Source: Giardia intestinalis
Taxonomy: Eukaryota
Length of the DNA stretch: 64,000 nucleotides
Reading direction: 5' to 3' (one strand)
Assembly: GCA_000002435.2 (NCBI GenBank)
Contig: CM018789.1
The notes beneath the pieces are model-generated. The model made no database searches. It saw only the letters and a program-made list of their open reading frames with translations, and was not told the origin of the DNA. This document shows positions 1 through 64,000 of this stretch, in pieces (position 1 is the first letter of the stretch; the number at the start of each line of letters is the position of its first letter). The position numbers were made by a program, and so were the translations under genes.

Positions 1-410
1 AGCCCGATGACCACTTGACCAAGTTGAATAGCATACTGGCTTACCAGCAGGCAAGGGTACAGCGGTGTAATGCCCTTCTTATGGACATTGAGCACAGTAT
101 GGATTCTCTTTGCGAGTCAAAAAGCATGCACTTATCATACCTTGCTCACGGACCTCAGACTCCCCAGTCGCTACCGAGTTCTCACAACAGTTGGAAGCAG
201 CGAGGGCACTGCAACTATGATTTGGAACATAGTAAAGATCGCAATGTGCGATTTAAAATATCACAACAGTCCAATGTTCCTTCACCAACTGATAATAGGT
301 GCAAAGAGGTCAAGATAGGATCGGTTTACTTTGCCCTTCCGACCCTGTTTGTCTTAGCAAGCATTTTATTAGTGTTACTTATTTATCTAGTCTCATTCGT
401 GATCCGTTGA
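1..410 (+). CDS. 3' end of a gene that begins upstream of the window. The encoded C-terminus ends in a hydrophobic tail-anchor-like helix (ALPTLFVLASILLVLLIYLVSFVI).
   Basis: The frame of track ORF 15..410 stays open back to nt 3. The track start is TTG, not ATG, so the true start lies upstream. A terminal transmembrane segment is predicted. Confidence 0.3.
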   Translation, partial: PDDHLTKLNSILAYQQARVQRCNALLMDIEHSMDSLCESKSMHLSYLAHGPQTPQSLPSSHNSWKQRGHCNYDLEHSKDRNVRFKISQQSNVPSPTDNRCKEVKIGSVYFALPTLFVLASILLVLLIYLVSFVIR

Positions 411-1541
411 TTGCATCGGGTCTACTCCCAAATAAATAGCTCCTGAAGACACGGACATTTGCTTTCCCCTTTTCCTTGATCTTTTTTTTGTGCGGCATTG
501 CTCCAAGAGGAGCCCAGGACGAATAGCGCTTCTAAAACGGGCTGGCCTATCTACCCCGGGGGGCTCAAACCTAATCCCGTTCCCAATTGGTGTTATTTTC
601 GTTGGAGTGAATAACGCAAGCTTCCACTCGGCGCCAAACACTTGCTGCATGTTGAATCTTCTGCCATAGTCATATGGTCTCTGGAATCCTTTGCTAGTAA
701 TACCATAGAATGTGCGATAGTCTTGATTCAATTGTCTCTCCACCATTGTCTCATTGGTCAACACAGATGATATAGAGCTACTGAACATGGCAGCAGTCAA
801 AATACATGAGATCAAAATAAATATAAAGCCTATCGGACACAGTACTATAGCGTACATCTGGATATCATTGTCAAAGAAAAATATTCTTACAAACGCATGT
901 ATAAACATAGAGAATGACATAATAGAACATATAAAACCAAACATCAGGAACCGAATGAAGTAGCCGAAGTTGTGAAACCCTACACAGGAGCCTATCCAGG
1001 GACAGTGGTGGTCACGTTTCAAAACACACCCCCTGCAAATTTTGCAGTGGTAGGCACGTTCTGTTCGGACCCTATTACATGTTTCACAGTAGCCTTTGTC
1101 TAGCACTTCATCTTCAGACGCTTCATGGCTGCATGTCTCTTTCTCGACATTCAACGCCTTTGGGGCATAGCCCGGAGAGGTGAAGATTGCTTTAAAGTAG
1201 GACGACCCGTAGCAAAAGACGCCATAGAAGAAAACCAACAAGAAAACAGCACGGGTATATGTCCATCCAAAGTGCAATGTGCAGACAATTGGGCACGAGA
1301 AGGTGACAGTCGTAAGAAGAAGATTGAAAGACATTGCAGATGCATGCTCACAAAAGGCTCCACCTTCGCTACGAATGCGCTTCCCCTCCTTCTTCCGTTG
1401 TTCAATTTTCGCTATTCGCACAGCCTGCTTTCCTGCTTCTACCATCTCATAGTATTCTACAACACTTACAGGCTGGGCCTCCTCGGTGCTAACAGGCTCT
1501 ACCCCGTGTGTCTCGAGACTATTTCCATCGGGGACTTTCAT
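393..1541 (-). CDS. DHHC-type zinc-finger protein S-acyl (palmitoyl) transferase, multi-pass membrane protein
   Basis: ATG start at 1541. Cys-rich DHHC domain CxxCxxxxxxxxxHCxxCxxCVxxRDHHCPWIGSCVGFHN. Flanking hydrophobic helices. Confidence 0.85.
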   Translation of the reverse strand: MKVPDGNSLETHGVEPVSTEEAQPVSVVEYYEMVEAGKQAVRIAKIEQRKKEGKRIRSEGGAFCEHASAMSFNLLLTTVTFSCPIVCTLHFGWTYTRAVFLLVFFYGVFCYGSSYFKAIFTSPGYAPKALNVEKETCSHEASEDEVLDKGYCETCNRVRTERAYHCKICRGCVLKRDHHCPWIGSCVGFHNFGYFIRFLMFGFICSIMSFSMFIHAFVRIFFFDNDIQMYAIVLCPIGFIFILISCILTAAMFSSSISSVLTNETMVERQLNQDYRTFYGITSKGFQRPYDYGRRFNMQQVFGAEWKLALFTPTKITPIGNGIRFEPPGVDRPARFRSAIRPGLLLEQCRTKKRSRKRGKQMSVSSGAIYLGVDPMQSTDHE

Positions 1542-2035
1542 TATTTTAATTGCATTAGATGAATTGCGAAAAGTGATTGATAAACATCTTATAGGCTTTA
1601 ATCATTAGACGTTTGATTTTTGATAGACATATGTTTACAGTAAAGTTAATCTGGAGTTGACCTGGAGTTGGCCCGGAGTAATGACTGATGCTCTGTAGAC
1701 TCCTCGGAACGTAGAGGCCACTGAGTGAGGCCATTGAATATCTCTTAGGATTTGACAATCTTCGAACTTTCCTACTAGAAGCTTTTCTACTGGAGTTTAT
1801 GCCAATGGTACAAATAGAAGTCGGCATATAGACATGATGCAATTTTCCAGTGTAGGTGTCAAAGTAATGCAGAAAGATATCACGGCAGCAGATGGTAATA
1901 TGGTATAGAAGCTTGGAGGTCTAAACGTTCAAAGGTTGTCAGGCAGGAGGTGGAACCAAAGGGCACACAGACCAGTCTATGACGCTTAGAAGGAGGCCCA
2001 GAAACGTGTTCTATTTATACTCCAGCATTAGAGCA

Positions 2036-2650
2036 CTAATACTGGTAGTTTGGTACATCGTAGTAATCATAGCATAACTGAGGAACAACAGGAAGGCGGC
2101 AGGGAACGGCAACAGGTTCTCTGTAAGTGGTAGTAGACCGGATAAAGAGGTTATCTTGCCTCTGGACAGGAGCGTCTGCTAATCTGTTCTTGAGAATAGC
2201 CGCACTCGTGTATATGATGCCCGATGATGCTGGCCGAGGAGCCATGGTGGATGGCATCTGCGGCACCTGGTAAGGGGTAGCCGACGCAGACCTCTGTGAG
2301 AAAATGGGTTGACTATGCTGTGCATAAGGCAGCGGGTACTGAGGATAGAATTGAGCTGCACCAGAAGTTGGCCTTTTAGGCCTGAAAGCTACGTTAGATT
2401 CTTTGTGCTCAGAGGCTCGGGAAAACTGGTGACTATGATCTTGTTGGTAGTCTACAGGCAATCTAGCCCCGGGAGCATATAGAGGAGGCGGCGGATGAGG
2501 GTGCAGAGTGGCGGCTTCCTTCTGTGTGTTTACAGCCGTCCGGCGGGCGATAGAAAGCTCGTCCAATCCCAGATACAGCTTGGCATCATACTTGGATAGG
2601 TCATCAGTAAACGACTCTAAGTCATTTAAGTAAATTCCCGAAGGGTCCAT
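2036..2650 (-). CDS. Hypothetical Pro/Tyr-rich low-complexity protein (204 aa)
   Basis: ATG start whose codon overlaps the PIG-A ATG through a palindromic CATG. It fills an otherwise 1.1 kb gap in a compact genome. No recognisable domain. Confidence 0.4.
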   Translation of the reverse strand: MDPSGIYLNDLESFTDDLSKYDAKLYLGLDELSIARRTAVNTQKEAATLHPHPPPPLYAPGARLPVDYQQDHSHQFSRASEHKESNVAFRPKRPTSGAAQFYPQYPLPYAQHSQPIFSQRSASATPYQVPQMPSTMAPRPASSGIIYTSAAILKNRLADAPVQRQDNLFIRSTTTYREPVAVPCRLPVVPQLCYDYYDVPNYQY

Positions 2651-4013
2651 GAAAGTCTTGATTATTTCGGATTTTACCTATCCTCAGATAGGAGGTGTCG
2701 AAAAGCACATTCATGACTTGGGAGAAGCACTGGCAAAACACGGCTGCGAGGTGCACATAGCCACAGGAATAAAGCTGTCTGCCCCAATCTCGACACCGCA
2801 GATTACATACCACACCATCCCCGTCTATGGTCTTTCTTGTGGTGTCTCGCTTCCGTGCTACAGCCTAGAAATCCTCTGGCTCAGCAAGCTTCATCGAGAG
2901 CATAGTTTTACTATCGTTCACTGCCACCAAAGCTACTCAGTATTAGCATTAACAGGTCTACTGTGGGCACGTGCTGTGGGACTCCCTGCCATTCTCACCG
3001 AGCACTCTATGGCTCGAGGAGATGTATTCTATGAGATGCTGCTTTCTCCCATCAGACAGTGCTCCCTTGCATTGGCCCATCGGGTGATATGCGTGTCCCG
3101 TGAGTGCGAAGATAACCTGCGGTTGCTCCGCCACATATCCTTCCAGAACCCTGTAGACATAATTCCTAACATAGTTCCTGATAGAACGAGATTGCTATTG
3201 CCAAAGGATATGTTATTTAGTTGCGAGAAGTTCCGGCATTGGCCTCCAAAGCGTCTGAGAATAGCGTTTGTACAACGCCTTGTACAGCGCAAAGGAGCGG
3301 ACCTTATTGGACCCCTGCTCGGGTTGTTAGCAGCAAGTGGCATGGAGGCTGATGTATATGTAGTCGGATCTGGTCCAATGAGTGCACAAGTGAAGAAACT
3401 CCCAATGTATCAAAAGGACATACGACTCCTCGTTCTCGGGCCCCTGCCGAATGAAGAAGTTAGATGCCTTCTATCCACTTGTCACATAGGAGTTATACCA
3501 TCGTACCTTGAGGCTTTCTCGATGGTGCTAGTCGAATCCCTCCAAGAGGCGTGCATACCTGTAGCAAGCTGGGTTGGGGGCACTGATTCTGTATACAAGA
3601 GCATCTCTCCGTGGCTAGCTTCACGTTGCCTTTGCAGCCCCTCCGTACAAGAGCTCTATCAGCGCATCACCAATCTCCAGCATATCCCGCGGAACGCTCT
3701 TCTACAAGAGCTGACGACTGCCTCTGAGATTGCCCGCACGAAGTATACACCAGAAAGTGTCTCAAAGAGGGTATATGGTGTCTATGAAGAAGTTCGCTCC
3801 CAGTCACACCCAACCTGGGTAAGCGGCATTTTGGATATATGTAGGGCGAAAGTGGACTACTTCATATTTAAAGTCTGGTTCCTCGTTGTATTTACCTCAG
3901 TCGCCATCTTTCACAAAGTATACTCAATAACTCAAAGACTTTGGTGCCATGGCAAACAGAGTCAAAACTCAGTTTTGCGTATTCAGGTTGTCCAAGTTCA
4001 TTCTATTGACTGA
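2649..4013 (+). CDS. PIGA: Phosphatidylinositol N-acetylglucosaminyltransferase catalytic subunit (PIG-A/GPI3, GT4 family), first step of GPI-anchor synthesis
   Basis: N-terminal MKVLIISDFTYPQIGGVEKHIHDL, TEHSM, VICVSRECEDN, IPNIVPD and VQRLVQRKGADLI. These align with the PIG-A motifs SDFFYPNMGGVESHI, TDHSLFGF, ICVSYTSKEN, IPNAVD and VSRLVYRKGIDLL. Confidence 0.85.
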   Translation: MKVLIISDFTYPQIGGVEKHIHDLGEALAKHGCEVHIATGIKLSAPISTPQITYHTIPVYGLSCGVSLPCYSLEILWLSKLHREHSFTIVHCHQSYSVLALTGLLWARAVGLPAILTEHSMARGDVFYEMLLSPIRQCSLALAHRVICVSRECEDNLRLLRHISFQNPVDIIPNIVPDRTRLLLPKDMLFSCEKFRHWPPKRLRIAFVQRLVQRKGADLIGPLLGLLAASGMEADVYVVGSGPMSAQVKKLPMYQKDIRLLVLGPLPNEEVRCLLSTCHIGVIPSYLEAFSMVLVESLQEACIPVASWVGGTDSVYKSISPWLASRCLCSPSVQELYQRITNLQHIPRNALLQELTTASEIARTKYTPESVSKRVYGVYEEVRSQSHPTWVSGILDICRAKVDYFIFKVWFLVVFTSVAIFHKVYSITQRLWCHGKQSQNSVLRIQVVQVHSID

Positions 4014-4083
4014 GTGTCTAGGTTCCAAAATTAAAAAACGCTATAGGCCAAAATTCAAAAATTCCCTTGAATTTTAAAATATT

Positions 4084-5772
4084 ATGAGTACAGCGCAGCA
4101 GGGCTCTGCGGCCCCCCAGCCAGTATCCATCGTAGAGTCCATTGTAGTCGATGAGAACGGTAAAAAGAAGAAGATCATTCGGAAGGTATATGCAAAAAAG
4201 CCAGGGGCGGAAACATCGGGGACTCAGCAGGTTAGTGTGCCGGGATCCAAGGGCGACCCGCTCTCTCACTCCATGATTGCCAATGCGACGGAGGAAGACA
4301 TCGCTCGTATTGCCCAGTCTCTTATAGATCGCCTGGATGCTCCCAGTGCGCCTGGGACGCCGAATCGCACCACCATGCAGCCCCCGCGCACCTCAACATC
4401 GAGGTCTGGCTCCAGGCAAAATAATAGAATGACATCAATGATGGCCGATCGCCAAGAGAACTCTTTCATGCGCAGCCAGGCGGATGCGTCGGGGTTCTAT
4501 GAGGAGCCAGTGGTCATGGCTCAAACATCGAGGAAGTCTCCATCTCCGCCCCCGGTGCCTGCGAAGTCCCCCAGTGGGGTGGGAGGGTCGACTCCTTCTA
4601 GGTCTCCACGCGGGTCCCAGGTTTCTCAGTTCGGAGGAAAGTCTCCCACTTCCCATCGCTCCCCTGCGGCTAGTCACCGAGACGCTTCTGTCCGCAACCA
4701 ATCCTTCCGTGATCAATCTGTCCGTATGAATGAGAGCATGACCAGGGATCGCCTCGACGAAAGCACAAGGGGGTCTGTCTCTGGGAGACCGAGATCCCGC
4801 GGTGACATGTCCATGAGAACCAAGCAGAGGTCGACGTCTGCCACACCCAACCTTGGCGGGCAGAGCACTATGCGCTCCACTTCTCGTGGTGGTGCTGTGG
4901 GTGCTCCTCAAACTCCTGGGCGCAGTCGCTACGATGACAGCGAGATGTTCACTACGATGACAGCGAACGACCAGGACATGGTCAATCGTCTACGAATACA
5001 GCTTATGAATGAGCGCAAGATGACTGAGAAGTACAAGAAGGACTTGGACCTCTTGACTAACCGTGAAGAATTGGAGAACATGCGCTATCAGATAAATGAA
5101 CTGAGGAAGCAGCTCAAGGAGAAGGACCACGAGCTTTCTTTACTTAAAAAGACCAGCGCCAGCAAGGAGCGCGCCTTCAAACAGGCCTTCGATGCAGACG
5201 CAAACGGACAGACCTCCATTGATCGCTTGAGAAACGAGCTCCAAGGGGCCGAAACGCTGATTACCGGGCTCAGGCGTGAAAAGCAGGCTCTGCAGGAAAA
5301 GAATGATGAGATGGAGCGCCGAGAACGTCGCCTTTTGAAGGTCCTGCCGACCGTGTACTATCGCATCACCGGTCAGCAAAATGGCAACTCAGAGGACCCT
5401 GCCACGCTTATTGAGTTGGTTTACAATCAATTTAATTCGATGGCTATCGATTTGCGCGACTCCCTGCTGGCACGCGACAAGCTTCACCAGAAGGTAGACT
5501 CATTGACCAGTGAGCTGCAGCGATGTGGGAAGGACCTAGAAGTTGCTGTTAAGTCTATTGAAAATAGCAGAAGGCGCAGCGATGGGGAGGTTTCGAAGTA
5601 CAAAGAAACGATATACGACCTTGAGAATCGCATCATGGGCTTCGCTAAGGAGTACGAGAACCTGCTGAAACAGTATAAGTCAAACGTATCCAGTGGTGAC
5701 GCTGTCCTCAATGCTCTCAATACAGGGGACTTCTCTATGATGAACTCCCAGACGGGCGCATATAACTCATAA
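4084..5772 (+). CDS. Hypothetical protein: Ser/Arg/Thr-rich disordered N-terminal half and long C-terminal coiled-coil
   Basis: 562-aa ORF with ATG in an AT-rich context (ttaaaatattATG). Heptad-rich C-terminus. A TGTAAAC polyA-like motif sits about 50 nt after the stop. Confidence 0.6.
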   Translation: MSTAQQGSAAPQPVSIVESIVVDENGKKKKIIRKVYAKKPGAETSGTQQVSVPGSKGDPLSHSMIANATEEDIARIAQSLIDRLDAPSAPGTPNRTTMQPPRTSTSRSGSRQNNRMTSMMADRQENSFMRSQADASGFYEEPVVMAQTSRKSPSPPPVPAKSPSGVGGSTPSRSPRGSQVSQFGGKSPTSHRSPAASHRDASVRNQSFRDQSVRMNESMTRDRLDESTRGSVSGRPRSRGDMSMRTKQRSTSATPNLGGQSTMRSTSRGGAVGAPQTPGRSRYDDSEMFTTMTANDQDMVNRLRIQLMNERKMTEKYKKDLDLLTNREELENMRYQINELRKQLKEKDHELSLLKKTSASKERAFKQAFDADANGQTSIDRLRNELQGAETLITGLRREKQALQEKNDEMERRERRLLKVLPTVYYRITGQQNGNSEDPATLIELVYNQFNSMAIDLRDSLLARDKLHQKVDSLTSELQRCGKDLEVAVKSIENSRRRSDGEVSKYKETIYDLENRIMGFAKEYENLLKQYKSNVSSGDAVLNALNTGDFSMMNSQTGAYNS

Positions 5773-5852
5773 GGGACAACCAGTTGGTTGCTGCGCTGTG
5801 TGTATTACCGTGTAAACAGCCTTTGGGGGTGAGTGGCGTACCGCCGGACACG

Positions 5853-8408
5853 TCATAGCATCTTCTCTGTTAGAATTCGATGTAGCTCGGCGGATAGCTC
5901 ATCGGGTAGGGCTACTGGAGATGAAAGCAGTTCGAGCAGCAAGACATGGAATTCGGCAGAAAGGCCGGATGTCACAAGAGCCTGAACAATATCAATGCAG
6001 CTATAACAGGTGCTTATCAGAGCGCGGCGGAAAACTCTAAGTGCAGAAGCATCTTCATGCTCCTTTGCAAAGAGAGAAGTATGATCAAGCTTTGTCTCCA
6101 TTAGAGACTGCCGTAGAAATGTGGAAATGGCACCGCAGAGTTGACCATCAAAACGTCCATTGTAAATTGCTGCTCGCAGTAACAGCAAGCTATTGTTAAT
6201 TATATATGATCTAGATGCCAATCTATTAGCAAATTTTTGGAGCTTAGTTTTCCATTTCAGCCCAGCAAAGGACCGTGCCTGGTTCGGGTCGTCCACGTGC
6301 CTTGCAGTGAGACCTGACCGTAAGGACAGTTCTTCTTCTATAAGCAAGCTGAGAGCTGTTAGGACAAACGGGTGTACCATACTGTTTGAAAACAAAGCTA
6401 ATGAAATGCAATGGAAGAGAATGGGCCGTGATGAGCAAAACGTAATAACGATACCGTTGTTGATCATATAGTAGTGTCTATGTAGCAATGAACCCAATAG
6501 CACCATAAGCAACCCAATGGATCTTTGGGTGGGCTCGACCAGAAAGTTATTTGTGATAGACTCCAAGTTTCCAAGGTGCTGACTAGAAAGTGTAAAGTAA
6601 ATATTATCCGGAGAGAGATTGGGATTGGTGCCCAAGTTCAACCGCGGAAGGACAGTAGAAAATATGTAGGTAGAGCATGTCAAAATATTGCAATATATTC
6701 GAGTGTCAATAGCCGAGATTGTCATCCGCAAGGATAAAGATTGTACCGGGTGTTGGCAACCAGTTCTAATAAAGCTGGCAACAAAAGAATCGATCTCATC
6801 AGACAAGATGGAGTACAATAGAAAAAGGCACGCTGGAGAATCGAGGATCAGAGTCTCTCCCACGCCAGTCAGACAGTTATCACATAGAAACAAGTTGTAT
6901 AGTTCTGTGATATGTAACTCGAGTAGCTCTACCAATGCCAGCTTGGTTTTGCCCTGCCATTCGGCACAGTCACTGTACTGGACATCAAGCAGAGAACAGA
7001 TCAACTGCGACGCTATATGCGTATGCTTCCTGATGGCCAGGTCCAGCAAGTGTTGATCAACAAGTGGCGCATGCATCTTGAGATTGCCTAGGAGGTGCTG
7101 CTGATTAAGTAAGTTTGTGCCTGGAGGAAATGCGTGATAATATGCTATTCGGATGGGATCTGATATGAACTTATCTTTAAGTGTCAGGCGTGACTCTGAT
7201 GACTCTTCTATGGCCAAATCATTGGGGGTAAGACGCCACGATGAGCTTAAGATAATATCAAGACCGCGTCTTCGGAGCATGCAGAGCTCCTCCTTCTGGT
7301 ACACTCGCTGGCCTTTGATGGAGCTTGTGTCTGTCATTGGGACTGCGTGCTCGTTGTAAGTGGGAATTCTAGACTGTCCAAAGTTATAGCATGACAGTGA
7401 CGTGATTTGATGAAGATGGTATCCCGTTCTGTTATAGTTTGTGACAGGTGCAGAGGCCGTAGGGTTTGGCACTGCCACACTAACGCAGGTGTGTATGTCG
7501 GGTAGAATATTACAAGCGTAAGAGGCGCCCTTGAGAATAGCAGGGTCTTCATCCCTGAGAGCTGCCAGGGCGGACAAAGGTCTGTTCCCCGACTGGCTAT
7601 CTTGTTCCTCTTCCTTCTCCGGTACAGCTGCTTCATGTAGGTCTGCTGCTATCTCTTCTACATTCAATTTAATATCCGGTTCCTTAAGAGGTCCCACTGA
7701 CTCTTTTCCCTTTTTAGTCTTCGCAAGCTTGGCCTGTCGTCGTTTTTGTGCCACTCTTGGGTCTTCCTCCTCTTCGCGGTCTTCTTGCTCCTCTTGCTCT
7801 TCCTGCTCCTCGATTGGGGATGGTACATCTGCAGTGTTGTCTACCTCATCGAGAAAGTCAAGTGATGCTAGCGAGCGGTCAACTCCAATGTATGGACGAA
7901 GAAATGCGCCTTGCCAAGCAGCGTAGACGAGATAAATGATACGGTTAGACACTGTGTGCGACTTGCTGAGATATACTTGCTCATAGATAAGAACGTATCG
8001 TATGTAGGTGTCTATAAAGGCATTAATGAAACTGGAATTAGTTAAAAGCTCCACATTGTCCCATTTCAGAATGGTAAACAGGTCGGCAAGATTCTTCCGA
8101 GGAGTGACTGGTAGGACGCAAACGTGCTCTAAAACACCTTTAAGTGCGTCATCGTTGAACAGAACGCTGAAGATACCCCCAAGTTGAACTGCAGCATGGA
8201 AGATGGCATAAATGTCGGCGTAATTACCGCCAAGAATGGGCCAATCACTGGTATAAACACCAAGTAAGCTGAAGTTCAGACGAAATAGGTCAGAATAGAA
8301 CTTGGCCTTAGCAGCAGACTGGTCACCGCCTAAACTTTCAGACGCTATTTTCCAAACTGTGGAGGATGCACATCTGTGGCCTTGGAGACTTGTAAAAAGT
8401 TGTTGCAT
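5853..8408 (-). CDS. Hypothetical 851-aa protein with a central acidic EEQEEQEEQEDREEEED tract. Leu-rich and helical, no confidently recognised domain.
   Basis: Long ATG-initiated ORF at typical Giardia gene density. It is divergent from the 8416 gene with an 8-bp spacer. Confidence 0.6.
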   Translation of the reverse strand: MQQLFTSLQGHRCASSTVWKIASESLGGDQSAAKAKFYSDLFRLNFSLLGVYTSDWPILGGNYADIYAIFHAAVQLGGIFSVLFNDDALKGVLEHVCVLPVTPRKNLADLFTILKWDNVELLTNSSFINAFIDTYIRYVLIYEQVYLSKSHTVSNRIIYLVYAAWQGAFLRPYIGVDRSLASLDFLDEVDNTADVPSPIEEQEEQEEQEDREEEEDPRVAQKRRQAKLAKTKKGKESVGPLKEPDIKLNVEEIAADLHEAAVPEKEEEQDSQSGNRPLSALAALRDEDPAILKGASYACNILPDIHTCVSVAVPNPTASAPVTNYNRTGYHLHQITSLSCYNFGQSRIPTYNEHAVPMTDTSSIKGQRVYQKEELCMLRRRGLDIILSSSWRLTPNDLAIEESSESRLTLKDKFISDPIRIAYYHAFPPGTNLLNQQHLLGNLKMHAPLVDQHLLDLAIRKHTHIASQLICSLLDVQYSDCAEWQGKTKLALVELLELHITELYNLFLCDNCLTGVGETLILDSPACLFLLYSILSDEIDSFVASFIRTGCQHPVQSLSLRMTISAIDTRIYCNILTCSTYIFSTVLPRLNLGTNPNLSPDNIYFTLSSQHLGNLESITNNFLVEPTQRSIGLLMVLLGSLLHRHYYMINNGIVITFCSSRPILFHCISLALFSNSMVHPFVLTALSLLIEEELSLRSGLTARHVDDPNQARSFAGLKWKTKLQKFANRLASRSYIINNSLLLLRAAIYNGRFDGQLCGAISTFLRQSLMETKLDHTSLFAKEHEDASALRVFRRALISTCYSCIDIVQALVTSGLSAEFHVLLLELLSSPVALPDELSAELHRILTEKML

Positions 8409-8415
8409 TTTTTAG

Positions 8416-9498
8416 ATGGCGCAGAACTTCAAATGCATCGATCTCTGCCTTCTACTGCACAATATACTAAAGATTGAAGATATTGAATTGGCAGTTGAGG
8501 TCACAAATCGCTCTGTACAGCGTTCATTCTCTTTAAGGGATGCAGCGACTGTCTGGCTCAACTGCCTGCAGAACCCTTCATATGCGAGATATCTTTTGGT
8601 ATCCATTCTTCAGGAGCTTGAGAAAGGAACCTTACAAGCATCAACACTCCCATCTGAGTTTGTAATGAGACGGTTATGGACTCTGCCCCAAATTCTTCTC
8701 TACCTTTATAGTCAGTTCCATATAGTGACCGCACAGCAAAATGCACCAAACTTCTTGCACTGCCTGCCGGAGTTTTCCTCTCACGAGAATATCTCTGACC
8801 GGTGTCTACTCATGATCAAGCAATACTTCAAGCGTAACATGGCCCAGTTAGGCGGGAGTGAGTGGCTTACCCTGGAGCAGCTTACCCACCCGTCTCTAAC
8901 TGGAAAAGAGGCACTTCATTCACAGCAGAGTGTGATGTTTTCCAACCAGGTCAATATCGTGTTAGTAGACTCAATAGGTTCTCGTGACGCAAAGCCGACA
9001 GATCCTAGGTCACCGCTTATATCTGCAGCCATGGAGTCACGTCTTGCAAAGCACAATACACTCCAATCTTTGTTTGACGAAGCATCCATAGAATTGGATC
9101 TTTTGAAGTGTTTCAGGCCCTCGCTCTCCGACCCAGGAACGGTTGTTATAATCAGCTGCGCAGGAACCGCCATTTTTTCCCCTAAAAAGGGAGATTCTTC
9201 ACTTGTGATTGGCACCTCCAAGAGCGCGAATATTTCCTTGCGCACAGTTTGTCCAACTGCGGCCCTGCAGCACCTTATTCTCACCTTTGACGCCGATAAG
9301 TGTTCATCTTTAATATCCAACATTGGCTATGAGCAATCTGTCTTCTATATGATCTATAAACCCGGGTTCAAATCCACCGCGGTTGACCTTAGACCTGGTG
9401 GCAAGCTGTTTTTCAATCTCACGCACAATTATGAGTCCAGACCTGTTATGGTTGCTGTTTACATTTATGGTTTTCCTCTCCTTATGTATGTCTTTTAA
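8416..9498 (+). CDS. Hypothetical protein (360 aa)
   Basis: ATG-initiated ORF tightly packed between flanking genes. Confidence 0.5.
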   Translation: MAQNFKCIDLCLLLHNILKIEDIELAVEVTNRSVQRSFSLRDAATVWLNCLQNPSYARYLLVSILQELEKGTLQASTLPSEFVMRRLWTLPQILLYLYSQFHIVTAQQNAPNFLHCLPEFSSHENISDRCLLMIKQYFKRNMAQLGGSEWLTLEQLTHPSLTGKEALHSQQSVMFSNQVNIVLVDSIGSRDAKPTDPRSPLISAAMESRLAKHNTLQSLFDEASIELDLLKCFRPSLSDPGTVVIISCAGTAIFSPKKGDSSLVIGTSKSANISLRTVCPTAALQHLILTFDADKCSSLISNIGYEQSVFYMIYKPGFKSTAVDLRPGGKLFFNLTHNYESRPVMVAVYIYGFPLLMYVF

Positions 9499-9514
9499 TG
9501 CACAACACCCTCAC

Positions 9515-11029
9515 CTAGCTATACTGGGGAGCCCGCAAGTCTCTTCTGTTAACGTCCACGGTTATTCCTGCTCGATTGAGGATATTGACGGCCTCTGCTA
9601 TCTGGCTCTGCATCTTCTCCAGTTTCTCCTTCTTCGCACTTAGCTCTAAATCAGCAATATGGTCGGCTGTTTCTTTCGGTATGGTGTAGTCTATGGAGTT
9701 GGAGCGCGATCGTCTCGTAGACTCAGGTGTCTGGCTCGCTCCAGAGACACCAGAGTGATACCTTTTGATAAGGTCTCCGACAGACATTAGAGCAGGCTCT
9801 TGTGGGCTCTGTGAAAATGAAACACTAGATGCCGAATCACGTGGCCGATGCTCCACGGTTCTCACTCCGCCCAGATCAGAGTGTGAGAAGCTTCCTCTAG
9901 TGTCTTCAGGTACGTAGCTTTCATCGTACAGCTGCTGATAGCGAACACTTCCTGGGCTTTGGGCAGCCGACCAATGACCGTCCTGGTTCCGTACTTTGCT
10001 CCGTGATGTGGACTGTACGCTCGACAAGGCATAGTCTGATGGGACATCGCTTTCGCGGAGAGACGGACATTTGGGTGGCTTGAGGCTCTGGTAGGGGCGT
10101 AAACTCTCGCTGTACGGCTGAGATTCCTGGATCATGCTGACAGGGTCGTAGGGAGCAAAACTTTCATTTGAACGCAGCCTATCATCCATCGGCCGCAAAG
10201 ACTCGTCATAACAACTAAACCTAGTACTGCCGGGTCCATCGTTGTATGAGCGCTCGTACTCTCTATAGGTATCCTGCATTCTCTCTGAGAAGGAATGCCT
10301 GGGTGAGAGTACCGTGTTCCGTGGACGTGCAGGGCCCTTCGAGTTCGCGTATCCTGAAGAGCTAGCTCCTGCACTCATGGACCTTCCAAGGGTTGATTTC
10401 CCCATGCCCTTATCCATGCGGCTGCTGGTAAGATTGCTCGCATTTTGAGATTTGTTTAGCGGAGCACCATAAGACTTAGTCACAGAGAAGGTTCGCGAAT
10501 TCTGAAGCATGTCCTTCAGTTTGGAGTTATTTTTCTCGGCTACCGTGCGCAGCTTCTCCGCAGCTACAGCCTTGTACTCTGCATTCTTGACGGCCCGGGT
10601 AGTGTTCCGGAGCTCAGTCTTGTGCTCTTCACGTTCAGTGCTCAATGTTTTTTGTAGAGTGCGGATTTCTTCTTTCAATTGTGCGTTTTCGTTTTCCCGA
10701 GCAGTTACTTGTGCAGAAAGAGCCTCGTACTTATTTTTCAGTGAAATGAAATCCTGTCTAATACGGACGTCGTTGCTCTCTGCCATGTCAATGACTTTAA
10801 TGAATGCATCCGCGATATCGTAGTAGTTACGTTCTGTTGGGTTGATAAAGTTGATGGTGTACATGACTCCCAGCGTGCGGAGACGCCTGGTTATATTTCG
10901 AGCTGCAGAGGCCAGCTGCGAGTCGATAACATCGGTGGTTAGGCGCCTGGACACAGAGTACCTATCCGAAGAGACAACTTCATAGAGGCCATCCTCTCGT
11001 GGCTCTTCATACATGCTAAACTTGCTCAT
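9515..11029 (-). CDS. Hypothetical coiled-coil protein with a Ser-rich C-terminal region
   Basis: The track ORF starts with GTG at 11038. The first ATG is 9 nt downstream at 11029. Central heptad region (NENAQLKEEIRTLQKTLSTEREEHKTEL). Confidence 0.55.
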   Translation of the reverse strand: MSKFSMYEEPREDGLYEVVSSDRYSVSRRLTTDVIDSQLASAARNITRRLRTLGVMYTINFINPTERNYYDIADAFIKVIDMAESNDVRIRQDFISLKNKYEALSAQVTARENENAQLKEEIRTLQKTLSTEREEHKTELRNTTRAVKNAEYKAVAAEKLRTVAEKNNSKLKDMLQNSRTFSVTKSYGAPLNKSQNASNLTSSRMDKGMGKSTLGRSMSAGASSSGYANSKGPARPRNTVLSPRHSFSERMQDTYREYERSYNDGPGSTRFSCYDESLRPMDDRLRSNESFAPYDPVSMIQESQPYSESLRPYQSLKPPKCPSLRESDVPSDYALSSVQSTSRSKVRNQDGHWSAAQSPGSVRYQQLYDESYVPEDTRGSFSHSDLGGVRTVEHRPRDSASSVSFSQSPQEPALMSVGDLIKRYHSGVSGASQTPESTRRSRSNSIDYTIPKETADHIADLELSAKKEKLEKMQSQIAEAVNILNRAGITVDVNRRDLRAPQYS

Positions 11030-11119
11030 TTGCCGCACAGGCTCAGGTTTTGGCTTTAATCTTGATGCGTATGAATCCTACCTTTAAAACTTAAATACTT
11101 TTGCCACAGTCGCTGAAAA

Positions 11120-11440
11120 ATGGCAGAGACGGCGGATCAGAACGTAGCCCAAAGGCTTGCGTCTGCAGAGAAGAAGGTGGACGATCTGACAGAGATAGTG
11201 AAACACGCGTCGTCGGAGAAGGATAAAGCACTCATGCACGAGGTCTTGACCTTCTTGAGGGAGCACCATGCACATTTGATAGAAGCCAATGCAAGGATTG
11301 TGGCAGCAGAGGCACGGGCCTCTGAACTGGAAGCGCGGAATAAGGGACTAGAAGAAGCCTTAGAGAAGCGCGACTACCAGATCGAGCACCTGTCCCGAAA
11401 TATGGCTAGTGTTCTAGACAAAAAGGTTTACAGATGTTAA
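11120..11440 (+). CDS. Small coiled-coil protein (106 aa)
   Basis: ATG-initiated. Continuous heptad pattern, charged. Sits in a short gap between larger genes. Confidence 0.4.
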   Translation: MAETADQNVAQRLASAEKKVDDLTEIVKHASSEKDKALMHEVLTFLREHHAHLIEANARIVAAEARASELEARNKGLEEALEKRDYQIEHLSRNMASVLDKKVYRC

Positions 11441-11712
11441 TACACAGGCCTGTAATCACCAGAACAAAGGAGTAGACGGTTTTCTCTGTCGCTAAGCATG
11501 GCTATATCTCCTTCTTAGACTGCCAGCCTGTAAACTCTTAAATTGACTTTGTGGACCGAGGCATACACCGATGCGTGGACGCGCTGGAGCCGCTCTTACT
11601 GACACGTGACAGGATGGCTGTCACATGGTAGCAGGACACTTCTACATCAAGTGAGCCCAGCAATCCTCTGCACATGTGTACCTGAAAAGATATTTGTATG
11701 AAATCTCACAAA

Positions 11713-12888
11713 TTAAAAATCACTTCCAACAGTACTAAAGCTACTCTCGTCCTCTACATCCTCTCCTCTATGATGCTTATAGTGGACAGGGTACTTCGTA
11801 AGTCCTATGGCGTTTCCATATTTAGCAAGCTGCTTCCCGGGCTCTGTTTGGGTCTTCACCTCAATGAATTCTATATAGTTGCTATGCTGCGCCATGTATT
11901 CTTGGATTTGCTTGCGTATAGTCAGGTCTCTCCCCTGAGAAATCACCGTACTAACGAGTACAGTGCTCAGAGCTGTCGGGTTGGTCTTCAAAATTTCCAG
12001 GACATCGTGGACAGTATAGTGTGCCAAATCCTCGTTCTTCGCGAAGTTTATCCTGAAATCCTCAATAACCTCTGATGCTCGACGCCACCGACAATCGCCT
12101 ATGACGCTGGCAACCTCCTTGTTTGTCATAGCCTCCAGAATCGCCTTGTGAAGAGTCGGCTGGCTTGTCTGAATGACCACATGATGAATCAACTTGAAGG
12201 GCTCTTTACCACCTAACTCATCTCTGTAATACTGTGCAAACTTCGCCGTCACTTCTTGGAGCCCACAGATCAAAAGGAGCTTGATGGTTCCCTTAACGAT
12301 CTCTGTTTTAAGAGCAGTGCATATGGCTTTAAAGAATGATGCGAATGCCGTTGTTACCTTAGACTCATTGTATCTGGTCTTTTTAGGAATAGTGCATGTG
12401 ATGGAAGGACACGGTACAACCATCAGCTCATTGACGAAGCCTATCTTCGCTGTTCCGTCACGGAGAATGAGGAGAGCCAGGGTATCACATCCCCGCACCG
12501 CATTGCAAGATTCTTCGAGGTCTTTGAGCTGCTGATTGGTCCAGTGCTCCTTGATGATAGCCACTGCCTTATTGATTTGCAACCATAATGAATGTGAGGA
12601 GCCTCGCATGATATCCTCTACCTCTGTTACCACCGTTCCGCGCACATGGAGGGTTTCAGCCCCATCGTAGTCTATTTCTTGAACCGCTATGGTAAGTGTA
12701 AGAGCCTTCCTCACCGTTGTCGTCCCTGCGTCTCCTTTCTCTCTGATGATCTTTCGGGTTGTGTGGCATGAGACCCGATCTCCACGACGAATGAGTTCCG
12801 AAAGAAGGTAAAGGTCTACCTCCTCTGTCGGGCACACCTTAATATATCCCCCACTGTTCTGGTCGAGATCCCTTTTAATGATTTTCAT
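11713..12888 (-). CDS. PELO: Pelota/Dom34 (eRF1-like ribosome rescue factor)
   Basis: N-terminus MKIIKRDLDQNSGGYIKVCPTEEVDLYLLSELIRRGDRVSCHTTRKI aligns to Pelota MKLVKKDIEKDNAGQVTLVPEEPEDMWHTYNLVQVGDSLRASTIRKV. Length is 391 aa. Confidence 0.85.
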   Translation of the reverse strand: MKIIKRDLDQNSGGYIKVCPTEEVDLYLLSELIRRGDRVSCHTTRKIIREKGDAGTTTVRKALTLTIAVQEIDYDGAETLHVRGTVVTEVEDIMRGSSHSLWLQINKAVAIIKEHWTNQQLKDLEESCNAVRGCDTLALLILRDGTAKIGFVNELMVVPCPSITCTIPKKTRYNESKVTTAFASFFKAICTALKTEIVKGTIKLLLICGLQEVTAKFAQYYRDELGGKEPFKLIHHVVIQTSQPTLHKAILEAMTNKEVASVIGDCRWRRASEVIEDFRINFAKNEDLAHYTVHDVLEILKTNPTALSTVLVSTVISQGRDLTIRKQIQEYMAQHSNYIEFIEVKTQTEPGKQLAKYGNAIGLTKYPVHYKHHRGEDVEDESSFSTVGSDF

Positions 12889-13030
12889 TGTGTGCTATCG
12901 ACGACAGGTTTGTCTACAGGAACCAACCCCGAGGTTTAAAATTTGCAGGAGAGCCAGCTGCCATTTAAAGTAGAAATTCATTTAAATTTTGTGTCATAAG
13001 CAAGGTAAAAAGCGTAGGGCGTATCGCAGG

Positions 13031-16000
13031 ATGATAAGTCTTTGCCTAGCCGCCGGAAGCCTGCTTCTGGCCAGCTCCATCCTTGTGAGGCTCTGTTCGC
13101 ATTCCTTTATAGTCAATGTACACAATCTCAGCACTATGATCCTCGGCCTTTTTTCTCTACTGTTTCTAACGGGCTTCTTGTTTCTCTCTACAGATATTCA
13201 TATTTATCTAGGAATTTCGGTTATAACAGCAGGTCGTGCAACGTCCATCTTAGCCTGTCTTCATCTCTTATCCTTTTGGTGCCTTATTATTGTAACCTTT
13301 CAGACCCGCCTTTACTTCTTGTTGCTAAGCAGCACCCTTAAGCTTCTTCCCATTGTAACGCTTTTTGGTCTGATGACTCCCATTCTCTTACTTTCCGTTG
13401 GAGTTGTTTCGGTCTTAGACAGCATGTTCAGATTTATGTGGGTGCCTTTCTTTCTGATCTTGTGCATTGAGACCGCTAATTACTTTCTGTTCAAGTATCC
13501 TGATAGGATCATGTGGGCCATTATGCAGAGAATTGTCAGAACAACATCGTTGCAGACCTCTTCTGAGAGGCTATCTGTCGTTGCTTTACTACTGCCACCA
13601 GAGGCGGGTAAGGAATGTTTATTAGAGTCTGGCTCAGAGTCCGGCATTCAGAGATCTGCAGCAGGAGGGTTATCTGGCTTAAATACCCGGCCTACACACG
13701 TAAAGCTGAAGAAGACCATCGTGGATGGCCTGCCTGACTATTCGCCAGTTGCAGCAGATTGCGAGCCCACATATCAAAGCGTGTGGAAGCAACTAAATGA
13801 GAGTATTAATCTGAACGCTCCAACTACACGATCTTCCTTTGCTGCCATTATCTCTACTATCAAAAAGCATCGCTTTGCAGAAGCTCCACCTATAAATTTC
13901 TTTCCGCATATAGAGCCCACTATGTTCTACTTGGTGACTGTTTCTCTACTCTTTATCACTGCATTGGGTTTGAATGTATGCTATAAGTATTTGCTGCGTG
14001 GAAAGCTAATGGAGATACTCCCTCAGCTTATCCATTTCACCCACAAGAGCACTGAGTCCGAATACATGAGCTCGAGCGCTTCCATATACGCGACCTTCTT
14101 AGAGTTCATCAATAATTATAATATATTTCCTGCTATGCATGCCATTCTTATTCTGCAGATGATTTTTATAGTGCCTCTCTGCAATGGAAATACGGTAGAT
14201 GTGATGATGGTATTCACAAACCCCGTCATCTTTCAGGTCTTTGCACGCTGGCTTGAATCAAATCGATTTGGTGCACCGCTAGCCTTCTTAATAGATTGTT
14301 ATTTTTATCGCCAACGGCCCAGCTATGAGAGAATGATTGTCAACAAAATCTATGTTAAGTGGATTGATATGCTCGCAAACGGCATGCTTCCGTGTACTGG
14401 GATAGCTCTTTCAGAGGTAGAATTCCTTGTATCAAGAGTGATGTCCGCAGGACTGAACAAGCACTACTTCAATGATATGACCTCTTGCGATAACATGCTC
14501 TCAATACTCGATAGTTTCGGTACCACCTCTTCGGAGAAGCTACTGAGCAAGATCCGCGGGAAGCGAGGCCCCACTGGAGTAAGCTCAGCCTTCTGCTCCA
14601 CTAATACCTCAAATTATCACCTTAACAGATCTCTAAGTACAGACTTCGTGATTAATATGGATGTCTTCACTGCGATTGAGATAGAGCTCAGCATCATTGT
14701 CTATATATGTGCAATAAAGTTTGTATATTCTCTCGCTCCAATCTACTTTAGGACACTGGCATACCTCTCTACACTAGAGAATCATGCTACTATGCCGTGT
14801 GTTTTGTTTCGACTGGACAACATGGAACGTCAGGGACTCATGAAGGGTGTCTTCTCCAATCACATAACTGTTTCTGACCCTTTTCTCCCCAAGGGTGGCG
14901 AAAAGGCTCTCAGCAAAGGCGTTTCCAGTAAGAGCTATTGTAACATTTATTTGAAGATGCTGTTCAAATCGTTGTGCAACTATGCCGAAGCCGACCTGCG
15001 TTTAGAGCTAACTTTATTAGCGGTCCTGAACAAGTGTAGTCCAAACATCTTGTTTTCTGCAGTGACACCCAGAACGATTGCCAAGCTGTCTGAAGCACAT
15101 AAGAAGAGTCTGCTTCTGGATCAACTCACATTATTATCGAACATATCTGCATATAACATGAATTTAGATCCAAGGCAAAAGTTGGGTTCTACGCTACTTG
15201 CATCACAGAATTTAATTCTCAAGAATTTATCCCACACTAGAGCACGCAGGAACTCTCTCATCGGTCCTAAGATTCTATCATCAGGGAAGAGGGGCGCAGC
15301 CTCGGAAGCAGGCGAGGGCACCAAGGACAAGTCTCATATACCTGATAGCACCCTTTTTTCATACTTTGATTCATCAGAAGAGAAGCTTGTTACCCTCCTC
15401 AAAGAAATACTCCGGACGCGGAGGCTCGACACCGCCATGCAGTCCCGAATACTCACCGTCTGTCAGCTCTTGGATCCAGACTTGCATGTCAGCTCCGCTA
15501 TCCTGCAAGACAGCAAAGACCCATCTGCCAAGTCGGAGGACTGGGGAAAGCTTCTTAACGACATTAAAGGCATGAAATTGATGAATTTGACCGTAGATGA
15601 CAAGTCTGAGATTAGCGAGCAGCTGAGGACCCTGGACGAAGGAAGGTATGAGATAGAAAGACCGCAGAGCACACGGACTGTGTTGTCTTACAGCTCTTCT
15701 ACAAACATCTCTAAGCAATCTGTAGAGAATATGTTGCAGCTCTATTCCAAGCGATACCCAGAACATATACGGATGCCTGATGTTTCTCAGCGTGAATTTC
15801 GCGTGAATAACACATATTATAGACTCGACCAATCTGGAGAACTTGTACTTACTCTTCAGCAGCGCATTCTCCAGGCTGTGTTAAACATAGCGGTCATACG
15901 CACCTTGGAATATTTTGAAACTGGCGATGAGAGTGCCATGACATTGACCGTCACCTCAGAATTGGCAGAGAAATATGGAGTGGATTGTTCAAATATCAAG

Positions 16001-17146
16001 TTGGCGATAGAGTACAATTTGGACAAGATTTCCAAGTATATCTGCCAGAACATTGAGTCGTCTTCTTTCGATGTCAGTGCCATGAATACATATACACGCA
16101 CTTATGGACTGACGGCCGTTGGCTACATCCTTGCAAAGCTCCTGGGCATAACCACTTATTTTTCGATCCACGACAACGTGCTTTTGGCTGTTCTTATCGA
16201 GCTGGAGTCCTCTTATACAAGCACGCTGTATCACAACAAGCTTCATGCAGCAGACGTGGCCCAGATGTCCATGTACATGCTCAGTACCGTGTACTGTTCT
16301 CTCATCAGCGAATCCCCCAAGCATCCATTTTTATGTGTGTATAAAGCCATGCGGCAATACAAGGAGAGTGACTATTCTAGGCTCATAACAGAACAGCCCA
16401 GGCAGGCCCTTATCCGACCAGTTGATTTCTTGGCACTCCTATTTGGGTCTCTGTGCCATGATCTTGGCCACACAGGGATCGACAATCTCTTCTGTATTAA
16501 TACGGAGAATGCCTTAGCCCTCCTCTACAACGACGAGGCGCCCTTAGAGCATGCCCATGCAACGCTGTCATGGCACATCATCACACAGATGGCAGTCTAT
16601 TTCAAGCACTTCACACCATGTCAGTACCGCGAATTTAGAGCACTGTTTTTAGAAATTATTTTAGCAACCGATATGTCTACTCACTTCAATTTTCTCCGCC
16701 GCTTAGAAAGCCTCGACGAGGATTTAATTATTAAAATACTTGAGCACCACAATGATTCGGAGATTGCTTTGCTCAGATGGTACATTCTGAAAGTGTGTAT
16801 CAAGTTTGGAGATCTGTCCAATCCATGCAGGCCAATAGAAATAAGCACACGGTATGCAGTGGCCCTGATGAACGAGTTCTGGTCACTGGGTGACCTTATG
16901 CTAGAGTGTGGTCTGGAGCCAGACAAGATCAAGACCCGTCCACAGAAAGGTGAAGAGTCACTTATCATTGCCAACTCGCAAATTGGATTTACGCAGAGCA
17001 TCGTGAAGGGCTTCTGGACCGTTGTGGAGCGGTTTTGGAAAGCCTTGGCAGGTGTAGAGTTTAGCGACTTACAAGCGAATCTAAATGCAACCGTCGAGCA
17101 CTGGCAAAATGTGCGCTCAGAGATTGAGCTGGACAAGAAGGAGTAG
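13031..17146 (+). CDS. PDE: Membrane-bound class I 3',5'-cyclic nucleotide phosphodiesterase. Multi-pass TM N-terminal half and C-terminal PDEase catalytic domain.
   Basis: Catalytic motifs YHNKLHAADVAQ, LCHDLGHTGIDNLF and ILATDMSTHFNFL. About 10 hydrophobic helices in the N-terminal 500 aa. The track start at 12989 is TTG; the first ATG is 13031 (MISLCLAAGS), giving 1371 aa. Confidence 0.9.
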   Translation: MISLCLAAGSLLLASSILVRLCSHSFIVNVHNLSTMILGLFSLLFLTGFLFLSTDIHIYLGISVITAGRATSILACLHLLSFWCLIIVTFQTRLYFLLLSSTLKLLPIVTLFGLMTPILLLSVGVVSVLDSMFRFMWVPFFLILCIETANYFLFKYPDRIMWAIMQRIVRTTSLQTSSERLSVVALLLPPEAGKECLLESGSESGIQRSAAGGLSGLNTRPTHVKLKKTIVDGLPDYSPVAADCEPTYQSVWKQLNESINLNAPTTRSSFAAIISTIKKHRFAEAPPINFFPHIEPTMFYLVTVSLLFITALGLNVCYKYLLRGKLMEILPQLIHFTHKSTESEYMSSSASIYATFLEFINNYNIFPAMHAILILQMIFIVPLCNGNTVDVMMVFTNPVIFQVFARWLESNRFGAPLAFLIDCYFYRQRPSYERMIVNKIYVKWIDMLANGMLPCTGIALSEVEFLVSRVMSAGLNKHYFNDMTSCDNMLSILDSFGTTSSEKLLSKIRGKRGPTGVSSAFCSTNTSNYHLNRSLSTDFVINMDVFTAIEIELSIIVYICAIKFVYSLAPIYFRTLAYLSTLENHATMPCVLFRLDNMERQGLMKGVFSNHITVSDPFLPKGGEKALSKGVSSKSYCNIYLKMLFKSLCNYAEADLRLELTLLAVLNKCSPNILFSAVTPRTIAKLSEAHKKSLLLDQLTLLSNISAYNMNLDPRQKLGSTLLASQNLILKNLSHTRARRNSLIGPKILSSGKRGAASEAGEGTKDKSHIPDSTLFSYFDSSEEKLVTLLKEILRTRRLDTAMQSRILTVCQLLDPDLHVSSAILQDSKDPSAKSEDWGKLLNDIKGMKLMNLTVDDKSEISEQLRTLDEGRYEIERPQSTRTVLSYSSSTNISKQSVENMLQLYSKRYPEHIRMPDVSQREFRVNNTYYRLDQSGELVLTLQQRILQAVLNIAVIRTLEYFETGDESAMTLTVTSELAEKYGVDCSNIKLAIEYNLDKISKYICQNIESSSFDVSAMNTYTRTYGLTAVGYILAKLLGITTYFSIHDNVLLAVLIELESSYTSTLYHNKLHAADVAQMSMYMLSTVYCSLISESPKHPFLCVYKAMRQYKESDYSRLITEQPRQALIRPVDFLALLFGSLCHDLGHTGIDNLFCINTENALALLYNDEAPLEHAHATLSWHIITQMAVYFKHFTPCQYREFRALFLEIILATDMSTHFNFLRRLESLDEDLIIKILEHHNDSEIALLRWYILKVCIKFGDLSNPCRPIEISTRYAVALMNEFWSLGDLMLECGLEPDKIKTRPQKGEESLIIANSQIGFTQSIVKGFWTVVERFWKALAGVEFSDLQANLNATVEHWQNVRSEIELDKKE

Positions 17147-17225
17147 CTTGTGTGCCTGGCTATGGTGTAGCTGCGGTGGTAGTCAGTAAACCCCTGTTGT
17201 AGTATTCTCCGGAACAAAAAATCGA

Positions 17226-20000
17226 ATGGCGGACTCATCCTCTCAGTGGTTCGACGCCGTCCATAACAGAGACTACGAGCTTATTCGGGACCTGATCGGT
17301 CATTGTGCCTGTACTAGAAACATACACGGTCAGACAGCCTTGATGGTGGCAGCCATTGCAGACGATGAAAAGATAGTGAATCTTCTTCTCCCTCACGAGG
17401 CAGGCCAGCTGGACCCACAGAACCGTACTGCACTAATGCTTGCTACGCTAGCAAGTAGTCCGGGATCGGCACAGCTCTTAGCACAGAAGGAGAAAGGTAT
17501 CCTCTTGCCAGACGGCCGAAATGCCATGATGATGGCGGCAGGCTACGGGGCGCATGCCGTGGTGTTAGCATTATTACCATTCTTTAGTTATGAAACAGAC
17601 AGAGAAGGCAACACAGCTCTTGACCATGCAGCCATCGGGGGGCATCTCGAGGTAGTGAAAATTCTCGTCCAGCACCTAGACTTCTCTGTAAAAGACATTT
17701 CTAGAGCCCGCAAACATGCTTCCAAGAATTCATTCACTCATGTGGAAGACTTTCTTACATTAGCTCTTGATGAAAGGTACGGAGCCAAGAACACAGTAAC
17801 CACCATGACCCCGTACACACCAGGCCGCAGCCAAAGCCTTAACCGTGGTTTCTCATCAGAATATCGAAGCACTCAAAGCCATTCTCATCAAGCATCTAGT
17901 TCCTATCGCTCTCCTCTCACCACCTTTAACAAAGTGAATGCACCGTGCTTCAACACAGCTGATGTATCCTCGACTTATTCTCTTCAGGAGCTTATTCAGG
18001 AACGTGAAGATCAAATCATTCGACAAAACGAGCTGATTGATCAGTTAACCTCAAAGATTAGTCAGAAAGACGCAGAGATCGCACATTGGCAAGATATTAT
18101 GTCAAAAGTTAATGCCTCTGCTGCCCAGTACGAGCTCGAGGAGGAAGAAGCTGCAACGTGCAATCCGGAGGAGGACGTTAATGTTCTTAAGGCTACCATA
18201 GAAGTGAAGAACACAAATATTCAGAGATTACAGAGTAAGTTAGATGAGGAAGCATTTCAACACAGACTTATGAGAGCTGAGCACGTGGAGCTCCAGGATA
18301 AGCACGAGCGCCTTATTATGCGAATACGAAAGCTACAAGATGAACTCTTTCAGCGAGATTCCAGTGGTATCAATATAGGTAATGTCTTGTATTTGCAAGA
18401 AAAGATAGATCAACTCGAGAGCGAGCTTGCTGATGCAAGGTTTATTTTGGGAAACATAGTCGACGAAAACAAGTTTTTGGCGGAAGACGCCCATTTGCAG
18501 GGAAATGAGACCGTAGAAGATATTTTGAGACTGGAAGTGAAGCTCTTGAAGCATAAGTACATTCAGCAGCACCTTAAGCATGGAGCTGCCATCAAAAAGG
18601 TACAAGACATGTGTGAGAGGCTGCATGGAAAGTTTAACGAGAAAGAACGAGAAGTACAAAAAGAGAGGACTGCACTACGTAACGAAAAGATGTCTAACGA
18701 CCGCACCATGCTGTTAAATGAAATTGATGAAAAGGATGCAAAGATCAGGAGACTTGAGGCATCTCTTGCAACGGCACGCCAGTGCTCATCATCGATGGCG
18801 GATACCCTCTCAAGTGGTGGGGATCTAAGCACCCTCCTGGCAGAAATAGATCGTCTTAAGCAGACCATAACGGCAAAGGATGAGCAGATGCTTTCTTTGT
18901 TGAAGCAACTAGAGGATAGAAACAATCTCCAAATAGTCACAGAGGTATTTGATATTGATAAGAATCAACAAGATGAAGTTCTTATTACGCAATTAAAGGA
19001 AGACCTAAACAGTGCACGGGCCACTATAGCGCAGTTACGAGCGGATGCTCATAAGAATAAGGTGCACAATAGTAGTATGCAGCTAACCGAGACAACTCGT
19101 CATATTGCGTACACTCCAAAGCAGTCTTCATCTCCTCAGTATTCTCCGGTCCGTCTGGCACAACAGGAGTCCAAAGGAATCTCACCTCAAAGATCGGGCA
19201 AAACTCACCAAGAACTGATGGCACTATTAGTCGAAAAAGACCAAAGAATCGCTGAACTGCAGAAGGAGCTTGAAGATCGCACGATCGAACTTACTAGCGA
19301 AAGAGAAAATACATATGTACAGGCAACTACTATAGCTCGAAAGCTCTCTGATGCCACAGACAGTCCCAAGGACACGATACAAGTTTCTCACTCGGACCTT
19401 ATTAGTTTCAAGAACCTTATATATACTCAGCAGCAACAGCTATCAACCAAGGAAGCTGAAATTGTGACACTTAAGAACGCTAACCGACGTCTTCTCAATG
19501 AGCTTTCTCATGAACGTGCAGAAGCTCTGTCGCGCATAAAGACGAAAGTCTCCGCTCTTGAATTCGAAAACAGAGACTTGCAACATGATGTATCTTTAGC
19601 TCGAGACACAGCAAGCAGTTGCATGCGTGAGCTGCAGAGAAACACTAAGCAGCCGTCATCCATCAATCCGGACTATGCGCTATCTCCTAGTCTGCCGTTT
19701 CATCTGACAAGTCCTACTCAGATGATGAGCCATTTGAAGGAGGACAGTGCACCTGCTGAAAGTGTGAAAAGCATGACTCCCTATGCACCGGTCTCCATGC
19801 CAACGGGCCTCACAGCATCAGAAGTACCAATATGCTCTGACGATGCGCCATCATATGGAACACCTGGCTCTGATGACATCTTGGGTATGTCGCGCTGGTC
19901 AAGTGATTCATTACCCGTTCATACCACAAAGCCAGCAAATGCTCTAGGAGTTATTACAACGACAGCAGGAATTAACGGGGGCTCGAGCGGAAAGATGTAA
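17226..20000 (+). CDS. Ankyrin-repeat N-terminus with a very long coiled-coil protein (924 aa)
   Basis: ANK-like repeats (GQTALMVAAIADDEKIVNLLL, NRTALMLA, GNTALDHAAIGGHLEVVKILV) followed by about 600 aa of heptad-rich sequence. Confidence 0.7.
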   Translation: MADSSSQWFDAVHNRDYELIRDLIGHCACTRNIHGQTALMVAAIADDEKIVNLLLPHEAGQLDPQNRTALMLATLASSPGSAQLLAQKEKGILLPDGRNAMMMAAGYGAHAVVLALLPFFSYETDREGNTALDHAAIGGHLEVVKILVQHLDFSVKDISRARKHASKNSFTHVEDFLTLALDERYGAKNTVTTMTPYTPGRSQSLNRGFSSEYRSTQSHSHQASSSYRSPLTTFNKVNAPCFNTADVSSTYSLQELIQEREDQIIRQNELIDQLTSKISQKDAEIAHWQDIMSKVNASAAQYELEEEEAATCNPEEDVNVLKATIEVKNTNIQRLQSKLDEEAFQHRLMRAEHVELQDKHERLIMRIRKLQDELFQRDSSGINIGNVLYLQEKIDQLESELADARFILGNIVDENKFLAEDAHLQGNETVEDILRLEVKLLKHKYIQQHLKHGAAIKKVQDMCERLHGKFNEKEREVQKERTALRNEKMSNDRTMLLNEIDEKDAKIRRLEASLATARQCSSSMADTLSSGGDLSTLLAEIDRLKQTITAKDEQMLSLLKQLEDRNNLQIVTEVFDIDKNQQDEVLITQLKEDLNSARATIAQLRADAHKNKVHNSSMQLTETTRHIAYTPKQSSSPQYSPVRLAQQESKGISPQRSGKTHQELMALLVEKDQRIAELQKELEDRTIELTSERENTYVQATTIARKLSDATDSPKDTIQVSHSDLISFKNLIYTQQQQLSTKEAEIVTLKNANRRLLNELSHERAEALSRIKTKVSALEFENRDLQHDVSLARDTASSCMRELQRNTKQPSSINPDYALSPSLPFHLTSPTQMMSHLKEDSAPAESVKSMTPYAPVSMPTGLTASEVPICSDDAPSYGTPGSDDILGMSRWSSDSLPVHTTKPANALGVITTTAGINGGSSGKM

Positions 20001-20033
20001 ACATCTCCGGGCATTTACACGAATTAGAATGGC

Positions 20034-22121
20034 TCAGTATCTGCGACTGGAGCCAGGTCGTTTGGCATCACCCGTTAACATGGCAATTCGCTTGGAGTCG
20101 GAGCGGAGCCGATATGCGAGGTTGTTCAATGATATGTCGTCGTAATCTCCTGAATACTCATACTCGCTGTTACTGGATCTTCTAAACCGGTCACCATAAT
20201 CTCTGCCTCGGCTACTAGTGCGTATGCTGCGATCCAGGCGCGTGCTCCTCATAAGCCCACTACTTGTTAGAAGAGGATCACGGCGCGTTTCATCTGCCCT
20301 CTTGTTCTGCTGATTGATCTGGCCCTCGAGCTGTGAAAGTCTCCTTTCAAAGGCATCTTTTCCAGACGAAAGTTCCTGGACAACAGCTCTGAGCCGCTCA
20401 TTCTCTCTCTCAACCGACGAAGTCCCGTGCAAGTAGCTTGCTGAGTGCCCACGGCCTCCTCCGCCAAAGCTCTTGTCAAATGTTTCGCTGAAACGCCTGT
20501 CTTGGCTTGTCTTTTCCTTCTGGATCTTTGTAGATGAAGCTTCCACTGCCTTTCGGGCAAAGTCATAACACTTATCACGCATCAGATGATAGAAGCTGGA
20601 GAGGAGCTCCAGTGCGTCTCTGCCGGTGGGATTGCATGTAAGATTGCTATCCTCCACTGCATATTCTCGTATACGTTGCTCAATGGAACGTAGCATCGTC
20701 CGCAATTTATCACATTTTACCATTAGACTCTTGTGCTTCTCTTCCAGCTCTCTAAAGTCTGTGACTGATAGGCTTGACGCCCGCGTAAGCTCAGAAATCT
20801 GTGCTCTGAGCTCCATAATTGTCGATTCTCGTTGCTTTAAAGCAAGCTTTAGCTCATTTATCTTAGTAGTTGCAGAGAGCGTCGGCGTACTAGGCTGAGG
20901 CTGACAATAGCTGTTATCGGTAACATGTCCTCCTCGTCTCTGATGCAGAGAAGATCGGAGGTCGTTAGATTTTTGTGACATGGCCCTCGGGCGGCTACCG
21001 GGCCTGGGTGCCTTGGCATTATCTGGAGTTCGAATGTAAGTCCGCCCAGGTGTAGCTGACTGAAGAGCAGCAGGAGACGACTTTTCAGTTGTAGTAATAG
21101 AGGACTGAGAGAAGTCGGGCCTCGAAGATGCCAATTTGCTTTTCAGAACATCGCATTCACGAGAAAGATCACTAAGCTTTCCTTTGTATACACTTACTTC
21201 GTCGCTGAGATTATTCACAAGAACCTGGTAGCGGCGATTCTCTTCCCTTGTCTCTGTAAGGACACGAATATGTGCATTTGCATCTCCGACATACCTTCCT
21301 CTCTCCTCCTGCTGTTCATTGTATGCTTTAAGAACAGATGTTATCCTCTGGATGTTATCTTGAAGCTGCGCTATGCGCTTGTCATCGGTTGTTGTCAAGG
21401 GACCTTGCGCTGCTCCCGAGTAGGATGCGGAAGGCGATGACAGCTCATCGATTGTAAGCTCCTCTATTTCCTCATAATAACCATCGGTTTCGTTGACAAT
21501 GCTACGGGTCTTATCTTTGGAATCGGCAAATGTGACCGTTTGGCGCTGCTTCGTAGCTTTCTTGGACGTATCACACTTAAGCAGCAGATCAGCTATCTCA
21601 GAAGACATGGCCTGAACAGCATTCTTCAATTCGCGCTGCTGTGCATAGATGTCTGCCTCGACGACTTCCAGCGCCTCAAGCAAAGCATCCTTGCGCTGCT
21701 GGCATGAATCAAAGGCAGCGAGGGTGTGATACACGTTCTCTTGGGAAGTTTCGTCCGGGCTGCGGCCGGTCTGGGTTTTCCTCAGAATTCTTTGATTTAG
21801 AAGAGAAACTGCATCTTCGAACAGCTCTTCCCGTGCGAAAACGTCATCAATCGTAATGCTCTTCTCGCCTGGCATAAGAGTGCGCAGAAGCGTGGGCAGT
21901 ACGGCAGCCCCAGTGACATCTATATTATAAAGGTGACGAAGAAGGTTAGACATCAGCACTGAAGACGAGAGATATACCTTGAGGAGTGAGCGACTCGTGG
22001 TAGAGGCCCTTGGCTTTAAGTCCGTCTCTATCCATGACAGGAGACGCTGCTCCGAATTCATGGCTTTTTTGAATTTTGCTTCCAGTCCTGCTACACACGA
22101 CAGATGCGCCACACAGGACAT
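20034..22121 (-). CDS. Hypothetical coiled-coil protein (695 aa)
   Basis: ATG at 22121. Extended heptad regions and a Ser/Arg-rich tail. Confidence 0.6.
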   Translation of the reverse strand: MSCVAHLSCVAGLEAKFKKAMNSEQRLLSWIETDLKPRASTTSRSLLKVYLSSSVLMSNLLRHLYNIDVTGAAVLPTLLRTLMPGEKSITIDDVFAREELFEDAVSLLNQRILRKTQTGRSPDETSQENVYHTLAAFDSCQQRKDALLEALEVVEADIYAQQRELKNAVQAMSSEIADLLLKCDTSKKATKQRQTVTFADSKDKTRSIVNETDGYYEEIEELTIDELSSPSASYSGAAQGPLTTTDDKRIAQLQDNIQRITSVLKAYNEQQEERGRYVGDANAHIRVLTETREENRRYQVLVNNLSDEVSVYKGKLSDLSRECDVLKSKLASSRPDFSQSSITTTEKSSPAALQSATPGRTYIRTPDNAKAPRPGSRPRAMSQKSNDLRSSLHQRRGGHVTDNSYCQPQPSTPTLSATTKINELKLALKQRESTIMELRAQISELTRASSLSVTDFRELEEKHKSLMVKCDKLRTMLRSIEQRIREYAVEDSNLTCNPTGRDALELLSSFYHLMRDKCYDFARKAVEASSTKIQKEKTSQDRRFSETFDKSFGGGGRGHSASYLHGTSSVERENERLRAVVQELSSGKDAFERRLSQLEGQINQQNKRADETRRDPLLTSSGLMRSTRLDRSIRTSSRGRDYGDRFRRSSNSEYEYSGDYDDISLNNLAYRLRSDSKRIAMLTGDAKRPGSSRRY

Positions 22122-22151
22122 GGACAGGAGGCCCCATTTACTTGTATCTCT

Positions 22152-22721
22152 TTACTCGTTATCCCCGCTACTCTGCCTCCTTGCAGCTGCACGCTTTGTT
22201 CTGCCCGGCTTGCCGTTTGGTGCAAGGCTCGACGTGTCAGCTATCGCAACGCGGCTCGTGTTAGAAATGCGAACCATGTAAGACGGTATGTTGACTATCT
22301 GTCCCCCGACGCTGATGTGGCGGGCCTTGATCATGTTCCTCGCGTGGTGGACGGACTTTGCGAGCTTGCTCTCTACGATGACTGACTGAAGACGGCGCTT
22401 AAAGATATCTTCAATCCTCAAACCGAGAACATAGTCCAACTGGTCCTTTTCCTCATCGAGGATCCCGAGCATGTGCAGGCGACGAAGAAGAGCAGCGCCC
22501 TCGAACCTGCGCTTGATATCGTTCTCGTCAAGCGTGAGGAGGTTACGAGCCGTTCTGCGGATCTTCGCAAGCATGTACCTCGCGCGATAGATCTCGCGCT
22601 TGCACTTGAGGCCGTACTCCCCGCAGAGTTTGAGTTCGGCGTCCAAGCGAGGCTTCGTGAAGGGCTTCTTTGGGGTGCTGTATGTCTTTGACGAGTTCCT
22701 ATGGCGGCTAATGCGGGGCAT
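22152..22721 (-). CDS. RPS9: 40S ribosomal protein S9 (uS4)
   Basis: TYSTPKKPFTKPRLDAELKLCGEYGLKCKREIYRARYMLAKIRRTARNLLTLDENDIKRRFEGAALLRRL aligns almost residue-by-residue with eukaryotic RPS9. Confidence 0.92.
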   Translation of the reverse strand: MPRISRHRNSSKTYSTPKKPFTKPRLDAELKLCGEYGLKCKREIYRARYMLAKIRRTARNLLTLDENDIKRRFEGAALLRRLHMLGILDEEKDQLDYVLGLRIEDIFKRRLQSVIVESKLAKSVHHARNMIKARHISVGGQIVNIPSYMVRISNTSRVAIADTSSLAPNGKPGRTKRAAARRQSSGDNE

Positions 22722-22813
22722 GGAATCGTCAGGGGAGAATTGGCGAAAGCCAAATTGAATTTAAAATAATTCAATGTTTATAATTCCATTTATAATTTTA
22801 CACTCTGTTTATA

Positions 22814-24823
22814 TTATGCACAGAAAACCCACGAGCTCGTATCAAGCTTCCTGGCTATATCTAAAACCTTGTCTGGACAAAGTGGCTCAAGACCCTTGAG
22901 CCCCTTCAGGGACTTGCTAAGATAGCACATGATATTTTTGATGCTCTGTTCTTTGAAGTTATGCCTTTTAAGATAATATTTGCACAACCTGCCACACGTC
23001 TCCCGAAGCGTGGCTAACCGTGCATCAGTCTTACTTTCCTTTTGATGAAGCATCTTCTGAACTATGAAATTCCCATAAGAATCGTCCATGAGATTGGGGA
23101 AATTTGGGTTCATGAATAAGGACATGGAAAAATCTATTCTTTCTTTGACAGTGCAACACTCTAGAAACTTCTCAATGACGTGTGAGCCGAACTTGTGCGT
23201 ACAGAACAGTATAGCGTTTCTAGTTAGCTGCTCAACAACTTCCTTCCGAATACTGCTGTGGATTAACCTTTTATTTTTTATAAGCCCCTGAATACAGAAA
23301 TTTGCCCACTGGTTATTGCATAGAAACACAAATTTTTCCAGCAAAACACTGCGGATGTTGATTAGCTCACCTTCGTCTATCAGTAAAGGAAAAAGCTTCT
23401 GGTAAATTCTGCAGCCACACATCTGGTCACTAAGGGCCAGGAAATCGGATGGATCCTTGAGGATGATGGCGGAAATCCTGTTGGCAGTCTCCCTGTGCCT
23501 TTCCGAAACGAACGCTTTGCTCTCGAGTATGGATATGACCTTCTGTACAACGTGGTTTGCTTGTCGATGATAGCAATACGCCATGCAATCTGGTTCTATG
23601 TAACTGCAGAAGTACAAAAATTGTTCATCTGGCAAGTCATCTAAGAGAGACTGTAGTAGCCAGATAGAGTGTTGGTTGTTCATTAGGAGCTTAGCACGAC
23701 TGAATAGTGCATTCAGTAGATTAAAGTACAGATCTTCATTGCCAACTTTCTTCACAAAATCTACTATCAATAATGAGCCTTTTGGGGACTTTGCAAGGTT
23801 TAGAAGATTTTCAATGATTATGTTATATAAATTAATATAAAAGTCTTCAAAATGAACGAGATCTGTGGCGTTAAGAGTAGCCTGTAGCTTTTCTAATGCT
23901 GTGTTGCTAACAGAAGCGTTAGAGTCTAACAACTCTAGCACATATGAAGATAGCCCAGATGGTGATAGAACAGATAAATTAGTAATGCTTACATTAGGGC
24001 TCGAACAAAAGCGAATGGTCCTTTGCTCTCCAAAAGACAGCGCCTTGTTGGCTTGAGTCCGAAGAGGAATAACGGGTGGATACATAGAGTGGCTGTGGTT
24101 CTCTTTTGGAGGAAGGACTGGCAAGGAGAAGGACAGGAGCGGGGGAAGTGCATCAAGTGGGGCTAAATCCTGCTGCAGGCATGCATGTGGCAGCTGGAAA
24201 GACTGAGAGTGAGAAATAGAAGCATTTTTGTGCTTGCAATCTGATGATCTATTAGATGGACTGCTGAGTATAGGGCTTTGTTCTTGGTTTCGGTTTTGGT
24301 TAGTGGTATGATTGGAATCAGGCAAAAGCAGTGAGGGAAAATACTGTTGATATGGAAGTGGAACGGACAAGCCTTTGCCAGATGTAGAACACTCAAAAAC
24401 TGGGTAGGCGATTGGAGGAGGCAGAGCAGAACCGCTGACACACGGCTCTAGGGTCGAGAAAGGGGATGTTGGAGTTGTGGGTAAATCGCCAGTGTCTTCA
24501 TAGCCCAGTGGTGACAGGCCAGGTACGGTTAGAGGACAATAAGCCATGGGATGTCCTACAGCTTGTAAATTTGGGTAGAGAAAGGAAGCCTGGAGTGTTG
24601 CTGGAAATGAGTAGGATGTCGGGTCAGCTCCAGGAAACATATCCGTATTGAACCGCTCGAAGAGCTCGTCTTCTTGCAGATCTGTGTATTCATTACTAGT
24701 AACACTCTCCGGCACACTCTCTTCATGGTGTGCGTTAGGCTCTACGCTACAACTTTCACTGGGGCCCGACTGGTGCATACTGCGTCGGAAAGCTGTGCTG
24801 TCGGCATCGTCCATATGCCTCAT
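22814..24823 (-). CDS. Pumilio/PUF-family RNA-binding protein
   Basis: Serial PUF repeat cores ANHVVQKVI, GCRIYQKLF, ANFCIQGLI, GSHVIEKFLE and GNFIVQKMLH in the C-terminal half. Confidence 0.8.
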   Translation of the reverse strand: MRHMDDADSTAFRRSMHQSGPSESCSVEPNAHHEESVPESVTSNEYTDLQEDELFERFNTDMFPGADPTSYSFPATLQASFLYPNLQAVGHPMAYCPLTVPGLSPLGYEDTGDLPTTPTSPFSTLEPCVSGSALPPPIAYPVFECSTSGKGLSVPLPYQQYFPSLLLPDSNHTTNQNRNQEQSPILSSPSNRSSDCKHKNASISHSQSFQLPHACLQQDLAPLDALPPLLSFSLPVLPPKENHSHSMYPPVIPLRTQANKALSFGEQRTIRFCSSPNVSITNLSVLSPSGLSSYVLELLDSNASVSNTALEKLQATLNATDLVHFEDFYINLYNIIIENLLNLAKSPKGSLLIVDFVKKVGNEDLYFNLLNALFSRAKLLMNNQHSIWLLQSLLDDLPDEQFLYFCSYIEPDCMAYCYHRQANHVVQKVISILESKAFVSERHRETANRISAIILKDPSDFLALSDQMCGCRIYQKLFPLLIDEGELINIRSVLLEKFVFLCNNQWANFCIQGLIKNKRLIHSSIRKEVVEQLTRNAILFCTHKFGSHVIEKFLECCTVKERIDFSMSLFMNPNFPNLMDDSYGNFIVQKMLHQKESKTDARLATLRETCGRLCKYYLKRHNFKEQSIKNIMCYLSKSLKGLKGLEPLCPDKVLDIARKLDTSSWVFCA

Positions 24824-25218
24824 AAAGGTGGTCCGACGACAGTACTTTTCAACAATGACTTATCATTTTTTGACTGAATCAGAAGTACTCTAGTTTGAAA
24901 GTGAGTATGTGAACTACGGACTTTGAACTGTGCTATCATCGATTCACTAAGGAAAACACGGGTGAGGTTGCTGTAATGGTCCGTGAATCTTAGAGGAGAT
25001 TCTACAGAGCAAGACCTTCAACCTCAACCTATTTAGTAGCAGACATAGCAAAATGGTACTCTTCCATCGCCACTTTGGACGATAGGGTACATTTAAATCA
25101 AGGCATAGCAAGTTGTAAAACAAAAAGGTCTGGCCCAATCTTTAGCTGGTGGTCAGTACTGCTGTAACCGTTAGTTGAAGAGAACTCCAGTCTGACTCTG
25201 GCAGAAAGCAGAATTTAA

Positions 25219-26106
25219 ATGTGTGCAATGGTTTTTCTAACAGCAAATGACTCCCGTACACGGTACACTGTGATGAAAACATTGCCAGACTCTGTTACTG
25301 TCTATACCGCCGATACACGGAAAAACGTTCTTCGACTAAATAAGTATGGAGGAGTGGAATTGACAACCTTTAATAACGTTGTAACAGCGATGGATACTAT
25401 AACATCCGATAGTGTCGTTACACTAGGATGCCACAACGGTTCACTAATTATATGGGACACACGCTCTAAGGCTCACTCTATCGTCGAAGGTCACAAGGCG
25501 GCGGTGACTGTTCTCTGCAAGCATCCAGTGTATGAAGTAATCTCTGGCTCTGATGATGGGCTTATCGCAATCTGGGATATGCGCAGCTTTCGCGTGCCCG
25601 TCACGACCCTTTCTCACAGCCACGCGGTGACGTCGCTGCACGTCGCCGACAGCGCGCTGGTTTCCACCAGCATCGACGGGTCTGTGAAGGTCTGGGATCT
25701 GATAAGGAACGCCCTTCTTCACACACACGCCCAGCTGGCCCCCTCGTATCCCATTTTCGACTCCGCGCTCACCTGCAAGCAAGTGCTCTACACCGTCGGA
25801 ACCGACGGGCTCAACCTCTTGGCCATGAGAGGCAGCCTGCAGCCGCTGAGGGTGCAGAGGGTTGAACAGTTGAACAGCCAGCTGTGTCACCAACCCCCGT
25901 TTACACGATTACTCAACGCCCGTTCTGCCCTCTTTCTTGCAAACCACTACACGATCATGAAGGTATCTGATCAGTTAGAGATTGTAGACCAGTATTGTAG
26001 AAGCACAATGCCCATCTCTGAAACAGAGCCGCCTCCCATTGTACAGCTGTATAGCGACCACCTTCTGTACTCCTTGGATGATAAGATAATGGTCAGGCAG
26101 ATATAG
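25219..26106 (+). CDS. WD40-repeat protein (295 aa). Its 3' part lies inside the left arm of the inverted duplication.
   Basis: WD signatures SLIIWDTRS, GLIAIWDMRS and GSVKVWDL. ATG start. Confidence 0.7.
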   Translation: MCAMVFLTANDSRTRYTVMKTLPDSVTVYTADTRKNVLRLNKYGGVELTTFNNVVTAMDTITSDSVVTLGCHNGSLIIWDTRSKAHSIVEGHKAAVTVLCKHPVYEVISGSDDGLIAIWDMRSFRVPVTTLSHSHAVTSLHVADSALVSTSIDGSVKVWDLIRNALLHTHAQLAPSYPIFDSALTCKQVLYTVGTDGLNLLAMRGSLQPLRVQRVEQLNSQLCHQPPFTRLLNARSALFLANHYTIMKVSDQLEIVDQYCRSTMPISETEPPPIVQLYSDHLLYSLDDKIMVRQI

Positions 26107-26124
26107 GCCCGCGGACTCTCTGCT

Positions 26125-27543
26125 TTACTTCGACTGGAGGCTTGCTTGAAACGTTCGAGCGTCATGTAATTGTTGGACAGTACTCTTCCGAACAATCTTG
26201 TCCTGCCATCGACTAGCTGACTCGTTTCTAGAATCAATTGGAAGATTGTCGAGTACCGTGCCTCGTCGAAGGAGGTCTTTGCGAGAGTATTCCAAGATGT
26301 CTAGCTGGCTGACATCAGCATCATTCTCCGTGCTATTAAGAATGACATTTTCTGCGTTTGACGTAGCCAGTTGCTGTACTGCAACCTTTTTAAGACTAGG
26401 TTCAGAGGACAGTATGAGCTCTGACAGGGTACATGCATCTGGCTTCTCAGCAGAATTCTTCTTATCGCCGTGCTCACTTGCATGACTGGATTTGTTTGCG
26501 ACTAGCTTTTCGAAGAACCAAACTTCTCTGCCCCCGGAATCAAGAATGCAATTAGTTGCTTTCTTATAGCATAAAAGCCACTCCGAAAAGAGTCTGTGAT
26601 CATCCAGAACAGCATAGGCCTCCTCACATAGCCTTCTGATCATCGGGATGAGTGGGCACTTGGTCTCGATAATAGAGACATTCTTTTCGGCAAGACTTCT
26701 CCACTTGTTACTCAAGTTGTGGAATCGAGGGGTTTCTCGCACGGTGTCATGAACCCAATGGATAAGCTCTTCAAACACATAGACGCTTGGGGTGAAAGGG
26801 TGAATAAGAAGTCGGTGCATGGCCTCTGCTCGTAGGTAATTCCCTACTCCGTTGAACAATTCCTGAGACAAAAGAAGCCGGCATATGGGTTGTGAAAATA
26901 TCGACTTGGGTGGCACAATGAAAGACCCGTCAAGACCTATAGGAATATGTGACAGTTTGGACAGTATCTTGGACACATAGTCTAGGTACTGTGCCACAGG
27001 ATCAGGGGACCGTGCATGGTCGAAGTCTCCTACTCGCCAGTACATGGTCTCTGGCCGTGGCGAGCATACTGCTAACACAGCATCAGATGCCTCAAACAAG
27101 AGATGTGCGTTAGACTTCAAAGCTTCCTCTGGGGTTAAGAAGGTGTTGATACAGCCTGCTAATCCCAGGCCAATCACGATACTGGTTGGTATGGTAAGCG
27201 CCACAGCGTGATCTGAGTGTTCCCAGGGGCGGCTTAAAGCGGTTGTTTTGCACAAATCATAGGGTGTCTCTGAGGTGTCAGATGTATTTCTTTTCAGACG
27301 CACAAAAATACTCTTTGCCTCATTCCTAGGTGGATCAGCTGCCCGAGCCAGGTCAACTCGGAGCTGCTTGCCTCGAGATTCGCACCTTATGGTAAATGCT
27401 ACTTTTATGGAATCATCAAGGAACAAAGGTGGGAGGGCCTTATACACACACGCCCTCGAAGTAGAGACGTTAGTAAAGAGAGTGTGCTCTGCCTCAAACG
27501 TTATGCGTTCTGCGAAGGCTCGAACCTCAGGATGCTCTGGCAT
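26125..27543 (-). CDS. Fpg/Nei (NEIL)-family bifunctional DNA glycosylase/AP-lyase with an H2TH motif
   Basis: After the initiator Met the N-terminus reads PEHPEV (catalytic Pro2-Glu3, matching PELPEV in Fpg). A conserved RGKQL Lys sits about 59 residues in. H2TH reads LLLSQELFNGVGNYLRAEAMHRLLIHPFTPS, matching LLDQ..[23 protein letters not shown]. The track start at 27558 is TTG; the ATG at 27543 puts Pro at position 2. Confidence 0.75.
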   Translation of the reverse strand: MPEHPEVRAFAERITFEAEHTLFTNVSTSRACVYKALPPLFLDDSIKVAFTIRCESRGKQLRVDLARAADPPRNEAKSIFVRLKRNTSDTSETPYDLCKTTALSRPWEHSDHAVALTIPTSIVIGLGLAGCINTFLTPEEALKSNAHLLFEASDAVLAVCSPRPETMYWRVGDFDHARSPDPVAQYLDYVSKILSKLSHIPIGLDGSFIVPPKSIFSQPICRLLLSQELFNGVGNYLRAEAMHRLLIHPFTPSVYVFEELIHWVHDTVRETPRFHNLSNKWRSLAEKNVSIIETKCPLIPMIRRLCEEAYAVLDDHRLFSEWLLCYKKATNCILDSGGREVWFFEKLVANKSSHASEHGDKKNSAEKPDACTLSELILSSEPSLKKVAVQQLATSNAENVILNSTENDADVSQLDILEYSRKDLLRRGTVLDNLPIDSRNESASRWQDKIVRKSTVQQLHDARTFQASLQSK

Positions 27544-27547
27544 AAAA

Positions 27548-28072
27548 ATGGATAGCAACCCCCTCCTGGACTTTTTTGCTGCCCCACCACCTACCTCTCA
27601 GGAACTAGAAACACAACACTGGCCTTTTGGTGATGTGCACGCGCTCTTTAGGCATTTCAACGAGGCTTTTTTCGACAATTGCCTGAGAGATGTTGTGGTT
27701 CATTGGAGCAATAGGCTAACACGTTCTGCAGGTCTATGCAAATACAGAGGGACGCGAACAGAAGAGCATAGTCCTATTGTAATTATCCTATCTGCACCTC
27801 TACTCCAATATCGTTCACAACACGACCTGCTCGACGTGCTGGTGCATGAGATGATCCACGCCTACCTTTTCAGACTGAAGGTGTTCGAGCGAGTGCATCA
27901 CGGGCCCGTCTGGCACGCACAAGCGCACCGAATTAACCAGGCCGCTGGACTTACAATCCGTGCCTGCCACAACTACTACCAAGAGGTAAGATACATTGCG
28001 CACCAACGGGCTCTGAAGCGGGTTCCAGTCATTGATCTTAGCAATAGCACTATTGATCTCACCGATGATTAG
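27548..28072 (+). CDS. SprT-like zinc metalloprotease (Spartan/Wss1-type DNA-protein crosslink protease domain)
   Basis: LFRHFNEAFFDNCLRDVVVHWSNRLTRSAGLCKY...LLDVLVHEMIHAYLF...HGPVWHAQAHRINQAAGLTIRACHNYYQEV. This matches Spartan LFVQFNDQFFWGQLEAVEVKWSVRMTLCAGICSY...TLLHEMIHAYLF...HGPEF..HMHRIN. HEMIH zinc site. The track GTG start at 27275 was replaced by the ATG at 27548 (MDSNPLL). Confidence 0.8.
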   Translation: MDSNPLLDFFAAPPPTSQELETQHWPFGDVHALFRHFNEAFFDNCLRDVVVHWSNRLTRSAGLCKYRGTRTEEHSPIVIILSAPLLQYRSQHDLLDVLVHEMIHAYLFRLKVFERVHHGPVWHAQAHRINQAAGLTIRACHNYYQEVRYIAHQRALKRVPVIDLSNSTIDLTDD

Positions 28073-31000
28073 AGGTCTTGGGCGTGACGCCAACCACGAA
28101 GCTGTGAAGGTGTGCCACAACATGAATCTTCATGCATGGTTCCACGTGACTGCCTGTATATGATAAAGGCGATTTGCAGCTCTGCCTCTAAGTGTGTTAT
28201 GCTTTCAAATAACTTATACGTCATTCTTAGCTCCAAGTCGTGAATGCATGCTTCTTGAAATAATGTAAGAGCTTATTTTGCTTGCCAATTATCCTCCTCA
28301 TTCTTAGTGAGTCTGTGCACACCGCTTCTTATATATGAATTGCTTCTACACACCAGTATCACTGGTAGATTCTAGGGTACACAACGTGTTTCTGTACATG
28401 CTGGGACATCTTTCAACATTGCAGGTGGTACATACCATCCTGCATAGCCATCAGGGAATCTATTATTAGCCTATTATTAAAGTACTGTAAGAGCAATCAT
28501 GGACGGATATTAGTACTTTTCACGTAGGCCCTTAAAGTCGCCAGCTGTATACACGCTCCTCGGGGTTGTGGCCATCCTCCCTTGGGCTTCGTGCTTTTTG
28601 TAAGCATAGAGTGAAAGCACTTGCATTGGCAAACTAGGCAAACGCCAGATATGTCATGCTATGAACACGTTGAACGACGATGAATATCTTACAGAATAGG
28701 AAGATCTGCATCCAGCTATCGGTAACATAGACTTTCATAAGACATGTGAGCCGCACAGAAATACCACTGTAAATGTACTGAAAATCCACATGAGCATCGT
28801 CACATGGAGATAGAAAGCCATCTGAATGAACACTTTTGCGGGCTGCTTTGGTGCTTTGAAGAGACGCGAATGACTTTACGTCACTGTATGTTACAAACCC
28901 AACTGACCTTTCATGCCTTCCATGATGTAGTCTAGTCAGAACGAGCTGATTGTAGTCTTCCGATATATGCTTAAGGGCGCAAGGTGTAGATCAAATAGAT
29001 TGCTTTATTGCCTTCGAGAAAAGGACGGGCCTTGCTTTGCCAATACATAGATATGTGATAATAGACCAGGCAATCAGCAGTAAATGGAATACACGGCTAA
29101 TAGCTGCAAGACGCAGTCGTAAGCCTGGTTCTGCATGGGCAGCATCCAAATAGGGCCGTTGTCATGTCGGCTCTTTGCAGACGCATTGTGTACAGCAGTT
29201 ACGAGCTGCGCAACGGAAGGTCATAGGGGGTGAGGTTGTCTACTGCACCACGCCGCATAGAGGACAAATCAAGACCGACAGCACGAGAAAAGCGACAAGA
29301 ACAGTCGCTTTGTGTGCCTACTGGCAAGGACTTCGTGACAAACCCATATGGCGCAGAGCCTGGGATTGGCCTTGTCCACGTTCATGTTAGGGAGCGTGGG
29401 CCTTCAAGAGTTAGCCAGAAGTTGCACCAATTCTCAACTGGTACATGCCTTTATCCAGTGATGTCCAACGCGATGCTTTACATCCGTGCAAGCTTTGAGA
29501 TACTAATTTCACCGACTCGTTGTGACTCAAGGCGTCCAACTCGTTATAATATTGAGGCAAGGATTGAACTGAGTAACTGATTGCTAGGGAAATTATGCCA
29601 TCACTATCACAACTAGCTTGAATCGTGAGAGAAGTTTGTACTGACAAGATTAAGCGGCCCAACCAGCACATGAGAAGAGTCTGTCCCTTATGATACTTTG
29701 ACCACCAAAGGGAAGGTAATGGATCCACGGTCATTGTTTCTGATGTAGCAAGTAGCGCCTGCAATAGATGGCTAGATCATAAATGATATTATGGTTATGG
29801 CGTGTCACGCAATTGAGCACGAGTAAGATTGCAGACTGGCCCAACCTTAACTAGAGATCCAAACAAACAGACAACCAGCAGAGTAAAGATTGTAAGAGCA
29901 ACTAAACGTCAAATCTGTAAACGGCTTAAGTTTGGTGAGTGGCATGAAAAATGGTCACTGAGCCTATCGTTTTTAGCTAATGTGGAACTTTTAATCTTGT
30001 AAGGCTAAGGTTGTTTTATCTCTTGTTGCTGACAACAAGCCCCTGCATAAGCTACGTAATAATCATCTATACTACTGCCGCGCTACTGTTCTCTGGATAA
30101 GTATCGATTGACTAAAGACAGACCCGTTGTCATAGATACATTGTGAGAAGGCTGATACTAGAAGCTTGTCTGTCGAGTTTGCATGTTCTATTTATGGAGA
30201 CTTCCGATGGCAACCTTTATGTAGAGATATGGATGGTCTAGGAAACTGAGCCATTAGCGCTTCAGTCGCCGTCTTACAAAAAACAGATTGCAAAAAGTAG
30301 ATGCGAAGTAGGATATTTGGTAGTTGCTGATTAGTGGGCATGATACCCAAGAATCCATGGAGCCGTTACCCAATTTTCCAAATTACAATAAGCAGCTTGC
30401 TTTGTTGACCCGGGACTGGTATCAAAAGATGTCTGGTAATCACAGAATGCTTTTAAAGTGATCTTGTGTGGCAAAATGCTTATGACGTGAATGAAATGAG
30501 CTGTAGGTTAAAGCAGGCAGCTTCCTATACTCATAAAATCGTCCAGCAGAGTGTCCTACAGCCTTGTACGGTTATACTTGACCATCTATTATTTCCCAGC
30601 ATAAGCACAACAAGTCCTCATTACAAAAGTGGGCGCTTTATTCTTCATTCAATACCAGATTGCATATTATGCCAGACAATTATCATGCAACGGCTGATAA
30701 AGATTTATATGACCTGGCAGGACATACGAGTGCCGTTAACATTAAGGTGCGCGTAGATAGTGCATATTTGACCCAGCAAAGATAAAGTCAACCAGAGTCA
30801 GAAAAGGGGAAAGAGAAAATGGAAGCCACCATACTCCACAGACTTCTATCATGTTTTATACGCGTGGATGCTGAATTAACCAGGTGCTCAGACGCAAGGT
30901 ATTTGCTGTAAGACACTTAGGAGCTGTAGCTTGACGCATACAGGTGACATACTATAGTTATGCTGAATAACGCGGAGGTATCGATGAGTGGACGCACAAG

Positions 31001-32592
31001 TATTGAAGGCGATGAGCCACAGGGGCTTCTATGAACTGCTCACGGTGAGTGGAAGTACCGTAGATACCTTCACTACCAGGCACGCTTAACCCAATCTAGA
31101 ATTAGTATAAAGCATAGAGTTGGACGGACCTAGGTTGCGTCTAGTAAAACGTAGGACACTTCTAAGAGCTCAACTTAAGGATGGCGAGGCGGCCCTGTAA
31201 CCCTGCATAGCTGGCCTTGCATCCAATAAAGACTAGGGGCTGAGTGGCACATATGTTCGTCATCCAGCATGGCGAATAGCCCGTGGAGCGGCAAGATCAA
31301 TCTTTCCTAGACGAGCAACACGTAGTGAGTGTTCGACCAGTACCAATGGGCAAGGGTTAATTCTCGCCATAACTGACGCCCGGACGGCAGAAGCCAATAG
31401 GAAAGACAGCTCTTACCGGAGCGGTGCTGGGGATGCTCTGCAAGTCAGAGCCAGAAGGGCCTGGTAGCCATACTGGTGCCTGCTGTCGTCGGGCAACCCT
31501 GTTAAAGAAGCAGCGGCTCCTCGAGCGGGGCAGCTTAGGGGCCCACTACGTTCTCCTATTCTGCAGCGCATATTGTCTACTGGCAGGGAGCTGATGTCTT
31601 TCGTGGTTGCATGGTCCTGCTCACACCAGAGACAGAGCCAGACGACGGAGAGTAGGAGACTGACTCCCAGTTGAGATCTGCTTATTCCAGGCCCAACCAC
31701 ACCGCAGTATGCATCCACATCGATCTACGGTAGGTGGCGGGCAGCTTGCAGGGTGGAATTGGCAGCCTGGGCGAATTAAGGGCGGCGGATGTATTGCTGC
31801 CTCATTCCATCAATAGCATGGTTGGCTTGCGAGATGGAAGCAGTGGTTGCGGCGAAGGCACGTGAGGCGTCCAGATGAAGCGGACTATACAGATCGCTTA
31901 ACAGCATTAAAAGTTGAAATGGTTACACTGCCCGCTTGCAAAGGTACATGGTTCGGCCTGCGAACACTGCGTGTTTACTGACGCAGACTGGCCTATTGGC
32001 AGTGCCTAACTGTCCTTGCCGGTGGCATTGCACAGCGAGTGCCCTGGAGGCGCCATCATGACTACGCTTTTCTGCTCTTTTGCTTACAGAGGCCATTACT
32101 GTCTGTCCGCTCATGACACCATAAACACACAAGGTCAATCCCCCTGGCACTTTACTCAGAGGTGCGCCGGCTCTTTCGGAGAAGCGCTTCTCTGTGTAGC
32201 TGTCTAGTGAACAGACCAGACACGGTGGTGCTATCAGCCAAGCCACTGCTGGGCAGAGCACACGGCCTGTATCTGCTCGTCTCGTGCTCTAGCCAGCCAC
32301 CCCGCGTGAGCATCTGGAGGCGTGCCTGGACATATGCGTGGTATTCTGCGGTGTGCACGGTCTCGTGTCCGCACAGTAGGCCAGCCAGGGAGCGTGTGCA
32401 GGCACGTCATGTGGCACCACGTCCTTTGTGGAATGCTGGAGGACCACACAGGCGAGGGTCTACCATCAAGATACGGACACGTTGCTTCCTGACATGGAAG
32501 GTCAATGAGGCTATCCAGATGGCCCAGCCACGGTAGAAGGCTAGCAGATGTGATCGTATTGGCCACCAGCACTGTCACTAATACCAACATGC
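28073..32592. other. 4.5 kb ORF-free, moderately AT-rich stretch (no ORF above about 117 codons in any frame)
   Basis: Stop codons are dense in all six frames. This contrasts with the near-zero intergenic spacing elsewhere in the window. Confidence 0.7.
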
Positions 32593-35400
32593 ATGATTAA
32601 TAGATCTAGCAGGGCCGCAATGTTGCTACTAGTTCTTTGCTTTTTGATGAGCGCTCTCGCTGCACAATGCAAGGGGCACCAGCACTCCAACTGCGCAACC
32701 GGCTGGTGCAGGGCGGTCCGTGGCGTCGAGGTCTGTATGAGGTGCAAAGCGGGCCACGTGCTGATCGACGGAGTGTGCGCTGATAACTCTGTTGTCTACG
32801 GCGCGGGGTCCGCCTGCCAGATTCTAAACTGCAAGCAGTGTAACGCGGACAACACGCAGTGCGAGCAGTGCGAGGACGGATACACGCCGAGCGCCGGGAA
32901 TACCCAGTGCAACGAGGACGCCGCGTCCGCCTGCCAGATTCTAAACTGCAAGCAGTGTAACGCGGACAACACGCAGTGCGAGCAGTGCGAGGACGGATAC
33001 ACGCCGAGCGCCGGGAATACCCAGTGCAACGAGGACGCCGCGTCCGCCTGCCAGATTCTAAACTGCAAGCAGTGTAACGCGGACAACACGCAGTGCGAGC
33101 AGTGCGAGGACGGATACACGCCGAGCGCCGGGAATACCCAGTGCAACGAGGACGCCGCGTCCGCCTGCCAGATTCTAAACTGCAAGCAGTGTAACGCGGA
33201 CAACACGCAGTGCGAGCAGTGCGAGGACGGATACACGCCGAGCGCCGGGAATACCCAGTGCAACGAGGACGCCGCGTCCGCCTGCCAGATTCTAAACTGC
33301 AAGCAGTGTAACGCGGACAACACGCAGTGCGAGCAGTGCGAGGACGGATACACGCCGAGCGCCGGGAATACCCAGTGCAACGAGGACGCCGCGTCCGCCT
33401 GCCAGATTCTAAACTGCAAGCAGTGTAACGCGGACAACACGCAGTGCGAGCAGTGCGAGGACGGATACACGCCGAGCGCCGGGAATACCCAGTGCAACGA
33501 GGACGCCGCGTCCGCCTGCCAGATTCTAAACTGCAAGCAGTGTAACGCGGACAACACGCAGTGCGAGCAGTGCGAGGACGGATACACGCCGAGCGCCGGG
33601 AATACCCAGTGCAACGAGGACGCCGCGTCCGCCTGCCAGATTCTAAACTGCAAGCAGTGTAACGCGGACAACACGCAGTGCGAGCAGTGCGAGGACGGAT
33701 ACACGCCGAGCGCCGGGAATACCCAGTGCAACGAGGACGCCGCGTCCGCCTGCCAGATTCTAAACTGCAAGCAGTGTAACGCGGACAACACGCAGTGCGA
33801 GCAGTGCGAGGACGGATACACGCCGAGCGCCGGGAATACCCAGTGCAACGAGGACGCCGCGTCCGCCTGCCAGATTCTAAACTGCAAGCAGTGTAACGCG
33901 GACAACACGCAGTGCGAGCAGTGCGAGGACGGATACACGCCGAGCGCCGGGAATACCCAGTGCAACGAGGACGCCGCGTCCGCCTGCCAGATTCTAAACT
34001 GCAAGCAGTGTAACGCGGACAACACGCAGTGCGAGCAGTGCGAGGACGGATACACGCCGAGCGCCGGGAATACCCAGTGCAACGAGGACGCCGCGTCCGC
34101 CTGCCAGATTCTAAACTGCAAGCAGTGTAACGCGGACAACACGCAGTGCGAGCAGTGCGAGGACGGATACACGCCGAGCGCCGGGAATACCCAGTGCAAC
34201 GAGGACGCCGCGTCCGCCTGCCAGATTCTAAACTGCAAGCAGTGTAACGCGGACAACACGCAGTGCGAGCAGTGCGAGGACGGATACACGCCGAGCGCCG
34301 GGAATACCCAGTGCAACGAGGACGCCGCGTCCGCCTGCCAGATTCTAAACTGCAAGCAGTGTAACGCGGACAACACGCAGTGCGAGCAGTGCGAGGACGG
34401 ATACACGCCGAGCGCCGGGAATACCCAGTGCAACGAGAACCCAGAAGCGCGGTGCAATACTCCCAACTGTAAGACCTGTGACAACCCCAAAACAGGCAAT
34501 GAAATCTGCACTAAATGTAATGATGGCGACTACCTCACCCCTACAAACCAGTGCGCACATGACTGCACAGCCATCAGCGGATACTACGGAGATACTGACA
34601 AGAAGTGTAAGCCATGCAGCCCTGAGTGCGCTGAGTGCGTTGGGCCAGCCAACAATCAGTGTAGTGCTTGTCCTGCAGGCAAGGCATTAACATATGGAGG
34701 TGGTGATCCTGCCCAAGGGGGCACCTGCGGGGATGCGTGTACGGCGGACAAGAACGGATGTAAGGTCTGTGGGGCAAGGATCGGCGGGACAGACTACTGC
34801 TCCCAGTGCTCAGTGGGTACTCAGGCTCCTCTGAACGGGGTCTGTACGGCCAACGCGCGTGCTCAGTTCTGCACACAAGTTACCAGTGGATCCTGCACGT
34901 CTTGTAGTGGGGGCTACTTCCTCAAGAATGGTGGCTGTTACCAGGCAGATAGACAGCCAGGCAAACAGATATGTACACTAGCTGATAGCAATGGTGGATG
35001 TCAGGCGTGTGCCAATGGTCTTCCTCCTAGTTCTTCTGACGTATGCCCCTCGTGTCATTTCACCTGCAAGACATGCTCGACCGCAGACATTGCAAATACT
35101 TGTACAACGTGTGCAACTGGGTACTACATGGTCGGATCAGGGCCAAACACATGTATTTCGTGTGAAAGTGACAGTGGAAGTGTCAAGGGAGTTGCTGGCT
35201 GCATGAGCTGCGCTCCTCCATCTAGCAATACTGGCTCCGTTCTCTGCTACCTCATGAACGGTGACAGTGCCGGCGGGAGCACGAATAAGAGCGGCCTTAG
35301 CACAGGTGCCATCGCTGGCATCTCTGTGGCTGTCATCGTCGTCGTCGGGGGACTCGTCGGCTTCCTCTGCTGGTGGTTCATCTGCAGGGGCAAAGCGTAG
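32593..35400 (+). CDS. VSP: Variant-specific surface protein (VSP), 935 aa, with 14 tandem 39-aa repeats
   Basis: Signal peptide MINRSSRAAMLLLVLCFLMSALAAQ. Numerous CXXC motifs. C-terminal TM helix AIAGISVAVIVVVGGLVGFLCWWF followed by the invariant CRGKA-stop. Confidence 0.95.
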   Translation: MINRSSRAAMLLLVLCFLMSALAAQCKGHQHSNCATGWCRAVRGVEVCMRCKAGHVLIDGVCADNSVVYGAGSACQILNCKQCNADNTQCEQCEDGYTPSAGNTQCNEDAASACQILNCKQCNADNTQCEQCEDGYTPSAGNTQCNEDAASACQILNCKQCNADNTQCEQCEDGYTPSAGNTQCNEDAASACQILNCKQCNADNTQCEQCEDGYTPSAGNTQCNEDAASACQILNCKQCNADNTQCEQCEDGYTPSAGNTQCNEDAASACQILNCKQCNADNTQCEQCEDGYTPSAGNTQCNEDAASACQILNCKQCNADNTQCEQCEDGYTPSAGNTQCNEDAASACQILNCKQCNADNTQCEQCEDGYTPSAGNTQCNEDAASACQILNCKQCNADNTQCEQCEDGYTPSAGNTQCNEDAASACQILNCKQCNADNTQCEQCEDGYTPSAGNTQCNEDAASACQILNCKQCNADNTQCEQCEDGYTPSAGNTQCNEDAASACQILNCKQCNADNTQCEQCEDGYTPSAGNTQCNEDAASACQILNCKQCNADNTQCEQCEDGYTPSAGNTQCNEDAASACQILNCKQCNADNTQCEQCEDGYTPSAGNTQCNENPEARCNTPNCKTCDNPKTGNEICTKCNDGDYLTPTNQCAHDCTAISGYYGDTDKKCKPCSPECAECVGPANNQCSACPAGKALTYGGGDPAQGGTCGDACTADKNGCKVCGARIGGTDYCSQCSVGTQAPLNGVCTANARAQFCTQVTSGSCTSCSGGYFLKNGGCYQADRQPGKQICTLADSNGGCQACANGLPPSSSDVCPSCHFTCKTCSTADIANTCTTCATGYYMVGSGPNTCISCESDSGSVKGVAGCMSCAPPSSNTGSVLCYLMNGDSAGGSTNKSGLSTGAIAGISVAVIVVVGGLVGFLCWWFICRGKA
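32809..34446 (+). repeat. Perfect tandem array of 14 x 117 bp inside the VSP CDS. Each unit encodes ACQILNCKQCNADNTQCEQCEDGYTPSAGNTQCNEDAAS.
   Basis: Unit boundaries were counted directly: tccgcctgccag recurs every 117 nt from 32809 to 34330. Units are identical at the nucleotide level. Confidence 0.95.
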
Positions 35401-35404
35401 ATGT

Positions 35405-35419
35405 ACTTAGATAGTAAAC
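35405..35419 (+). promoter_or_regulatory. Extended VSP polyadenylation signal ACTTAGATAGTAAAC, 5 nt after the VSP stop
   Basis: Matches the conserved VSP 3' motif ACT-Py-AG-Pu-TAGT-Pu-AA-Py, which contains the general Giardia AGTAAAC signal. Confidence 0.7.
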
Positions 35420-35946
35420 GCGTCACTGTATAAAGCATATTATACTGTGATGGGGCCCTGCCTGTGGGAGCGTCCAGAAATCCCACGAGTAAGTCTCGCC
35501 CACGTCTTGGCCAATCTGAGAGCGAGAACTGGTTGTAGACAGCAAGCAGGGACTCCTCTTTATTAGTGTATCTAAAACTTGGCACCTTCTCCGGTCGCTC
35601 TGTGGGTGTGTGCTCAGTCTGGGTGTGCACGTCGGCCGTTTCGGGGTTCAGGCCTTCTCGCAGACTCTCTGGTCCACCAGTGGCGCCTCTCCTTGGTCTT
35701 CCTTCACGGTGAGTGAAGCCCGGGCCGCTGTCTTTTTTAGATGCCCCCGTCTGTCAGGGGCTGCCATCGGGCTCTCCGCTGGCTGGGCCCCTCGGTGTCC
35801 GTCCGGCTGTGGTTCTGGGTCAGCGCTTCCACAGTCGCGGTCACTTGGGTCTCAGTGGGCCGGCTGGTGGGTGGGGCGGGGGTATGGGCGGTGAGGACTG
35901 GTGGGACCGGGTGGGGGCTGAGATTGGTGTCCGTATGTGCTCCTGG

Positions 35947-37551
35947 GTTCGGTGGGCCATTGCGGCGGTGGGTGATCCCCTCTCTGTTTGCCAAGGTGGT
36001 TGTGTCTGATCCCCAGCCTTCGTTGCACTCCCGAGACACAGGCACCGACGATCGTGTCGTGTCCCCTGACTGAGCGCCTCCCTTGGCCCCTGCATGCCTC
36101 GGGCAGTACTGCTGCTCTGGTTGACTGGTACATGAGGGATGAGGCAGGCCATCGCAGCCTCTCCTGCTACTCGCTGATGCTCTGTGCGGGTCTGCTGGGC
36201 CCCTGGCATGCCCTGTCCAGTGCCTCGACGTAGTTCACCTCGGCCAGCAGGGGTGTGGATGAGCCGGTGGATGGGATGGGTTCTCTCAGGCCTCTAGTGT
36301 GATGGCCCAGAAGACTGGCACGGTGGGGCACTGGTGGCTGCACTGTCCCCGTGGTCAGCTGTGCTGCTCCTGGTGGGTCCTTGTCATGGAGCGCTGTGTG
36401 TTGTTCATAGGCAGAGGTGAGCCTCCTTGGTTTCAAGATGCTCTACCATGCAGAGAGGAGCACGCTGAGGGTCACCCATACCTCACATCTGCTGTGCCCG
36501 TTCGGGAGTTCCCGGTGTGGTCCACCAGGACCTTGACACCTCTCGTGGCTCTGATGACCCCTCGAGGAGAGCCGGGGTGTCCTATGCCAGGGGAGGCGTG
36601 CACCCTCCTGCATGAGCTGGGACCCACTGCACTGCCCTCAAGGAGGTCTGCTATGAGAGGCAGTGGGATGATTGACGGCCCCAGAGTGCGGTGGAGGGTG
36701 CTCGTGGTCATCTCTTGTGATCGGGCATCACTCTGATGGCCAGCTCTGTGCCTGTGTGGTGCTCAGAGGCCACCTGTCTGCCTCATCGCCTGCTGGACAG
36801 CCGGGTCTCTTGTGGTGTCCGAAGGCCTCCTCACTCCTCTGGCTGCTGCCCCCTCGGGTCATCAATGAAGACAGTCGAGGCCAGCGGAGTCTTCGGTGAG
36901 TCTGGTGCCTGCCTGGGTGTCATGGGGGCTGGCAGCTGTCAGGGCTCTGCCACTGCTCACCTGCCTGGAGTGTGCCTCCCTTGGACCTACTGTGCTGCGT
37001 GAGTCCTCTGGCTTCCTATCAGGCCCTGACTGTGAGGGTGACCCCACCTGGTCCTCTGATGCCCCTGTGGATGAGCATAGCAATGTGTCTGATTGAGGAT
37101 CTCTGGTGCCCGTGTCTGTTGCTGCCTCTCGGGTGCTCGGGTAGTTGCCTGGCACTCTCGTATGGGGGCACAGTCAGCGTGTCCCGAGCAGACTCCAGTC
37201 CTCTCTGGGTCCACACAGTCTGTTCGTGTGTGGATGATCCTCCTGCACTCAGGTCCATCTGTGCACACTATCACTCAGCCTCGAGAGCAGGCCAGTGCAG
37301 TCGCCAGGGTTGCTGTCAGAGGGAGTCGTCTGCCACTACATCGCTCGAGCAGACTCTACAGATCAGGCTGGCTGCTGTGCACCCTCATGGCAGGGCTGCC
37401 TGACTCCCCTTGGTCATCCTCTCTGTCCCGGTGTGCACGGCTCCTGAGGGTTGTCTGGGTGGAGGCACTCACAGACCACGAGCACACAGAGGGGTGAGTC
37501 ATAGATGGACAGCCATCAGTCACCACAGCTGCGATCACCCCAGTCTATCGA
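35947..37551. other. Unique 1.6 kb spacer between the inverted-repeat arms. GC-rich (about 60%) and strongly A-depleted on the + strand. Only short overlapping ORFs of low-complexity C/W/R/G/P-rich translation.
   Basis: No mirror copy exists. The composition continues that of the inner end of the left arm and flips abruptly at about 37552. Confidence 0.7.
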
Positions 37552-38073
37552 GGGACCAGGGGCACATACAGACACCCACCACCCGGTCCCACCAGTCCTC
37601 ACCGCCCATACCCCCGCCCCACCCACCAGCCGGCCCACTGAGACCCAAGTGACCGCGACTGTGGAAGCGCTGACCCAGAACCACAGCCGGACGGACACCG
37701 AGGGGCCCAGCCAGCGGAGAGCCCGATGGCAGCCCCTGACAGACGGGGGCATCTAAAAAAGACAGCGGCCCGGGCTTCACTCACCGTGAAGGAAGACCAA
37801 GGAGAGGCGCCACTGGTGGACCAGAGAGTCTGCGAGAAGGCCTGAACCCCGAAACGGCCGACGTGCACACCCAGACTGAGCACACACCCACAGAGCGACC
37901 GGAGAAGGTGCCAAGTTTTAGATACACTAATAAAGAGGAGTCCCTGCTTGCTGTCTACAACCAGTTCTCGCTCTCAGATTGGCCAAGACGTGGGCGAGAC
38001 TTACTCGTGGGATTTCTGGACGCTCCCACAGGCAGGGCCCCATCACAGTATAATATGCTTTATACAGTGACGC

Positions 38074-38088
38074 GTTTACTATCTAAGT
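38074..38088 (-). promoter_or_regulatory. Mirror copy of the VSP polyadenylation signal (ACTTAGATAGTAAAC on the - strand)
   Basis: Reverse complement of 35405-35419 at the symmetric position (sum 73493). Confidence 0.7.
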
Positions 38089-38092
38089 ACAT

Positions 38093-39379
38093 CTACGCTT
38101 TGCCCCTGCAGATGAACCACCAGCAGAGGAAGCCGACGAGTCCCCCGACGACGACGATGACAGCCACAGAGATGCCAGCGATGGCACCTGTGCTAAGGCC
38201 GCTCTTATTCGTGCTCCCGCCGGCACTGTCACCGTTCATGAGGTAGCAGAGAACGGAGCCAGTATTGCTAGATGGAGGAGCGCAGCTCATGCAGCCAGCA
38301 ACTCCCTTGACACTTCCACTGTCACTTTCACACGAAATACATGTGTTTGGCCCTGATCCGACCATGTAGTACCCAGTTGCACACGTTGTACAAGTATTTG
38401 CAATGTCTGCGGTCGAGCATGTCTTGCAGGTGAAATGACACGAGGGGCATACGTCAGAAGAACTAGGAGGAAGACCATTGGCACACGCCTGACATCCACC
38501 ATTGCTATCAGCTAGTGTACATATCTGTTTGCCTGGCTGTCTATCTGCCTGGTAACAGCCACCATTCTTGAGGAAGTAGCCCCCACTACAAGACGTGCAG
38601 GATCCACTGGTAACTTGTGTGCAGAACTGAGCACGCGCGTTGGCCGTACAGACCCCGTTCAGAGGAGCCTGAGTACCCACTGAGCACTGGGAGCAGTAGT
38701 CTGTCCCGCCGATCCTTGCCCCACAGACCTTACATCCGTTCTTGTCCGCCGTACACGCATCCCCGCAGGTGCCCCCTTGGGCAGGATCACCACCTCCATA
38801 TGTTAATGCCTTGCCTGCAGGACAAGCACTACACTGATTGTTGGCTGGCCCAACGCACTCAGCGCACTCAGGGCTGCATGGCTTACACTTCTTGTCAGTA
38901 TCTCCGTAGTATCCGCTGATGGCTGTGCAGTCATGTGCGCACTGGTTTGTAGGGGTGAGGTAGTCGCCATCATTACATTTAGTGCAGATTTCATTGCCTG
39001 TTTTGGGGTTGTCACAGGTCTTACAGTTGGGAGTATTGCACCGCGCTTCTGGGTTCTCGTTGCACTGGGTATTCCCGGCGCTCGGCGTGTATCCGTCCTC
39101 GCACTGCTCGCACTGCGTGTTGTCCGCGTTACACTGCTTGCAGTTTAGAATCTGGCAGGCGGACCCCGCGCCGTAGACAACAGAGTTATCAGCGCACACT
39201 CCGTCGATCAGCACGTGGCCCGCTTTGCACCTCATACAGACCTCGACGCCACGGACCGCCCTGCACCAGCCGGTTGCGCAGTTGGAGTGCTGGTGCCCCT
39301 TGCATTGTGCAGCGAGAGCGCTCATCAAAAAGCAAAGAACTAGTAGCAACATTGCGGCCCTGCTAGATCTATTAATCAT
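38093..39379 (-). CDS. VSP: VSP, second copy, 428 aa, with a single 39-aa repeat unit. Otherwise identical to the 935-aa copy.
   Basis: Same signal peptide, same post-repeat Cys-rich region, TM helix and CRGKA tail. The length difference of 1521 nt equals 13 x 117. Confidence 0.92.
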   Translation of the reverse strand: MINRSSRAAMLLLVLCFLMSALAAQCKGHQHSNCATGWCRAVRGVEVCMRCKAGHVLIDGVCADNSVVYGAGSACQILNCKQCNADNTQCEQCEDGYTPSAGNTQCNENPEARCNTPNCKTCDNPKTGNEICTKCNDGDYLTPTNQCAHDCTAISGYYGDTDKKCKPCSPECAECVGPANNQCSACPAGKALTYGGGDPAQGGTCGDACTADKNGCKVCGARIGGTDYCSQCSVGTQAPLNGVCTANARAQFCTQVTSGSCTSCSGGYFLKNGGCYQADRQPGKQICTLADSNGGCQACANGLPPSSSDVCPSCHFTCKTCSTADIANTCTTCATGYYMVGSGPNTCISCESDSGSVKGVAGCMSCAPPSSNTGSVLCYLMNGDSAGGSTNKSGLSTGAIAGISVAVIVVVGGLVGFLCWWFICRGKA

Positions 39380-42300
39380 GCATGTTGGTATTAGTGACAG
39401 TGCTGGTGGCCAATACGATCACATCTGCTAGCCTTCTACCGTGGCTGGGCCATCTGGATAGCCTCATTGACCTTCCATGTCAGGAAGCAACGTGTCCGTA
39501 TCTTGATGGTAGACCCTCGCCTGTGTGGTCCTCCAGCATTCCACAAAGGACGTGGTGCCACATGACGTGCCTGCACACGCTCCCTGGCTGGCCTACTGTG
39601 CGGACACGAGACCGTGCACACCGCAGAATACCACGCATATGTCCAGGCACGCCTCCAGATGCTCACGCGGGGTGGCTGGCTAGAGCACGAGACGAGCAGA
39701 TACAGGCCGTGTGCTCTGCCCAGCAGTGGCTTGGCTGATAGCACCACCGTGTCTGGTCTGTTCACTAGACAGCTACACAGAGAAGCGCTTCTCCGAAAGA
39801 GCCGGCGCACCTCTGAGTAAAGTGCCAGGGGGATTGACCTTGTGTGTTTATGGTGTCATGAGCGGACAGACAGTAATGGCCTCTGTAAGCAAAAGAGCAG
39901 AAAAGCGTAGTCATGATGGCGCCTCCAGGGCACTCGCTGTGCAATGCCACCGGCAAGGACAGTTAGGCACTGCCAATAGGCCAGTCTGCGTCAGTAAACA
40001 CGCAGTGTTCGCAGGCCGAACCATGTACCTTTGCAAGCGGGCAGTGTAACCATTTCAACTTTTAATGCTGTTAAGCGATCTGTATAGTCCGCTTCATCTG
40101 GACGCCTCACGTGCCTTCGCCGCAACCACTGCTTCCATCTCGCAAGCCAACCATGCTATTGATGGAATGAGGCAGCAATACATCCGCCGCCCTTAATTCG
40201 CCCAGGCTGCCAATTCCACCCTGCAAGCTGCCCGCCACCTACCGTAGATCGATGTGGATGCATACTGCGGTGTGGTTGGGCCTGGAATAAGCAGATCTCA
40301 ACTGGGAGTCAGTCTCCTACTCTCCGTCGTCTGGCTCTGTCTCTGGTGTGAGCAGGACCATGCAACCACGAAAGACATCAGCTCCCTGCCAGTAGACAAT
40401 ATGCGCTGCAGAATAGGAGAACGTAGTGGGCCCCTAAGCTGCCCCGCTCGAGGAGCCGCTGCTTCTTTAACAGGGTTGCCCGACGACAGCAGGCACCAGT
40501 ATGGCTACCAGGCCCTTCTGGCTCTGACTTGCAGAGCATCCCCAGCACCGCTCCGGTAAGAGCTGTCTTTCCTATTGGCTTCTGCCGTCCGGGCGTCAGT
40601 TATGGCGAGAATTAACCCTTGCCCATTGGTACTGGTCGAACACTCACTACGTGTTGCTCGTCTAGGAAAGATTGATCTTGCCGCTCCACGGGCTATTCGC
40701 CATGCTGGATGACGAACATATGTGCCACTCAGCCCCTAGTCTTTATTGGATGCAAGGCCAGCTATGCAGGGTTACAGGGCCGCCTCGCCATCCTTAAGTT
40801 GAGCTCTTAGAAGTGTCCTACGTTTTACTAGACGCAACCTAGGTCCGTCCAACTCTATGCTTTATACTAATTCTAGATTGGGTTAAGCGTGCCTGGTAGT
40901 GAAGGTATCTACGGTACTTCCACTCACCGTGAGCAGTTCATAGAAGCCCCTGTGGCTCATCGCCTTCAATACTTGTGCGTTCACTCATCGATACCTCCGC
41001 GTTATTCAGCATAACTATAGTATGTCACCTGTATGCGTCAAGCTACAGCTCCTAAGTGTCTTACAGCAAATACCTTGCGTCTGAGCACCTGGTTAATTCA
41101 GCATCCACGCGTATAAAACATGATAGAAGTCTGTGGAGTATGGTGGCTTCCATTTTCTCTTTCCCCTTTTCTGACTCTGGTTGACTTTATCTTTGCTGGG
41201 TCAAATATGCACTATCTACGCGCACCTTAATGTTAACGGCACTCGTATGTCCTGCCAGGTCATATAAATCTTTATCAGCCGTTGCATGATAATTGTCTGG
41301 CATAATATGCAATCTGGTATTGAATGAAGAATAAAGCGCCCACTTTTGTAATGAGGACTTGTTGTGCTTATGCTGGGAAATAATAGATGGTCAAGTATAA
41401 CCGTACAAGGCTGTAGGACACTCTGCTGGACGATTTTATGAGTATAGGAAGCTGCCTGCTTTAACCTACAGCTCATTTCATTCACGTCATAAGCATTTTG
41501 CCACACAAGATCACTTTAAAAGCATTCTGTGATTACCAGACATCTTTTGATACCAGTCCCGGGTCAACAAAGCAAGCTGCTTATTGTAATTTGGAAAATT
41601 GGGTAACGGCTCCATGGATTCTTGGGTATCATGCCCACTAATCAGCAACTACCAAATATCCTACTTCGCATCTACTTTTTGCAATCTGTTTTTTGTAAGA
41701 CGGCGACTGAAGCGCTAATGGCTCAGTTTCCTAGACCATCCATATCTCTACATAAAGGTTGCCATCGGAAGTCTCCATAAATAGAACATGCAAACTCGAC
41801 AGACAAGCTTCTAGTATCAGCCTTCTCACAATGTATCTATGACAACGGGTCTGTCTTTAGTCAATCGATACTTATCCAGAGAACAGTAGCGCGGCAGTAG
41901 TATAGATGATTATTACGTAGCTTATGCAGGGGCTTGTTGTCAGCAACAAGAGATAAAACAACCTTAGCCTTACAAGATTAAAAGTTCCACATTAGCTAAA
42001 AACGATAGGCTCAGTGACCATTTTTCATGCCACTCACCAAACTTAAGCCGTTTACAGATTTGACGTTTAGTTGCTCTTACAATCTTTACTCTGCTGGTTG
42101 TCTGTTTGTTTGGATCTCTAGTTAAGGTTGGGCCAGTCTGCAATCTTACTCGTGCTCAATTGCGTGACACGCCATAACCATAATATCATTTATGATCTAG
42201 CCATCTATTGCAGGCGCTACTTGCTACATCAGAAACAATGACCGTGGATCCATTACCTTCCCTTTGGTGGTCAAAGTATCATAAGGGACAGACTCTTCTC

Positions 42301-43899
42301 ATGTGCTGGTTGGGCCGCTTAATCTTGTCAGTACAAACTTCTCTCACGATTCAAGCTAGTTGTGATAGTGATGGCATAATTTCCCTAGCAATCAGTTACT
42401 CAGTTCAATCCTTGCCTCAATATTATAACGAGTTGGACGCCTTGAGTCACAACGAGTCGGTGAAATTAGTATCTCAAAGCTTGCACGGATGTAAAGCATC
42501 GCGTTGGACATCACTGGATAAAGGCATGTACCAGTTGAGAATTGGTGCAACTTCTGGCTAACTCTTGAAGGCCCACGCTCCCTAACATGAACGTGGACAA
42601 GGCCAATCCCAGGCTCTGCGCCATATGGGTTTGTCACGAAGTCCTTGCCAGTAGGCACACAAAGCGACTGTTCTTGTCGCTTTTCTCGTGCTGTCGGTCT
42701 TGATTTGTCCTCTATGCGGCGTGGTGCAGTAGACAACCTCACCCCCTATGACCTTCCGTTGCGCAGCTCGTAACTGCTGTACACAATGCGTCTGCAAAGA
42801 GCCGACATGACAACGGCCCTATTTGGATGCTGCCCATGCAGAACCAGGCTTACGACTGCGTCTTGCAGCTATTAGCCGTGTATTCCATTTACTGCTGATT
42901 GCCTGGTCTATTATCACATATCTATGTATTGGCAAAGCAAGGCCCGTCCTTTTCTCGAAGGCAATAAAGCAATCTATTTGATCTACACCTTGCGCCCTTA
43001 AGCATATATCGGAAGACTACAATCAGCTCGTTCTGACTAGACTACATCATGGAAGGCATGAAAGGTCAGTTGGGTTTGTAACATACAGTGACGTAAAGTC
43101 ATTCGCGTCTCTTCAAAGCACCAAAGCAGCCCGCAAAAGTGTTCATTCAGATGGCTTTCTATCTCCATGTGACGATGCTCATGTGGATTTTCAGTACATT
43201 TACAGTGGTATTTCTGTGCGGCTCACATGTCTTATGAAAGTCTATGTTACCGATAGCTGGATGCAGATCTTCCTATTCTGTAAGATATTCATCGTCGTTC
43301 AACGTGTTCATAGCATGACATATCTGGCGTTTGCCTAGTTTGCCAATGCAAGTGCTTTCACTCTATGCTTACAAAAAGCACGAAGCCCAAGGGAGGATGG
43401 CCACAACCCCGAGGAGCGTGTATACAGCTGGCGACTTTAAGGGCCTACGTGAAAAGTACTAATATCCGTCCATGATTGCTCTTACAGTACTTTAATAATA
43501 GGCTAATAATAGATTCCCTGATGGCTATGCAGGATGGTATGTACCACCTGCAATGTTGAAAGATGTCCCAGCATGTACAGAAACACGTTGTGTACCCTAG
43601 AATCTACCAGTGATACTGGTGTGTAGAAGCAATTCATATATAAGAAGCGGTGTGCACAGACTCACTAAGAATGAGGAGGATAATTGGCAAGCAAAATAAG
43701 CTCTTACATTATTTCAAGAAGCATGCATTCACGACTTGGAGCTAAGAATGACGTATAAGTTATTTGAAAGCATAACACACTTAGAGGCAGAGCTGCAAAT
43801 CGCCTTTATCATATACAGGCAGTCACGTGGAACCATGCATGAAGATTCATGTTGTGGCACACCTTCACAGCTTCGTGGTTGGCGTCACGCCCAAGACCT
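39380..43899. other. Mirror copy of the 4.5 kb ORF-free stretch
   Basis: Small track ORFs (68, 118, 124, 112, 63, 101, 96, 117, 116, 71 aa) mirror those of 28073-32592 exactly. Confidence 0.7.
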
Positions 43900-44424
43900 C
43901 TAATCATCGGTGAGATCAATAGTGCTATTGCTAAGATCAATGACTGGAACCCGCTTCAGAGCCCGTTGGTGCGCAATGTATCTTACCTCTTGGTAGTAGT
44001 TGTGGCAGGCACGGATTGTAAGTCCAGCGGCCTGGTTAATTCGGTGCGCTTGTGCGTGCCAGACGGGCCCGTGATGCACTCGCTCGAACACCTTCAGTCT
44101 GAAAAGGTAGGCGTGGATCATCTCATGCACCAGCACGTCGAGCAGGTCGTGTTGTGAACGATATTGGAGTAGAGGTGCAGATAGGATAATTACAATAGGA
44201 CTATGCTCTTCTGTTCGCGTCCCTCTGTATTTGCATAGACCTGCAGAACGTGTTAGCCTATTGCTCCAATGAACCACAACATCTCTCAGGCAATTGTCGA
44301 AAAAAGCCTCGTTGAAATGCCTAAAGAGCGCGTGCACATCACCAAAAGGCCAGTGTTGTGTTTCTAGTTCCTGAGAGGTAGGTGGTGGGGCAGCAAAAAA
44401 GTCCAGGAGGGGGTTGCTATCCAT
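43900..44424 (-). CDS. SprT-like zinc metalloprotease, second copy
   Basis: Identical translation to 27548..28072. ATG at 44422-44424 on the - strand. Confidence 0.8.
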   Translation of the reverse strand: MDSNPLLDFFAAPPPTSQELETQHWPFGDVHALFRHFNEAFFDNCLRDVVVHWSNRLTRSAGLCKYRGTRTEEHSPIVIILSAPLLQYRSQHDLLDVLVHEMIHAYLFRLKVFERVHHGPVWHAQAHRINQAAGLTIRACHNYYQEVRYIAHQRALKRVPVIDLSNSTIDLTDD

Positions 44425-44428
44425 TTTT

Positions 44429-45847
44429 ATGCCAGAGCATCCTGAGGTTCGAGCCTTCGCAGAACGCATAACGTTTGAGGCAGAGCACACTCTCTTTACT
44501 AACGTCTCTACTTCGAGGGCGTGTGTGTATAAGGCCCTCCCACCTTTGTTCCTTGATGATTCCATAAAAGTAGCATTTACCATAAGGTGCGAATCTCGAG
44601 GCAAGCAGCTCCGAGTTGACCTGGCTCGGGCAGCTGATCCACCTAGGAATGAGGCAAAGAGTATTTTTGTGCGTCTGAAAAGAAATACATCTGACACCTC
44701 AGAGACACCCTATGATTTGTGCAAAACAACCGCTTTAAGCCGCCCCTGGGAACACTCAGATCACGCTGTGGCGCTTACCATACCAACCAGTATCGTGATT
44801 GGCCTGGGATTAGCAGGCTGTATCAACACCTTCTTAACCCCAGAGGAAGCTTTGAAGTCTAACGCACATCTCTTGTTTGAGGCATCTGATGCTGTGTTAG
44901 CAGTATGCTCGCCACGGCCAGAGACCATGTACTGGCGAGTAGGAGACTTCGACCATGCACGGTCCCCTGATCCTGTGGCACAGTACCTAGACTATGTGTC
45001 CAAGATACTGTCCAAACTGTCACATATTCCTATAGGTCTTGACGGGTCTTTCATTGTGCCACCCAAGTCGATATTTTCACAACCCATATGCCGGCTTCTT
45101 TTGTCTCAGGAATTGTTCAACGGAGTAGGGAATTACCTACGAGCAGAGGCCATGCACCGACTTCTTATTCACCCTTTCACCCCAAGCGTCTATGTGTTTG
45201 AAGAGCTTATCCATTGGGTTCATGACACCGTGCGAGAAACCCCTCGATTCCACAACTTGAGTAACAAGTGGAGAAGTCTTGCCGAAAAGAATGTCTCTAT
45301 TATCGAGACCAAGTGCCCACTCATCCCGATGATCAGAAGGCTATGTGAGGAGGCCTATGCTGTTCTGGATGATCACAGACTCTTTTCGGAGTGGCTTTTA
45401 TGCTATAAGAAAGCAACTAATTGCATTCTTGATTCCGGGGGCAGAGAAGTTTGGTTCTTCGAAAAGCTAGTCGCAAACAAATCCAGTCATGCAAGTGAGC
45501 ACGGCGATAAGAAGAATTCTGCTGAGAAGCCAGATGCATGTACCCTGTCAGAGCTCATACTGTCCTCTGAACCTAGTCTTAAAAAGGTTGCAGTACAGCA
45601 ACTGGCTACGTCAAACGCAGAAAATGTCATTCTTAATAGCACGGAGAATGATGCTGATGTCAGCCAGCTAGACATCTTGGAATACTCTCGCAAAGACCTC
45701 CTTCGACGAGGCACGGTACTCGACAATCTTCCAATTGATTCTAGAAACGAGTCAGCTAGTCGATGGCAGGACAAGATTGTTCGGAAGAGTACTGTCCAAC
45801 AATTACATGACGCTCGAACGTTTCAAGCAAGCCTCCAGTCGAAGTAA
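44429..45847 (+). CDS. Fpg/Nei-family DNA glycosylase, second copy
   Basis: Identical translation to 26125..27543. ATG at 44429, again 4 nt from the SprT ATG (CATttttATG). Confidence 0.75.
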   Translation: MPEHPEVRAFAERITFEAEHTLFTNVSTSRACVYKALPPLFLDDSIKVAFTIRCESRGKQLRVDLARAADPPRNEAKSIFVRLKRNTSDTSETPYDLCKTTALSRPWEHSDHAVALTIPTSIVIGLGLAGCINTFLTPEEALKSNAHLLFEASDAVLAVCSPRPETMYWRVGDFDHARSPDPVAQYLDYVSKILSKLSHIPIGLDGSFIVPPKSIFSQPICRLLLSQELFNGVGNYLRAEAMHRLLIHPFTPSVYVFEELIHWVHDTVRETPRFHNLSNKWRSLAEKNVSIIETKCPLIPMIRRLCEEAYAVLDDHRLFSEWLLCYKKATNCILDSGGREVWFFEKLVANKSSHASEHGDKKNSAEKPDACTLSELILSSEPSLKKVAVQQLATSNAENVILNSTENDADVSQLDILEYSRKDLLRRGTVLDNLPIDSRNESASRWQDKIVRKSTVQQLHDARTFQASLQSK

Positions 45848-45865
45848 AGCAGAGAGTCCGCGGGC

Positions 45866-46369
45866 CTATATCTGCCTGACCATTATCTTATCATCCAAGG
45901 AGTACAGAAGGTGGTCGCTATACAGCTGTACAATGGGAGGCGGCTCTGTTTCAGAGATGGGCATTGTGCTTCTACAATACTGGTCTACAATCTCTAACTG
46001 ATCAGATACCTTCATGATCGTGTAGTGGTTTGCAAGAAAGAGGGCAGAACGGGCGTTGAGTAATCGTGTAAACGGGGGTTGGTGACACAGCTGGCTGTTC
46101 AACTGTTCAACCCTCTGCACCCTCAGCGGCTGCAGGCTGCCTCTCATGGCCAAGAGGTTGAGCCCGTCGGTTCCGACGGTGTAGAGCACTTGCTTGCAGG
46201 TGAGCGCGGAGTCGAAAATGGGATACGAGGGGGCCAGCTGGGCGTGTGTGTGAAGAAGGGCGTTCCTTATCAGATCCCAGACCTTCACAGACCCGTCGAT
46301 GCTGGTGGAAACCAGCGCGCTGTCGGCGACGTGCAGCGACGTCACCGCGTGGCTGTGAGAAAGGGTCGT
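45866..46369 (-). pseudogene. 3' fragment (about 165 codons) of the WD40 gene, truncated at the outer duplication breakpoint
   Basis: Track ORF 45866..46399 matches 25219..26106 from TTLSHSHAV to the stop. Its first 10 residues (MVHAFPPHPA) are unrelated junction sequence. Confidence 0.7.
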
Positions 46370-46523
46370 GGCGGGGTGGGGCGGAAAAGCGTGCACCATG
46401 CGGGAGTCGGACCCGCCCCAACAGCTTGGAAGGCTGTCATGCTAGCCGATACACCAATGGTGCCCGGCGCGCCGCATAAACAGCGGATAAATTAGTATGT
46501 GCTTTGAATGGTCTGGTTCAGAT

Positions 46524-47072
46524 TTACTCGGGATTGGCGGTGCGGATGAACTCGTCGAGGAGGTTCTCCTCTGGGAGCGCACGCCACCGGGTCCGCTCGG
46601 TCCCCCGCAGTGCTTCTTGCTGCCGCTGGAGCCGCTCGATGGTCTCTCGCTCACGAGCTTTGTGTACTCTTGCTTCCTCTGCGTAATTTGTAACGGCATC
46701 GATGAATTGTTTAACACCAGCAAAGGCGGTGCGGATCAGCCGCATCTCTGCAGAATCAGATGGAGGCGCAGGAGTGGTTATGTGACCCTTCTCTAGGAGC
46801 TCTCGCCGCTCTATGGAAATAGCATCCTGCAGGCGGCGCTCATACTTCTCACGCTCAACAGCCTTTTCTCGCCCTTCGCGATTGAGCATAACAGGACCGT
46901 GATCCGTTGTATTCAGGTTCTTGTTGACGATACGGCCAACTGCACTCGTAAGTTGCTCCGCGTCGTTATAGCCTAGATGCTTGCGCTTTGGCTCCCCTTC
47001 ATGTGCTGATGGTTCTGATGCAGAGTCACTGATGCTATCTGGGAGGTAGGAGATGTCTGTGTCCGATGACAT
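46524..47072 (-). CDS. Hypothetical charged/coiled-coil protein (about 183 aa)
   Basis: The track start at 47102 is GTG. The first ATG is at 47072. No recognisable domain. Confidence 0.45.
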   Translation of the reverse strand: MSSDTDISYLPDSISDSASEPSAHEGEPKRKHLGYNDAEQLTSAVGRIVNKNLNTTDHGPVMLNREGREKAVEREKYERRLQDAISIERRELLEKGHITTPAPPSDSAEMRLIRTAFAGVKQFIDAVTNYAEEARVHKARERETIERLQRQQEALRGTERTRWRALPEENLLDEFIRTANPE

Positions 47073-47098
47073 ACTATTACAATTTTTAGAAGTGCGTG

Positions 47099-47734
47099 TC
47101 ACCCTACGAGCACAGCAGATCCTTTGATTACATGGTCCTCAACGGCATCGAAGTGGACTGCGAGTTGATCATCTACCGCCACAACAGTCTCTGTATCGAA
47201 AGATGTGATAGTGGTAGCTTGGAGAAAGCGTACAACCACAACCTTGCTACGGAGAAGGATAAGCTGTCGACTAAGGGTTTCGCGGAGCTCCTTTTGGAAG
47301 GAGGCTTCTGGGTCCAATTCTGTTGCATGGTTGGACAGTATGGCTTTAATGGGTTGAAAAATGGTTGTATTGAGCAACTGGTGCGACAACTCAAGAAAGG
47401 CTCTGGCGGCATCCTGCTCATTTTCAGTGAGGTACTTTTGTAGCTCCGTCTGCATATATAGAAATGGCTTATCGCTGAGCTTTGAAAGCCGTAGACGCAC
47501 ATAGTCTTCGAAAATGAAGCGTAGCCGCTCCATGTGTAGGTGAACCATGTCTCTATGAACCTTGTCATACATTGCTATTCTGTCTTGAGATTTCGACAGG
47601 TATTCCTTAACTGTATCAAGCACCTCTTGCTCGCGCGGAAGAACGATGGGACTATAGCGCTCGTTGTTCCACAGCTGCAGAAACCTGTCGTATGCCCGTT
47701 TATTCTGTTCACTGGCCTCAAGTAGCCCGGCCAT
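47099..47734 (-). CDS. SLD5: GINS complex subunit Sld5 (CMG helicase component)
   Basis: AYDRFLQLWNNERYSPIVLPREQEVLDTVKEYL and VHLHMERLRFIFEDYVRLRLSKLSDKP align with Sld5 LIERLEQAWMNEKFAPELLESKPEIVECVMEQL and IHQMEMERIRYVLSSYLRCRLMKIEKF. 211 aa. Confidence 0.65.
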   Translation of the reverse strand: MAGLLEASEQNKRAYDRFLQLWNNERYSPIVLPREQEVLDTVKEYLSKSQDRIAMYDKVHRDMVHLHMERLRFIFEDYVRLRLSKLSDKPFLYMQTELQKYLTENEQDAARAFLELSHQLLNTTIFQPIKAILSNHATELDPEASFQKELRETLSRQLILLRSKVVVVRFLQATTITSFDTETVVAVDDQLAVHFDAVEDHVIKGSAVLVG

Positions 47735-47746
47735 GAGGCAGCTAAT

Positions 47747-48964
47747 TTATTTACTGCAGCTGTCATTGACGTCTGGAGACTGGGGTTGCAGATCTTTATA
47801 TGTGTCCTTCGGCAGTACACACACTCCGAGATAAGCTTCCCGCCATAGATTAAGAAGTTGTCGACATATGGGCCGCAATGACCTATCTAGATCATCAAGT
47901 TCAGGGCGGGATACTGCACTGTTCATTAAAAGTAGCTCATGTCCAGCACCCACAGATGTCAGTAGCCCCATTTTTCTGTCGGAGCCGTGGAGCATAAGGC
48001 TTTGTCGAGCACTATGAAACGCGGAGGATAGTTCCCTTGTGCGTAGATGTGCAGCCAATGAATCAAGTCCTTGCATAATCTTCTTTCCAACAAGCCTACT
48101 CTGGCCAGGCCCCATACAGACCAATACACTTGCACCGTGAAATACCATGAGACTTGCAGACGCAAATGGGGCCAGCGTCTTATTTAAAAGTGGGACGAAA
48201 GCCAAAGCTGCATCTGTCTCACGGCCAGGCTGAACAGGAAATGCTAAGACAGTCTCTGGTATGCGTGTATATGGTGAGATGTATGAGTGTATCCTGTTGT
48301 CGAACAAATTAATGTTCAGTCGCGAGACCGGTTGTTGCCAGAAATCAGTGACCTGGGAGATAGATCCGTGAATATTGTTGCCTGAAAGGGTGTCCATTGC
48401 CTTACTAATATCCACGTCATTACCAGATAGAATGTAGACAGCCTTGGCAGGGTCAAGCAGCTTGTCCGTGAACTCCTTGTATGCTCCATTTTTCATTCGT
48501 CCATAAAGACCAATCTCTGCCAGTATCGGATTCGCCAGGGGGCTATCTCTGAAGACATGATGCAAAACAAGTTCCTTTGCATGCTCGTAAGGCGTAGCAA
48601 GGACCATGATGGCTTCGTGTTGAATATCATCGTACTCGTTGAGCAGAAGGGGAAGAGGACGCTGTGCACGCGGCAGGAGGTCACGAAGCTGCTCAAGACA
48701 ATCTGTGAGAGAGGGGCGATGGAGCTGAGTGTCTCGCGCATCTGCGGTAAATGCAACGTAGTTTTTAGCAGTGAACCCGTTGAGCTCAATCCCAGCATCC
48801 TCTGCGGCAGTTAGCCTCTGAGTGCGGGACAGACCTTGACCAAATGCCATGTGCTCAGCCAAGTGGGTGAAACCAGCAGTCATCGTAGACTCTACCAGCG
48901 GACCACCACTGAAGACCACGGTAGCGGAGGGAAGCGCTCCTGGAACTATGTCACGGATAAGCAT
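47747..48964 (-). CDS. M16 (insulinase/pitrilysin) family zinc peptidase, beta-MPP-like. Candidate single-subunit mitosomal processing peptidase.
   Basis: N-terminal zinc-binding HxxEH region: VFSGGPLVESTMTAGFTHLAEHMAFGQG. 405 aa. Confidence 0.7.
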   Translation of the reverse strand: MLIRDIVPGALPSATVVFSGGPLVESTMTAGFTHLAEHMAFGQGLSRTQRLTAAEDAGIELNGFTAKNYVAFTADARDTQLHRPSLTDCLEQLRDLLPRAQRPLPLLLNEYDDIQHEAIMVLATPYEHAKELVLHHVFRDSPLANPILAEIGLYGRMKNGAYKEFTDKLLDPAKAVYILSGNDVDISKAMDTLSGNNIHGSISQVTDFWQQPVSRLNINLFDNRIHSYISPYTRIPETVLAFPVQPGRETDAALAFVPLLNKTLAPFASASLMVFHGASVLVCMGPGQSRLVGKKIMQGLDSLAAHLRTRELSSAFHSARQSLMLHGSDRKMGLLTSVGAGHELLLMNSAVSRPELDDLDRSLRPICRQLLNLWREAYLGVCVLPKDTYKDLQPQSPDVNDSCSK

Positions 48965-49141
48965 GGCTAGAAATCTAAATTACTATACTTGGAGAAGGAG
49001 CTCTATCCCCGATTGACCAAGAAATGAAATCGCTACAAAATAGCAAGGAGCCCGTTTGCGAGTGGATGAGGCTAACAGTCCTTATTGAAGAACTTTTTGC
49101 CGCACAGAGAGATCTTTGGACTTTTTAATTTTGAAATCTCA

Positions 49142-50734
49142 ATGTCGCCACTTGATGCCTTTGAAGTAGTGCTGCGACTCAATGATCTAACCCATTTGGC
49201 GCCCAAATCCACTGGAAGTGTATGCAAGCTGATGTGGTCCGACTATACAGAGAGGGGCAAGCTGTTTTCTGAGGCCGCCGTGACAACTAAGGATGAACTT
49301 ATTTCCTTCTCTCTTTCGTTTCTGCACAACCCCGCTTCTTCGTCCAGTGCTCTCCTTGCAGCAGTCCTCTTCCGCCTTTCAGACTTCTGCCAGTGGTGCT
49401 CCGATTTCGAACAGAGGCTCATTACAAGACTCGATCCCCAGCTATTCAATCAGTTGGTGGCGTCCTTTGAAAAAGAGAGAAACCTCAATCGGCATGTGTT
49501 GTACTATGAGCGCGGAGACGAGGCCTTCTCCTACACACCTCTGGCAAGTGGAGAAAATCCCATATCCCACAAGTTCACTACGGGGTGCTACCTTTGTGCA
49601 TTAGACACGCTGCTGGCACAGTTAGCTCACAGCGTGACAGTAAGCATGCCCCTCTTCTTCAGTGTGTGTAGAACTGCCGATCGCCTTATGGATATCATAG
49701 CAAACTTCAAGCTAGTATACACACCTCTCATTGAGAAGAGTCTGCCTCTCCTGGCAAAGCTCATGATGAACCCCGTTCTCTTTGCCTTTATTCTCACCGC
49801 AGAGACGTTTGACCACGGATCAGTGGACAGAGCTTACATGGATCAATACGCAGACGACTATTACAACGCCCATGCAGACAGCATGATTACCGGGCTTTCT
49901 GGAGAGCAAGAGCGCCAGACGCTTTCTCCAGGTTCCCCACGGACAGTTGCCGGAAGTAAGCTTCTTCCACTCTTCATTAACATGATAGTCAGCCACCTGC
50001 CACGCGTGAGTAACCAGAAGTCGGTTGAGTTTCCAATAATATATGGCTGCCTTCTTTGCATATGGCTCAGCTCCTTCGTCGAAAAGCGCTCCTTGTTAAC
50101 ACAGGGCATCTTTGTCCTTATCGTAAGGATACTGAACTGTACCATCCTTCAGAATGTTGCTAAAATTGTTCGTCTGTCGCTCAAGATCCTTTTGAACGTT
50201 AGCACTCTCCCCGAGGCGGTAGATTTTATGGCAGCATCCCAGCTGGATGCCGTTCTTGTCGTTATGGAAGGCAAAGGATGGCAGGAGTCTAAGGAAAACC
50301 CCTCAGGATGCATATACACCTTACTCAGGGAGCTCCGTGCCATTCTTGAACAAACTATCAAGAAGGTGACAACCTGGGAAACGTACTTGGCGGAACTTAA
50401 GTCAGATCTTCTTGGGAACACTCCTGTGCACACGAGCGAAGCATTTTGGAAGGCCAATTCGCACAGGCTTCTTGATAATTCCGCCTATGCCCTTAACCGC
50501 CTAGAGCAGATTGGCACGAAGGCATACAAGTCTGACACCAATTCGCTACTTGTCTGCTTGAACGACATTGGGATGTTCTGCATAAGCTACAGCAATGGCA
50601 GAAACGTGGTAGCCCAAATGCCCAACATCAAAGCATTTGTTATGTCCTGTCTGCAGCACGAGGCCGAAACCGTTCGTGACGCTGCCATCGTGACCCTTTC
50701 GAAGGTCCTCGTGGACAACTGGCGCAATGTGTGA
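49142..50734 (+). CDS. ATP6V1H: V-type H+-ATPase subunit H (VMA13)
   Basis: C-terminal TPVHTSEAFWKANSHRLLDNSAYALNRLEQI...VRDAAIVTLSKVLVDNW aligns with subunit H [28 protein letters not shown]...VRYNALLAVQKLMVHNW. The track start at 49085 is TTG; the first ATG is 49142. Confidence 0.85.
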   Translation: MSPLDAFEVVLRLNDLTHLAPKSTGSVCKLMWSDYTERGKLFSEAAVTTKDELISFSLSFLHNPASSSSALLAAVLFRLSDFCQWCSDFEQRLITRLDPQLFNQLVASFEKERNLNRHVLYYERGDEAFSYTPLASGENPISHKFTTGCYLCALDTLLAQLAHSVTVSMPLFFSVCRTADRLMDIIANFKLVYTPLIEKSLPLLAKLMMNPVLFAFILTAETFDHGSVDRAYMDQYADDYYNAHADSMITGLSGEQERQTLSPGSPRTVAGSKLLPLFINMIVSHLPRVSNQKSVEFPIIYGCLLCIWLSSFVEKRSLLTQGIFVLIVRILNCTILQNVAKIVRLSLKILLNVSTLPEAVDFMAASQLDAVLVVMEGKGWQESKENPSGCIYTLLRELRAILEQTIKKVTTWETYLAELKSDLLGNTPVHTSEAFWKANSHRLLDNSAYALNRLEQIGTKAYKSDTNSLLVCLNDIGMFCISYSNGRNVVAQMPNIKAFVMSCLQHEAETVRDAAIVTLSKVLVDNWRNV

Positions 50735-50982
50735 CGCCCTGGTACGGGCCTTTGCGGGGCCCATGTTTAAGTAAAGGACTGCGTGGATGGGATCCTTCCC
50801 CTTGCTTCTGGTGTACCGTGCGGCAGTCTTTGACAGAGACCACTGCGAGAAGAACTGGTGGTGAGGGTTCACGAGACAGAGTAGGGTAATAAAGAACACA
50901 CCAGAGTAACACAAGGGTGCAGTTTTTTCTCGCCAATTGACTTTGCAAAGGTAATTTACTCGTATCAATTTATAGGTATCGG

Positions 50983-51255
50983 ATGTCTCTCGAACTTCAG
51001 ATATCTAAGGTTAAACGGATTACCAAGCTTGCGGCGCCCTCCCATGTAATCAATAAGGACACTATCCGAGCCATTGCATTTGTTGCCCAGCGTGTCACGG
51101 CCCATGCCCTACAGTCGGCTATACAGGAATCGAAGCGGAACAAAAAGAAGATAACCGGATACGAGCATTTAGCTGATGCTGTGATACACGCCCCTGGGTT
51201 GGCCTTCCTTCGTGACACCGTTCCCCATCCCATTCAACTGAATAGGAATGGATAG
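50983..51255 (+). CDS. Histone-fold protein (NF-YC / NC2-alpha / POLE4-like)
   Basis: 90 aa. ISKVKRITKLAAPSHVINKDTIRAIAFVAQRVTAHALQSAIQESKRNKKKITGYEHLADAV matches the histone-fold pattern of NF-YC and DRAP1. Confidence 0.55.
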   Translation: MSLELQISKVKRITKLAAPSHVINKDTIRAIAFVAQRVTAHALQSAIQESKRNKKKITGYEHLADAVIHAPGLAFLRDTVPHPIQLNRNG

Positions 51256-51387
51256 CTCATTCCGGGATGATCCTTAGTTTCTGTGATTTACATCCCACTT
51301 CTCTTCAGGGCGGTTTGTTATCAAGACCATTGACTATCGCAATCTTCTACAGAATCTGTGAACAGAGAGGTCAGGGAGATTTAAAAA

Positions 51388-51795
51388 ATGGAGTACTTTG
51401 ACCATGTAGGTATTTCCTATGACGGGGATAAAGTTAACGACGAGCCCCACGGCTTCGGTCAGATGACCATGCAGGATGGGTCAAGATACACGGGAAACTT
51501 CCTTAGCGGCCAATTTCACGGAGATGGCGAATTGGTCTTTGAGAGCGGAGGCGTAATGGGCAAGATTGTGGGGAGGTGGGACAATGGAGAACTGCAGGAA
51601 CACAAAATTTTCTTCGGAGATAACCTCCAATTTGAAAGTGACAATTGGAACTATTTGATCCCCAGCGATCGTCGATTTCACAACGAAATCACAGGCGCAG
51701 TCCCTGTTGCGGCCTCGCGAACAGAGCCGTCTCAGTTTCCAGACCTTCTCTCTATCGCAGAATACAAAAGGAACCAGTCTGCAGCAGCGCACTAG
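51388..51795 (+). CDS. MORN-repeat protein (135 aa)
   Basis: YxGxxxxGxxHGxG-type repeats (YDGDKVNDEPHGFGQMTMQDGSRYTGNFLSGQFHGDGELVFESGG). Confidence 0.5.
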   Translation: MEYFDHVGISYDGDKVNDEPHGFGQMTMQDGSRYTGNFLSGQFHGDGELVFESGGVMGKIVGRWDNGELQEHKIFFGDNLQFESDNWNYLIPSDRRFHNEITGAVPVAASRTEPSQFPDLLSIAEYKRNQSAAAH

Positions 51796-51960
51796 CCCTC
51801 TGGCTTGTCAGATGAGTGAATCTCTGACCACGCTTCCCGTTTACTTTCTCATGTCTTTCCCTATCATCGCTTCTCCTTATCATCAACAAACTGCCATCTC
51901 TCAGAGAGTTCAAAGGGGATTCTGACTAAATAACCTGATAAGTGGGCGAGTTCGAGGCCC

Positions 51961-53115
51961 CTAGATGCCATCAAATAGATCAAAGTCTGAGTAAGTATCA
52001 ATGTAGCTGTTGGGGCCCGCACTGAACTGATCTGTGTAATACGATAGCTCCATCCTGACATTCTGTGTGCTGTAGTCACTTTCTCTATCAAATGTGTTGG
52101 AGTCGTCGTATGGCACGCTACTGCTAGAATCTCTAATGGGATAGCCAGTGAAGTTTCTAATGGGAAGCCTCTGGACAGCTGACGAAGTAACCGGTGAGGC
52201 GATTCGCTCAGGGCCGCTGAGCATTATCTCTGAAGTTGAATAAAACTGAACCAGTAAGCGTCGTCTTTCGACGAACTCTGGGACCAGCTCTGGGTAGCGT
52301 AGTGATGAAGATACAAGGAACTCATACTTGAGATCTGGTGCAGACAAGATTATGGTGTAGGGCATGAGCCCATACCTAGTGGGATAGGGAAGGCTATACT
52401 GGTCAGAGTTCGTTAGTCGTGGATCCGTATTTGCAAAGATTCTGTTCACGCCCCGGCTGATGTTTGAAACGCTTATAGCTCTGTGTTGTGTGTCATTGAA
52501 CATAGCCTCTTGTATTTTCACTGCTTCCTCCAATTCTGCGCATTGCTTCGTGAGCAAAGCAAGCCTCTCTTTTAGAGTAGCTACGCCAGGCTTTGTGGAC
52601 CTTGCCTTAGGGTAGCGTGGAAGTAACACGGGCTCGTTTGCGGTGTATACACGTGCTAATTCAGACGTGTGGCGACCAGTTTCCCTTATGGGTATGTCTG
52701 TTCGTTTGCCATATTGACTTAAGAATAACGCGTTACAACCGACAAATTCGGAATTTCTACTAGACGAACTGACAAAGCTAAAGGAGCCTAGACGGGGTCC
52801 AGTCCAAATAATGAAAAGCTTAGTGGTCTGGATAACTCCCATTGCCTCCAGCGGACCTGTCACGTCATACAGCCTCCTTTTGTTTGTAATGGTGAGTAGA
52901 TCATCTTTGGCTATGCATACATATCCCTCTCTTGTGCGAGCCGCACTAGTGGAGAGCTCACAGATCAACCTACGGGCAAGTTCGATTGACCTGGTTGTCG
53001 ATTGCTTTTCCTTTAGATCGGGGCAGCTAATGACAGAAGTTGAGCTAGTCGATGTGGCAGAGGTGGAGGGGGTCTGACGCTTCAGCGGAGGGGAGGACGC
53101 TTCGGAGGGAGTCAT
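51961..53115 (-). CDS. E2F/DP-family transcription factor (winged-helix DNA-binding domain plus coiled-coil)
   Basis: SIELARRLICELSTSAARTREGYVCIAKDDLLTITNKRRLYDVTGPLEAMGVIQTTKLFIIWTG aligns with the E2F DNA-binding domain (RRIYDITNVLEGIGLIEK...IQWKG). Followed by a heptad region. Confidence 0.75.
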   Translation of the reverse strand: MTPSEASSPPLKRQTPSTSATSTSSTSVISCPDLKEKQSTTRSIELARRLICELSTSAARTREGYVCIAKDDLLTITNKRRLYDVTGPLEAMGVIQTTKLFIIWTGPRLGSFSFVSSSSRNSEFVGCNALFLSQYGKRTDIPIRETGRHTSELARVYTANEPVLLPRYPKARSTKPGVATLKERLALLTKQCAELEEAVKIQEAMFNDTQHRAISVSNISRGVNRIFANTDPRLTNSDQYSLPYPTRYGLMPYTIILSAPDLKYEFLVSSSLRYPELVPEFVERRRLLVQFYSTSEIMLSGPERIASPVTSSAVQRLPIRNFTGYPIRDSSSSVPYDDSNTFDRESDYSTQNVRMELSYYTDQFSAGPNSYIDTYSDFDLFDGI

Positions 53116-53158
53116 AGAATATACCTATAAAACTTGTATTTTTAAGAAATATCCGGGT

Positions 53159-53500
53159 ATGGAACCTCAACAGACCCCGTGCAGATCTCTTGTTCTTCTA
53201 CCATTTACCCTAGAGACCGAACAAGCAGAGATACCCTTTGATATGGAACGGATTGTTCCTGAAGAATTAAAAGCCCCAGAGGCGATTGCGCGAAATGTTA
53301 ACACTCCGCCAAAGCTTATTTTTCGCGGCCATGAGATGCAGGGATCGCCGTTGGAGCTTCCAACCGACTACGTTATTACTTTTCATAAGGACTCGGGTGC
53401 AGTCACTACCCATGACAGATGTACGATGTTCTTAGAGCCTGGCGACCAACCGCAGCCATCCCCCCGCTCTATTATGGGTTTGTATCAGATGATGCTTTAA
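53159..53500 (+). CDS. Hypothetical small protein (113 aa)
   Basis: ATG-initiated ORF in a 500-bp gap. No domain recognised. Confidence 0.25.
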   Translation: MEPQQTPCRSLVLLPFTLETEQAEIPFDMERIVPEELKAPEAIARNVNTPPKLIFRGHEMQGSPLELPTDYVITFHKDSGAVTTHDRCTMFLEPGDQPQPSPRSIMGLYQMML

Positions 53501-53650
53501 TGAAGTAAATACAAAGCAGTCTTCAACTCATTGATCTGTGACAAAGGCGTCGAGTAACACACCACTTATGTATTATGAGGATAAAGCTTCAATCCTACAT
53601 TCCAACGGCACAAGCGCTGAACGGAGCATTTAAATCCTTTAGAAAAAGCT

Positions 53651-56263
53651 ATGCCCGGTGATCCATCAAAAACGTATGTCCAGAGGTGGATTCAGGATGC
53701 ACTACCGCCTCTGCAGACTGAGAAGATAGCTATAGAAGTAGATAACCTGGGGTATATGGTGGGGACTAAGGGATCACGGATAGGACTAATTAGGCAGAAT
53801 ACTGGGGCGGCTATTCACTATATGGAAGATCCGCCTGGCTCTAAGCGCTTTTATGCAGTTATTAAGGGAACGACAAAGCAACTGGCCGACGCAAAGGCTG
53901 CGATTTACGCAGACGTCTTAGATTACCATCGGTGGGTTAAAAGGGGAAAGGGCAGTCTCTCCGATGCCCTGGGGAACCGCATGTACCCGTATTCTTTAGT
54001 TCTTCGCCTTCCCCCTGGAGGATCTCGATTCTACTCCGGTCCTGGATATCAGTCGTTCTTAGAGCTTTCGATCCGAAAGGACATATTTATCAATGTCAGC
54101 CAGCAAGACGAGTTGACTGTCCGAGCTGCAAGTACTGAAGCACTGATGGAAGCCGTACAAAAGGTCACAGATATTTTGAACACATTTGTTAGTCTTGCTG
54201 CTCCAATCCCCAATTGGACTGTAGGCCGAGTGATCGGACGCAACGGAGAGGCACTGGCCAAGGTATCAGATATTATTCAAATAAGGACAAATTCCCGGTT
54301 GATTTGCTTCATATCCAACACGCATAAGGCTGAAGGACTGGTATCTTATTTTGTGGTGTTGGCAGATAAGAGGGATGCTGTTACCCTAGCCATGCAGATG
54401 GTCTTTTCCAGGATCTCTTCGATTACTATAGAGGCAGGCCTGTTTGTTCCTGTTATGGAGACCGAGAACGTCATCATGCTCCCGATTGACTCCACATCTT
54501 TGTGTAGCTATGGCCTAAAGGCGCCTCTTGCGAAACTTCAAAGCTCTTCAGGCTCTCATAGCAGGAAATATTCATCTATATCGATGGATGGGTCCTTCTC
54601 GCTACCCCCGGAGATGCTGTCGTTACTACCCACAAGCAGCCCTCCTACCCATGCACGGCACTTTTCTACCGTAGAAGGAGATGTAGTGCCTTGCCACGCC
54701 GTGCAAACCACTACTGCCCACCGGCGTCTTAATAGCTCTATCCCATATAGTGTTAGCAATAGCACACAGTCTGATGGCCAACAGTCATTCCTATTCCAGC
54801 TTTCTTTCCCCAACTCCTCAGTAAGTAACACCACAGATCAGGCGCTCAAGTGCAATTTTTGCTGTGCAAAGAGAAGGTCCCTCTTGCCGTGTTCTGATTT
54901 TCTACGCACACCTTACACAGTTGAGAGCCTCCGCGAATCAACAGTGGCCGTTGATAGGAGGTATCTTGTCATGCATGTTCCAGAGCACTGTGACAATATG
55001 CAGGAGTTTTGGCAATCGTCTCTTCTTGCAGCCCTGGCAACGGTTGGGCGCGAATTTTTCTTTATCGAGGACCCTACCACTGCAGTAGACTTTGTCAAGT
55101 CGGCATTTGACTTCACAGTATCCTGTTCTCCAGGACGATGCTACTACGCTTCTCGAACGGACGAGTTATTCGATACTATATATGATATCTCCGAGGGGCT
55201 CTCCTCACGCAGAGTGCGGCTCTGCTTCGACAGTGGCATGGATGACTGTGACTACACCAAGTTGTTTGCATCTTCAAAAACCCACTATGCGTGGTATACA
55301 AAGCAGCTTATGGATGTAAGTATCTCTGACGCATTGCCCAATGGCCTTGCGCAGCACCTATCAGCCATTAGCGGCGTTGGTGGAATGGACAAACACTATA
55401 GCATGTGGCACTCTTTGAACTTTGACTGCTACGTGCAGCCTCCCGGCCGAAAGTCTGCTTTAGAGCATGACTTCTCCATGTCCCTTAGTGACGAAGACAT
55501 ACCGCAATTACAAGATGCTGCTGACGAGCCTGCGGTTAGCGTATCTGGCTTGGGGATATCATATATTTTGCAGTCTAAAACGGGTTATGATATCTTGGTG
55601 AAGATAACCCTTGTTCCTAAGAGCCTTACTCCCTTGGTATCTGCAACCGATGAGACAGATGTGGATGCACTGTGTAGAGGGGACGCACGCTTGATACTCC
55701 TTAGAAAGTATATCAAGAATCTAAAGACTATATCCAGTAATACTGCGTACACAAGTCCTATTACGACCACCAAATGTTACGAAGTGCAATCCGAACCATC
55801 CCAATTCGGAGAGGCTCTTCCCGTCAAAACACATGTCATAACACTCAACTTACCAGACGTCCCACTTGACGTGGCGACACACATAGATCCCACGCCTCTG
55901 TCACTTGAGGATCTGGCCACGGGGGTGGGGTACTCTACAGCGAAGGGCCTCCTCCCACCCAGCCAAGATTCCAAGTTTCCTATGCCGTCCACCGTTCTTA
56001 TCCAGGACCATCCCAATGCTACCCTGAACCGGGTGGTCTTCGCTGGGCTTGGTGACATAGTTGCAACTTCTTCCTACCTCCAAGAGTTACCCCATGTGGC
56101 CAAGCCTAAATTAGTCGTCGACTTCCGACCCTTTGCTGGGTATCGGTGGAGGAGGAAGGGCCTTATTAACAAGGTGGTTAGCTTCACTGGACTGGTATCT
56201 ATTCTTCCGAGCATTGTAAGCAGAGTCAAGGAGGTCTTAAAGACGTTACCAGATCAGGAGTAA
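53651..56263 (+). CDS. KH-domain-containing protein (870 aa)
   Basis: KH GxxG loops: VGTKGSRIGLIRQNTGAAI and VIGRNGEALAKVSDI. Confidence 0.6.
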   Translation: MPGDPSKTYVQRWIQDALPPLQTEKIAIEVDNLGYMVGTKGSRIGLIRQNTGAAIHYMEDPPGSKRFYAVIKGTTKQLADAKAAIYADVLDYHRWVKRGKGSLSDALGNRMYPYSLVLRLPPGGSRFYSGPGYQSFLELSIRKDIFINVSQQDELTVRAASTEALMEAVQKVTDILNTFVSLAAPIPNWTVGRVIGRNGEALAKVSDIIQIRTNSRLICFISNTHKAEGLVSYFVVLADKRDAVTLAMQMVFSRISSITIEAGLFVPVMETENVIMLPIDSTSLCSYGLKAPLAKLQSSSGSHSRKYSSISMDGSFSLPPEMLSLLPTSSPPTHARHFSTVEGDVVPCHAVQTTTAHRRLNSSIPYSVSNSTQSDGQQSFLFQLSFPNSSVSNTTDQALKCNFCCAKRRSLLPCSDFLRTPYTVESLRESTVAVDRRYLVMHVPEHCDNMQEFWQSSLLAALATVGREFFFIEDPTTAVDFVKSAFDFTVSCSPGRCYYASRTDELFDTIYDISEGLSSRRVRLCFDSGMDDCDYTKLFASSKTHYAWYTKQLMDVSISDALPNGLAQHLSAISGVGGMDKHYSMWHSLNFDCYVQPPGRKSALEHDFSMSLSDEDIPQLQDAADEPAVSVSGLGISYILQSKTGYDILVKITLVPKSLTPLVSATDETDVDALCRGDARLILLRKYIKNLKTISSNTAYTSPITTTKCYEVQSEPSQFGEALPVKTHVITLNLPDVPLDVATHIDPTPLSLEDLATGVGYSTAKGLLPPSQDSKFPMPSTVLIQDHPNATLNRVVFAGLGDIVATSSYLQELPHVAKPKLVVDFRPFAGYRWRRKGLINKVVSFTGLVSILPSIVSRVKEVLKTLPDQE

Positions 56264-56306
56264 AAGATCAGAAGTGAATAAAAATTAAAACTGCCTGAGC
56301 TGTGCG

Positions 56307-59300
56307 ATGACCACGTTTGTGAGTACCTTTCTTCCGGTGGGGGATCGTTTGAGCGACCCGGATTACGCTGATAACGCAGTCCAGACAGTACTGTATTTCC
56401 CCAAGCTGGCAATTTTTGCTGAGACAACAACGATCTATTCTACCTCATACAAGCCCAACGATTCCCATGGGCCCATTGGACTTACGTACCTGAATGAAAG
56501 TGTTAATAACGGCATCATCTTATCCGTTTCAAAGCGGAGCGCGTCCTCATTTCTCTGCCTATCTGCTATTGTAAAGGATAGTGACCCTGACAGTCTCTCT
56601 GCTCTCAAATTCCTCCAGCATAGGATCAGTGTGAGGCGTGATGTTGGTAATCCAGACGTCTCAGCAGATTTACACACTCTGGAATATCTTCTAATCCATA
56701 ACAAGATGTACACCACCTACACGGTGTACAGTGTGACTGATGCTCAGTGCGAATTAAAGTACGTTGCCCCCACGTCAGTACCCTTGATTGGAGCCATCGC
56801 TGTGGAGGGGACGCCATTTATTGCTGCCACTGGTGTTTCAAAAGACGGCTATAACTTTACATTTGATTGTCTTCTTGATGAGGATAATGGGGGGAAGCTT
56901 ATCCCTGTGCGCACCGTTAAACAGAAAACAGGAGACGTCACATCCTTCGTTGACACAGCCCTTTACCCCGCCATCAATATGATATCTGACCGCCCCTCTA
57001 CCGCATGTACTACTCCTGCAACGACAGTCAAAGACTTTGTCCATCAGGTTAGCTCTCGTAACACGCGCGCTGCATCTGATGTTCTGTATAAATTTTCTGC
57101 TGTCCACCTAGATTCTAGTACAAAAACTGTGTACTACAGAGAGTACGATTTGAAATCGACTAACTTACGAGTCATACATGCCCCAGGTACAAAGAAGTCG
57201 GATAAGCACAAGGCAGCAGACTCAGTTGATTATAGTGCGACCATAGAAAGCTTCAAGCCAACTGTCCATTATACCAGGACGCTCATTGTTAACTCTGCGG
57301 TGCCCATTGTTCGTATTGCAGCGCTAGTTATGCCGTATACGCAGAACTCGCTTCTCAATGACAAGTACGCCGTTATCACAGACTGCGGTGACCTTCAACT
57401 TTATTCCAGGAGAGAGCAGGCAGACGGTCCTTCTGCTAGCATCAAAGTGTTTTCTAAAAAGCTAAGACGAGCGTTCCTTGTGCCTCTCAGAGATGGAGTT
57501 ATCATGCTCACCTCTTCTACCGGGGAGTCTGCTTTAGTTGGCATAGATGGCAAGTGGAACTCCGACAAAAATATTGAAGAAATGCGGGGCCATCTCTGCA
57601 AAATCTTTATTGATGAGTTCTTAGCAACTAATCCTAATTACGACCAACAGAATTTGAGACACGAGCTGTCGAAGGACCTTCTCCCGCCTATTGACTCCTT
57701 TTCCAAGTCAGTTCAGGTGAAGAAGCACATAGATAAGCTAGCAATAATAACCACCTTCTCGTACAATTCGACTGTCACCTGTGCCTCCACGGCTCCTGAT
57801 CATAAGCTTGTTTGTTTGGGCTTGACATCCCGAAAGTTCATCTTTGTGCCCACAGAGCCGATCAAGAACAGGGCTCTTTTGTCAAGCTATAGAGGTAAGC
57901 TGAGCCGCGAAACTGCTAATAATCTGCAGGGACAGTACACAAAGTATGATGTAGAGGCTGCAGTGAAGGATACTGTCGCGTACTTGGCCAACCGGGGCCT
58001 TAATGGTCAGCAGCTCATGGAGCGTGTTAGCTTTTTCTTCGCATTTTCAAAGGACGTGGGGCACTCAGACTTTTTGCCTGTGCAAGAAAGTGTTCTAGAT
58101 GTTGCAAATCATAACCACGATGCTCCATCAGATACGATTGAAATGCTCTCCATTCTGGCATCTGTCACTAAGGACGAGGTTCTGGGGAAGTCTAGCTTGG
58201 CGGCCTATGACCCTGATCTCGGGAAATCCATGATAAACGACCTCAGGGAGGTGATGCGCAGTACGTTAAGGACGGTCGCCGTCCCCGGTGTCGGATCCAC
58301 GGCGATCCCAGGAGAAGGAGCCCTTCAGGCTTCCGATCATCATCTTCTTGCAGATCAGCTTTCGGACCATACTGGAACACGCTCTAAACGAGTTGAGTTC
58401 CTGGAGCCAACGCTGCGTGGAGCAAAGCTGTCGACTGCAATTAATTTCACTCTTGCGGATCTGAGTGCCATAGAGACAAGAGGATTAACTGAAGCTAACG
58501 GCTCCCACGTTGCTGCACCGATACACTCTGCCAGCGGACTTTATCAGACAGATCGAAATGTGGTGCAAGAACCCCCAGATCACGCTCATCTAGACTCATT
58601 AATAGAGGAGAATTTTAAGAATCATCTTGTTGATGCAACTCGTAACCTTTTAGAGTCGGGCTTCGACTGTCAGAGACTTTTTAACGCCGTCGAGGAAGAC
58701 GTGAAAACTGCCATACTTAGTATGATGAATGTTTCTGACCTGAATGAGGACTCCAGAACTGCGCGACTGGCAGATCTTCCATTGGTGCCTCATCACGCTG
58801 ATGAGCGTGTCACGTCAGGCAGAGACGCAATGTTAGATGAATATCCGGCTGAGCCAGGGGTTAACGTTCCCGTGTCTCTCTTGTCTGCGGCTTGGCTTGG
58901 AGCAATTAGTAATAGTCTAGCTGTTAGGGATACTACGAGACATCCTGTACAGCTTCCTGTGCTTAGCAACCTAGGCGGCGCCAAGTTGTTGCTAACTCAT
59001 TACAAGGAGATCCAGGAAAAGAAATATACTTTAGTACGGAATAAGTTTACTTTGGCGCTAGAGCTACTATTAGCTGATGATCCTCTTTTTTTGGCAGCCT
59101 CCTGCTCCGCCAGGGGGTTGTCTAGCATGAAGAATTCATATTATTTGACAGACTATATTCGCCGGGAGCATGAAGAGATCTCACAGTGCCCATACTGCTC
59201 CGTTTTTTCCATTCGATGCAATCTTTTCCAGCTCTCTTCGCGTGGAGAGACTGTGTGCAGCACAACTGAGCGCTTGCTGTGCGAGATCTTAGATAGCTCA

Positions 59301-60593
59301 CACGAGATAAGGCAGGACTATGCTGTCCGTATTATTGCAGGAATGGAGGCCTTCTTGACAAGAGTATATCAAGAAGATCTTAATACGGCAATGACTGCCC
59401 CCGGGGAGGAACCGCTGGCATCCTTGCAGTATACACAGTTTCCTCAGCGTCTCATTACATTTGTCCCCGATGGAGGGCTGGTGAATAATTTGACTTTCAT
59501 GCAAGACATTGCAGGACCCAGTGGAGCTCCTCAAAAGGTCAGATATGAGCTTATTGGAACCATATCACAGGACTGCTTGGCTGTTTACAAGCTAGATACT
59601 GTCGGTAGATGGTGTATGCTCGAAGGCAGTGATTCTACCGGGCTCACCATCAGTATCAGGCCCAATGACGTAGCAGATAATAGTTTTTATGCCGTATACA
59701 AGCAAGTCAGTGGCTCAGAAGGTGCAGTAGGAGTGCCCCTGGATTCGTTGCACAACATCATGACACTGGCATACGGTACCGACGATACTCTGCGGCCGTC
59801 TGCAGAGATACCGGATTCTGATCTCAATCCGCTCAGCGATTCGTCCTTGAAGAAAGAAATATCTCTTTTAAAATCTCAGTTGGAGTACCGAACAAGGCGT
59901 GAAGAGAGAGCGACAGAAAAGGCACAAGCATTAAGCGCAGAGAACCATGAACTGAAGAAGAAGATTGAGTCACTGAAAGTTGATTTGAAATTCGAAGAAA
60001 TGCTTACAAAAAGCGAACTTCTTCGTCAGCAGAGTGCAGCGGAAAATGCAGAGCAGGACCGCAGGCTAGATGAGCTCTTGCGTCTTCAAACAGAATTGCG
60101 GCAACGTGAAAGCGAGGAGAAGATCTTGATATTAGAGCTCGAGGAGGCTCGCAGGAGAATCGCAGACTTGGTGCATACCCGCGAGACAGCCGACATAGAT
60201 GAATACGATGTAATACTGAAGCATTGCTACACTACCTTGGGTGGAGATGAGGCAGACGTACCTGAAAAGCGCAAGGAGCTCCTGCTGATGTTACAGAAGC
60301 AGTGCATTGCAGTGTCGACAGAGTATGACTTGAATAACCCCTATCGCAAAGGAAGCATGCGGCTATCATATGGTCCAGCAAGGGCCTCACAAATGCGCAT
60401 GTCAAGAAGCAGGGCCGATGCCCGATCCATAGCTCAGAGCTTGGAAGCGTTCCATGTTTCAGACCTTCAAGACAATGAGTTGGGGAACAGAAAGGTAATA
60501 GCGACTACGCTTCTTCCTGTCATTTGTTTCTTTATTGGAATAGCGATCATTGTTATTTTTGCGATGGCATTCAACAGGAACGACGTCGTATGA
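56307..60593 (+). CDS. Large hypothetical protein (1428 aa) with a C-terminal coiled-coil and a terminal tail-anchor TM helix
   Basis: ATG start. Heptads at about 1180-1300. Final TLLPVICFFIGIAIIVIFAMAF followed by a short tail. Confidence 0.6.
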   Translation: MTTFVSTFLPVGDRLSDPDYADNAVQTVLYFPKLAIFAETTTIYSTSYKPNDSHGPIGLTYLNESVNNGIILSVSKRSASSFLCLSAIVKDSDPDSLSALKFLQHRISVRRDVGNPDVSADLHTLEYLLIHNKMYTTYTVYSVTDAQCELKYVAPTSVPLIGAIAVEGTPFIAATGVSKDGYNFTFDCLLDEDNGGKLIPVRTVKQKTGDVTSFVDTALYPAINMISDRPSTACTTPATTVKDFVHQVSSRNTRAASDVLYKFSAVHLDSSTKTVYYREYDLKSTNLRVIHAPGTKKSDKHKAADSVDYSATIESFKPTVHYTRTLIVNSAVPIVRIAALVMPYTQNSLLNDKYAVITDCGDLQLYSRREQADGPSASIKVFSKKLRRAFLVPLRDGVIMLTSSTGESALVGIDGKWNSDKNIEEMRGHLCKIFIDEFLATNPNYDQQNLRHELSKDLLPPIDSFSKSVQVKKHIDKLAIITTFSYNSTVTCASTAPDHKLVCLGLTSRKFIFVPTEPIKNRALLSSYRGKLSRETANNLQGQYTKYDVEAAVKDTVAYLANRGLNGQQLMERVSFFFAFSKDVGHSDFLPVQESVLDVANHNHDAPSDTIEMLSILASVTKDEVLGKSSLAAYDPDLGKSMINDLREVMRSTLRTVAVPGVGSTAIPGEGALQASDHHLLADQLSDHTGTRSKRVEFLEPTLRGAKLSTAINFTLADLSAIETRGLTEANGSHVAAPIHSASGLYQTDRNVVQEPPDHAHLDSLIEENFKNHLVDATRNLLESGFDCQRLFNAVEEDVKTAILSMMNVSDLNEDSRTARLADLPLVPHHADERVTSGRDAMLDEYPAEPGVNVPVSLLSAAWLGAISNSLAVRDTTRHPVQLPVLSNLGGAKLLLTHYKEIQEKKYTLVRNKFTLALELLLADDPLFLAASCSARGLSSMKNSYYLTDYIRREHEEISQCPYCSVFSIRCNLFQLSSRGETVCSTTERLLCEILDSSHEIRQDYAVRIIAGMEAFLTRVYQEDLNTAMTAPGEEPLASLQYTQFPQRLITFVPDGGLVNNLTFMQDIAGPSGAPQKVRYELIGTISQDCLAVYKLDTVGRWCMLEGSDSTGLTISIRPNDVADNSFYAVYKQVSGSEGAVGVPLDSLHNIMTLAYGTDDTLRPSAEIPDSDLNPLSDSSLKKEISLLKSQLEYRTRREERATEKAQALSAENHELKKKIESLKVDLKFEEMLTKSELLRQQSAAENAEQDRRLDELLRLQTELRQRESEEKILILELEEARRRIADLVHTRETADIDEYDVILKHCYTTLGGDEADVPEKRKELLLMLQKQCIAVSTEYDLNNPYRKGSMRLSYGPARASQMRMSRSRADARSIAQSLEAFHVSDLQDNELGNRKVIATTLLPVICFFIGIAIIVIFAMAFNRNDVV

Positions 60594-60616
60594 CAAAAAG
60601 CGGGTTCATCCACAAC

Positions 60617-61399
60617 TCAATCAGTGTCCTCTCCGTTACATATGCCCGGATGCTGAAATTGTGGAGCCTTTATTTGGCGATCCATGCGGTGGAGTGCGAC
60701 AGCCAAAGGATAGATCCTTGCGAATGTTAGTTTTGATCCATGAACTATCCCAATCATGTGTGGGCATAGGGGGTCTGGAAGCCGCTGCAGGGTCTGAGAT
60801 ATATTATGTAATGTATTAGGGGTCAGATCTGCTCTGGGGATGAACAAGAGGAAGTCTGGTGGCCCCGTTTGCAGTGTCTTTCGTGTCACTGGGCGGTTGA
60901 ATGCCTGGAATATATGCCAGACGGCATAGCAGTATCGTTGTAACATTGGTGGAGGGCTGTGGAATGTAACAAAGTGACCCTTAGCGCGCAGATTGGCATA
61001 CCCACGCATAACGGCCGTCATCGCTGGTCCATATTCGAAGTTGATCCGCTCCATAGCAATAGCCAAGACGCGAAACATCTCGTCAGAGAGAAGAAGCTTT
61101 CCCTGTGAGTGTAAATGCATAACTTCGATAGCGGTAAGAAACTGCTTCTGATCAGTGATCCACCCCATGCGATCGGACACCCTGCCGCGGGCTTCTATTA
61201 ACCGAAAGGAATAGGGAATAGTATCTGCTGGGAGCGCAGCGACTCGCATGGAGATGATTTTAAAATGGCCCAACAGGAAGGAAACGATCAGAGCTTTATC
61301 AGGACTAAGAAAGCGCAGGTGGGAGGGATACACTGCCCCATGTTCTTCTTTCCTACTTATAGCATGCCTTCCGAGCCGCCGGGACCTGTTTTGATACAC
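60617..61399 (-). CDS. Hypothetical protein (260-aa ORF; the start is uncertain because the track start is GTG)
   Basis: Globular-looking composition. The competing + strand 116-aa ORF 61265..61615 does start with ATG. Confidence 0.3.
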   Translation of the reverse strand: MYQNRSRRLGRHAISRKEEHGAVYPSHLRFLSPDKALIVSFLLGHFKIISMRVAALPADTIPYSFRLIEARGRVSDRMGWITDQKQFLTAIEVMHLHSQGKLLLSDEMFRVLAIAMERINFEYGPAMTAVMRGYANLRAKGHFVTFHSPPPMLQRYCYAVWHIFQAFNRPVTRKTLQTGPPDFLLFIPRADLTPNTLHNISQTLQRLPDPLCPHMIGIVHGSKLTFARIYPLAVALHRMDRQIKAPQFQHPGICNGEDTD

Positions 61400-61632
61400 C
61401 CAGAGAGAATACTAAGAAATATTGTGTCAATAAATGAAGCCCAATGCGCATCTCTTGTCCGCTTTCCAGTGCGGCTTCCTTCTTCACTCGCAACTGACTT
61501 GAAGGCACTTTCAGGAGGGTTTGGAGCCGGCACTGGCCAGCAGATCCTAAAGAACTTAAACCAAGAAGAGACCACTCTTTTGTTTACGCTAATGGACAAG
61601 CTAGCGAAAAAGTAGGACAACGGGCACACCCT

Positions 61633-62367
61633 TTAAGCATCCTCAGGGTCAGCAACTAGGTCTTCCTCCCCGAGAGGCTCGAAGATACTACCCCTGGTAA
61701 ATCCCACGGTGGCCCTTTCCCATTGGTGCAGTGGACAGACGGACTTACAGACTCCGTCCAGCCAGGTGTCAATGGAGCAAAAGTGGAGCTTTTTCAATTC
61801 CCAAACAGTGCTCTTGAACTTGTAGCTATCAAACACACTAACCACTTGCTTGCGAAACCGGCTCCCGAGACAACGTTCAGGGGTTGCTTCCCCGCCAAGA
61901 TAGATCTCCACATGCACCATGTCGTGCTTTTGCGGCCGTTTTTTGTTGTTGAAGTAAACCCCCTCATAGAAAATGAGGTCGCCTTCGCGGATAAGGTCAT
62001 GGGTGTCATAGCGGAGGGGGAGGGTGTCAAATTGATATGCTTGGTTGTAGGGCAGGGGCTCAAAACCAAACTCGTCCTTTAAGTCCATTAGAGCCTGTCT
62101 TATGAGTCCGCAACAGTCAAGCTGAAGGGGGTAGGCAGCCAGTTCGGAGCCTTCTGGATGCTCTTTGCGAGAGTAGGGTGTACCGCAGTAGCCCATGGCT
62201 TTCTCAATGAAGAGCCTGCGAAGTCTATCCTTCTCTGCCTGGGTGCGTTGAATGGGCTTGGCCCGAGCCGCAATCTTTGCCCGTTCGGCTCGCTTCTTTT
62301 CTAGAAACGTTTGGAACGCGTCTTGAAGAGAACAGGTGGTGTCGTGCGTGTCCTCTTGCGCATCCAT
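61633..62367 (-). CDS. NlpC/P60-like papain-fold cysteine peptidase domain protein
   Basis: LDCCGLIRQAL resembles the NlpC/P60 nucleophile motif DCSGLV. GDLIFYEG...HVEIYLGG resembles GDLVFF...HVGIYIG around the catalytic His. Confidence 0.45.
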   Translation of the reverse strand: MDAQEDTHDTTCSLQDAFQTFLEKKRAERAKIAARAKPIQRTQAEKDRLRRLFIEKAMGYCGTPYSRKEHPEGSELAAYPLQLDCCGLIRQALMDLKDEFGFEPLPYNQAYQFDTLPLRYDTHDLIREGDLIFYEGVYFNNKKRPQKHDMVHVEIYLGGEATPERCLGSRFRKQVVSVFDSYKFKSTVWELKKLHFCSIDTWLDGVCKSVCPLHQWERATVGFTRGSIFEPLGEEDLVADPEDA

Positions 62368-62411
62368 TTAAGATCTTTGCCTAAAAATACCATTTAAAAA
62401 ATCTATAGGAA

Positions 62412-63557
62412 ATGAAGTACACATTGAAAGATGTCTTCAAATTGTTCACGCCACTGGCAGAGATGCCCCCAGAAATTCAGACAATTAAGAATAATTTCCC
62501 ATTGAGGATTTTCTCTGATATCTCCAGCGGTCTTGCCATTTCTGACGTGAGTAATTTGAATTTCTCTGAGTTCATCAAGACTCCTAATCTTCGTCAAAAC
62601 AGAGGTACACAGCCACGTGCAAAACAATATGCATCGAAGTTTGTAACGGATAGCCAACAAAAGACACTAGCGCACCAAAATCAAATGCCCGAAGAGCCTA
62701 TCCATTGGGATAAGCCTGACCCAAGTGATAAGTTTGACGATCTTCTGTGCCCAGACTTCAGGACTGCCGGCGGAAAAGAAAGTATAAGTGATTCGTTTCG
62801 AAGTACCACTGCCTCAGATGCTGTCCTCGATGTGATGGACCTTATTTCTGCACCAGACAGTAGGAAGAACATCTATTCAAATCCAAAGCATCAATCTGCA
62901 TTAACAAGTGATCTGCCAGTAGAGACTGCCAATGAATCAGATAATGCAGGGGACAGGGGTCCTATTGGCCTTGCAGGAGACGACATTGAAGACGTTCTAC
63001 AAAAGTTAGAGCAGGGTCCTGTCACCGGACCCAACACTATCGACTCTTTACCCGAAAGTCAAGGTATTTCTGAACATGGAGTACCGCAGTTCCCTGTCCC
63101 GCCCACTAGTGATCCTGCGATCTTTGGGTTCCCAACACTACCCTACACACAAGTAATTCCGGGTATACAGCCAATCTCAAACCAGCTTGTTTTCCCGGTG
63201 TACCATCCCCAACAGCAGATTGTCGGACTTGCAAATCCAATGGGCGCTGCCCCATCCATGCAGCCTATGCACGGGATACCGGCTATTCCAGCTGTGTATA
63301 CTATGCCTGTGCAACAGACTCCTCAGACGTATGATGTCAGCTGGGAGTATCTGGATCTAAACAACATAATGAGGGGGCCATTTCCCAGCGTAACAATGTG
63401 GAAGTGGTACAAACAGGGCAGTTTGCCCAACACGCTTCGCATCCGCGTTGCTGGTGATACCGGACCATTCCTTCCCCTTTTTAGCAGGTGGGCCAAGTCA
63501 TTAGCACGAGGAGTTGATCCTTTTAGTGTACCTCCATCAGAACTATCTTATCAGTAA
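62412..63557 (+). CDS. GYF-domain-containing protein
   Basis: C-terminal WEYLDLNNIMRGPFPSVTMWKWYKQGSL fits the GYF consensus W.Y.D....GPF....M..W...G. Confidence 0.5.
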   Translation: MKYTLKDVFKLFTPLAEMPPEIQTIKNNFPLRIFSDISSGLAISDVSNLNFSEFIKTPNLRQNRGTQPRAKQYASKFVTDSQQKTLAHQNQMPEEPIHWDKPDPSDKFDDLLCPDFRTAGGKESISDSFRSTTASDAVLDVMDLISAPDSRKNIYSNPKHQSALTSDLPVETANESDNAGDRGPIGLAGDDIEDVLQKLEQGPVTGPNTIDSLPESQGISEHGVPQFPVPPTSDPAIFGFPTLPYTQVIPGIQPISNQLVFPVYHPQQQIVGLANPMGAAPSMQPMHGIPAIPAVYTMPVQQTPQTYDVSWEYLDLNNIMRGPFPSVTMWKWYKQGSLPNTLRIRVAGDTGPFLPLFSRWAKSLARGVDPFSVPPSELSYQ

Positions 63558-63624
63558 ATTCACGCCTTGAGTCTTGGCCCAGAATCCCTCTTTTAAAAAA
63601 ATAAGACGCTTTTGGATCCGGGAA

Positions 63625-64000
63625 ATGGTTCTTCAACTCCGCAGGGTACTTGGATTTTATCCCCATAGAAGACGCACACTTCTCTTCCATCCTGACGGAG
63701 AGAGGTGTATCTATAGTATTGGCTCGACTATAGTGATTTCTTCTTTTACTGATCCCGAGAATCAGACGATTCTCCGTGGCCATGTGGGCACCGTGAGTCA
63801 TATGGCCTTGGACCCTAGTGGTCGCATGCTGATCAGTGCAGAAGACGGAGAGGATTCGGATGTTTGTATCTGGAATTTGGAGACAGATAGCCTGCACTTC
63901 CGCTTTTCCGAGCACGATTTTGGGGTGTCCTCTGCCAATTACAGCGCAGATGGTTTATTTTATGTTTCGTATGGTGCCCGCGACAAGATGATCTTCATCT
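63625..64000 (+). CDS. 5' part of a WD40-repeat protein that runs off the window end
   Basis: The ATG at 63625 opens a frame without stop to nt 64000. It contains VCIWNLETD. Not in the track because it has no stop. Confidence 0.5.
   Translation, partial: MVLQLRRVLGFYPHRRRTLLFHPDGERCIYSIGSTIVISSFTDPENQTILRGHVGTVSHMALDPSGRMLISAEDGEDSDVCIWNLETDSLHFRFSEHDFGVSSANYSADGLFYVSYGARDKMIFI

What the first reader, a model, noticed from the sequence alone, without database searches (positions are those of the whole stretch)
25603..46369. About 20.8 kb near-perfect inverted duplication with a 1.6 kb unique centre and a breakpoint inside a WD40 gene
All ORF translations in the two arms are identical, including a 477-aa and a 265-aa protein. 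The coordinates are exactly mirrored. The outer left edge (25603) lies inside an intact WD40 gene, while the outer right edge (46369) leaves only a 3' fragment. So the left arm is the original context and the right arm is a fold-back copy. Such high arm identity implies a very recent event, active gene conversion, or an assembly artefact. It doubles VSP, glycosylase and protease gene dosage and creates a long palindrome prone to hairpin or cruciform formation and breakage.
Basis: seen in the sequence. Interest (0 to 1): 0.8.

Follow-up and report, generated by a model that had tools for sequence, protein, structure and literature searches.

The report
Old, self-correcting Giardia VSP palindrome
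The 20.8-kb inverted duplication is real, but it is a catalogued tail-to-tail surface-antigen (VSP) gene pair of Giardia WB, and comparison with other Giardia lineages shows an old palindrome whose arms are kept identical by copying from each other, not a recent accident or an assembly error.

Summary
The inverted repeat exists (25597-46375) around a unique 1,652-bp centre, but it is not exactly mirrored. The left arm is 10,324 bp and the right 8,803 bp. The left VSP gene carries 14 copies of a 117-bp coding repeat and the right carries one (926 vs 419 aa). Otherwise the arms differ at 2 bases plus a frayed inner edge.

The locus is Giardia intestinalis WB, the vsp87.1/87.2 tail-to-tail pair listed in 2010. 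The reference annotation already carries both glycosylase copies.

Independent short-read contigs cross or stop exactly at both outer junctions, so those are not artefacts. A lineage about 1.4% diverged (probably sub-assemblage AII) has the same junctions. It shows 75 fixed differences from both WB arms in 5.4 kb, where the WB arms differ at 2. Assemblage E (P15) and an assemblage-B-like lineage also have an inverted repeat here. Its right end always lies 13-20 nt past the same tRNA-Gly gene, but the left boundary differs: inside the WD40 gene in A, inside SprT in E, and 697 nt past SprT in B-like.

Best reading: an old palindrome homogenised by arm-to-arm gene conversion, whose outer boundary moved and captured two DNA-repair genes in assemblage A. 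This is a known kind of feature, with a moderately interesting evolutionary result.

The parts
25597..35920 (.). Left arm of the palindrome (10,324 nt). It holds the WD40 3' part, glycosylase, SprT-like gene, a gene-poor stretch, the VSP and its 3' flank.
37573..46375 (.). Right arm (8,803 nt). It is the reverse complement of the left arm, apart from 13 missing 117-bp repeats and 2 substitutions.
35921..37572 (.). Unique spacer, 1,652 nt, 61% G+C, with no Pfam hit in its ORFs. Its edges (to about 35947 and 37546) are decayed arm sequence. Positions 36132-36612 resemble, across three reading frames, an ORF annotated in another Giardia assembly (P0044).
25219..26106 (+). Intact WD40-repeat gene (295 aa, KAE8301636). 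The left outer boundary falls after codon 126.
45866..46375 (-). Truncated copy of the WD40 gene (residues 127-295). The ORF 45866-46399 gains a chance ATG from the flank.
26125..27543 (-). Endonuclease VIII-like (Fpg/NEIL-type) glycosylase gene, 472 aa, left copy.
44429..45847 (+). Identical second copy of the glycosylase gene (KAE8301637 and KAE8301642 share this sequence).
27548..28072 (+). SprT-like metalloprotease gene, 174 aa, left copy. It is divergent from the glycosylase gene, with 4 nt between the start codons.
43900..44424 (-). Identical second copy of the SprT-like gene.
28073..32619 (.). Gene-poor stretch upstream of the left VSP, with no ORF of 120 aa or more before about 32.1 kb. 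Its mirror is 39353-43899. It evolves fast between lineages (about 71% identity to P15) yet is identical between arms.
32620..35400 (+). Left VSP gene, 926 aa from the CAATGTT initiator ATG (ORF from 32593). It has 14 x 39-aa repeats, ends in CRGKA, and has AGTAAA 14 nt after the stop codon.
38093..39352 (-). Right VSP gene, 419 aa (KAE8301640; ORF to 39379 = XP_001707111.1). It is the same protein with a single repeat.
32808..34437 (+). 117-bp tandem array, 13.9 copies, 100% identical to each other. The right arm has one unit at about 39053-39170.
46391..46463 (-). tRNA-Gly(TCC). Its 3' end is 15 nt from the right outer junction. The gene and its T-run are conserved in WB, P15 and the B-like lineage, and the arm/flank breakpoint lies 13-20 nt beyond it in all three.

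Best explanation
This is the vsp87.1/87.2 tail-to-tail VSP gene pair of Giardia intestinalis WB, seen at full length as a 20.8-kb palindrome. The palindrome is old, not recent. Its two arms are kept almost identical by repeated arm-to-arm (intrachromosomal, non-allelic) gene conversion, in which a break in one arm is repaired from the other arm.

The outer boundary has moved during evolution. The right end stays pinned just past a tRNA-Gly gene. The copied segment reaches 697 nt past SprT in a B-like lineage, into SprT in assemblage E, and into the WD40 gene in assemblage A. Assemblage A therefore carries two intact copies of a NEIL-like glycosylase and a SprT-like protease, plus a WD40 gene fragment.

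The most likely route for boundary movement is a break at the arm/flank border, with repair synthesis templated by the other arm running past the old border and then rejoining next to the tRNA. The 117-bp coding repeat array changes length faster than conversion evens it out, so the two VSPs differ (14 vs 1 repeats).

Shown: the structure, the junctions in independent data, co-divergence of both arms between lineages, and the different boundaries.

Inferred: gene conversion as the process, the direction of boundary movement (expansion rather than loss), and the break-repair route.
For: Structure.

Identity of the locus:
- The proteins match Giardia WB C6 entries on a 1,485,438-bp contig, including two accessions for the identical glycosylase.
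- Adam et al. 2010 (PMC2996952) list vsp87.1/87.2 as a tail-to-tail identical pair with a 117-nt repeat and a 3' divergence point at 514 nt. Here perfect identity ends at 35914 = stop codon 35400 + 514.
- The gap between the ORFs is 2,692 bp, within the 2,526-2,813 bp range of convergent pairs in Xu et al. 2020 (PMC7000408).

Junctions in independent reads:
- L017 is a WB-identical right-flank contig that stops at 46341, which is 30 nt (k-1) past the 46371 arm-specific base.
- L016 crosses the right junction (46927-45083) and L001-L010 cross the left junction.

Concerted evolution:
- In the lineage of L029-L038, contigs linked to the left flank (L029, L032, L033, L036), contigs linked to the right flank (L030, L035) and arm-only 5,412-nt contigs (L037, L038) all end at the same boundary.
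- Over 25597-31008 there are 75 fixed differences from both WB arms. The WB arms differ at 2 sites, and left-linked and right-linked contigs differ at 1-6 sites (no site partitioned by side), none of which separates left from right.
- In the 853 nt shared by the arms of three lineages, arm-to-arm differences are 0, 0 and 0. WB differs from lineage 2 at 21 sites and from P15 at 199.

P15: the left contig end L041 1-846 is 100% identical, inverted, to L039 10696-11541, which abuts the tRNA flank.

B-like lineage, single sample SRR3177835: the last 30 nt of right-flank contig L044 are the reverse complement of the first 30 nt of left contig L043. Both flanks therefore run into one shared arm.

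Breakpoints: 16, 13 and 20 nt after the tRNA 3' end on the flank side. On the arm side they lie in WD40, in SprT, and 697 nt past SprT.
Against: - No read depth and no long reads could be examined. The continuity of each whole arm in one molecule rests on the PacBio-based assembly plus overlapping short-read contigs.
- Short-read graph assemblies collapse identical repeats and can pop single-base bubbles, so 'identical arms' in lineage 2 and the 846/846 identity in the 454-era P15 contigs may hide a few differences.
- The lineage labels (AII, B) are inferred from divergence (about 1% AI-AII in PMC4570179; 75-78% nt identity for B-like), not from sample metadata.
- The interior of the P15 locus does not match WB. 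The orthologous VSP has its tail, not its head, next to the arm segment, and unrelated genes follow. The repeat may therefore not be the same palindrome in detail.
- In the B-like lineage only 30 nt of the arm are known.
- Each assemblage has its own pair of breakpoints, which independent re-formation would also give.
- No conversion tract was observed directly.
Confidence: 0.8

Rival explanations
1. Recurrent independent formation. The site next to the tRNA-Gly gene is a break or template-switch hot spot. An inverted copy of the neighbouring VSP region has been made afresh in each assemblage, so the repeats in A, E and B are not inherited from one ancestral palindrome. High arm identity in E and B would then reflect youth.
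For: Each assemblage has a different arm-side breakpoint and a slightly different flank-side breakpoint (16, 13 and 20 nt after the tRNA). The interior of the P15 locus is arranged differently from WB. Only 30 nt of the B-like arm are known.
Against: Within assemblage A the same junction is shared by two lineages whose arms have co-diverged at 75 sites while staying identical within each genome. Homogenisation is therefore needed there in any case. Three independent inverted duplications ending within 7 nt of each other on the flank side is less economical than one palindrome with a moving boundary.
Confidence: 0.12
2. A single, very recent fold-back or template-switch duplication in the WB lineage.
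For: Arm identity is 99.97%. One breakpoint lies inside a gene and leaves a 3' fragment. There is an inverted copy around a short unique spacer.
Against: The same right junction occurs in contigs 0.6-1.9% diverged from WB, with both arms sharing 75 lineage-specific differences. Inverted repeats sit at the same site in P15 and in a B-like lineage.
Confidence: 0.04
3. Assembly artefact. Either a single-copy region was falsely duplicated, or an inversion polymorphism between chromosome copies was stitched into a false palindrome.
For: Long identical repeats are classic mis-assembly sites. No read depth could be checked. Xu et al. 2020 remark that about 20 kb may be the largest duplication their reads could resolve.
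Against: Independent short-read contigs reach or cross both outer junctions in several samples and lineages. The convergent VSP pair was found independently in the 2007/2010 Sanger assembly, with the same 514-nt divergence point and with unequal repeat numbers. An inversion allele would give a WD40-5'/spacer junction and no tail-to-tail VSP centre.
Confidence: 0.03

Closest known systems
Identical inverted VSP gene pairs of Giardia intestinalis WB (vsp1267 pair; 14 pairs in Adam et al. 2010, PMC2996952; 19 pairs in Xu et al. 2020, PMC7000408; 20 pairs in bioRxiv 10.1101/2022.03.07.483299)
   Same: Convergent VSP genes with the CAATGTT initiator and CRGKA tail. The gap between ORFs is 2,692 bp (class range about 2.4-3.2 kb). 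There is an abrupt 3' divergence about 514 nt after the stop codon. This very pair is listed as vsp87.1/87.2 with a 117-nt repeat.
   Different: The two ORFs are not identical here (14 vs 1 repeats), so the pair is missing from the 2020 table of duplicated pairs. The upstream identity, not reported for tail-to-tail pairs in 2010, runs 7.0 kb and includes two intact non-VSP genes and a gene fragment. Those papers treat the pairs as recent duplications or transposition products, whereas the comparison here indicates an old, homogenised structure.
Identical VSP pairs of Giardia muris (Xu et al. 2020, Microb Genom, PMC7641422)
   Same: Seven identical pairs, head-to-head or tail-to-tail, with intervening sequence holding pseudogene remnants. 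The arrangement is therefore a genus-wide habit.
   Different: This is a different species and different loci. No orthology to this locus was tested.
Palindromes of the human and primate Y chromosome (P1-P8), maintained by arm-to-arm gene conversion (my own knowledge: Rozen et al. 2003, Nature)
   Same: Inverted arms around a unique spacer. Arm identity of about 99.97% is far above the divergence between orthologous arms of related lineages. The arms are older than the lineage split, and the genome has little or no sexual recombination.
   Different: The Y palindromes are much larger (9 kb to 1.45 Mb arms), sit on a mammalian sex chromosome and carry testis genes. Here the cargo is a surface-antigen gene, and the organism is a tetraploid, binucleate protist.
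Plastid genome inverted repeats with boundary expansion and contraction (my own knowledge: Goulding et al. 1996)
   Same: Copy correction keeps the two repeats identical. The boundary shifts between lineages and leaves a truncated gene copy at one border (here the WD40 and SprT fragments). Whole neighbouring genes become duplicated when the boundary moves.
   Different: That is an organelle genome with multicopy circular or branched molecules and flip-flop recombination of the single-copy regions. Here the structure is a nuclear chromosome-internal locus.
Fold-back or template-switch inverted duplications (breakage-fusion-bridge, FoSTeS/MMBIR 'DUP-INV/DUP' structures; my own knowledge)
   Same: An inverted copy separated from the original by a short unique spacer, with a breakpoint inside a gene. 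This is a plausible way for the palindrome to have started and for the boundary to have been extended.
   Different: Those are recent, usually unstable events seen in single clones or patients. This structure is shared by diverged lineages.

Membership tests
Giardia tail-to-tail identical VSP pair | Two VSP genes (signal peptide, CXXC-rich, C-terminal CRGKA; Pfam PF03302) | tested here: met
   Both ORFs hit PF03302 (E 1e-100 and 1e-91) and end in CRGKA.
Giardia tail-to-tail identical VSP pair | Convergent orientation with about 2.4-3.2 kb between the ORFs | tested here: met
   The stop codons end at 35400 (+) and 38093 (-), leaving 2,692 bp between them.
Giardia tail-to-tail identical VSP pair | Identical coding sequences in the two members | tested here: not met
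   926 vs 419 aa. The sequences are identical except for 13 extra 39-aa repeats in the left copy. Adam 2010 nevertheless lists the pair as TTIPa/TTIPb_TR117.
Giardia tail-to-tail identical VSP pair | Flanks identical up to an abrupt divergence point a few hundred nt past the stop codon | tested here: met
   Identity is perfect for 514 nt and near-perfect for 520 nt past the stop codon. The published value for pair 87 is 514.
Palindrome maintained by arm-to-arm gene conversion (concerted evolution) | Inverted arms around a non-palindromic spacer | tested here: met
Palindrome maintained by arm-to-arm gene conversion (concerted evolution) | Arms within a genome are much more alike than orthologous arms of lineages that share the same junctions | tested here: met
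   2 arm-to-arm differences against 75 fixed differences between lineages in 5,412 nt. 0/0/0 against 21 and 199 in 853 nt.
Palindrome maintained by arm-to-arm gene conversion (concerted evolution) | Directly observed conversion tracts, or spacer inversion by arm crossover | not testable with these tools
   This needs long reads, clone lineages or population haplotypes.
Recent fold-back inverted duplication | Absent from related lineages (private to the clone or strain) | tested here: not met
   The same junction is present in a lineage about 1.4% diverged. An inverted repeat is present at the same site in P15 and in a B-like lineage.
Assembly artefact | Junctions unsupported by data independent of the assembly | tested here: not met
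   The outer junctions are supported by L016, L017, L011-L014, L029-L036. The centre is supported by the 2010 catalogue. Depth was not tested.

The most novel reading that the evidence does not exclude
The 'cryptic' identical inverted VSP pairs of Giardia may in general be old, positionally conserved palindromes rather than recent duplications or transposition products. On this reading their arms are kept identical by arm-to-arm gene conversion and their borders creep outward, duplicating neighbouring housekeeping genes. At this locus a NEIL-like glycosylase and a SprT-like protease are duplicated in assemblage A only, with the far border pinned at a tRNA gene. That would give a largely asexual, tetraploid parasite a built-in way to proof-read selected antigen genes, comparable to Y-chromosome palindromes. 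The convergent arrangement could also feed the antisense/RNAi control of VSP expression.
Probability: 0.55. Interest if true: 0.55.

Novelty: already known. Interest (0 to 1): 0.4.

Why it matters
The object itself is ordinary for Giardia. Inverted identical VSP pairs have been catalogued since 1991 and 2010, and this one is in the list.

The useful part is what the comparison adds. The literature I could search calls these pairs 'cryptic' and explains them as recent duplications or transposition (PMC2996952; bioRxiv 10.1101/2022.03.07.483299). At this locus the pair is older than the AI/AII split, and probably older than the split of assemblages A, E and B, yet its arms are still identical.

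Three things follow.
- Ongoing intrachromosomal gene conversion acts in a parasite whose sexuality is debated.
- Housekeeping genes next to VSP pairs can change copy number between assemblages. Here two DNA-repair genes are doubled in assemblage A.
- Read mapping, SNP calling and 'recombination' scans around VSP loci need care, because paralogous conversion can mimic exchange between strains.

Tried and rejected
1. Exact-protein look-ups that found nothing: the 192-aa GTG-start version of the Rrp15-like ORF and the 428-aa VSP ORF. The 935-aa VSP ORF is not in the collection.

2. I first suspected the right junction might be missing from most WB data. The full WD40 gene, which crosses the left junction, is on contigs in 127 data blocks, while the ORF crossing the right junction is on a single contig.
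- I dropped this as evidence about the DNA. WB-identical right-flank contigs either stop 4-90 nt past the Rrp15 poly(A) signal (L015, L018, L019; typical of transcript assemblies) or stop exactly k-1 nt past the arm-specific base (L017).
- Library types could not be checked, so this remains an inference.

3. I tested whether the spacer is itself a decayed palindrome. Only about 30 nt at each edge are. The core scores no better than shuffles or than the direct-orientation control.

4. I looked for coding or RNA content in the spacer and arms.
- Pfam finds nothing in eight spacer ORFs.
- Rfam finds only the tRNA.
- One database ORF (P0044, named 'Ser/Thr kinase, partial') matches the spacer across three frames but has no kinase domain. 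It shows only that a related non-coding sequence exists in another Giardia assembly.

5. GC-biased conversion was considered. The outer arms have flank-like G+C (0.44-0.48), and the G+C-rich zone includes the non-repeated spacer. There is therefore no signal.

6. Microhomology at the three arm/flank junctions: none convincing.

7. No inverted repeat lies inside the P15 contig stretch L039 itself. The P15 repeat is split between two contigs.

Full report
OBSERVATION

A long inverted repeat is present, and it is far beyond chance. The repeat finder reports two perfectly complementary blocks: 25597-32961 with 39011-46375 (7,365 nt), and 34323-35920 with 37573-39170 (1,598 nt). Self-BLAST agrees.

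The two blocks are in different registers. Their coordinate sums are 71972 and 73493, a shift of 1,521 nt. The cause is a 117-bp tandem repeat, present in 13.9 perfect copies in the left arm (32808-34437) and once in the right arm.

The arms are therefore 10,324 nt (25597-35920) and 8,803 nt (37573-46375), around a 1,652-nt centre (35921-37572). Apart from the array length, the arms differ only as follows:
- T/C at 25601/46371;
- G/A at 30991/40981;
- two mismatches in the last six bases of the inner edge.

The spacer core has no inverted self-similarity above shuffled controls. 'Exactly mirrored' and 'all ORF translations identical' are not correct.

GENE CONTENT

From outside to inside, each arm carries:
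- the last 170 codons of a WD40-repeat gene, intact only on the left (25219-26106);
- an Fpg/NEIL-type glycosylase gene of 472 aa;
- a divergently oriented SprT-like metalloprotease gene of 174 aa, with only 4 nt between the two start codons;
- about 4.5 kb with no sizeable ORF;
- a VSP gene with its 3' flank.

The two VSP genes are convergent, tail to tail. Both start at an ATG inside the VSP initiator motif CAATGTT and end in CRGKA. They differ by exactly 13 x 39 residues, 926 vs 419 aa.

The right arm ends 15 nt from the 3' end of a tRNA-Gly(TCC) gene (46391-46463, minus strand). Rrp15-like, Sld5-like and M16 peptidase genes follow.

IDENTITY OF THE LOCUS

Exact-sequence look-up places the proteins in Giardia intestinalis WB clone C6, on a 1,485,438-bp contig. 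The glycosylase sequence carries two protein accessions (KAE8301637 and KAE8301642). The reference annotation therefore already holds both copies.

Adam et al. 2010 (PMC2996952) catalogued 14 identical inverted VSP pairs in WB. Their table lists vsp87.1 (GL50803_112647) and vsp87.2 as a tail-to-tail pair with a 117-nt repeat. Their 3' divergence point for pair 87 is 514 nt, and here perfect identity ends exactly 514 nt after the stop codon.

For tail-to-tail pairs they could not give a 5' divergence point, because contigs ended in the repeats.

Xu et al. 2020 (PMC7000408) list 19 duplicated VSP pairs in the PacBio assembly. Convergent pairs lie 2,526-2,813 bp apart, and here the gap is 2,692 bp. 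This pair is not in their table, presumably because the two ORFs differ in length. They also state that multi-gene duplications of up to 20 kb exist.

A 2022 preprint notes that the few identical duplicated genes in WB are mostly cysteine-rich proteins and hypothetical genes next to duplicated VSPs. It attributes the pairs to duplication driven by transposition.

The feature is therefore a known kind, and this instance is already catalogued.

IS IT AN ARTEFACT?

Contigs assembled independently from public sequencing runs bear on both outer junctions.

- Right junction, WB-identical data. A right-flank contig (L017) stops at 46341, exactly 30 nt (k-1 for the k=31 graph) past the arm-specific base 46371. 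That is what a graph assembler does where sequence becomes shared with a second copy. Another contig (L016) runs straight across the right junction.
- Left junction, WB-identical data. Contigs L001-L010 cross the left junction.
- The centre. The tail-to-tail VSP centre, with unequal repeat numbers, was seen independently in the Sanger-era assembly.

I could not examine read depth or long reads. An asymmetry puzzled me at first: many contigs cross the left junction and almost none cross the right. It is best explained by transcript-derived assemblies, but I could not verify library types.

AGE AND MECHANISM

Second lineage in assemblage A. This lineage is defined by a variant glycosylase (P0002) and differs from WB by 0.6-1.9%. 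That matches the roughly 1% reported between sub-assemblages AI and AII (PMC4570179). The lineage has contigs joined to the left flank, contigs joined to the right flank, and arm-only contigs of 5,412 nt. All have the boundary at the same base as in WB.

Over those 5,412 nt, 75 sites are fixed for a base that differs from both WB arms, while the WB arms differ from each other at 2 sites. Within the second lineage, left-linked and right-linked contigs differ at 1-6 sites (no site partitioned by side), none of which separates left from right. If the arms had evolved independently since before the split, they should differ at about 75 sites or more. Both arms have changed together, which is the signature of concerted evolution.

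Assemblage E (isolate P15).
- The right flank is collinear with WB to within 6 nt of the junction.
- It then continues not into the WD40 fragment but into the middle of SprT and the gene-poor stretch.
- The P15 contig carrying the intact PUF-WD40-glycosylase-SprT row ends 846 nt into that same segment. Those 846 nt are 100% identical, in inverted orientation, to the copy next to the tRNA.
- P15 differs from WB at 199 of about 850 aligned positions in this segment.

B-like lineage. In a lineage at assemblage-B-like distance (75-78% nucleotide identity), two contigs from one sample converge. The last 30 nt of the right-flank contig are the reverse complement of the first 30 nt of the left contig. 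This is the k-1 overlap expected when two different flanks run into one shared inverted arm. There the left boundary lies 697 nt beyond the SprT stop codon, and WD40, glycosylase and SprT are single-copy.

Boundaries. The flank-side breakpoints lie 16, 13 and 20 nt after the tRNA 3' end in WB, P15 and the B-like lineage.

MOST LIKELY EXPLANATION

The locus is an old palindrome. Breaks in one arm are repaired from the other arm, which erases differences.

At least twice, repair synthesis or a template switch at the outer border changed how much of the left-hand neighbourhood is copied. The right end stayed next to the tRNA gene, either because losing the tRNA is not tolerated or because the tRNA gene is a break hot spot. 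This last point is inference. The result in assemblage A is a second intact copy of two DNA-repair genes and a WD40 gene fragment.

The direction of movement (expansion from B-like to E to A) is suggested by the usual view that A and E are closer to each other than to B. It is not proven.

The repeat array length escapes homogenisation, or changes faster than conversion acts, which gives two size variants of one antigen.

RESERVATIONS

- Collapsed short-read assemblies can hide a few arm differences.
- The P15 identity comes from 454-era contigs.
- Lineage names are inferred from divergence.
- Only 30 nt of the B-like arm are known.
- In P15 the orthologous VSP has a clearly related N-terminus but sits with its tail toward the arm segment and unrelated genes beyond its head. 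The interior of the structure is therefore not the same in E, or that contig is misjoined.
- Independent re-formation of an inverted copy at a hot spot in each assemblage remains a possible account of the E and B data. It cannot explain the AI/AII result.

COMPARISON WITH WHAT IS KNOWN

- As an object, this is a member of the Giardia inverted VSP pair class. It meets all class features except strict ORF identity.
- As a process, it behaves like Y-chromosome palindromes (arm-to-arm conversion with arms older than the species split).
- It also behaves like plastid inverted repeats (copy correction with borders that move and leave truncated genes at the edge). These two comparisons rest on my own knowledge of that literature.
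- I found no paper in the searchable library that describes concerted evolution or cross-assemblage conservation of Giardia VSP pairs. The library is incomplete.

VERDICT

Gene conversion is supported. A recent event and an assembly artefact are not.
- The feature is already known.
- The added evolutionary result is of moderate interest.

Noticed in passing
window 46391-46463 (minus strand): A tRNA-Gly(TCC) gene sits 15 nt from the right outer junction. The gene and its T-run are conserved base for base in WB, P15 and a B-like lineage, while the surrounding intergenic DNA diverges. All three arm/flank breakpoints lie 13-20 nt beyond it.
   Followed up: partly
window 27543/27548 (and mirror 44424/44429): The NEIL-like glycosylase and SprT-like protease genes are both linked to DNA-damage repair. 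They are divergent with only 4 nt between their start codons, so each promoter must lie inside the other gene. The arrangement is the same in P15 (L041) and in the B-like lineage (L042).
   Followed up: partly
L039 14255-20549 (P15, ACVC01000194.1): The P15 orthologue of this VSP (494 aa, three 105-nt repeats) is flipped relative to the arm segment next to it. It is followed by genes (198 aa; 482 aa with a zf-C2H2 hint) that have no counterpart in the window. This is either a different palindrome interior in assemblage E or a misjoined contig.
   Followed up: partly
window 32808-34437: All 13.9 copies of the 117-bp VSP repeat are identical to each other, which points to very recent expansion or in-array homogenisation. 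Older records of the same pair have about 5-6 copies (623-aa vsp87.1) and 1 copy (XP_001707111.1, 428 aa).
   Followed up: partly
window about 31008-31032 (mirror about 40940-40964): WB-identical and lineage-2 contigs, including arm-only ones, stop at 31008 or 31031, after passing the 30991 G/A arm difference. This hints at allelic variants near 31009 and 31032 among the chromosome copies that the window does not show.
   Followed up: no
L031 1-338 (lineage 2) vs window 38939-39170 / 34323-34554: In the lineage about 1.4% diverged, the region upstream of the VSP is about 98% identical to WB. Just past the repeat, inside the VSP, identity falls to 85% and then to no match. The antigen body has been replaced or has diverged rapidly while its surroundings stayed put.
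   Followed up: no
window 36132-36612 (spacer): An ORF annotated in another Giardia duodenalis assembly as 'Serine/threonine protein kinase, partial' (P0044, no kinase domain by Pfam) matches the spacer at 56-69% amino-acid identity (main segments) across three reading frames. A related non-coding spacer therefore exists elsewhere, either the orthologue or the centre of another VSP pair.
   Followed up: partly
window 45866-46399 (minus strand): The truncated WD40 copy picks up an ATG from the flank and forms a 177-aa ORF. It was called as a gene on only one public contig, and no named NCBI entry carries this exact sequence.
   Followed up: partly
window 7762-7811: A short 18-20-nt tandem repeat (2.5 copies, 84% matches) was reported by Tandem Repeats Finder.
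   Followed up: no

What the first reader, a model, noticed from the sequence alone, without database searches (positions are those of the whole stretch)
28073..32592. 4.5 kb gene desert between the repair gene pair and the VSP, duplicated at 39380-43899
Everywhere else in the window genes are separated by 0-500 bp. Here 4.5 kb has stops in all frames, higher AT content, and no recognisable protein, rRNA or tRNA features. It could be a decayed pseudogene or retroelement remnant. It could also be a non-coding RNA locus, or a regulatory or heterochromatic buffer upstream of the VSP, relevant to VSP silencing.
Basis: seen in the sequence. Interest (0 to 1): 0.55.

Follow-up and report, generated by a model that had tools for sequence, protein, structure and literature searches.

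The report
Neutral non-coding spacer beside Giardia VSP
The 4.5 kb gene-free stretch is real, but it is the long, fast-evolving non-coding flank that Giardia surface-antigen (VSP) genes are already known to carry, copied here as part of a large palindrome, so it is an ordinary case of a known pattern.

Summary
The window is Giardia intestinalis assemblage A (WB-like). The ORF-free stretch is real. It runs 28073-32619, because the VSP starts at the CAATGTT initiator ATG at 32620. Its reverse-complement copy is at 39353-43899 and differs at one base.

Nothing suggests a gene or structured RNA:
- ORF lengths and codon usage match shuffled sequence.
- Six-frame Pfam, a 5.8-billion-protein search, Rfam, tRNA, CXXC-motif and RNA-folding tests are all negative.
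- It evolves at or above the synonymous rate (2.1-4.3% against 1.8% at third codon positions between two A isolates; 27.9% against 18-30% between A and E). Substitutions show no 3-base periodicity.
- Nothing aligns with assemblage B, yet B also has a 4.9 kb ORF-free stretch between the same SprT-like gene and a VSP.

The desert is one segment of the arms of a ~20.8 kb palindrome around a tail-to-tail VSP pair. The arms appear to be kept near-identical by gene conversion.

Published work already reports that regions around VSPs are gene-poor, GC-rich close to the gene and highly variable. Verdict: a real but known feature, most likely a neutrally evolving spacer. A buffer role that depends only on length is not excluded. 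Interest is low.

The parts
28073..31007 (.). Desert, distal AT-rich part (43.7% GC). Non-coding. Shared with a 2%-diverged A isolate, and its first 610 nt with assemblage E.
   Evidence: Divergence from L017 is 2.08% with 0 indels. Divergence from P15 (L016) is 27.9% over the first 610 nt.
31008..32619 (.). Desert, VSP-proximal GC-rich part (54.8% GC). Non-coding and more variable. Homology with isolate L017 ends at 31854.
   Evidence: Divergence is 4.26% over 31008-31854. The last 187 nt of L017 have no match. No CXXC excess.
39353..43899 (.). Reverse-complement copy of the desert in the right palindrome arm.
   Evidence: one mismatch, at the position pairing with 30991.
25602..32916 (.). 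Left arm of the inverted repeat, up to the VSP repeat array. It starts inside the WD40 gene (25219-26106).
39056..46370 (.). Right arm of the inverted repeat. It ends in a truncated WD40 copy (ORF 45866-46399, minus strand).
27548..28072 (+). SprT-like gene (GL50803_115695, 174 aa), the last syntenic core gene before the desert. Second copy at 43900-44424 (minus strand).
   Evidence: Pfam SprT-like E=2.8e-25. 100% match to WB proteins KAE8301638.1 and KAE8301641.1.
26125..27543 (-). NEIL/Fpg-like glycosylase gene (weak H2TH match). Second copy at 44429-45847 (plus strand).
32620..35400 (+). VSP with about 14 copies of a 117-nt (39-aa) tandem repeat. It ends in CRGKA.
   Evidence: Pfam VSP E=1e-100; repeats; translation.
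38093..39352 (-). Convergent second VSP copy (419 aa from the initiator ATG). It has exactly 13 fewer repeats than the long copy.
35401..38092 (.). 2692-nt ORF-free spacer between the tail-to-tail VSPs, 60.8% GC. The outer ~514 nt on each side still belong to the inverted repeat; the unique centre is about 35915-37578.
46391..46463 (-). tRNA-Gly(TCC), 20 nt outside the right edge of the palindrome.
   Evidence: The same tRNA is in L017.

Best explanation
The stretch is the long non-coding 5' flank of a VSP gene. It lies at the point where a conserved block of core genes (PUF, WD40, NEIL-like, SprT-like) gives way to a variable VSP locus. Over essentially its whole length it carries no sequence-specific function: it is not a gene, not a recognisable dead gene or transposon, and not a structured RNA. 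It drifts at the neutral rate or faster.

It has two parts. The first is an older AT-rich 2.9 kb; at least its first 610 nt are shared with assemblage E. The second is a GC-rich, more variable 1.6 kb next to the VSP; in another A isolate it is replaced from about 765 nt upstream of the ATG.

The second copy exists because the whole segment was duplicated in inverted orientation around a tail-to-tail VSP pair. That segment runs from the 3' half of WD40 through NEIL, SprT and the desert to the VSP. The two arms are then kept almost identical by arm-to-arm gene conversion.

- **Shown:** non-coding statistics, neutral-or-faster divergence, the palindrome structure, and the presence of a similar ORF-free stretch at the same position in assemblage B.
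- **Inferred:** gene conversion between the arms, and that the DNA persists because deletion is weak or recombination keeps regenerating such flanks, rather than because its sequence is needed.
For: - **Non-coding.** The longest stop-free run is 139 codons against 131 +/- 27 in shuffles. The codon-usage score, best of six frames, is -0.088; the shuffled desert gives -0.099 and real CDS +0.110.
- **No homology.** Six-frame Pfam, tblastn with window proteins, the 5.8-billion-protein search, Rfam, tRNA scan and CXXC counts are all negative. Folding z-scores equal the controls.
- **Annotation.** The two WB SprT copies have accessions KAE8301638 and KAE8301641. That leaves room for only two proteins between them, the two VSPs, so no protein gene is annotated in either desert copy. 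This is an inference from the numbering.
- **Neutral or faster evolution.** Between two A isolates the desert diverges 2.08% (AT part) and 4.26% (GC part), against 1.82% at third codon positions and 0.7% at positions 1 and 2. Between A and E it diverges 27.9%, against 18-30% at third positions. Between two B isolates it diverges 3.60%, against 1.28%. Substitutions show no 3-base periodicity (p=0.73 and 0.59), whereas SprT gives p=8e-4 and NEIL p=1e-22. The longest ORF in the GC part changes frame and length between isolates (103 against 180 aa) through a 1-nt indel.
- **No A-B similarity** by blastn or tblastx outside the VSP.
- **Palindrome.**. The right-arm junction is already present in L017, an isolate 2% diverged from the window. 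Yet the arms differ at only 2 of about 7315 sites, which points to homogenisation.
- **Literature.** Regions around VSPs are gene-poor with higher allelic variation (PMC7000408). VSP intergenic regions have median 1280 and mean 2131 nt, against 79 and 392 genome-wide, and the 2 kb upstream averages 53.9% GC (10.1101/2022.03.07.483299). Tail-to-tail identical pairs lie 2.4-3.2 kb apart with 3' divergence at about 500 nt (PMC2996952). Here the figures are 2692 nt and about 514 nt.
Against: - Giardia is very compact (median intergenic distance 79 nt). Even so, an ORF-free stretch of about the same length (4.5 kb in A, 4.9 kb in B) sits between SprT and a VSP in both assemblages. That could mean the length or position is selected, even though the sequence is not.
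- Indels are scarce: 1 per 97 substitutions between the A isolates. That is compatible with a constraint on length, but the PUF-WD40 intergenic region looks similar.
- Transcription, small RNAs and chromatin could not be examined.
- Only 610 nt of the assemblage E orthologue was available.
- I could not compare the desert with the rest of the Giardia genome or with GilM/GilT/GilD DNA, so a low-copy non-coding repeat or a very decayed element is not excluded as its origin.
Confidence: 0.72

Rival explanations
1. Spacer or chromatin buffer that works by length. The sequence is free to drift, but several kilobases of gene-free DNA are kept between housekeeping genes and the VSP. This would stop VSP silencing or activation chromatin, or convergent and antisense VSP transcription, from spreading into SprT and NEIL.
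For: - ORF-free stretches of 4.5 kb in A and 4.9 kb in B sit at the same position with no sequence similarity.
- The genome is compact, yet VSP flanks are systematically long (10.1101/2022.03.07.483299; PMC7000408).
- Indels are few relative to substitutions.
Against: - No direct evidence exists.
- The VSP in B lies in the opposite orientation, with its tail towards the desert. The two stretches may therefore not be the same 'upstream region', or even homologous.
- Low indel rates are also seen in another intergenic region.
- Neutral persistence next to a recombining gene family explains the same facts.
Confidence: 0.13
2. Remnant of one or more dead genes or transposable elements (VSP, a cysteine-rich protein, NEK, an ankyrin protein, or a GilM/GilT/GilD-type retroelement) that has decayed beyond recognition. 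This concerns origin and is compatible with the region being neutral today.
For: - The bioRxiv preprint 10.1101/2022.03.07.483299 reports transposon relics (by CENSOR) and pseudogenes in flanks and spacers of duplicated VSP pairs.
- PMC7000408 finds reverse-transcriptase remnants between head-to-head pairs.
- The 54.8% GC of the VSP-proximal part is close to VSP-like composition.
Against: - Six-frame Pfam finds no RVT, VSP, kinase or ankyrin match at E<=0.27.
- None of the 44 stop-free segments matches any of 5.8 billion proteins.
- There is no CXXC excess, no residual codon bias, and no internal or in-window repeats.
Confidence: 0.1
3. Unannotated non-coding RNA locus (a long non-coding or sterile transcript, or a small-RNA source) involved in VSP control.
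For: This rests on prior knowledge, not on a test here. Giardia produces abundant antisense and sterile transcripts, and VSP expression is thought to involve RNA-based and epigenetic mechanisms. AT-rich stretches such as 28073-31007 can act as promoters in Giardia.
Against: - Rfam finds nothing in A, and nothing in the B desert or in L017 apart from the tRNA outside the desert.
- Folding z-scores are indistinguishable from coding controls: mean -0.08 and 0.01, and the minimum of -3.4 is matched in the controls.
- Divergence is neutral or faster throughout, with no conserved island in 400-500-nt windows.
- No similarity between A and B.
Confidence: 0.05

Closest known systems
Gene-poor, variable regions flanking Giardia VSP genes (Xu et al. 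2020, PMC7000408; bioRxiv 10.1101/2022.03.07.483299)
   Same: It lies directly upstream of a VSP with the PyAATGTT initiator. It is ORF-free and far longer than the genome's median intergenic distance. The proximal ~1.6 kb is GC-rich (54.8% against the reported mean of 53.9% for 2 kb upstream). Sequence variation is higher than in the neighbouring genes. It sits at a break in synteny between assemblages.
   Different: At 4547 nt it is about twice the reported mean VSP intergenic length. Its distal 2.9 kb is AT-rich, not GC-rich. It lies inside the duplicated arms, whereas the 2010 survey could not follow 5' flank identity for tail-to-tail pairs.
Identical inverted (tail-to-tail) vsp gene pairs such as vsp1267 (Adam et al. 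2010, PMC2996952)
   Same: Two convergent copies of one VSP lie 2692 nt apart. Their 3' flanks are identical for about 514 nt and then diverge abruptly. Both values fall in the published ranges (2393-3222 nt and 318-559 nt).
   Different: The two ORFs are not identical: they differ by 13 copies of the 39-aa repeat. The identity extends about 7 kb upstream of the VSPs, through the desert and into two and a half non-VSP genes, giving a ~20.8 kb palindrome.
Large palindromes homogenised by arm-to-arm gene conversion (for example the human Y-chromosome ampliconic palindromes; comparison from general knowledge)
   Same: Long arms of near-perfect identity (99.97%) surround a short unique spacer. The duplication is older than the arm divergence suggests.
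   Different: The scale is about 10 kb arms rather than up to megabases. The evidence for conversion here is indirect, resting on one diverged isolate that carries the same arm junction.

Membership tests
VSP-flanking gene-poor region (Giardia) | Directly adjoins a bona fide VSP gene | tested here: met
   Pfam VSP E=1e-100, CRGKA tail, CAATGTT initiator at the ATG at 32620.
VSP-flanking gene-poor region (Giardia) | No protein-coding gene over a length far above the genome's typical intergenic distance | tested here: met
   4547 nt, against a genome median of 79 and mean of 392 nt (10.1101/2022.03.07.483299). ORF statistics, codon usage and homology searches are all negative.
VSP-flanking gene-poor region (Giardia) | Raised GC close to the VSP | tested here: met
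   31008-32619 is 54.8% GC. The distal 2.9 kb is 43.7%.
VSP-flanking gene-poor region (Giardia) | Higher sequence variation than the surrounding genes | tested here: met
   The desert diverges 2.1-4.3% against 0.8-1.3% for most neighbouring CDS (A isolates). In B it diverges 3.6% against 1.28% at third codon positions.
Inverted identical vsp pair (tail-to-tail) | Two convergent copies of the same VSP, 2-4 kb apart | tested here: met
   32620-35400 (+) and 38093-39352 (-), 2692 nt apart.
Inverted identical vsp pair (tail-to-tail) | Identical ORFs | tested here: not met
   The sequences are identical except for repeat number: ORFs of 935 and 428 aa, differing by 13 x 39 aa.
Inverted identical vsp pair (tail-to-tail) | 3' flanks identical up to an abrupt divergence a few hundred nt from the stop codon | tested here: met
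   Identity runs to about 35914 and 37579, roughly 514 nt past each stop.
Non-LTR retrotransposon remnant (GilM/GilT/GilD) | Residual reverse-transcriptase or endonuclease coding similarity | tested here: not met
   Six-frame Pfam finds no RVT or any other family at E<=0.27. The protein database search is negative.
Non-LTR retrotransposon remnant (GilM/GilT/GilD) | DNA similarity to the element consensus, or multiple genomic copies | not testable with these tools
   No Giardia genome or repeat library could be searched. Within the window the only other copy is the palindrome arm.
Decayed protein-coding pseudogene | Detectable similarity to a protein family, or residual codon structure | tested here: not met
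   no similarity; codon usage equals shuffled sequence; no 3-base periodicity of substitutions; no CXXC excess.
Structured non-coding RNA gene | Match to a known RNA family, or folding stability and conservation above background | tested here: not met
   Rfam finds nothing at E<=1. Mean folding z-score is about 0, as in the controls. No conservation between A and B.
Structured non-coding RNA gene | A stable transcript | not testable with these tools
   No expression data were available.

The most novel reading that the evidence does not exclude
The desert is kept for its length and position, not its sequence. It would be a gene-free buffer of about 4.5-5 kb that insulates housekeeping genes from the chromatin or RNA-based switching machinery of the adjacent VSP. 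It would have been held at this site since before assemblages A and B split, while its sequence turned over completely. Its inclusion in a gene-converting palindrome would keep both VSP copies in an identical regulatory context.
Probability: 0.12. Interest if true: 0.6.

Novelty: already known. Interest (0 to 1): 0.2.

Why it matters
As it stands, this is a well-characterised single example of a known genome-wide pattern in Giardia: long, gene-poor, variable VSP flanks and inverted VSP pairs.

Its use is as a clean test locus. The desert is bounded by a conserved core gene on one side and an initiator-bearing VSP on the other. It is present in two near-identical copies. It has a counterpart at the same position in assemblage B. 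Anyone who wants to ask whether VSP flanks act as chromatin buffers, or are simply neutral debris of recombination, could delete or shorten this spacer and read out VSP switching and SprT/NEIL expression.

One point adds a little to the published description of these pairs. The palindrome arms extend 7 kb beyond the VSP into ordinary genes, and they look homogenised by gene conversion rather than recently duplicated.

Tried and rejected
- **Six-frame Pfam by DNA reference.** Redone with X-masked translations: nothing found.
- **Decayed paralogue of a neighbouring gene or VSP.** tblastn with 32 window proteins gave only chance-level hits, best E=0.014. Rejected.
- **Internal repeats or other copies in the window.** None apart from the palindrome arm.
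- **Any protein relative.** All 44 stop-free segments of 45 aa or more, concatenated, gave no hit. No positive control was run for this X-joined query.
- **Exhaustive HMMER search with concatenated segments.** I judged a single random-looking ORF not worth the shared compute.
- **Contig look-ups.** The 118-aa ATG ORF next to the VSP (32237-32590, minus strand) and the 419-aa VSP are not on record.
- **JGI metagenome contigs.** An exact 32-mer from the GC-rich part gave no hits.
- **Contig break at window 31008.** Two Logan contigs (L001, L002) end there. I first suspected a repeat boundary. The one base that differs between the arms (30991) lies 17 nt away, so an assembly-graph branch is the simpler explanation. 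This was not proven.
- **Transition bias.** The 89:8 transition:transversion ratio in the desert looked unusual, but flanking genes show about 7:1, so it is a general Giardia feature.
- **DUF842 hit.** A sub-threshold match in a B-desert ORF (21 bits against a cutoff of 25.1). The ORF is Ala/Arg/Pro-rich inside a 62% GC island. Judged to be chance.
- **VSP gene identifier.** I could not assign a GL50803 identifier to the VSP pair from Table 2 of PMC7000408. The closest entry by size is 419 aa with a 2637-nt distance, which does not match the 2692 nt and unequal sizes seen here.
Full report
**Identity of the window.** The ORFs flanking the finding are a WD40 protein, a weak H2TH/NEIL-like glycosylase and an SprT-like protease on one side, and a Giardia variant-specific surface protein (Pfam VSP, E=1e-100) on the other. 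The 174-aa SprT-like protein is 100% identical to the Giardia intestinalis WB protein GL50803_115695. That protein has two WB accessions, KAE8301638.1 and KAE8301641.1. The window is therefore G. intestinalis assemblage A, WB-like.

- In 28073-32592 the longest stop-free run over six frames is 139 codons. Shuffles of the same bases give 131 +/- 27. Each frame has 62-82 stops.
- Among all 4.5 kb windows of the 64 kb, only this stretch and its copy have a maximum below 160 codons.
- The VSP most likely starts at 32620, where the ATG sits in the VSP initiator motif CAATGTT (sequence; motif from PMC2996952). The desert is therefore 28073-32619, or 4547 nt.
- GC content is 47.6% overall, the same as coding sequence in the window (47.5%). 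It splits into an AT-rich 2.9 kb (43.7%) and a GC-rich 1.6 kb next to the VSP (54.8%).
- The copy at 39353-43899 is a reverse complement and differs at one base, the one pairing with 30991.

**It is not a gene, a recognisable dead gene, or a known RNA.**
- X-masked six-frame translations hit no Pfam family better than E=0.27, so there is no reverse transcriptase, VSP, kinase or ankyrin signal.
- tblastn with 32 window proteins gives only chance-level hits, and there are no internal repeats.
- All 44 stop-free segments of 45 aa or more, searched together against 5.8 billion proteins, give nothing at E<=1e-3. That collection holds Giardia annotations, including an older one.
- The two WB SprT accessions leave room for only two proteins between them, which are the two VSPs. 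The reference annotation therefore has no protein gene in either desert copy (an inference).
- A codon-usage score trained on half the window's genes gives +0.110 for held-out genes, -0.088 for the desert (best of six frames) and -0.099 for the shuffled desert.
- CXXC motifs, the VSP hallmark, are at shuffle level.
- Rfam finds nothing at E<=1 and there is no tRNA in the desert.
- Folding z-scores of 120-nt windows average -0.08 and 0.01 on the two strands. Their extremes are no stronger than in two coding controls.

**Comparative evidence.** I used the SprT-like protein as an anchor to fetch orthologous loci.

*Other near-identical A isolates.* Independent short-read contigs reproduce 26610-31008 at 99.9% identity or more, so at least that part of the sequence is not an assembly artefact.

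*A 2%-diverged A isolate (L017, a metagenome scaffold).*
- It carries the right-arm configuration: Sld5, Rrp15, tRNA, truncated WD40, NEIL, SprT, desert. It covers the desert up to window-equivalent 31854, after which its last 187 nt match nothing in the window.
- Divergence is 0.7% at codon positions 1 and 2 and 1.82% at position 3 of the flanking genes. It is 2.08% in the AT-rich part of the desert and 4.26% in the GC-rich part. There is a single 1-nt indel.
- That indel changes the frame and length of the longest local ORF, from 103 to 180 aa.

*Assemblage E (P15, L016).* The contig ends 603 nt past SprT. That part aligns with the desert at 27.9% divergence, within the 18-30% seen at third codon positions of the neighbouring genes.

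*Periodicity.* Substitutions in the desert show no 3-base periodicity (p=0.73 for A against E; p=0.59 between the A isolates). SprT and NEIL do show it (p=8e-4 and 1e-22).

*Assemblage B.*
- In L022 (JXTI01000072), SprT is followed by 4915 nt with no ORF beyond chance (142 codons against 124 +/- 22). A VSP on the opposite strand follows. The stretch recurs in two further B assemblies (L023, L027).
- The B stretch shares no blastn or tblastx similarity with the A desert; only the VSPs match.
- Between two B isolates the desert diverges 3.60%, against 1.28% at third codon positions.

The desert therefore evolves at or above the synonymous rate in every comparison, and no conserved island was found. 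The strong transition bias (89:8) is also seen in the flanking genes, so it is not specific to the desert.

**Larger structure.**
- The desert is one segment of a ~20.8 kb palindrome spanning 25602-46370. The left arm starts inside the WD40 gene and carries NEIL, SprT, the desert and the VSP. The right arm ends in a truncated WD40 copy, 20 nt from a tRNA-Gly.
- The two convergent VSPs are 2692 nt apart. Their 3' flanks are identical for about 514 nt, and there is a unique centre of about 1.65 kb. These values match the tail-to-tail identical vsp pairs described by Adam et al. 2010 (PMC2996952).
- The two VSP copies differ by exactly 13 of the 39-aa repeats.
- The right-arm junction already exists in the 2%-diverged isolate L017. 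Yet the WB arms differ at only 2 of about 7315 sites. The arms are therefore most likely homogenised by gene conversion rather than merely young. This is an inference.

**Comparison with what is known.**
- Xu et al. 2020 state that regions around VSPs tend to be gene-poor and carry more allelic variation (PMC7000408).
- The 2022 bioRxiv preprint 10.1101/2022.03.07.483299 quantifies this. VSP intergenic regions have median 1280 and mean 2131 nt, against 79 and 392 genome-wide. The 2 kb upstream of VSPs averages 53.9% GC. Neighbouring 'hypothetical' genes are often not real. Transposon relics are claimed in some flanks.
- This desert fits that description in every tested respect. It is longer than average and has an AT-rich distal part.

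The phenomenon is therefore already known, and this is one instance of it.

**Mechanism.** My best reading (about 0.72) is a neutrally evolving non-coding VSP flank at a synteny break. It was duplicated passively with the palindrome arm and is kept identical between the arms by conversion.

The main alternative that the data do not exclude (about 0.13) is a function that depends on length only, as a chromatin or transcription buffer between housekeeping genes and the VSP. The similar ORF-free length at the same position in A and B, in a very compact genome, suggests this. The opposite VSP orientation in B weakens the argument.

An origin from dead genes or transposons (about 0.1) and an unannotated RNA locus (about 0.05) have no support from any test I could run. 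Transcription, chromatin state and genome-wide repeat status could not be tested with the available tools. The decisive experiments are listed separately.

Noticed in passing
window 25602-46370: The finding is a segment of a ~20.8 kb palindrome. Its arms carry the 3' half of a WD40 gene, the NEIL-like and SprT-like genes, the desert and a VSP. The arms differ at only 2 of ~7315 sites, although the same right-arm junction exists in an isolate 2% diverged (L017). This suggests arm-to-arm gene conversion rather than a very recent duplication.
   Followed up: partly
window 32620-35400 (+) and 38093-39352 (-): The two convergent VSP copies are identical except for repeat number. The ORFs are 935 and 428 aa, a difference of exactly 13 copies of a 117-nt (39-aa) tandem repeat. 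The long antisense ORF 32796-34511 (571 aa) lies entirely inside the repeat array, so it is probably an artefact of the repeats.
   Followed up: partly
window 46391-46463 (-): A tRNA-Gly(TCC) gene lies 20 nt outside the right edge of the palindrome, next to the truncated WD40 copy (45866-46399). The same tRNA is present at the junction in L017.
   Followed up: no
window 35401-38092: A second ORF-free stretch of 2692 nt and 60.8% GC lies between the tail-to-tail VSPs. Its unique centre is about 35915-37578. It has no similarity to the VSP and no CXXC excess.
   Followed up: partly
L017 7847-8033 (window-equivalent 31854 onward): In a 2%-diverged A isolate, homology to the window stops about 765 nt upstream of the VSP start. 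The last 187 nt of the scaffold match nothing in the window. The VSP-proximal part of the desert, and perhaps the VSP itself, may be replaced in that isolate, or the scaffold end may be misassembled.
   Followed up: no
L008-L016, L019-L021, L025-L028: Most short-read contigs of assemblage B and E isolates end about 30-1200 nt after the SprT stop codon; one (L027) runs about 2.9 kb further. Two A contigs end at window 31008, 17 nt from the one base that differs between the arms. The region downstream of SprT is evidently hard to assemble, through heterozygosity, duplication or variability.
   Followed up: no
L022 10607-15521: Assemblage B has its own 4.9 kb ORF-free stretch between SprT and a VSP on the opposite strand. 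It contains a 62% GC island at about 11107-11607. An ORF there (11269-11535) gives a sub-threshold DUF842 hit (21 bits against a cutoff of 25.1), judged to be chance.
   Followed up: partly
window 50735-51960: The only other gap above 700 nt between large ORFs holds two small ATG ORFs, 50983-51255 (90 aa) and 51388-51795 (135 aa). They look like real small genes, so this gap is not a second desert.
   Followed up: no

What the first reader, a model, noticed from the sequence alone, without database searches (positions are those of the whole stretch)
32593..39379. Tail-to-tail VSP paralogs identical except for 14 versus 1 copies of a 117-bp repeat
The two convergent VSP genes share signal peptide, Cys-rich C-terminal domain, TM helix, CRGKA tail and polyA motif without visible differences. 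They differ in length by exactly 13 x 117 bp. Repeat-number change is therefore occurring faster than point divergence between the copies. It produces a 935-aa and a 428-aa surface antigen from what is otherwise one allele. This is a ready-made axis of antigenic size variation.
Basis: seen in the sequence. Interest (0 to 1): 0.75.

Follow-up and report, generated by a model that had tools for sequence, protein, structure and literature searches.

The report
Known Giardia VSP pair, repeat collapsed

Summary
The two convergent VSP genes are base-for-base identical except for a 1521-nt (13 x 117) in-frame indel: 13.93 perfect repeat copies against 0.93.

The window is Giardia intestinalis WB chromosome 1 (NC_051856.1). 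The genes are GL50803_0050392 (926 aa) and GL50803_00112647 (419 aa). Adam et al. 2010 listed them as the tail-to-tail pair vsp87.2/vsp87.1, with a 117-nt repeat on vsp87.2.

- The genes lie in an inverted segmental duplication of about 8.8 kb. It also copies two housekeeping genes, and the arms differ by one base in the perfect core.
- The short gene equals the long gene minus 13 units in a single step. The long gene cannot be rebuilt from the short one without at least 3 changes per junction. The event was therefore probably a contraction.
- Translation most likely starts at the second ATG, inside the CAATGTT initiator, giving 926 and 419 aa rather than 935 and 428.

"Repeat change is faster than point divergence" rests on one indel against one base difference. 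VSP size variants caused by repeat copy number have been known since 1994 (vspA6 and vspA6-S1). Interest is low to moderate; the locus is mainly a clean natural marker for repeat dynamics inside a palindrome.

The parts
25597..35914 (+). Left arm of the inverted duplication, 10.3 kb including the full repeat array. The perfect match starts at 25602.
   Evidence: 100% complementary to the right arm apart from the 1521-nt indel, one internal mismatch (30991) and one mismatch at the outer edge
37579..46375 (-). Right arm of the inverted duplication, 8.8 kb. Its outer end truncates a WD40 gene copy, so it is judged the derived copy.
35915..37578 (.). Unique central spacer, 1664 nt, 61.5% GC. No Pfam domain in its ORFs and no other match in the window. 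About 30 nt of degraded symmetry at its edges.
32620..35400 (+). Long VSP gene GL50803_0050392 (XP_037901619.1), 926 aa, 43 CXXC motifs.
38093..39352 (-). Short VSP gene GL50803_00112647 (XP_001707111.2 / KAE8301640.1; vsp87.1), 419 aa, 17 CXXC motifs. An upstream in-frame ATG at 39379 gives 428 aa.
32808..34437 (+). Tandem array of 13 identical 117-nt units plus 109 nt. Each unit encodes a 39-aa module with six cysteines: SACQILNCKQCNADNTQCEQCEDGYTPSAGNTQCNEDAA.
39056..39164 (-). The single 109-nt unit equivalent in the short gene. It is identical to the first 109 nt of every unit of the array.
32618..32624 (+). VSP initiator element CAATGTT overlapping the start codon of the long gene. The mirror copy is at 39348-39354 (-).
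   Evidence: motif as listed for both genes in the preprint's supplement
35404..35423 (+). Extended VSP polyadenylation motif TACTTAGATAGTAAACGCGT, starting 4 nt after the stop codon. The mirror copy is at 38070-38089 (-).
   Evidence: the same 20-mer is listed for both genes in the preprint's table
30991..30991 (.). The only base difference inside the arms: G here, A in the mirror position 40981. It lies in the ORF-poor stretch upstream of the VSP.
26125..28072 (.). Two housekeeping-type genes carried in the arm: a Fpg/NEIL-like glycosylase ORF 26125-27558 (-) and a SprT-like ORF 27275-28072 (+). Identical mirror copies are at 44414-45847 (+) and 43900-44697 (-).
25219..26106 (+). Intact WD40 gene that spans the left arm's outer boundary. 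Its 3' part is copied as a truncated fragment at 45866-46375 (-).

Best explanation
This is the catalogued Giardia intestinalis WB chromosome 1 VSP pair GL50803_0050392 / GL50803_00112647 (vsp87.2 / vsp87.1).

Anatomy. An 8.8-kb segment was duplicated in inverted orientation around a 1.66-kb unique spacer. The segment holds the 3' part of a WD40 gene, a NEIL-like gene, a SprT-like gene, 4.5 kb of ORF-poor DNA, the VSP gene and 514 nt of its 3' flank. The left arm is continuous with the intact WD40 gene and is the original. The right arm ends in a truncated WD40 fragment next to a tRNA-Gly gene and is the copy.

The event. The ancestral VSP already carried a multi-copy array of a 117-nt unit encoding a 39-aa, six-cysteine module. 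In the right-arm copy the array collapsed to a single unit in one in-register deletion of 13 units. The likely routes are unequal exchange, single-strand annealing after a break, or slippage or template switching during replication or during the duplication itself.

Arm identity. Everything else is identical either because the duplication is very recent or, as I think more likely, because recombination between the inverted arms keeps homogenising them. The latter is inferred, not shown.

Consequence. The locus encodes a 926-aa and a 419-aa VSP with the same leader, the same N-terminal domain, the same conserved C-terminal region of about 320 aa and the same membrane anchor. They differ only in the number of identical modules in a rod-like, disulfide-rich ectodomain. 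Giardia displays one VSP at a time, so the pair offers two sizes of one antigen with shared epitopes.
For: Shown:
- Identity and indel.
- Identity of the genes: XP_001707111.1/.2, KAE8301640.1; both genes with sequences, 926 and 419 aa, NC_051856.1, 14 repeats. link vsp87.1 to GL50803_112647 and show vsp87.2 flagged TTIPb_TR117.
- Adam 2010 Table 5 gives a 3' divergence point of 514 nt for pair 87, the same value as measured here.
- Direction of change: deleting 1521 nt at any of 110 in-register positions of the long gene gives exactly the short gene. The best amplification of any 117-nt segment of the short gene leaves 39 mismatches, 3 per junction, because the 8-nt linker GACGCCGC is absent from the short gene.
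- Polarity of the duplication: intact WD40 gene on the left, truncated fragment on the right.
- Module nature: the unit has the same cysteine spacing as the adjacent non-repeated segment. The AlphaFold model (pLDDT 81) is all beta-hairpins, with weak but consistent matches to furin-like and EGF-like cysteine-rich repeats.

Supporting recurrent homogenisation or turnover (inference):
- In the 2010 survey, identical VSP genes were found only as inverted pairs.
- Thirteen to twenty such pairs exist in WB and seven in G. muris.
- Spacers of different tail-to-tail pairs are reported as very similar to one another, and this one resembles the spacer of the 14586 pair on chromosome 5.
- Arm divergence in the perfect core is 1 in about 8800 nt, or about 0.011%. 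That equals the 0.01% allelic heterozygosity quoted for WB.
- Relatives in WB and in assemblage E isolate P15 carry 1, about 3 or about 5 copies of a homologous 35-40 aa module at the same position.
Against: - No reads were available, so copy numbers rest on the assembly.
- The older Sanger-based analysis reported about 5-6 copies (623 aa) rather than 14, and an ORF-to-ORF distance of 2393 rather than 2692 nt. Some assembly-dependent uncertainty at this locus is therefore real.
- Gene conversion between the arms is inferred from patterns in the literature, not demonstrated. A very recent duplication explains the identity equally well for this one locus.
- The contraction argument is by parsimony. 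An older two-copy intermediate with a mutated linker, later amplified, is possible.
- The 2022 preprint treats the two genes as 'non duplicated' and states that no duplicated VSPs have repeats. The pair reading is therefore not the current annotators' view, although the sequence identity shown here is unambiguous.
Confidence: 0.75

Rival explanations
1. Assembly artefact. Both arms really carry the same multi-copy array and one was collapsed. Alternatively, copy-number alleles among the four genome copies were mis-phased onto the two arms.
For: - Adam 2010 warns that VSP repeat numbers may be condensed by assembly and that identical pairs broke contigs.
- The same locus had about 5-6 copies in the older assembly against 14 here.
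- Giardia is tetraploid, and structural variants are enriched at VSP genes.
Against: - The single-copy gene is present in two independent annotations: GL2.0 at 428 aa and the PacBio-based GL2.1 at 419 aa.
- The array is only 1.6 kb and lies 1.5 kb from the unique, asymmetric spacer. Reads of 4 kb or more can place each version on its own side (inference).
- The preprint's table lists non-zero unique-mapping RNA-seq values for 112647. Such reads can only arise by spanning the single unit (inference).
Confidence: 0.1
2. Expansion rather than contraction. The duplicated ancestor had one unit, and the left-arm copy amplified it to 14 after the duplication.
For: - The thirteen units are 100% identical, which fits very recent amplification.
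- Relatives with a single module exist: P0007, P0021 and P0070.
Against: - A single 109-nt unit offers no 117-nt periodicity for slippage.
- Any simple amplification of the short gene leaves at least 3 mismatches at every junction, whereas one deletion converts long to short exactly.
- The arm judged to be the original carries the array.
Confidence: 0.1
3. The anatomy and the contraction are as in the best explanation, but the arms are identical simply because the inverted duplication is very young. There is no ongoing gene conversion, and the array collapsed during the duplication event itself, for example through error-prone break-induced replication.
For: - There is only one base difference inside the arms.
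- The arms include locus-specific housekeeping genes, so this duplication is not an old shared VSP cassette.
- Adam 2010 favoured recent duplication for the identical pairs.
Against: - It requires many independent, equally recent duplications to explain 13-20 perfect pairs in WB and 7 in G. muris.
- The reported similarity of spacers between pairs on different chromosomes suggests an older common origin.
Confidence: 0.3

Closest known systems
vsp87.1 / vsp87.2 of Giardia lamblia WB (Adam et al. 2010, BMC Genomics 11:424, PMC2996952); GL50803_00112647 / GL50803_0050392 in the GL2.1 reference
   Same: It is the same locus. The gene number is the same, the orientation is tail to tail, vsp87.2 carries a 117-nt repeat, the 3' divergence point is 514 nt, and the protein sequences are identical.
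   Different: The 2010 table gives about 5 repeats and 623 aa, and 2393 nt between the ORFs. The window has 13.93 copies, 926 aa and 2692 nt. Later papers list the two genes as non-duplicated and omit them from the tables of pairs.
vspA6 (CRP170) versus vspA6-S1 / vspG3M, as summarised in Adam 2010; original work Mowatt et al. 1994 Infect Immun 62:1213 (not held in the library)
   Same: The two VSP genes are nearly identical outside the repeat. One has about 23 copies of its tandem unit and the other a little more than one, giving antigenically related proteins of very different size.
   Different: The unit is different (195 nt against 117 nt). Those genes show scattered substitutions and are not described as arms of one inverted duplication. 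Here the two forms sit 2.7 kb apart in one palindrome with no substitutions.
Identical inverted VSP pairs such as vsp1267 (GL50803_00112208 / d112208)
   Same: The arrangement is tail to tail with about 2.6-2.8 kb between the ORFs. Divergence is abrupt about 0.5 kb after the stop codon, and the flanks are identical.
   Different: Those pairs have identical ORFs. This pair differs by the 1521-nt array indel. Here the upstream identity could be measured, at about 7 kb, and it includes non-VSP genes.
Large near-identical palindromes kept uniform by arm-to-arm gene conversion, such as the human Y-chromosome palindromes (from general knowledge)
   Same: There are two inverted arms with more than 99.98% identity around a unique spacer, and they contain genes.
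   Different: The scale is kilobases rather than tens to thousands of kilobases. Conversion has not been demonstrated in Giardia at this locus.

Membership tests
Giardia variant-specific surface protein (VSP, Pfam PF03302) | Significant match to the VSP family profile | tested here: met
   PF03302, E = 9.4e-101, 338 bits (cut-off 31.4); 623 homologues, nearly all named VSP.
Giardia variant-specific surface protein (VSP, Pfam PF03302) | C-terminal transmembrane helix followed by the cytoplasmic pentapeptide CRGKA | tested here: met
   both proteins end in ...AIAGISVAVIVVVGGLVGFLCWWFICRGKA; helix at residues 391-416.
Giardia variant-specific surface protein (VSP, Pfam PF03302) | N-terminal signal peptide and a cysteine-rich ectodomain with many CXXC motifs | tested here: met
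   leader MLLLVLCFLMSALA; 12.6% Cys in the short protein and 14.1% in the long; 17 and 43 CXXC motifs. No signal-peptide predictor was run here; the preprint's table marks both as having a signal peptide.
Giardia variant-specific surface protein (VSP, Pfam PF03302) | Initiator element (C/T)AATGTT at the start codon and the extended polyadenylation motif after the stop codon | tested here: met
   CAATGTT at 32618-32624 and 39348-39354; TACTTAGATAGTAAACGCGT at 35404-35423 and 38070-38089.
Giardia variant-specific surface protein (VSP, Pfam PF03302) | Mutually exclusive surface expression and switching | not testable with these tools
   This needs clone-level antibody or RNA data. Only bulk TPM values for 112647 were seen.
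Identical inverted VSP pairs (Adam 2010; Xu 2020) | Two VSP genes in inverted orientation with 2-4 kb between the ORFs | tested here: met
   convergent genes, 35401-38092 = 2692 nt between the ORFs.
Identical inverted VSP pairs (Adam 2010; Xu 2020) | Identical ORFs | tested here: not met
   the ORFs differ by a 1521-nt in-frame indel; all other positions are identical. Probably for this reason the pair is missing from Xu 2020 Table 2 and is called 'non duplicated'.
Identical inverted VSP pairs (Adam 2010; Xu 2020) | Flanks identical up to an abrupt divergence point a few hundred nt beyond the stop codon | tested here: met
   divergence at 514 nt after the stop codon, the same value as Table 5 for pair 87.
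Repeat-containing VSP genes | In-frame tandem repeat of 105-516 nt in the ectodomain-coding part | tested here: met
   117 nt = 39 codons, 13.93 copies, beginning 188 nt after the annotated start codon.
Palindromes homogenised by arm-to-arm gene conversion | Near-identical inverted arms around a unique spacer | tested here: met
   one mismatch in the perfect-core arm of about 8.8 kb (two over 8797 nt when the outer-edge mismatch is counted); 1664-nt spacer.
Palindromes homogenised by arm-to-arm gene conversion | Evidence of concerted evolution: arms more alike within a genome than orthologous arms are between genomes | not testable with these tools
   No other Giardia genome DNA could be fetched.

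The most novel reading that the evidence does not exclude
The inverted VSP pairs of Giardia may be true recombining palindromes. Arm-to-arm exchange would keep them identical, flip the spacer, and move or resize tandem arrays between the two genes. A clonal, tetraploid population would then carry a ladder of sizes of this VSP. On this reading the 1, about 6 and 14 copies seen in different assemblies reflect real somatic variation, not only assembly error. This locus, with one large in-register indel as a built-in marker, would be the place to measure that rate.
Probability: 0.25. Interest if true: 0.5.

Novelty: already known. Interest (0 to 1): 0.25.

Why it matters
VSPs are the coat antigens that let Giardia persist in the gut, and their repeats were reported to be immunodominant for vspA6. 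This locus does not add a new principle: size variants made by repeat copy number, and identical inverted VSP pairs, are both in the literature.

Its value is practical.
- It shows that current pair catalogues, which are based on identical ORFs, miss pairs that differ only by a repeat. The statement "no duplicated VSPs have repeats" is therefore too strong.
- It offers a clean internal marker, one 1.5-kb in-register indel in otherwise identical 8.8-kb arms. With it one could measure repeat contraction, arm-to-arm conversion and spacer inversion using long reads.

Tried and rejected
- Exact-protein look-ups for genomic context found nothing on record for the 428-aa and 935-aa ORFs, for P0001 or for P0006. 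No other Giardia locus, other isolates or other VSP pairs could therefore be compared at the DNA level.
- The 926-aa protein is not in the protein collection. It was identified from a preprint's supplement instead.
- A metagenome scan with the repeat-junction 37-mer gave 0 hits.
- A sequence search of the PDB gave 0 hits.
- A Foldseek search of the PDB gave only weak matches, with no E-value at or below 0.001. They are used only as a resemblance to furin-like and EGF-like repeats.
- Pfam on five spacer ORFs and five upstream ORFs gave no families. tblastn with the VSP protein found no VSP remnant in the spacer or the upstream stretch. I therefore could not confirm the preprint's label 'VSP like region' as coding similarity.
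- Rfam at gathering threshold found only one tRNA.
- Mowatt 1994 (PMC186261) is not held in the library. It is cited only through Adam 2010.
- The Be-2 and WB-C6 comparison paper does not mention either gene.
- I considered and rejected a role for the 571-aa antisense ORF 32796-34511. It exists only because the repeated unit has no stop codon on that strand and frame.

Full report
**1. Checking the observation**

The ORF list shows a 935-aa ORF at 32593-35400 (+) and a 428-aa ORF at 38093-39379 (-). Both have the same N-terminus, the same C-terminal region and the same CRGKA ending.

A direct comparison gives an identical prefix of 324 nt and an identical suffix of 1072 nt. Together these cover the short gene with overlap. 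The length difference is 1521 nt = 13.0 x 117.

Tandem Repeats Finder reports a single array at 32808-34437: period 117, 13.9 copies, 100% matches. Unit by unit there are 13 identical copies and a last copy that departs only in its final 8 nt. The short gene contains only the 109-nt unit equivalent, at 39056-39164.

**2. What surrounds the genes**

The identity does not stop at the genes.
- It continues 514 nt beyond each stop codon.
- It continues about 6990 nt upstream of each start codon.
- Inside this there is one mismatch, 30991 G against A at 40981.

With the array removed, the arms are 8797 nt long with 2 mismatches. One of those sits at the outer edge. Between the arms lies a unique spacer of 1664 nt, 61.5% GC. 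It has no other match in the window, no VSP-like coding remnant and no Pfam domain in its ORFs.

Each arm contains:
- the 3' part of a WD40 gene;
- an ORF with weak Fpg/NEIL-type glycosylase matches;
- a SprT-like ORF;
- about 4.5 kb without long ORFs;
- the VSP gene.

The WD40 gene is intact on the left (25219-26106). On the right it is present only as a truncated fragment (45866-46375). That fragment abuts unique DNA 15 nt from a tRNA-Gly(TCC) gene. This gives the duplication a polarity: the left arm, which holds the 14-copy gene, is the original context, and the right arm, which holds the 1-copy gene, is the copy.

**3. Identity of the locus**

The short protein is 100% identical to a Giardia intestinalis WB VSP: XP_001707111.1 at 428 aa, and XP_001707111.2 / KAE8301640.1 at 419 aa. 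The latter lies on a 1,485,438-bp contig.

The supplement of Rodriguez-Walker et al. (bioRxiv 10.1101/2022.03.07.483299) lists two genes on NC_051856.1:
- GL50803_00112647: 419 aa, initiator caatgtt;
- GL50803_0050392: XP_037901619.1, 926 aa, 14 repeats.

Their sequences match the window.

Adam et al. 2010 (PMC2996952) list GL50803_112647 as vsp87.1, the first member of a tail-to-tail inverted pair. They list vsp87.2 as the second member with a 117-nt repeat (x5), at 623 aa = 428 + 5 x 39. Their 3' divergence point is 514 nt, exactly the value found here. One search confirms that VSP-87.1 is GL50803_112647.

The CAATGTT initiator overlaps the second ATG, at 32620 and 39352. The extended polyadenylation motif starts 4 nt after each stop codon. 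The likely products are therefore 926 and 419 aa, about 96 and 43 kDa.

**4. Direction of the change**

Removing 1521 nt at any of 110 in-register positions of the long gene yields the short gene exactly.

The reverse does not work. The best attempt to build the long gene by amplifying any 117-nt segment of the short gene leaves 39 mismatches, 3 at each of the 13 junctions. The reason is that the 8-nt inter-unit linker GACGCCGC does not occur in the short gene, whose flanks read GGCGCGGG and AACCCAGA.

One contraction is thus the most economical account, and it falls in the arm judged to be the derived copy. The mechanism itself is inferred. Candidates are unequal exchange, single-strand annealing, or slippage or template switching, possibly during the duplication.

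**5. Why the arms are identical**

For this locus alone, a very recent duplication would be enough. Several published observations point to recurrent homogenisation instead:
- In the 2010 survey, identical VSP genes occurred only as inverted pairs.
- Nineteen to twenty perfect pairs are listed for WB, and seven for the distant species G. muris.
- Spacers of different tail-to-tail pairs fall into groups of very similar sequence, and this spacer resembles that of the 14586 pair on chromosome 5.

The arm-to-arm difference in the perfect core, 1 in about 8800 nt, equals the 0.01% allelic heterozygosity quoted for WB.

I could not test concerted evolution, because no other Giardia DNA could be fetched. 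I rate conversion as more likely than not, but unproven.

**6. The repeated unit**

The 39-aa unit has six cysteines with two CXXC motifs. Its cysteine spacing matches that of the next, non-repeated segment (ARCNTPNCKTCDNPKTGNEICTKCNDGDYLTPTNQCAHD).

An AlphaFold model of the short protein, built with 40 aligned homologues, has a mean pLDDT of 81. It consists of short beta-hairpins followed by the transmembrane helix. Its best PDB matches are weak (E of 0.008 or higher), but they are consistently furin-like repeats of R-spondin, the cysteine-rich domains of ErbB and IGF1R, and EGF-like arrays. This is a resemblance, not evidence of membership. It fits a rod of independent disulfide-bonded modules, so adding 13 modules should lengthen the ectodomain without disturbing the rest (inference).

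Relatives show the same habit. Three P15 proteins share the N-terminal domain and carry 1 or about 3 copies of a homologous 35-40 aa module. A WB paralogue with the same leader carries about 5 copies of a 35-aa module.

**7. Assembly question**

Repeat numbers in VSP genes are known to be condensed by assembly. The long gene had only about 5-6 copies in the Sanger-era analysis.

The single-copy gene, however, is present in both the old and the new annotation. The preprint's RNA-seq tables give 112647 non-zero unique-mapping values next to roughly ten-fold higher two-locus values. That pattern is what a real single-unit transcript would produce, though this is an inference.

Two discrepancies with Adam 2010 remain unexplained. 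The table gives 2393 nt between the ORFs against 2692 nt here. It also places 623 aa on the vsp87.1 row, although 112647 is 428 aa.

**8. Comparison with what is known, and verdict**

Three relevant facts are already published:
- the locus is catalogued;
- inverted identical VSP pairs have been known since vsp1267;
- a many-copy versus one-copy relationship between near-identical VSP genes is described for vspA6 and vspA6-S1, with size heterogeneity attributed to repeat copy number.

Later catalogues, which define pairs by identical ORFs, omit this pair and call it non-duplicated. The statement that no duplicated VSPs have repeats is contradicted in spirit by this locus.

The rate argument rests on one event against one base difference. 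It ignores the possibility of arm homogenisation and the evidence that the change was a single contraction. The two proteins share every epitope class, so this is size variation of one antigen.

I rate the finding as already known, with modest interest as a natural marker for repeat and palindrome dynamics.

Noticed in passing
window 46391-46463 (-): A tRNA-Gly(TCC) gene lies 15 nt outside the outer end of the right arm (46375). The junction where the inverted copy was joined to unique DNA is therefore next to a tRNA gene.
   Followed up: partly
window 45866-46399 (-): The truncated WD40 copy at the end of the right arm forms a 177-aa ORF. It picks up a new ATG and about 8 new codons in the unique flank, so it may be a chimeric or pseudogene product of the duplication.
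   Followed up: no
window 26125-28072 and 43900-45847: A Fpg/NEIL-like glycosylase ORF (weak Pfam matches below the curated cut-off) and a SprT-like ORF (E = 2.8e-25) are duplicated with 100% identity inside the arms. The palindrome therefore doubles the dosage of two DNA-repair-type genes.
   Followed up: partly
window 28100-32590 and mirror 39380-43870: About 4.5 kb upstream of each VSP has no open frame longer than 139 codons and no Pfam hits. GC is 42-46% over 28-31 kb and rises to 54-58% near the gene. The only arm-to-arm base difference (30991/40981) lies here.
   Followed up: partly
window 35915-37578: The spacer is GC-rich (61.5%) and has a strong negative AT skew. It has about 30 nt of degraded inverted symmetry at its edges, with a 10-nt indel. 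A preprint reports it as very similar to the spacer of another VSP pair on chromosome 5, which could not be checked here.
   Followed up: partly
window 32796-34511 (-): A 571-aa ORF runs antisense through the repeat array. It is a by-product of a unit without stop codons on that strand, not evidence of a gene.
   Followed up: yes
proteins P0003, P0005, P0007 (isolate P15) and P0008 (WB): These homologues share the leader or N-terminal domain of this VSP. They carry 1, about 3 or about 5 copies of a related 35-40 aa module at the same position. Every array ends in a copy of about 0.9 units, as it does here.
   Followed up: partly
literature versus window, pair vsp87: Adam 2010 gives 2393 nt between the ORFs and 623 aa on the vsp87.1 row. 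The window has 2692 nt, and GL50803_112647 is 428 or 419 aa. The 299-nt difference is not a multiple of 117.
   Followed up: no
window 7762-7811: A small imperfect 18-nt tandem repeat (2.5 copies) lies inside the 851-aa ORF 5853-8408 (-). It is unrelated to the finding.
   Followed up: no

Follow-up and report, generated by a model that had tools for sequence, protein, structure and literature searches.

A conserved non-coding cassette with inverted termini between convergent VSP genes of Giardia lamblia

A convergent VSP pair within a large inverted repeat

The window analysed here is a 64,000-nt (64-kb) stretch of Giardia lamblia WB chromosome 1. A GC-rich, A-poor block in this window is the intergenic DNA of two convergent VSP genes, GL50803_0050392 (hereafter VSP-L) and GL50803_00112647 (VSP-R), which are 2,692 nt apart. 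The genes were identified by sequence matches to table S1 in the supplement of bioRxiv 10.1101/2022.03.07.483299, where VSP-L is placed on NC_051856.1. VSP-L (32593..35400, + strand) has an ORF of 935 aa, shortened to 926 aa by an annotated start at the second Met (32620), and VSP-R (38093..39379, - strand) has an ORF of 428 aa, or 419 aa from its annotated start at 39352. Both end in the CRGKA C-terminus (...FICRGKA). VSP-L carries a tandem array of 117-bp (39-aa) units (13.9 copies, 32808..34437, + strand) and VSP-R a single unit; apart from a difference of exactly 13 x 117 bp the two are identical, so that the members of this pair have non-identical coding sequences.

The 3' flank of VSP-L (35401..35603, + strand) is of ordinary composition, contains the poly(A) signal AGTAAAC at 35413-35419, and shows 57-75% identity between copies of the cassette described below. 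In the flank of VSP-R (37890..38092, - strand), the poly(A) signal occupies 38080-38074 of the minus strand. Identity between the two 3' flanks is perfect for 514 nt past the stop codon, and extends to 520 nt without gaps and 546 nt with gaps. Between the two genes we identified no credible ORF and no Pfam or Rfam match.

Tail-to-tail VSP pairs have been described previously. Adam et al. 2010 (PMC2996952, Table 5) list pairs separated by 2393-3222 nt, with abrupt divergence 318-559 nt beyond the stop codon. Sanger sequencing and cloning had revealed such pairs well before long reads were in use, and inverted identical pairs were to these authors "an interesting, but cryptic observation". Xu et al. 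2020 (PMC7000408, Table 2) list 12 -> <- VSP pairs with 2.5-2.8 kb spacing and a gene-free interval, and the number of such pairs in the published tables is 12-13. Table S4 of Rodriguez-Walker et al. 2022 (bioRxiv 10.1101/2022.03.07.483299) describes the intergenic regions as 'very similar' and names the present locus, whose intergenic region it finds similar to that of the GL50803_0014586 pair. In the literature these spacers carry the label 'VSP like region'. The present pair likewise consists of convergent CRGKA genes with a spacing of about 2.7 kb, no gene between them, a homologous intergenic region, and 3' flanks that are identical and then suddenly diverge (about 515-560 nt past the stop). 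It differs in its unequal ORFs (14 units vs 1), which place it outside the published lists of duplicated pairs, and in having arms that reach far past the VSP into unique housekeeping-type genes. The VSP-pair architecture at this locus is already in the literature, and no new kind of system is demonstrated here; the spacer's internal anatomy, its composition and its conservation outside WB are undescribed in the papers on these pairs.

The pair is part of a large inverted repeat. The left arm (25602..35914, + strand, 10,313 nt) contains the 3' two-thirds of a WD40 gene, Nei/Fpg-like and SprT-like genes, a gene-poor stretch and VSP-L. The right arm (37579..46370, - strand, 8,792 nt) differs from it by one SNP (30991/40981) and the 13 x 117 bp, and is otherwise identical over about 8.8 kb. 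The gap between the arms is 1,609-1,664 nt. The left arm begins within an intact 295-aa WD40 gene. The right copy of this gene is a truncated, chimeric 177-aa ORF (45866..46399, - strand), which marks the outer junction at 46370-46375 and is fused to foreign sequence near a tRNA-Gly(UCC) gene (46391..46463, - strand) that lies 15-20 nt outside this junction. Because the WD40 gene is intact on the left, and truncated and fused to foreign sequence on the right, the left arm can be identified as the original and the right arm as the derived copy, as judged from gene structure. Clear microhomology is lacking at the outer junction, where a mismatch is followed by a match of just 4 nt.

Logan short-read contigs extend from the left flank across 25602 and preserve an intact WD40 gene, and the left outer boundary is crossed unbroken by short-read contigs in about 127 of 132 read sets. 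The right outer junction is reached by one contig only (L021, from the independent read set SRR13990248), which ends at 46341, the last k-mer specific to the arm. All of these short-read contigs are collapsed or partial. This contig pattern may mean that the right arm is polymorphic in its outer part, or it may result from assembly-graph simplification.

Anatomy and composition of the intergenic cassette

The intergenic DNA contains a cassette of about 2.29 kb (35604-37889), positioned about 200 nt downstream of the VSP genes, in which two inverted termini (311-343 nt) flank a 1.6-kb core. The left terminus (35604..35946, + strand; A 7.5%, G 39%) matches the right one perfectly to 35914, and then in degenerate form, with a 6-nt indel, to 35946. 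The right terminus (37556..37889, - strand) is the reverse complement of 35604-35946 and is perfect from 37579. These termini are the inner ends of the 10.3/8.8-kb palindrome. The core (35947..37555, + strand; 1,609 nt; A 15%, T 24%, GC 61%) is unique and strand-asymmetric, and its A-poor strand is the continuation of the sense strand of VSP-L. The unique stretch between the inverted copies spans 35947-37555 when gaps are allowed and 35921-37572 without gaps, close to the 35947-37551 given in an earlier note on this DNA, which had also correctly described the centre as not symmetric. That note placed a zero-spacer fold-back at about 37552, where the sequence was said to abruptly meet its own reverse complement. 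An inverted copy does start here (37556, perfect from 37579), but its partner is the left terminus (35604-35946, perfect to 35914), about 1.6 kb away, and there is no local palindrome of at least 5 nt anywhere in 37500-37620. The structure is an inverted repeat with a 1.6-kb spacer rather than a fold-back without one.

Each terminus harbors one canonical G-quadruplex (G4) motif, at 35869..35888 (+ strand, the sense strand of VSP-L) and, as its mirror, at 37605..37624 (- strand, the sense strand of VSP-R). These are the only canonical G4 motifs in the window; each sits on the sense strand about 470 nt past the VSP stop codon, and the core (35947..37555) has none. By this count the block is no more than weakly G4-prone.

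Base content across 35600-37560 is A 13.5%, C 29.4%, G 32.9% and T 24.2% (GC 62%), in agreement with an initial estimate of about 12% A in a T/G/C-rich block, and A accounts for just 7.5% of 35600-35920. Sliding-window skew confirmed that the composition is non-uniform: AT skew has a minimum of -0.55 and reverses its sign at about 37500, and a GC skew of +0.15 to +0.18 is confined to 35600-36200. In 1652-nt windows the block has the most negative AT skew of the 64 kb, and a larger magnitude is found only in the VSP tandem array, with the opposite sign. Composition is continuous at the left junction and flips abruptly at the right one; the core is compositionally a continuation of the left arm, which is how it had been described.

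Observed/expected dinucleotide ratios in the core are 0.38 for CpG, 0.36 for TpA, 0.23 for ApA, 0.36 for TpT, 1.63 for CpA and 1.58 for TpG. The dinucleotide pattern of the block is unique within the window, and its depletion of ApA, TpT and TpA exceeds the range of every other window of the 64 kb. The minus-strand base frequencies (A.24, C.32, G.30, T.15) and the GC content are near those of VSP coding DNA. A/T runs in the core (35947..37555) never reach 6 nt, and the core lacks the poly(A) signal AGTRAAY; absence of the latter is expected from base composition alone (about 0.1-0.25 expected occurrences, by our estimate).

The substitution spectrum among homologous copies of the cassette is strand-symmetric, and ongoing strand-biased mutation can therefore be rejected as the cause of the A depletion. 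The extreme composition appears to have come with the inherited element, not from current strand-biased mutation. GC->AT substitutions number 69 and AT->GC substitutions 41, and the substitutions among copies place the GC content of the block above mutational equilibrium. The depletion of CpG, combined with the excess of CpA and TpG, could reflect decay through cytosine methylation, although transitions at CpG (8/52) are only 1.5-fold commoner than at other C/G sites (52/512). A search of the literature on 5mC in Giardia returned nothing usable.

Coding potential and homologous copies

The block is non-coding. ORFs in 35600-37560 do not exceed 145 aa, and many pseudo-ORFs are present because stop trinucleotides occur at about half the expected density (46 and 52 on the two strands vs 91 expected). 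The period-3 signal of the core is 1.0, compared with 5-16 in real genes, and indels in multiples of three constitute 2/42, 2/30, 3/23 and 1/17 of the indels in the individual copies. The six frames of the block have no Pfam match, including to VSP, reverse transcriptase and endonuclease families. An exhaustive HMMER search of 1.84 billion proteins recovered 8 short ORFs only, all of them in cassette copies and with shifting frames, and a 329-aa query built from two ORFs likewise gave no protein relative outside the cassette's own ORFs. A 2,430-aa concatenation of all six-frame segments had no match among the 8,000 candidates listed, a JGI metagenome scan with alignment of the block ORFs found none, and the exact products of two ORFs across the inner junctions have no record in the contig collection. 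These results agree with the original impression of overlapping pseudo-ORFs without a plausible protein. They argue against a decayed gene, given the lack of period-3, of indels in threes, and of Pfam matches or outside protein relatives; nor is there a clear homolog of the kind that would mark an ordinary diverged gene, since the search matches are cassette copies only.

Rfam searches at the gathering threshold and at E<=1 returned nothing but a chance match to mir-305. In the absence of an Rfam family match we rejected rDNA, against which the earlier note had proposed a search, as well as other known RNAs. Consensus folding of 5 copies on both strands gave z values of -1.5 to +1.3, so no conserved RNA structure was detected and a structured RNA was also rejected. 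Each frame of the block contains 0 or 1 CxxC motifs, and BLASTN against the VSP genes of the window found no similarity; with essentially no CxxC motifs and no Pfam VSP match, a VSP pseudogene was rejected as well.

Four homologous copies of the cassette (L022, L023, L024 and L025; 82-89% BLAST identity) were found in three other Giardia-containing metagenome assemblies. Identity is 0.88-0.96 within 35620-37870 (88-96% for the core) vs 0.57-0.75 in the adjoining 3' flanks, and the junction between core and inverted terminus is colinear in all four. Similarity to the other WB tail-to-tail spacers is taken from the published tables, the aligned copies being these four only. Because the junction is colinear in the four copies and the spacing recurs at 12-13 WB pairs, the junction was inherited and not made here, contrary to the proposal of a locus-specific rearrangement nucleated at this site. 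We conclude that the element is non-coding, has discrete limits, is conserved and recurs.

In L022 the cassette adjoins one VSP and has no partner VSP. It has its own inverted termini (534-896 and 2583-2951), which are 87% identical, and the inverted repeat extends about 94 nt past the conserved block into the VSP 3' flank. In WB and in L022, both of the informative cases, the sense strand of the primary VSP continues into the A-poor strand, an argument from polarity that is based on two loci.

Formation of the palindrome and possible roles of the cassette

We consider it somewhat probable (about 0.55) that the block is a copy of a conserved, non-coding, multi-copy cassette whose inverted termini seed or extend the palindrome and maintain the identity of its arms, by a mechanism that we infer from the arrangement of the repeats. 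Homology between the cassette's own inverted termini would allow right-side DNA to pair with the left arm, whether through inter-arm recombination or, once a break had occurred close to the tRNA-Gly gene, by intrastrand fold-back. From there copying would continue outward, over the 3' flank and on into the VSP and the genes upstream of it, building or extending the palindrome, and the arms would stay identical up to the end of the homology at 35914. The asymmetric core would form a non-palindromic loop that is not convertible; a spacer in a palindrome also guards the structure against deletion. Fold-back copying or arm-to-arm conversion may be the origin of the arms; recency of the duplication alone could be enough to make them identical. 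If termini that had already diverged annealed, this alone would not yield the 311-nt perfect termini of WB, and the favoured model leaves the depletion of A, CpG, TpA, ApA and TpT in the core unexplained. Instead of being ancestral, the solo cassette in L022 could have arisen by deletion from what was once a pair.

A short inverted repeat beside a break primes palindromes in Tetrahymena rDNA and in the fold-back inverted duplications of yeast and mammalian amplification. There, as in the model favoured here, a much larger inverted duplication grows around a short, pre-existing inverted repeat whose own centre is non-palindromic, and the copy is templated by the same chromosome arm. The present case differs in its long seed of 0.3 kb and loop of 1.6 kb, in its break, which is postulated, and in its product, which is not terminal but interstitial, joined again to the right flank that was there originally. 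The palindromes of the primate Y and X (PMC8600007, PMC8981503) similarly have kilobase arms more than 99.9% identical around an unduplicated spacer, members of multi-copy gene families in the arms, and elevated GC, as expected under GC-biased conversion. Their arms measure tens of kb to Mb, compared with about 10 kb here, where conversion is inferred, and their spacers are unlike the present one, a conserved repeat common to many palindromes.

Other explanations fit part of these observations. It is quite unlikely that the cassette is a non-autonomous mobile element (foldback/MITE-like, long terminal inverted repeats) whose insertion sites lie downstream of VSP genes. The cassette resembles such elements as a discrete, multi-copy block with inverted termini of 311-343 nt, no ORF and conservation beyond that of its flanks, and in L022 it occurs beside a single VSP. 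However, every copy seen adjoins a VSP 3' end, a strict tie that is accompanied by no sign of transposition or of a cognate transposase: no transposase (Pfam) or target-site duplication was identified, although a direct duplication would be unreadable between inverted flanks. The mutually inverted flanks in pairs would moreover mean that, at more than 12 loci, a palindromic target had existed before an independent insertion, and the inverted repeat in L022 runs on for about 94 nt into the VSP 3' flank. Distinctly improbable is a locus-specific fold-back inverted duplication that created a novel junction at about 37552 and started from a decayed element or a recombination hotspot prone to G4 or R-loop formation. 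The compositional flip at the right junction with continuity at the left, the derived state of the right arm, and one G4 motif with positive GC skew (+0.15 to +0.18 in 35600-36200) would suit it, but 37552 has no palindrome, the arms are 1.6 kb apart, and the core is free of G4 motifs. It is largely refuted by the conserved junction, which is colinear in L022-L025 and recurs with the same spacing at 12-13 WB pairs.

We find it very improbable that the block is a decayed pseudogene, either a minus-strand VSP or a non-LTR retrotransposon relic. Minus-strand base frequencies like those of VSP coding DNA, the 'VSP like region' label and the retrotransposon relics reported near VSP pairs point in this direction, but table S4 (10.1101/2022.03.07.483299) puts those relics between head-to-head, not tail-to-tail, pairs. 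The near absence of CxxC motifs and the lack of a period-3 signal, of Pfam VSP, reverse transcriptase or endonuclease matches and of BLASTN similarity to the window's VSPs also argue against a pseudogene, as do protein relatives limited to the cassette's own ORFs. A long-read assembly artefact (a chimeric fold-back read or a mis-joined repeat) is the least credible of these alternatives. It could explain why most short-read contigs cross the left outer boundary unbroken, and why the exact VSP products, from ORF and annotated starts alike, have no record in the contig collection. Yet other, independent metagenome assemblies contain the same succession of terminus, core and inverted terminus, a contig from a separate read set extends to the right outer junction and ends exactly at the last arm-specific k-mer, and such pairs were known from Sanger sequencing and cloning (PMC2996952).

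The cassette could also be a selected cis-regulatory or chromatin element for VSP expression, a role that is possible though not likely, and that is compatible with palindrome seeding by its termini, the explanation we favour. In Giardia, promoters and poly(A) signals are A/T-rich, and transcripts of convergent genes usually overlap (PMC3610916). The cassette might act as an insulating spacer free of promoters and terminators, as a G-rich pause or terminator, or as a conduit for antisense read-through to RNAi-type silencing. Better conservation of the cassette than of the adjacent 3' flanks, ApA, TpT and TpA depletion beyond all other windows, a core without A/T runs of at least 6 or AGTRAAY, GC above mutational equilibrium, and a sense-strand G4 motif about 470 nt after each stop are consistent with such a role. 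However, concerted evolution rather than selection can give high identity among copies, the lack of AGTRAAY is expected from composition, and there is no conserved RNA structure.

An unlikely extension of these ideas is that the cassette is a dedicated antigenic-variation module, which, being free of promoters and terminators, would both seed and maintain VSP palindromes and allow read-through from one VSP into the antisense strand of the twin gene, a potential source of silencing dsRNA. If so, VSP pairs would be no accidental duplications, but built-in units for silencing or diversification. VSP genes drive antigenic variation in a major human parasite, and the DNA between these pairs is not rearrangement junk, but a discrete element that is conserved across isolates and has the most extreme dinucleotide biases in the region. 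The cassette provides a concrete object for possible roles in palindrome formation, arm homogenisation or VSP silencing.

Composition and anatomy of the spacer element

The tail-to-tail VSP genes GL50803_0050392 (32593-35400, +) and GL50803_00112647 (38093-39379, -) are separated by a GC-rich block that the earlier note had described as A-depleted. Base counts and AT skew bear this out. Positions 35600-37560 contain 13.5% A, 29.4% C, 32.9% G and 24.2% T, with A at just 7.5% in the first 320 nt (35600-35920), and the AT skew, which falls to -0.55 in the block and changes sign near 37500, is the most negative in the 64 kb when 1652-nt windows are compared. Stop trinucleotides occur at about half their expected density on both strands, which explains the many overlapping pseudo-ORFs, the longest of at most 145 aa.

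The whole element (35604-37889) consists of two termini, 35604-35946 and 37556-37889, that are inverted copies of each other (perfect for 311 nt, degenerate in the inner 32 nt), and a 1,609-nt core. One canonical G4 motif lies in each terminus, on the strand that is sense for the neighbouring VSP gene, and these two are the only canonical ones in the window. Scanning the core revealed no G4 motif, no A/T run of at least 6 and no AGTRAAY; the sole poly(A) signals are those of the VSP genes, at 35413 (+) and 38080 (-). Inverted similarity with gaps allowed reaches 35946/37556, in agreement with the coordinates proposed earlier for the unique stretch, and about 1.6 kb separates the inverted copies. 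The earlier observation is thus partly confirmed: the compositional block and the asymmetric centre are real, but the zero-spacer fold-back claimed for ~37552 is not. That position has no local palindrome, and the reverse complement met there is that of the block's first 311-343 nt, ~1.6 kb off, not that of adjacent DNA.

Observed/expected values in the core are 0.38 for CpG, 0.36 for TpA, 0.23 for ApA, 0.36 for TpT and 1.63 for CpA, each beyond the range of all other 1.6-kb windows in the 64 kb; TpG, at 1.58, all but equals the maximum of that range, 1.59. The same values hold for the homologues described below. CTG (93 versus 46 expected) and CAG (55 versus 25) are the most over-represented trinucleotides in the core (35947-37555).

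The block is neither a gene nor a known RNA. Its six-frame translations contain 21-27 stops per frame and essentially no CxxC motifs, its period-3 signal is 1.0 versus 5-16 in the window's real genes, and neither strand has a Pfam match; Rfam matched just the tRNA beyond the arm and, by chance, one microRNA. When two plus-strand ORFs served as queries, a word-indexed protein search returned six products at 62-86% identity, and their profile, run exhaustively by HMMER against 1.84 billion representatives, found just eight short products, all of them ORFs of the same element in shifting frames.

Homologous copies and the origin of the composition

Three ENA metagenome assemblies yielded four contigs with element ORFs: L022 and L023 (both ERZ27317378), L024 (ERZ28656223) and L025 (ERZ28018701), which align to window positions 35270-37889, 36439-38287, 36408-38215 and 36629-37595, respectively, at 82-89% identity. 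The L023 VSP falls into one cluster, at 90% identity or more, with a Giardia intestinalis VSP from NCBI. In a multiple alignment of the four copies, identity to the window is 0.88-0.96 within ~35620-37870 and 0.57-0.75 in the 200 nt separating the block from each stop codon. Indels relative to the window are nearly all 1-2 nt, and few are multiples of three (2/42, 2/30, 3/23 and 1/17 per copy). All four copies are A-poor, the three that reach the right terminus share its composition flip, and all four cross the core-to-terminus junction colinearly. Given this conservation, the frame-breaking indels and the colinear junction, the block is a discrete, conserved, non-coding, multi-copy element. 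The ~37556 junction is therefore an inherited feature of the element and did not arise as a scar at this locus. When five copies were folded to a consensus, neither strand showed a conserved RNA structure. Copy L023 lacks the left terminus and the initial ~500 nt of the core; its positions 191-480 hold instead, in direct orientation, a piece similar to the outer portion of the right terminus with its flank. Judging from this copy, the cassettes evidently rearrange internally.

Across the copies, singleton substitutions are strand-symmetric (A>G 0.105 versus T>C 0.092; G>A 0.114 versus C>T 0.099), which excludes current strand-biased mutation as the source of the A depletion. GC-to-AT singletons outnumber AT-to-GC ones (69 versus 41), indicating that the GC content of the element is above mutational equilibrium. 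The low CpG of the core, with CpA and TpG near 1.6, resembles a methyl-CpG-decay signature. A 1.5-fold transition excess at CpG (8 events) points weakly to methylation-driven decay as the cause of the CpG depletion; cytosine methylation is not established in this organism.

The palindrome and its possible formation

A repeat finder delimits gapless inverted-repeat blocks at 25597-32961 with 39011-46375, and at 34323-35920 with 37573-39170. Apart from one SNP (30991/40981), the two arms of this 9-10 kb palindrome match exactly over 25602-32916 and 34329-35914. This sole substitution is G on the left and the equivalent of A on the right, and all retrieved short-read contigs covering it carry the left-arm allele. 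The left arm is longer by exactly 13 117-bp units: a perfect 117-bp (39-aa) repeat in the VSP gene has 14 unit starts on the left (32808-34437) versus one on the right (39011-39170). Repeat number either changes much faster than point mutations arise or is not equalised by conversion. The arms also double a Nei/Fpg-like gene (26125-27543, -; mirror 44414-45847), whose H2TH domain falls below the Pfam threshold, and a SprT-like metalloprotease gene (27275-28072, +; mirror 43900-44697; E 3e-25), both predicted from sequence to be of DNA-repair type.

The left arm starts within an intact 295-aa WD40 gene (25219-26106), which over 100 independent short-read assemblies join without a gap to the left flank, and the right arm ends in a truncated WD40 copy joined to unrelated sequence. 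The right arm is therefore the derived copy. The resulting 177-aa ORF (45866-46399, -), whose first few codons come from the foreign flank, is a chimeric pseudo-copy made by the duplication. Beyond the derived arm, 15-20 nt from its outer junction, is a tRNA-Gly(UCC) gene (46391-46463, -), with a G-rich run (46376-46390) in between; a gene of this kind is a plausible place for the fork pause or break with which the duplication ended. In ~127/132 read sets, short-read contigs pass through the left outer boundary without a break, and the right outer junction is reached by one contig only (L021, SRR13990248), which ends exactly at the last arm-specific k-mer, 46341. Among the contigs matching the window (loci L001-L021), those crossing 25602 end at 31008 or 31031 and those of the right flank at 46529, a pattern that may reflect assembly-graph simplification beside the multi-copy tRNA gene, real outer-arm polymorphism or repeats at other genomic sites.

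Contig L022 has one VSP next to the element, whose own inverted termini are 87% identical; no partner VSP is present, and beyond the element come a MEC-17-like ORF and a Cys-rich gene that faces outward. In both WB and L022 (n = 2), the primary VSP lies on that side of the core from which the sense strand enters the A-poor strand. The inverted termini could supply homology for intrachromosomal fold-back or inter-arm recombination; copying of the left arm would then proceed outward, taking in the VSP and ~7 kb of unique genes, and end by rejoining next to the tRNA gene, and the arms would stay identical to the point where homology stops. The degenerate inner 32 nt fit an edge seldom reached by conversion. 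Arm identity could also be due simply to recency, and the solo element of L022 may have arisen by deletion. A terminus-primed palindrome is the most economical reading, based on structure and general knowledge of palindrome formation. The locus resembles both palindromes with a spacer whose arms are kept alike by arm-to-arm conversion and palindromes whose formation is primed by a short inverted repeat, and it may belong to either mechanistic class.

Tail-to-tail VSP pairs and the nature of their spacer

In sequence and in the 117-bp repeat unit, the two VSP genes correspond to GL50803_0050392 (926 aa) and GL50803_00112647 (419 aa), which are placed on G. lamblia WB chromosome 1, NC_051856.1 (supplementary tables, bioRxiv 10.1101/2022.03.07.483299) and lie 2,692 nt apart. 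Inverted VSP pairs with 2-4 kb of non-coding DNA between them were reported as a "cryptic observation"; the tail-to-tail pairs are spaced 2393-3222 nt apart, with identical flanks that diverge abruptly 318-559 nt past the stop (Adam et al. 2010, PMC2996952). Twelve such pairs (-> <-), 2.5-2.8 kb apart with no gene between, were later counted (Xu et al. 2020, PMC7000408). According to published tables, on which the likeness of other WB spacers to the block rests, the intergenic regions of pairs are very similar to each other, including the 2,689-nt spacer of the GL50803_0014586 pair and the one studied here (table S4, bioRxiv 10.1101/2022.03.07.483299). Divergence here occurs 514-520 nt past the stop, and the locus therefore fits the tail-to-tail class, of which it is a member, although its two ORFs, unlike those of the published pairs, are unequal in repeat number. 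The ~4.5 kb upstream of each VSP (28100-32590, mirror 39380-43900) contain no ORF of at least 150 aa and are AT-rich (~41% GC) to ~31000, then rise to 55-58% GC, which fits a published remark that DNA around VSP genes is gene-poor and GC-rich.

The spacer of this locus has already been mentioned in the literature. What we add is a description of the spacer itself: the element is discrete and conserved, its ends are inverted, its core is strand-asymmetric and depleted in CpG, TpA, ApA and TpT, and it also occurs in other lineages of Giardia and next to a solo VSP. The description is a useful lead for specialists, though no new kind of system is involved.
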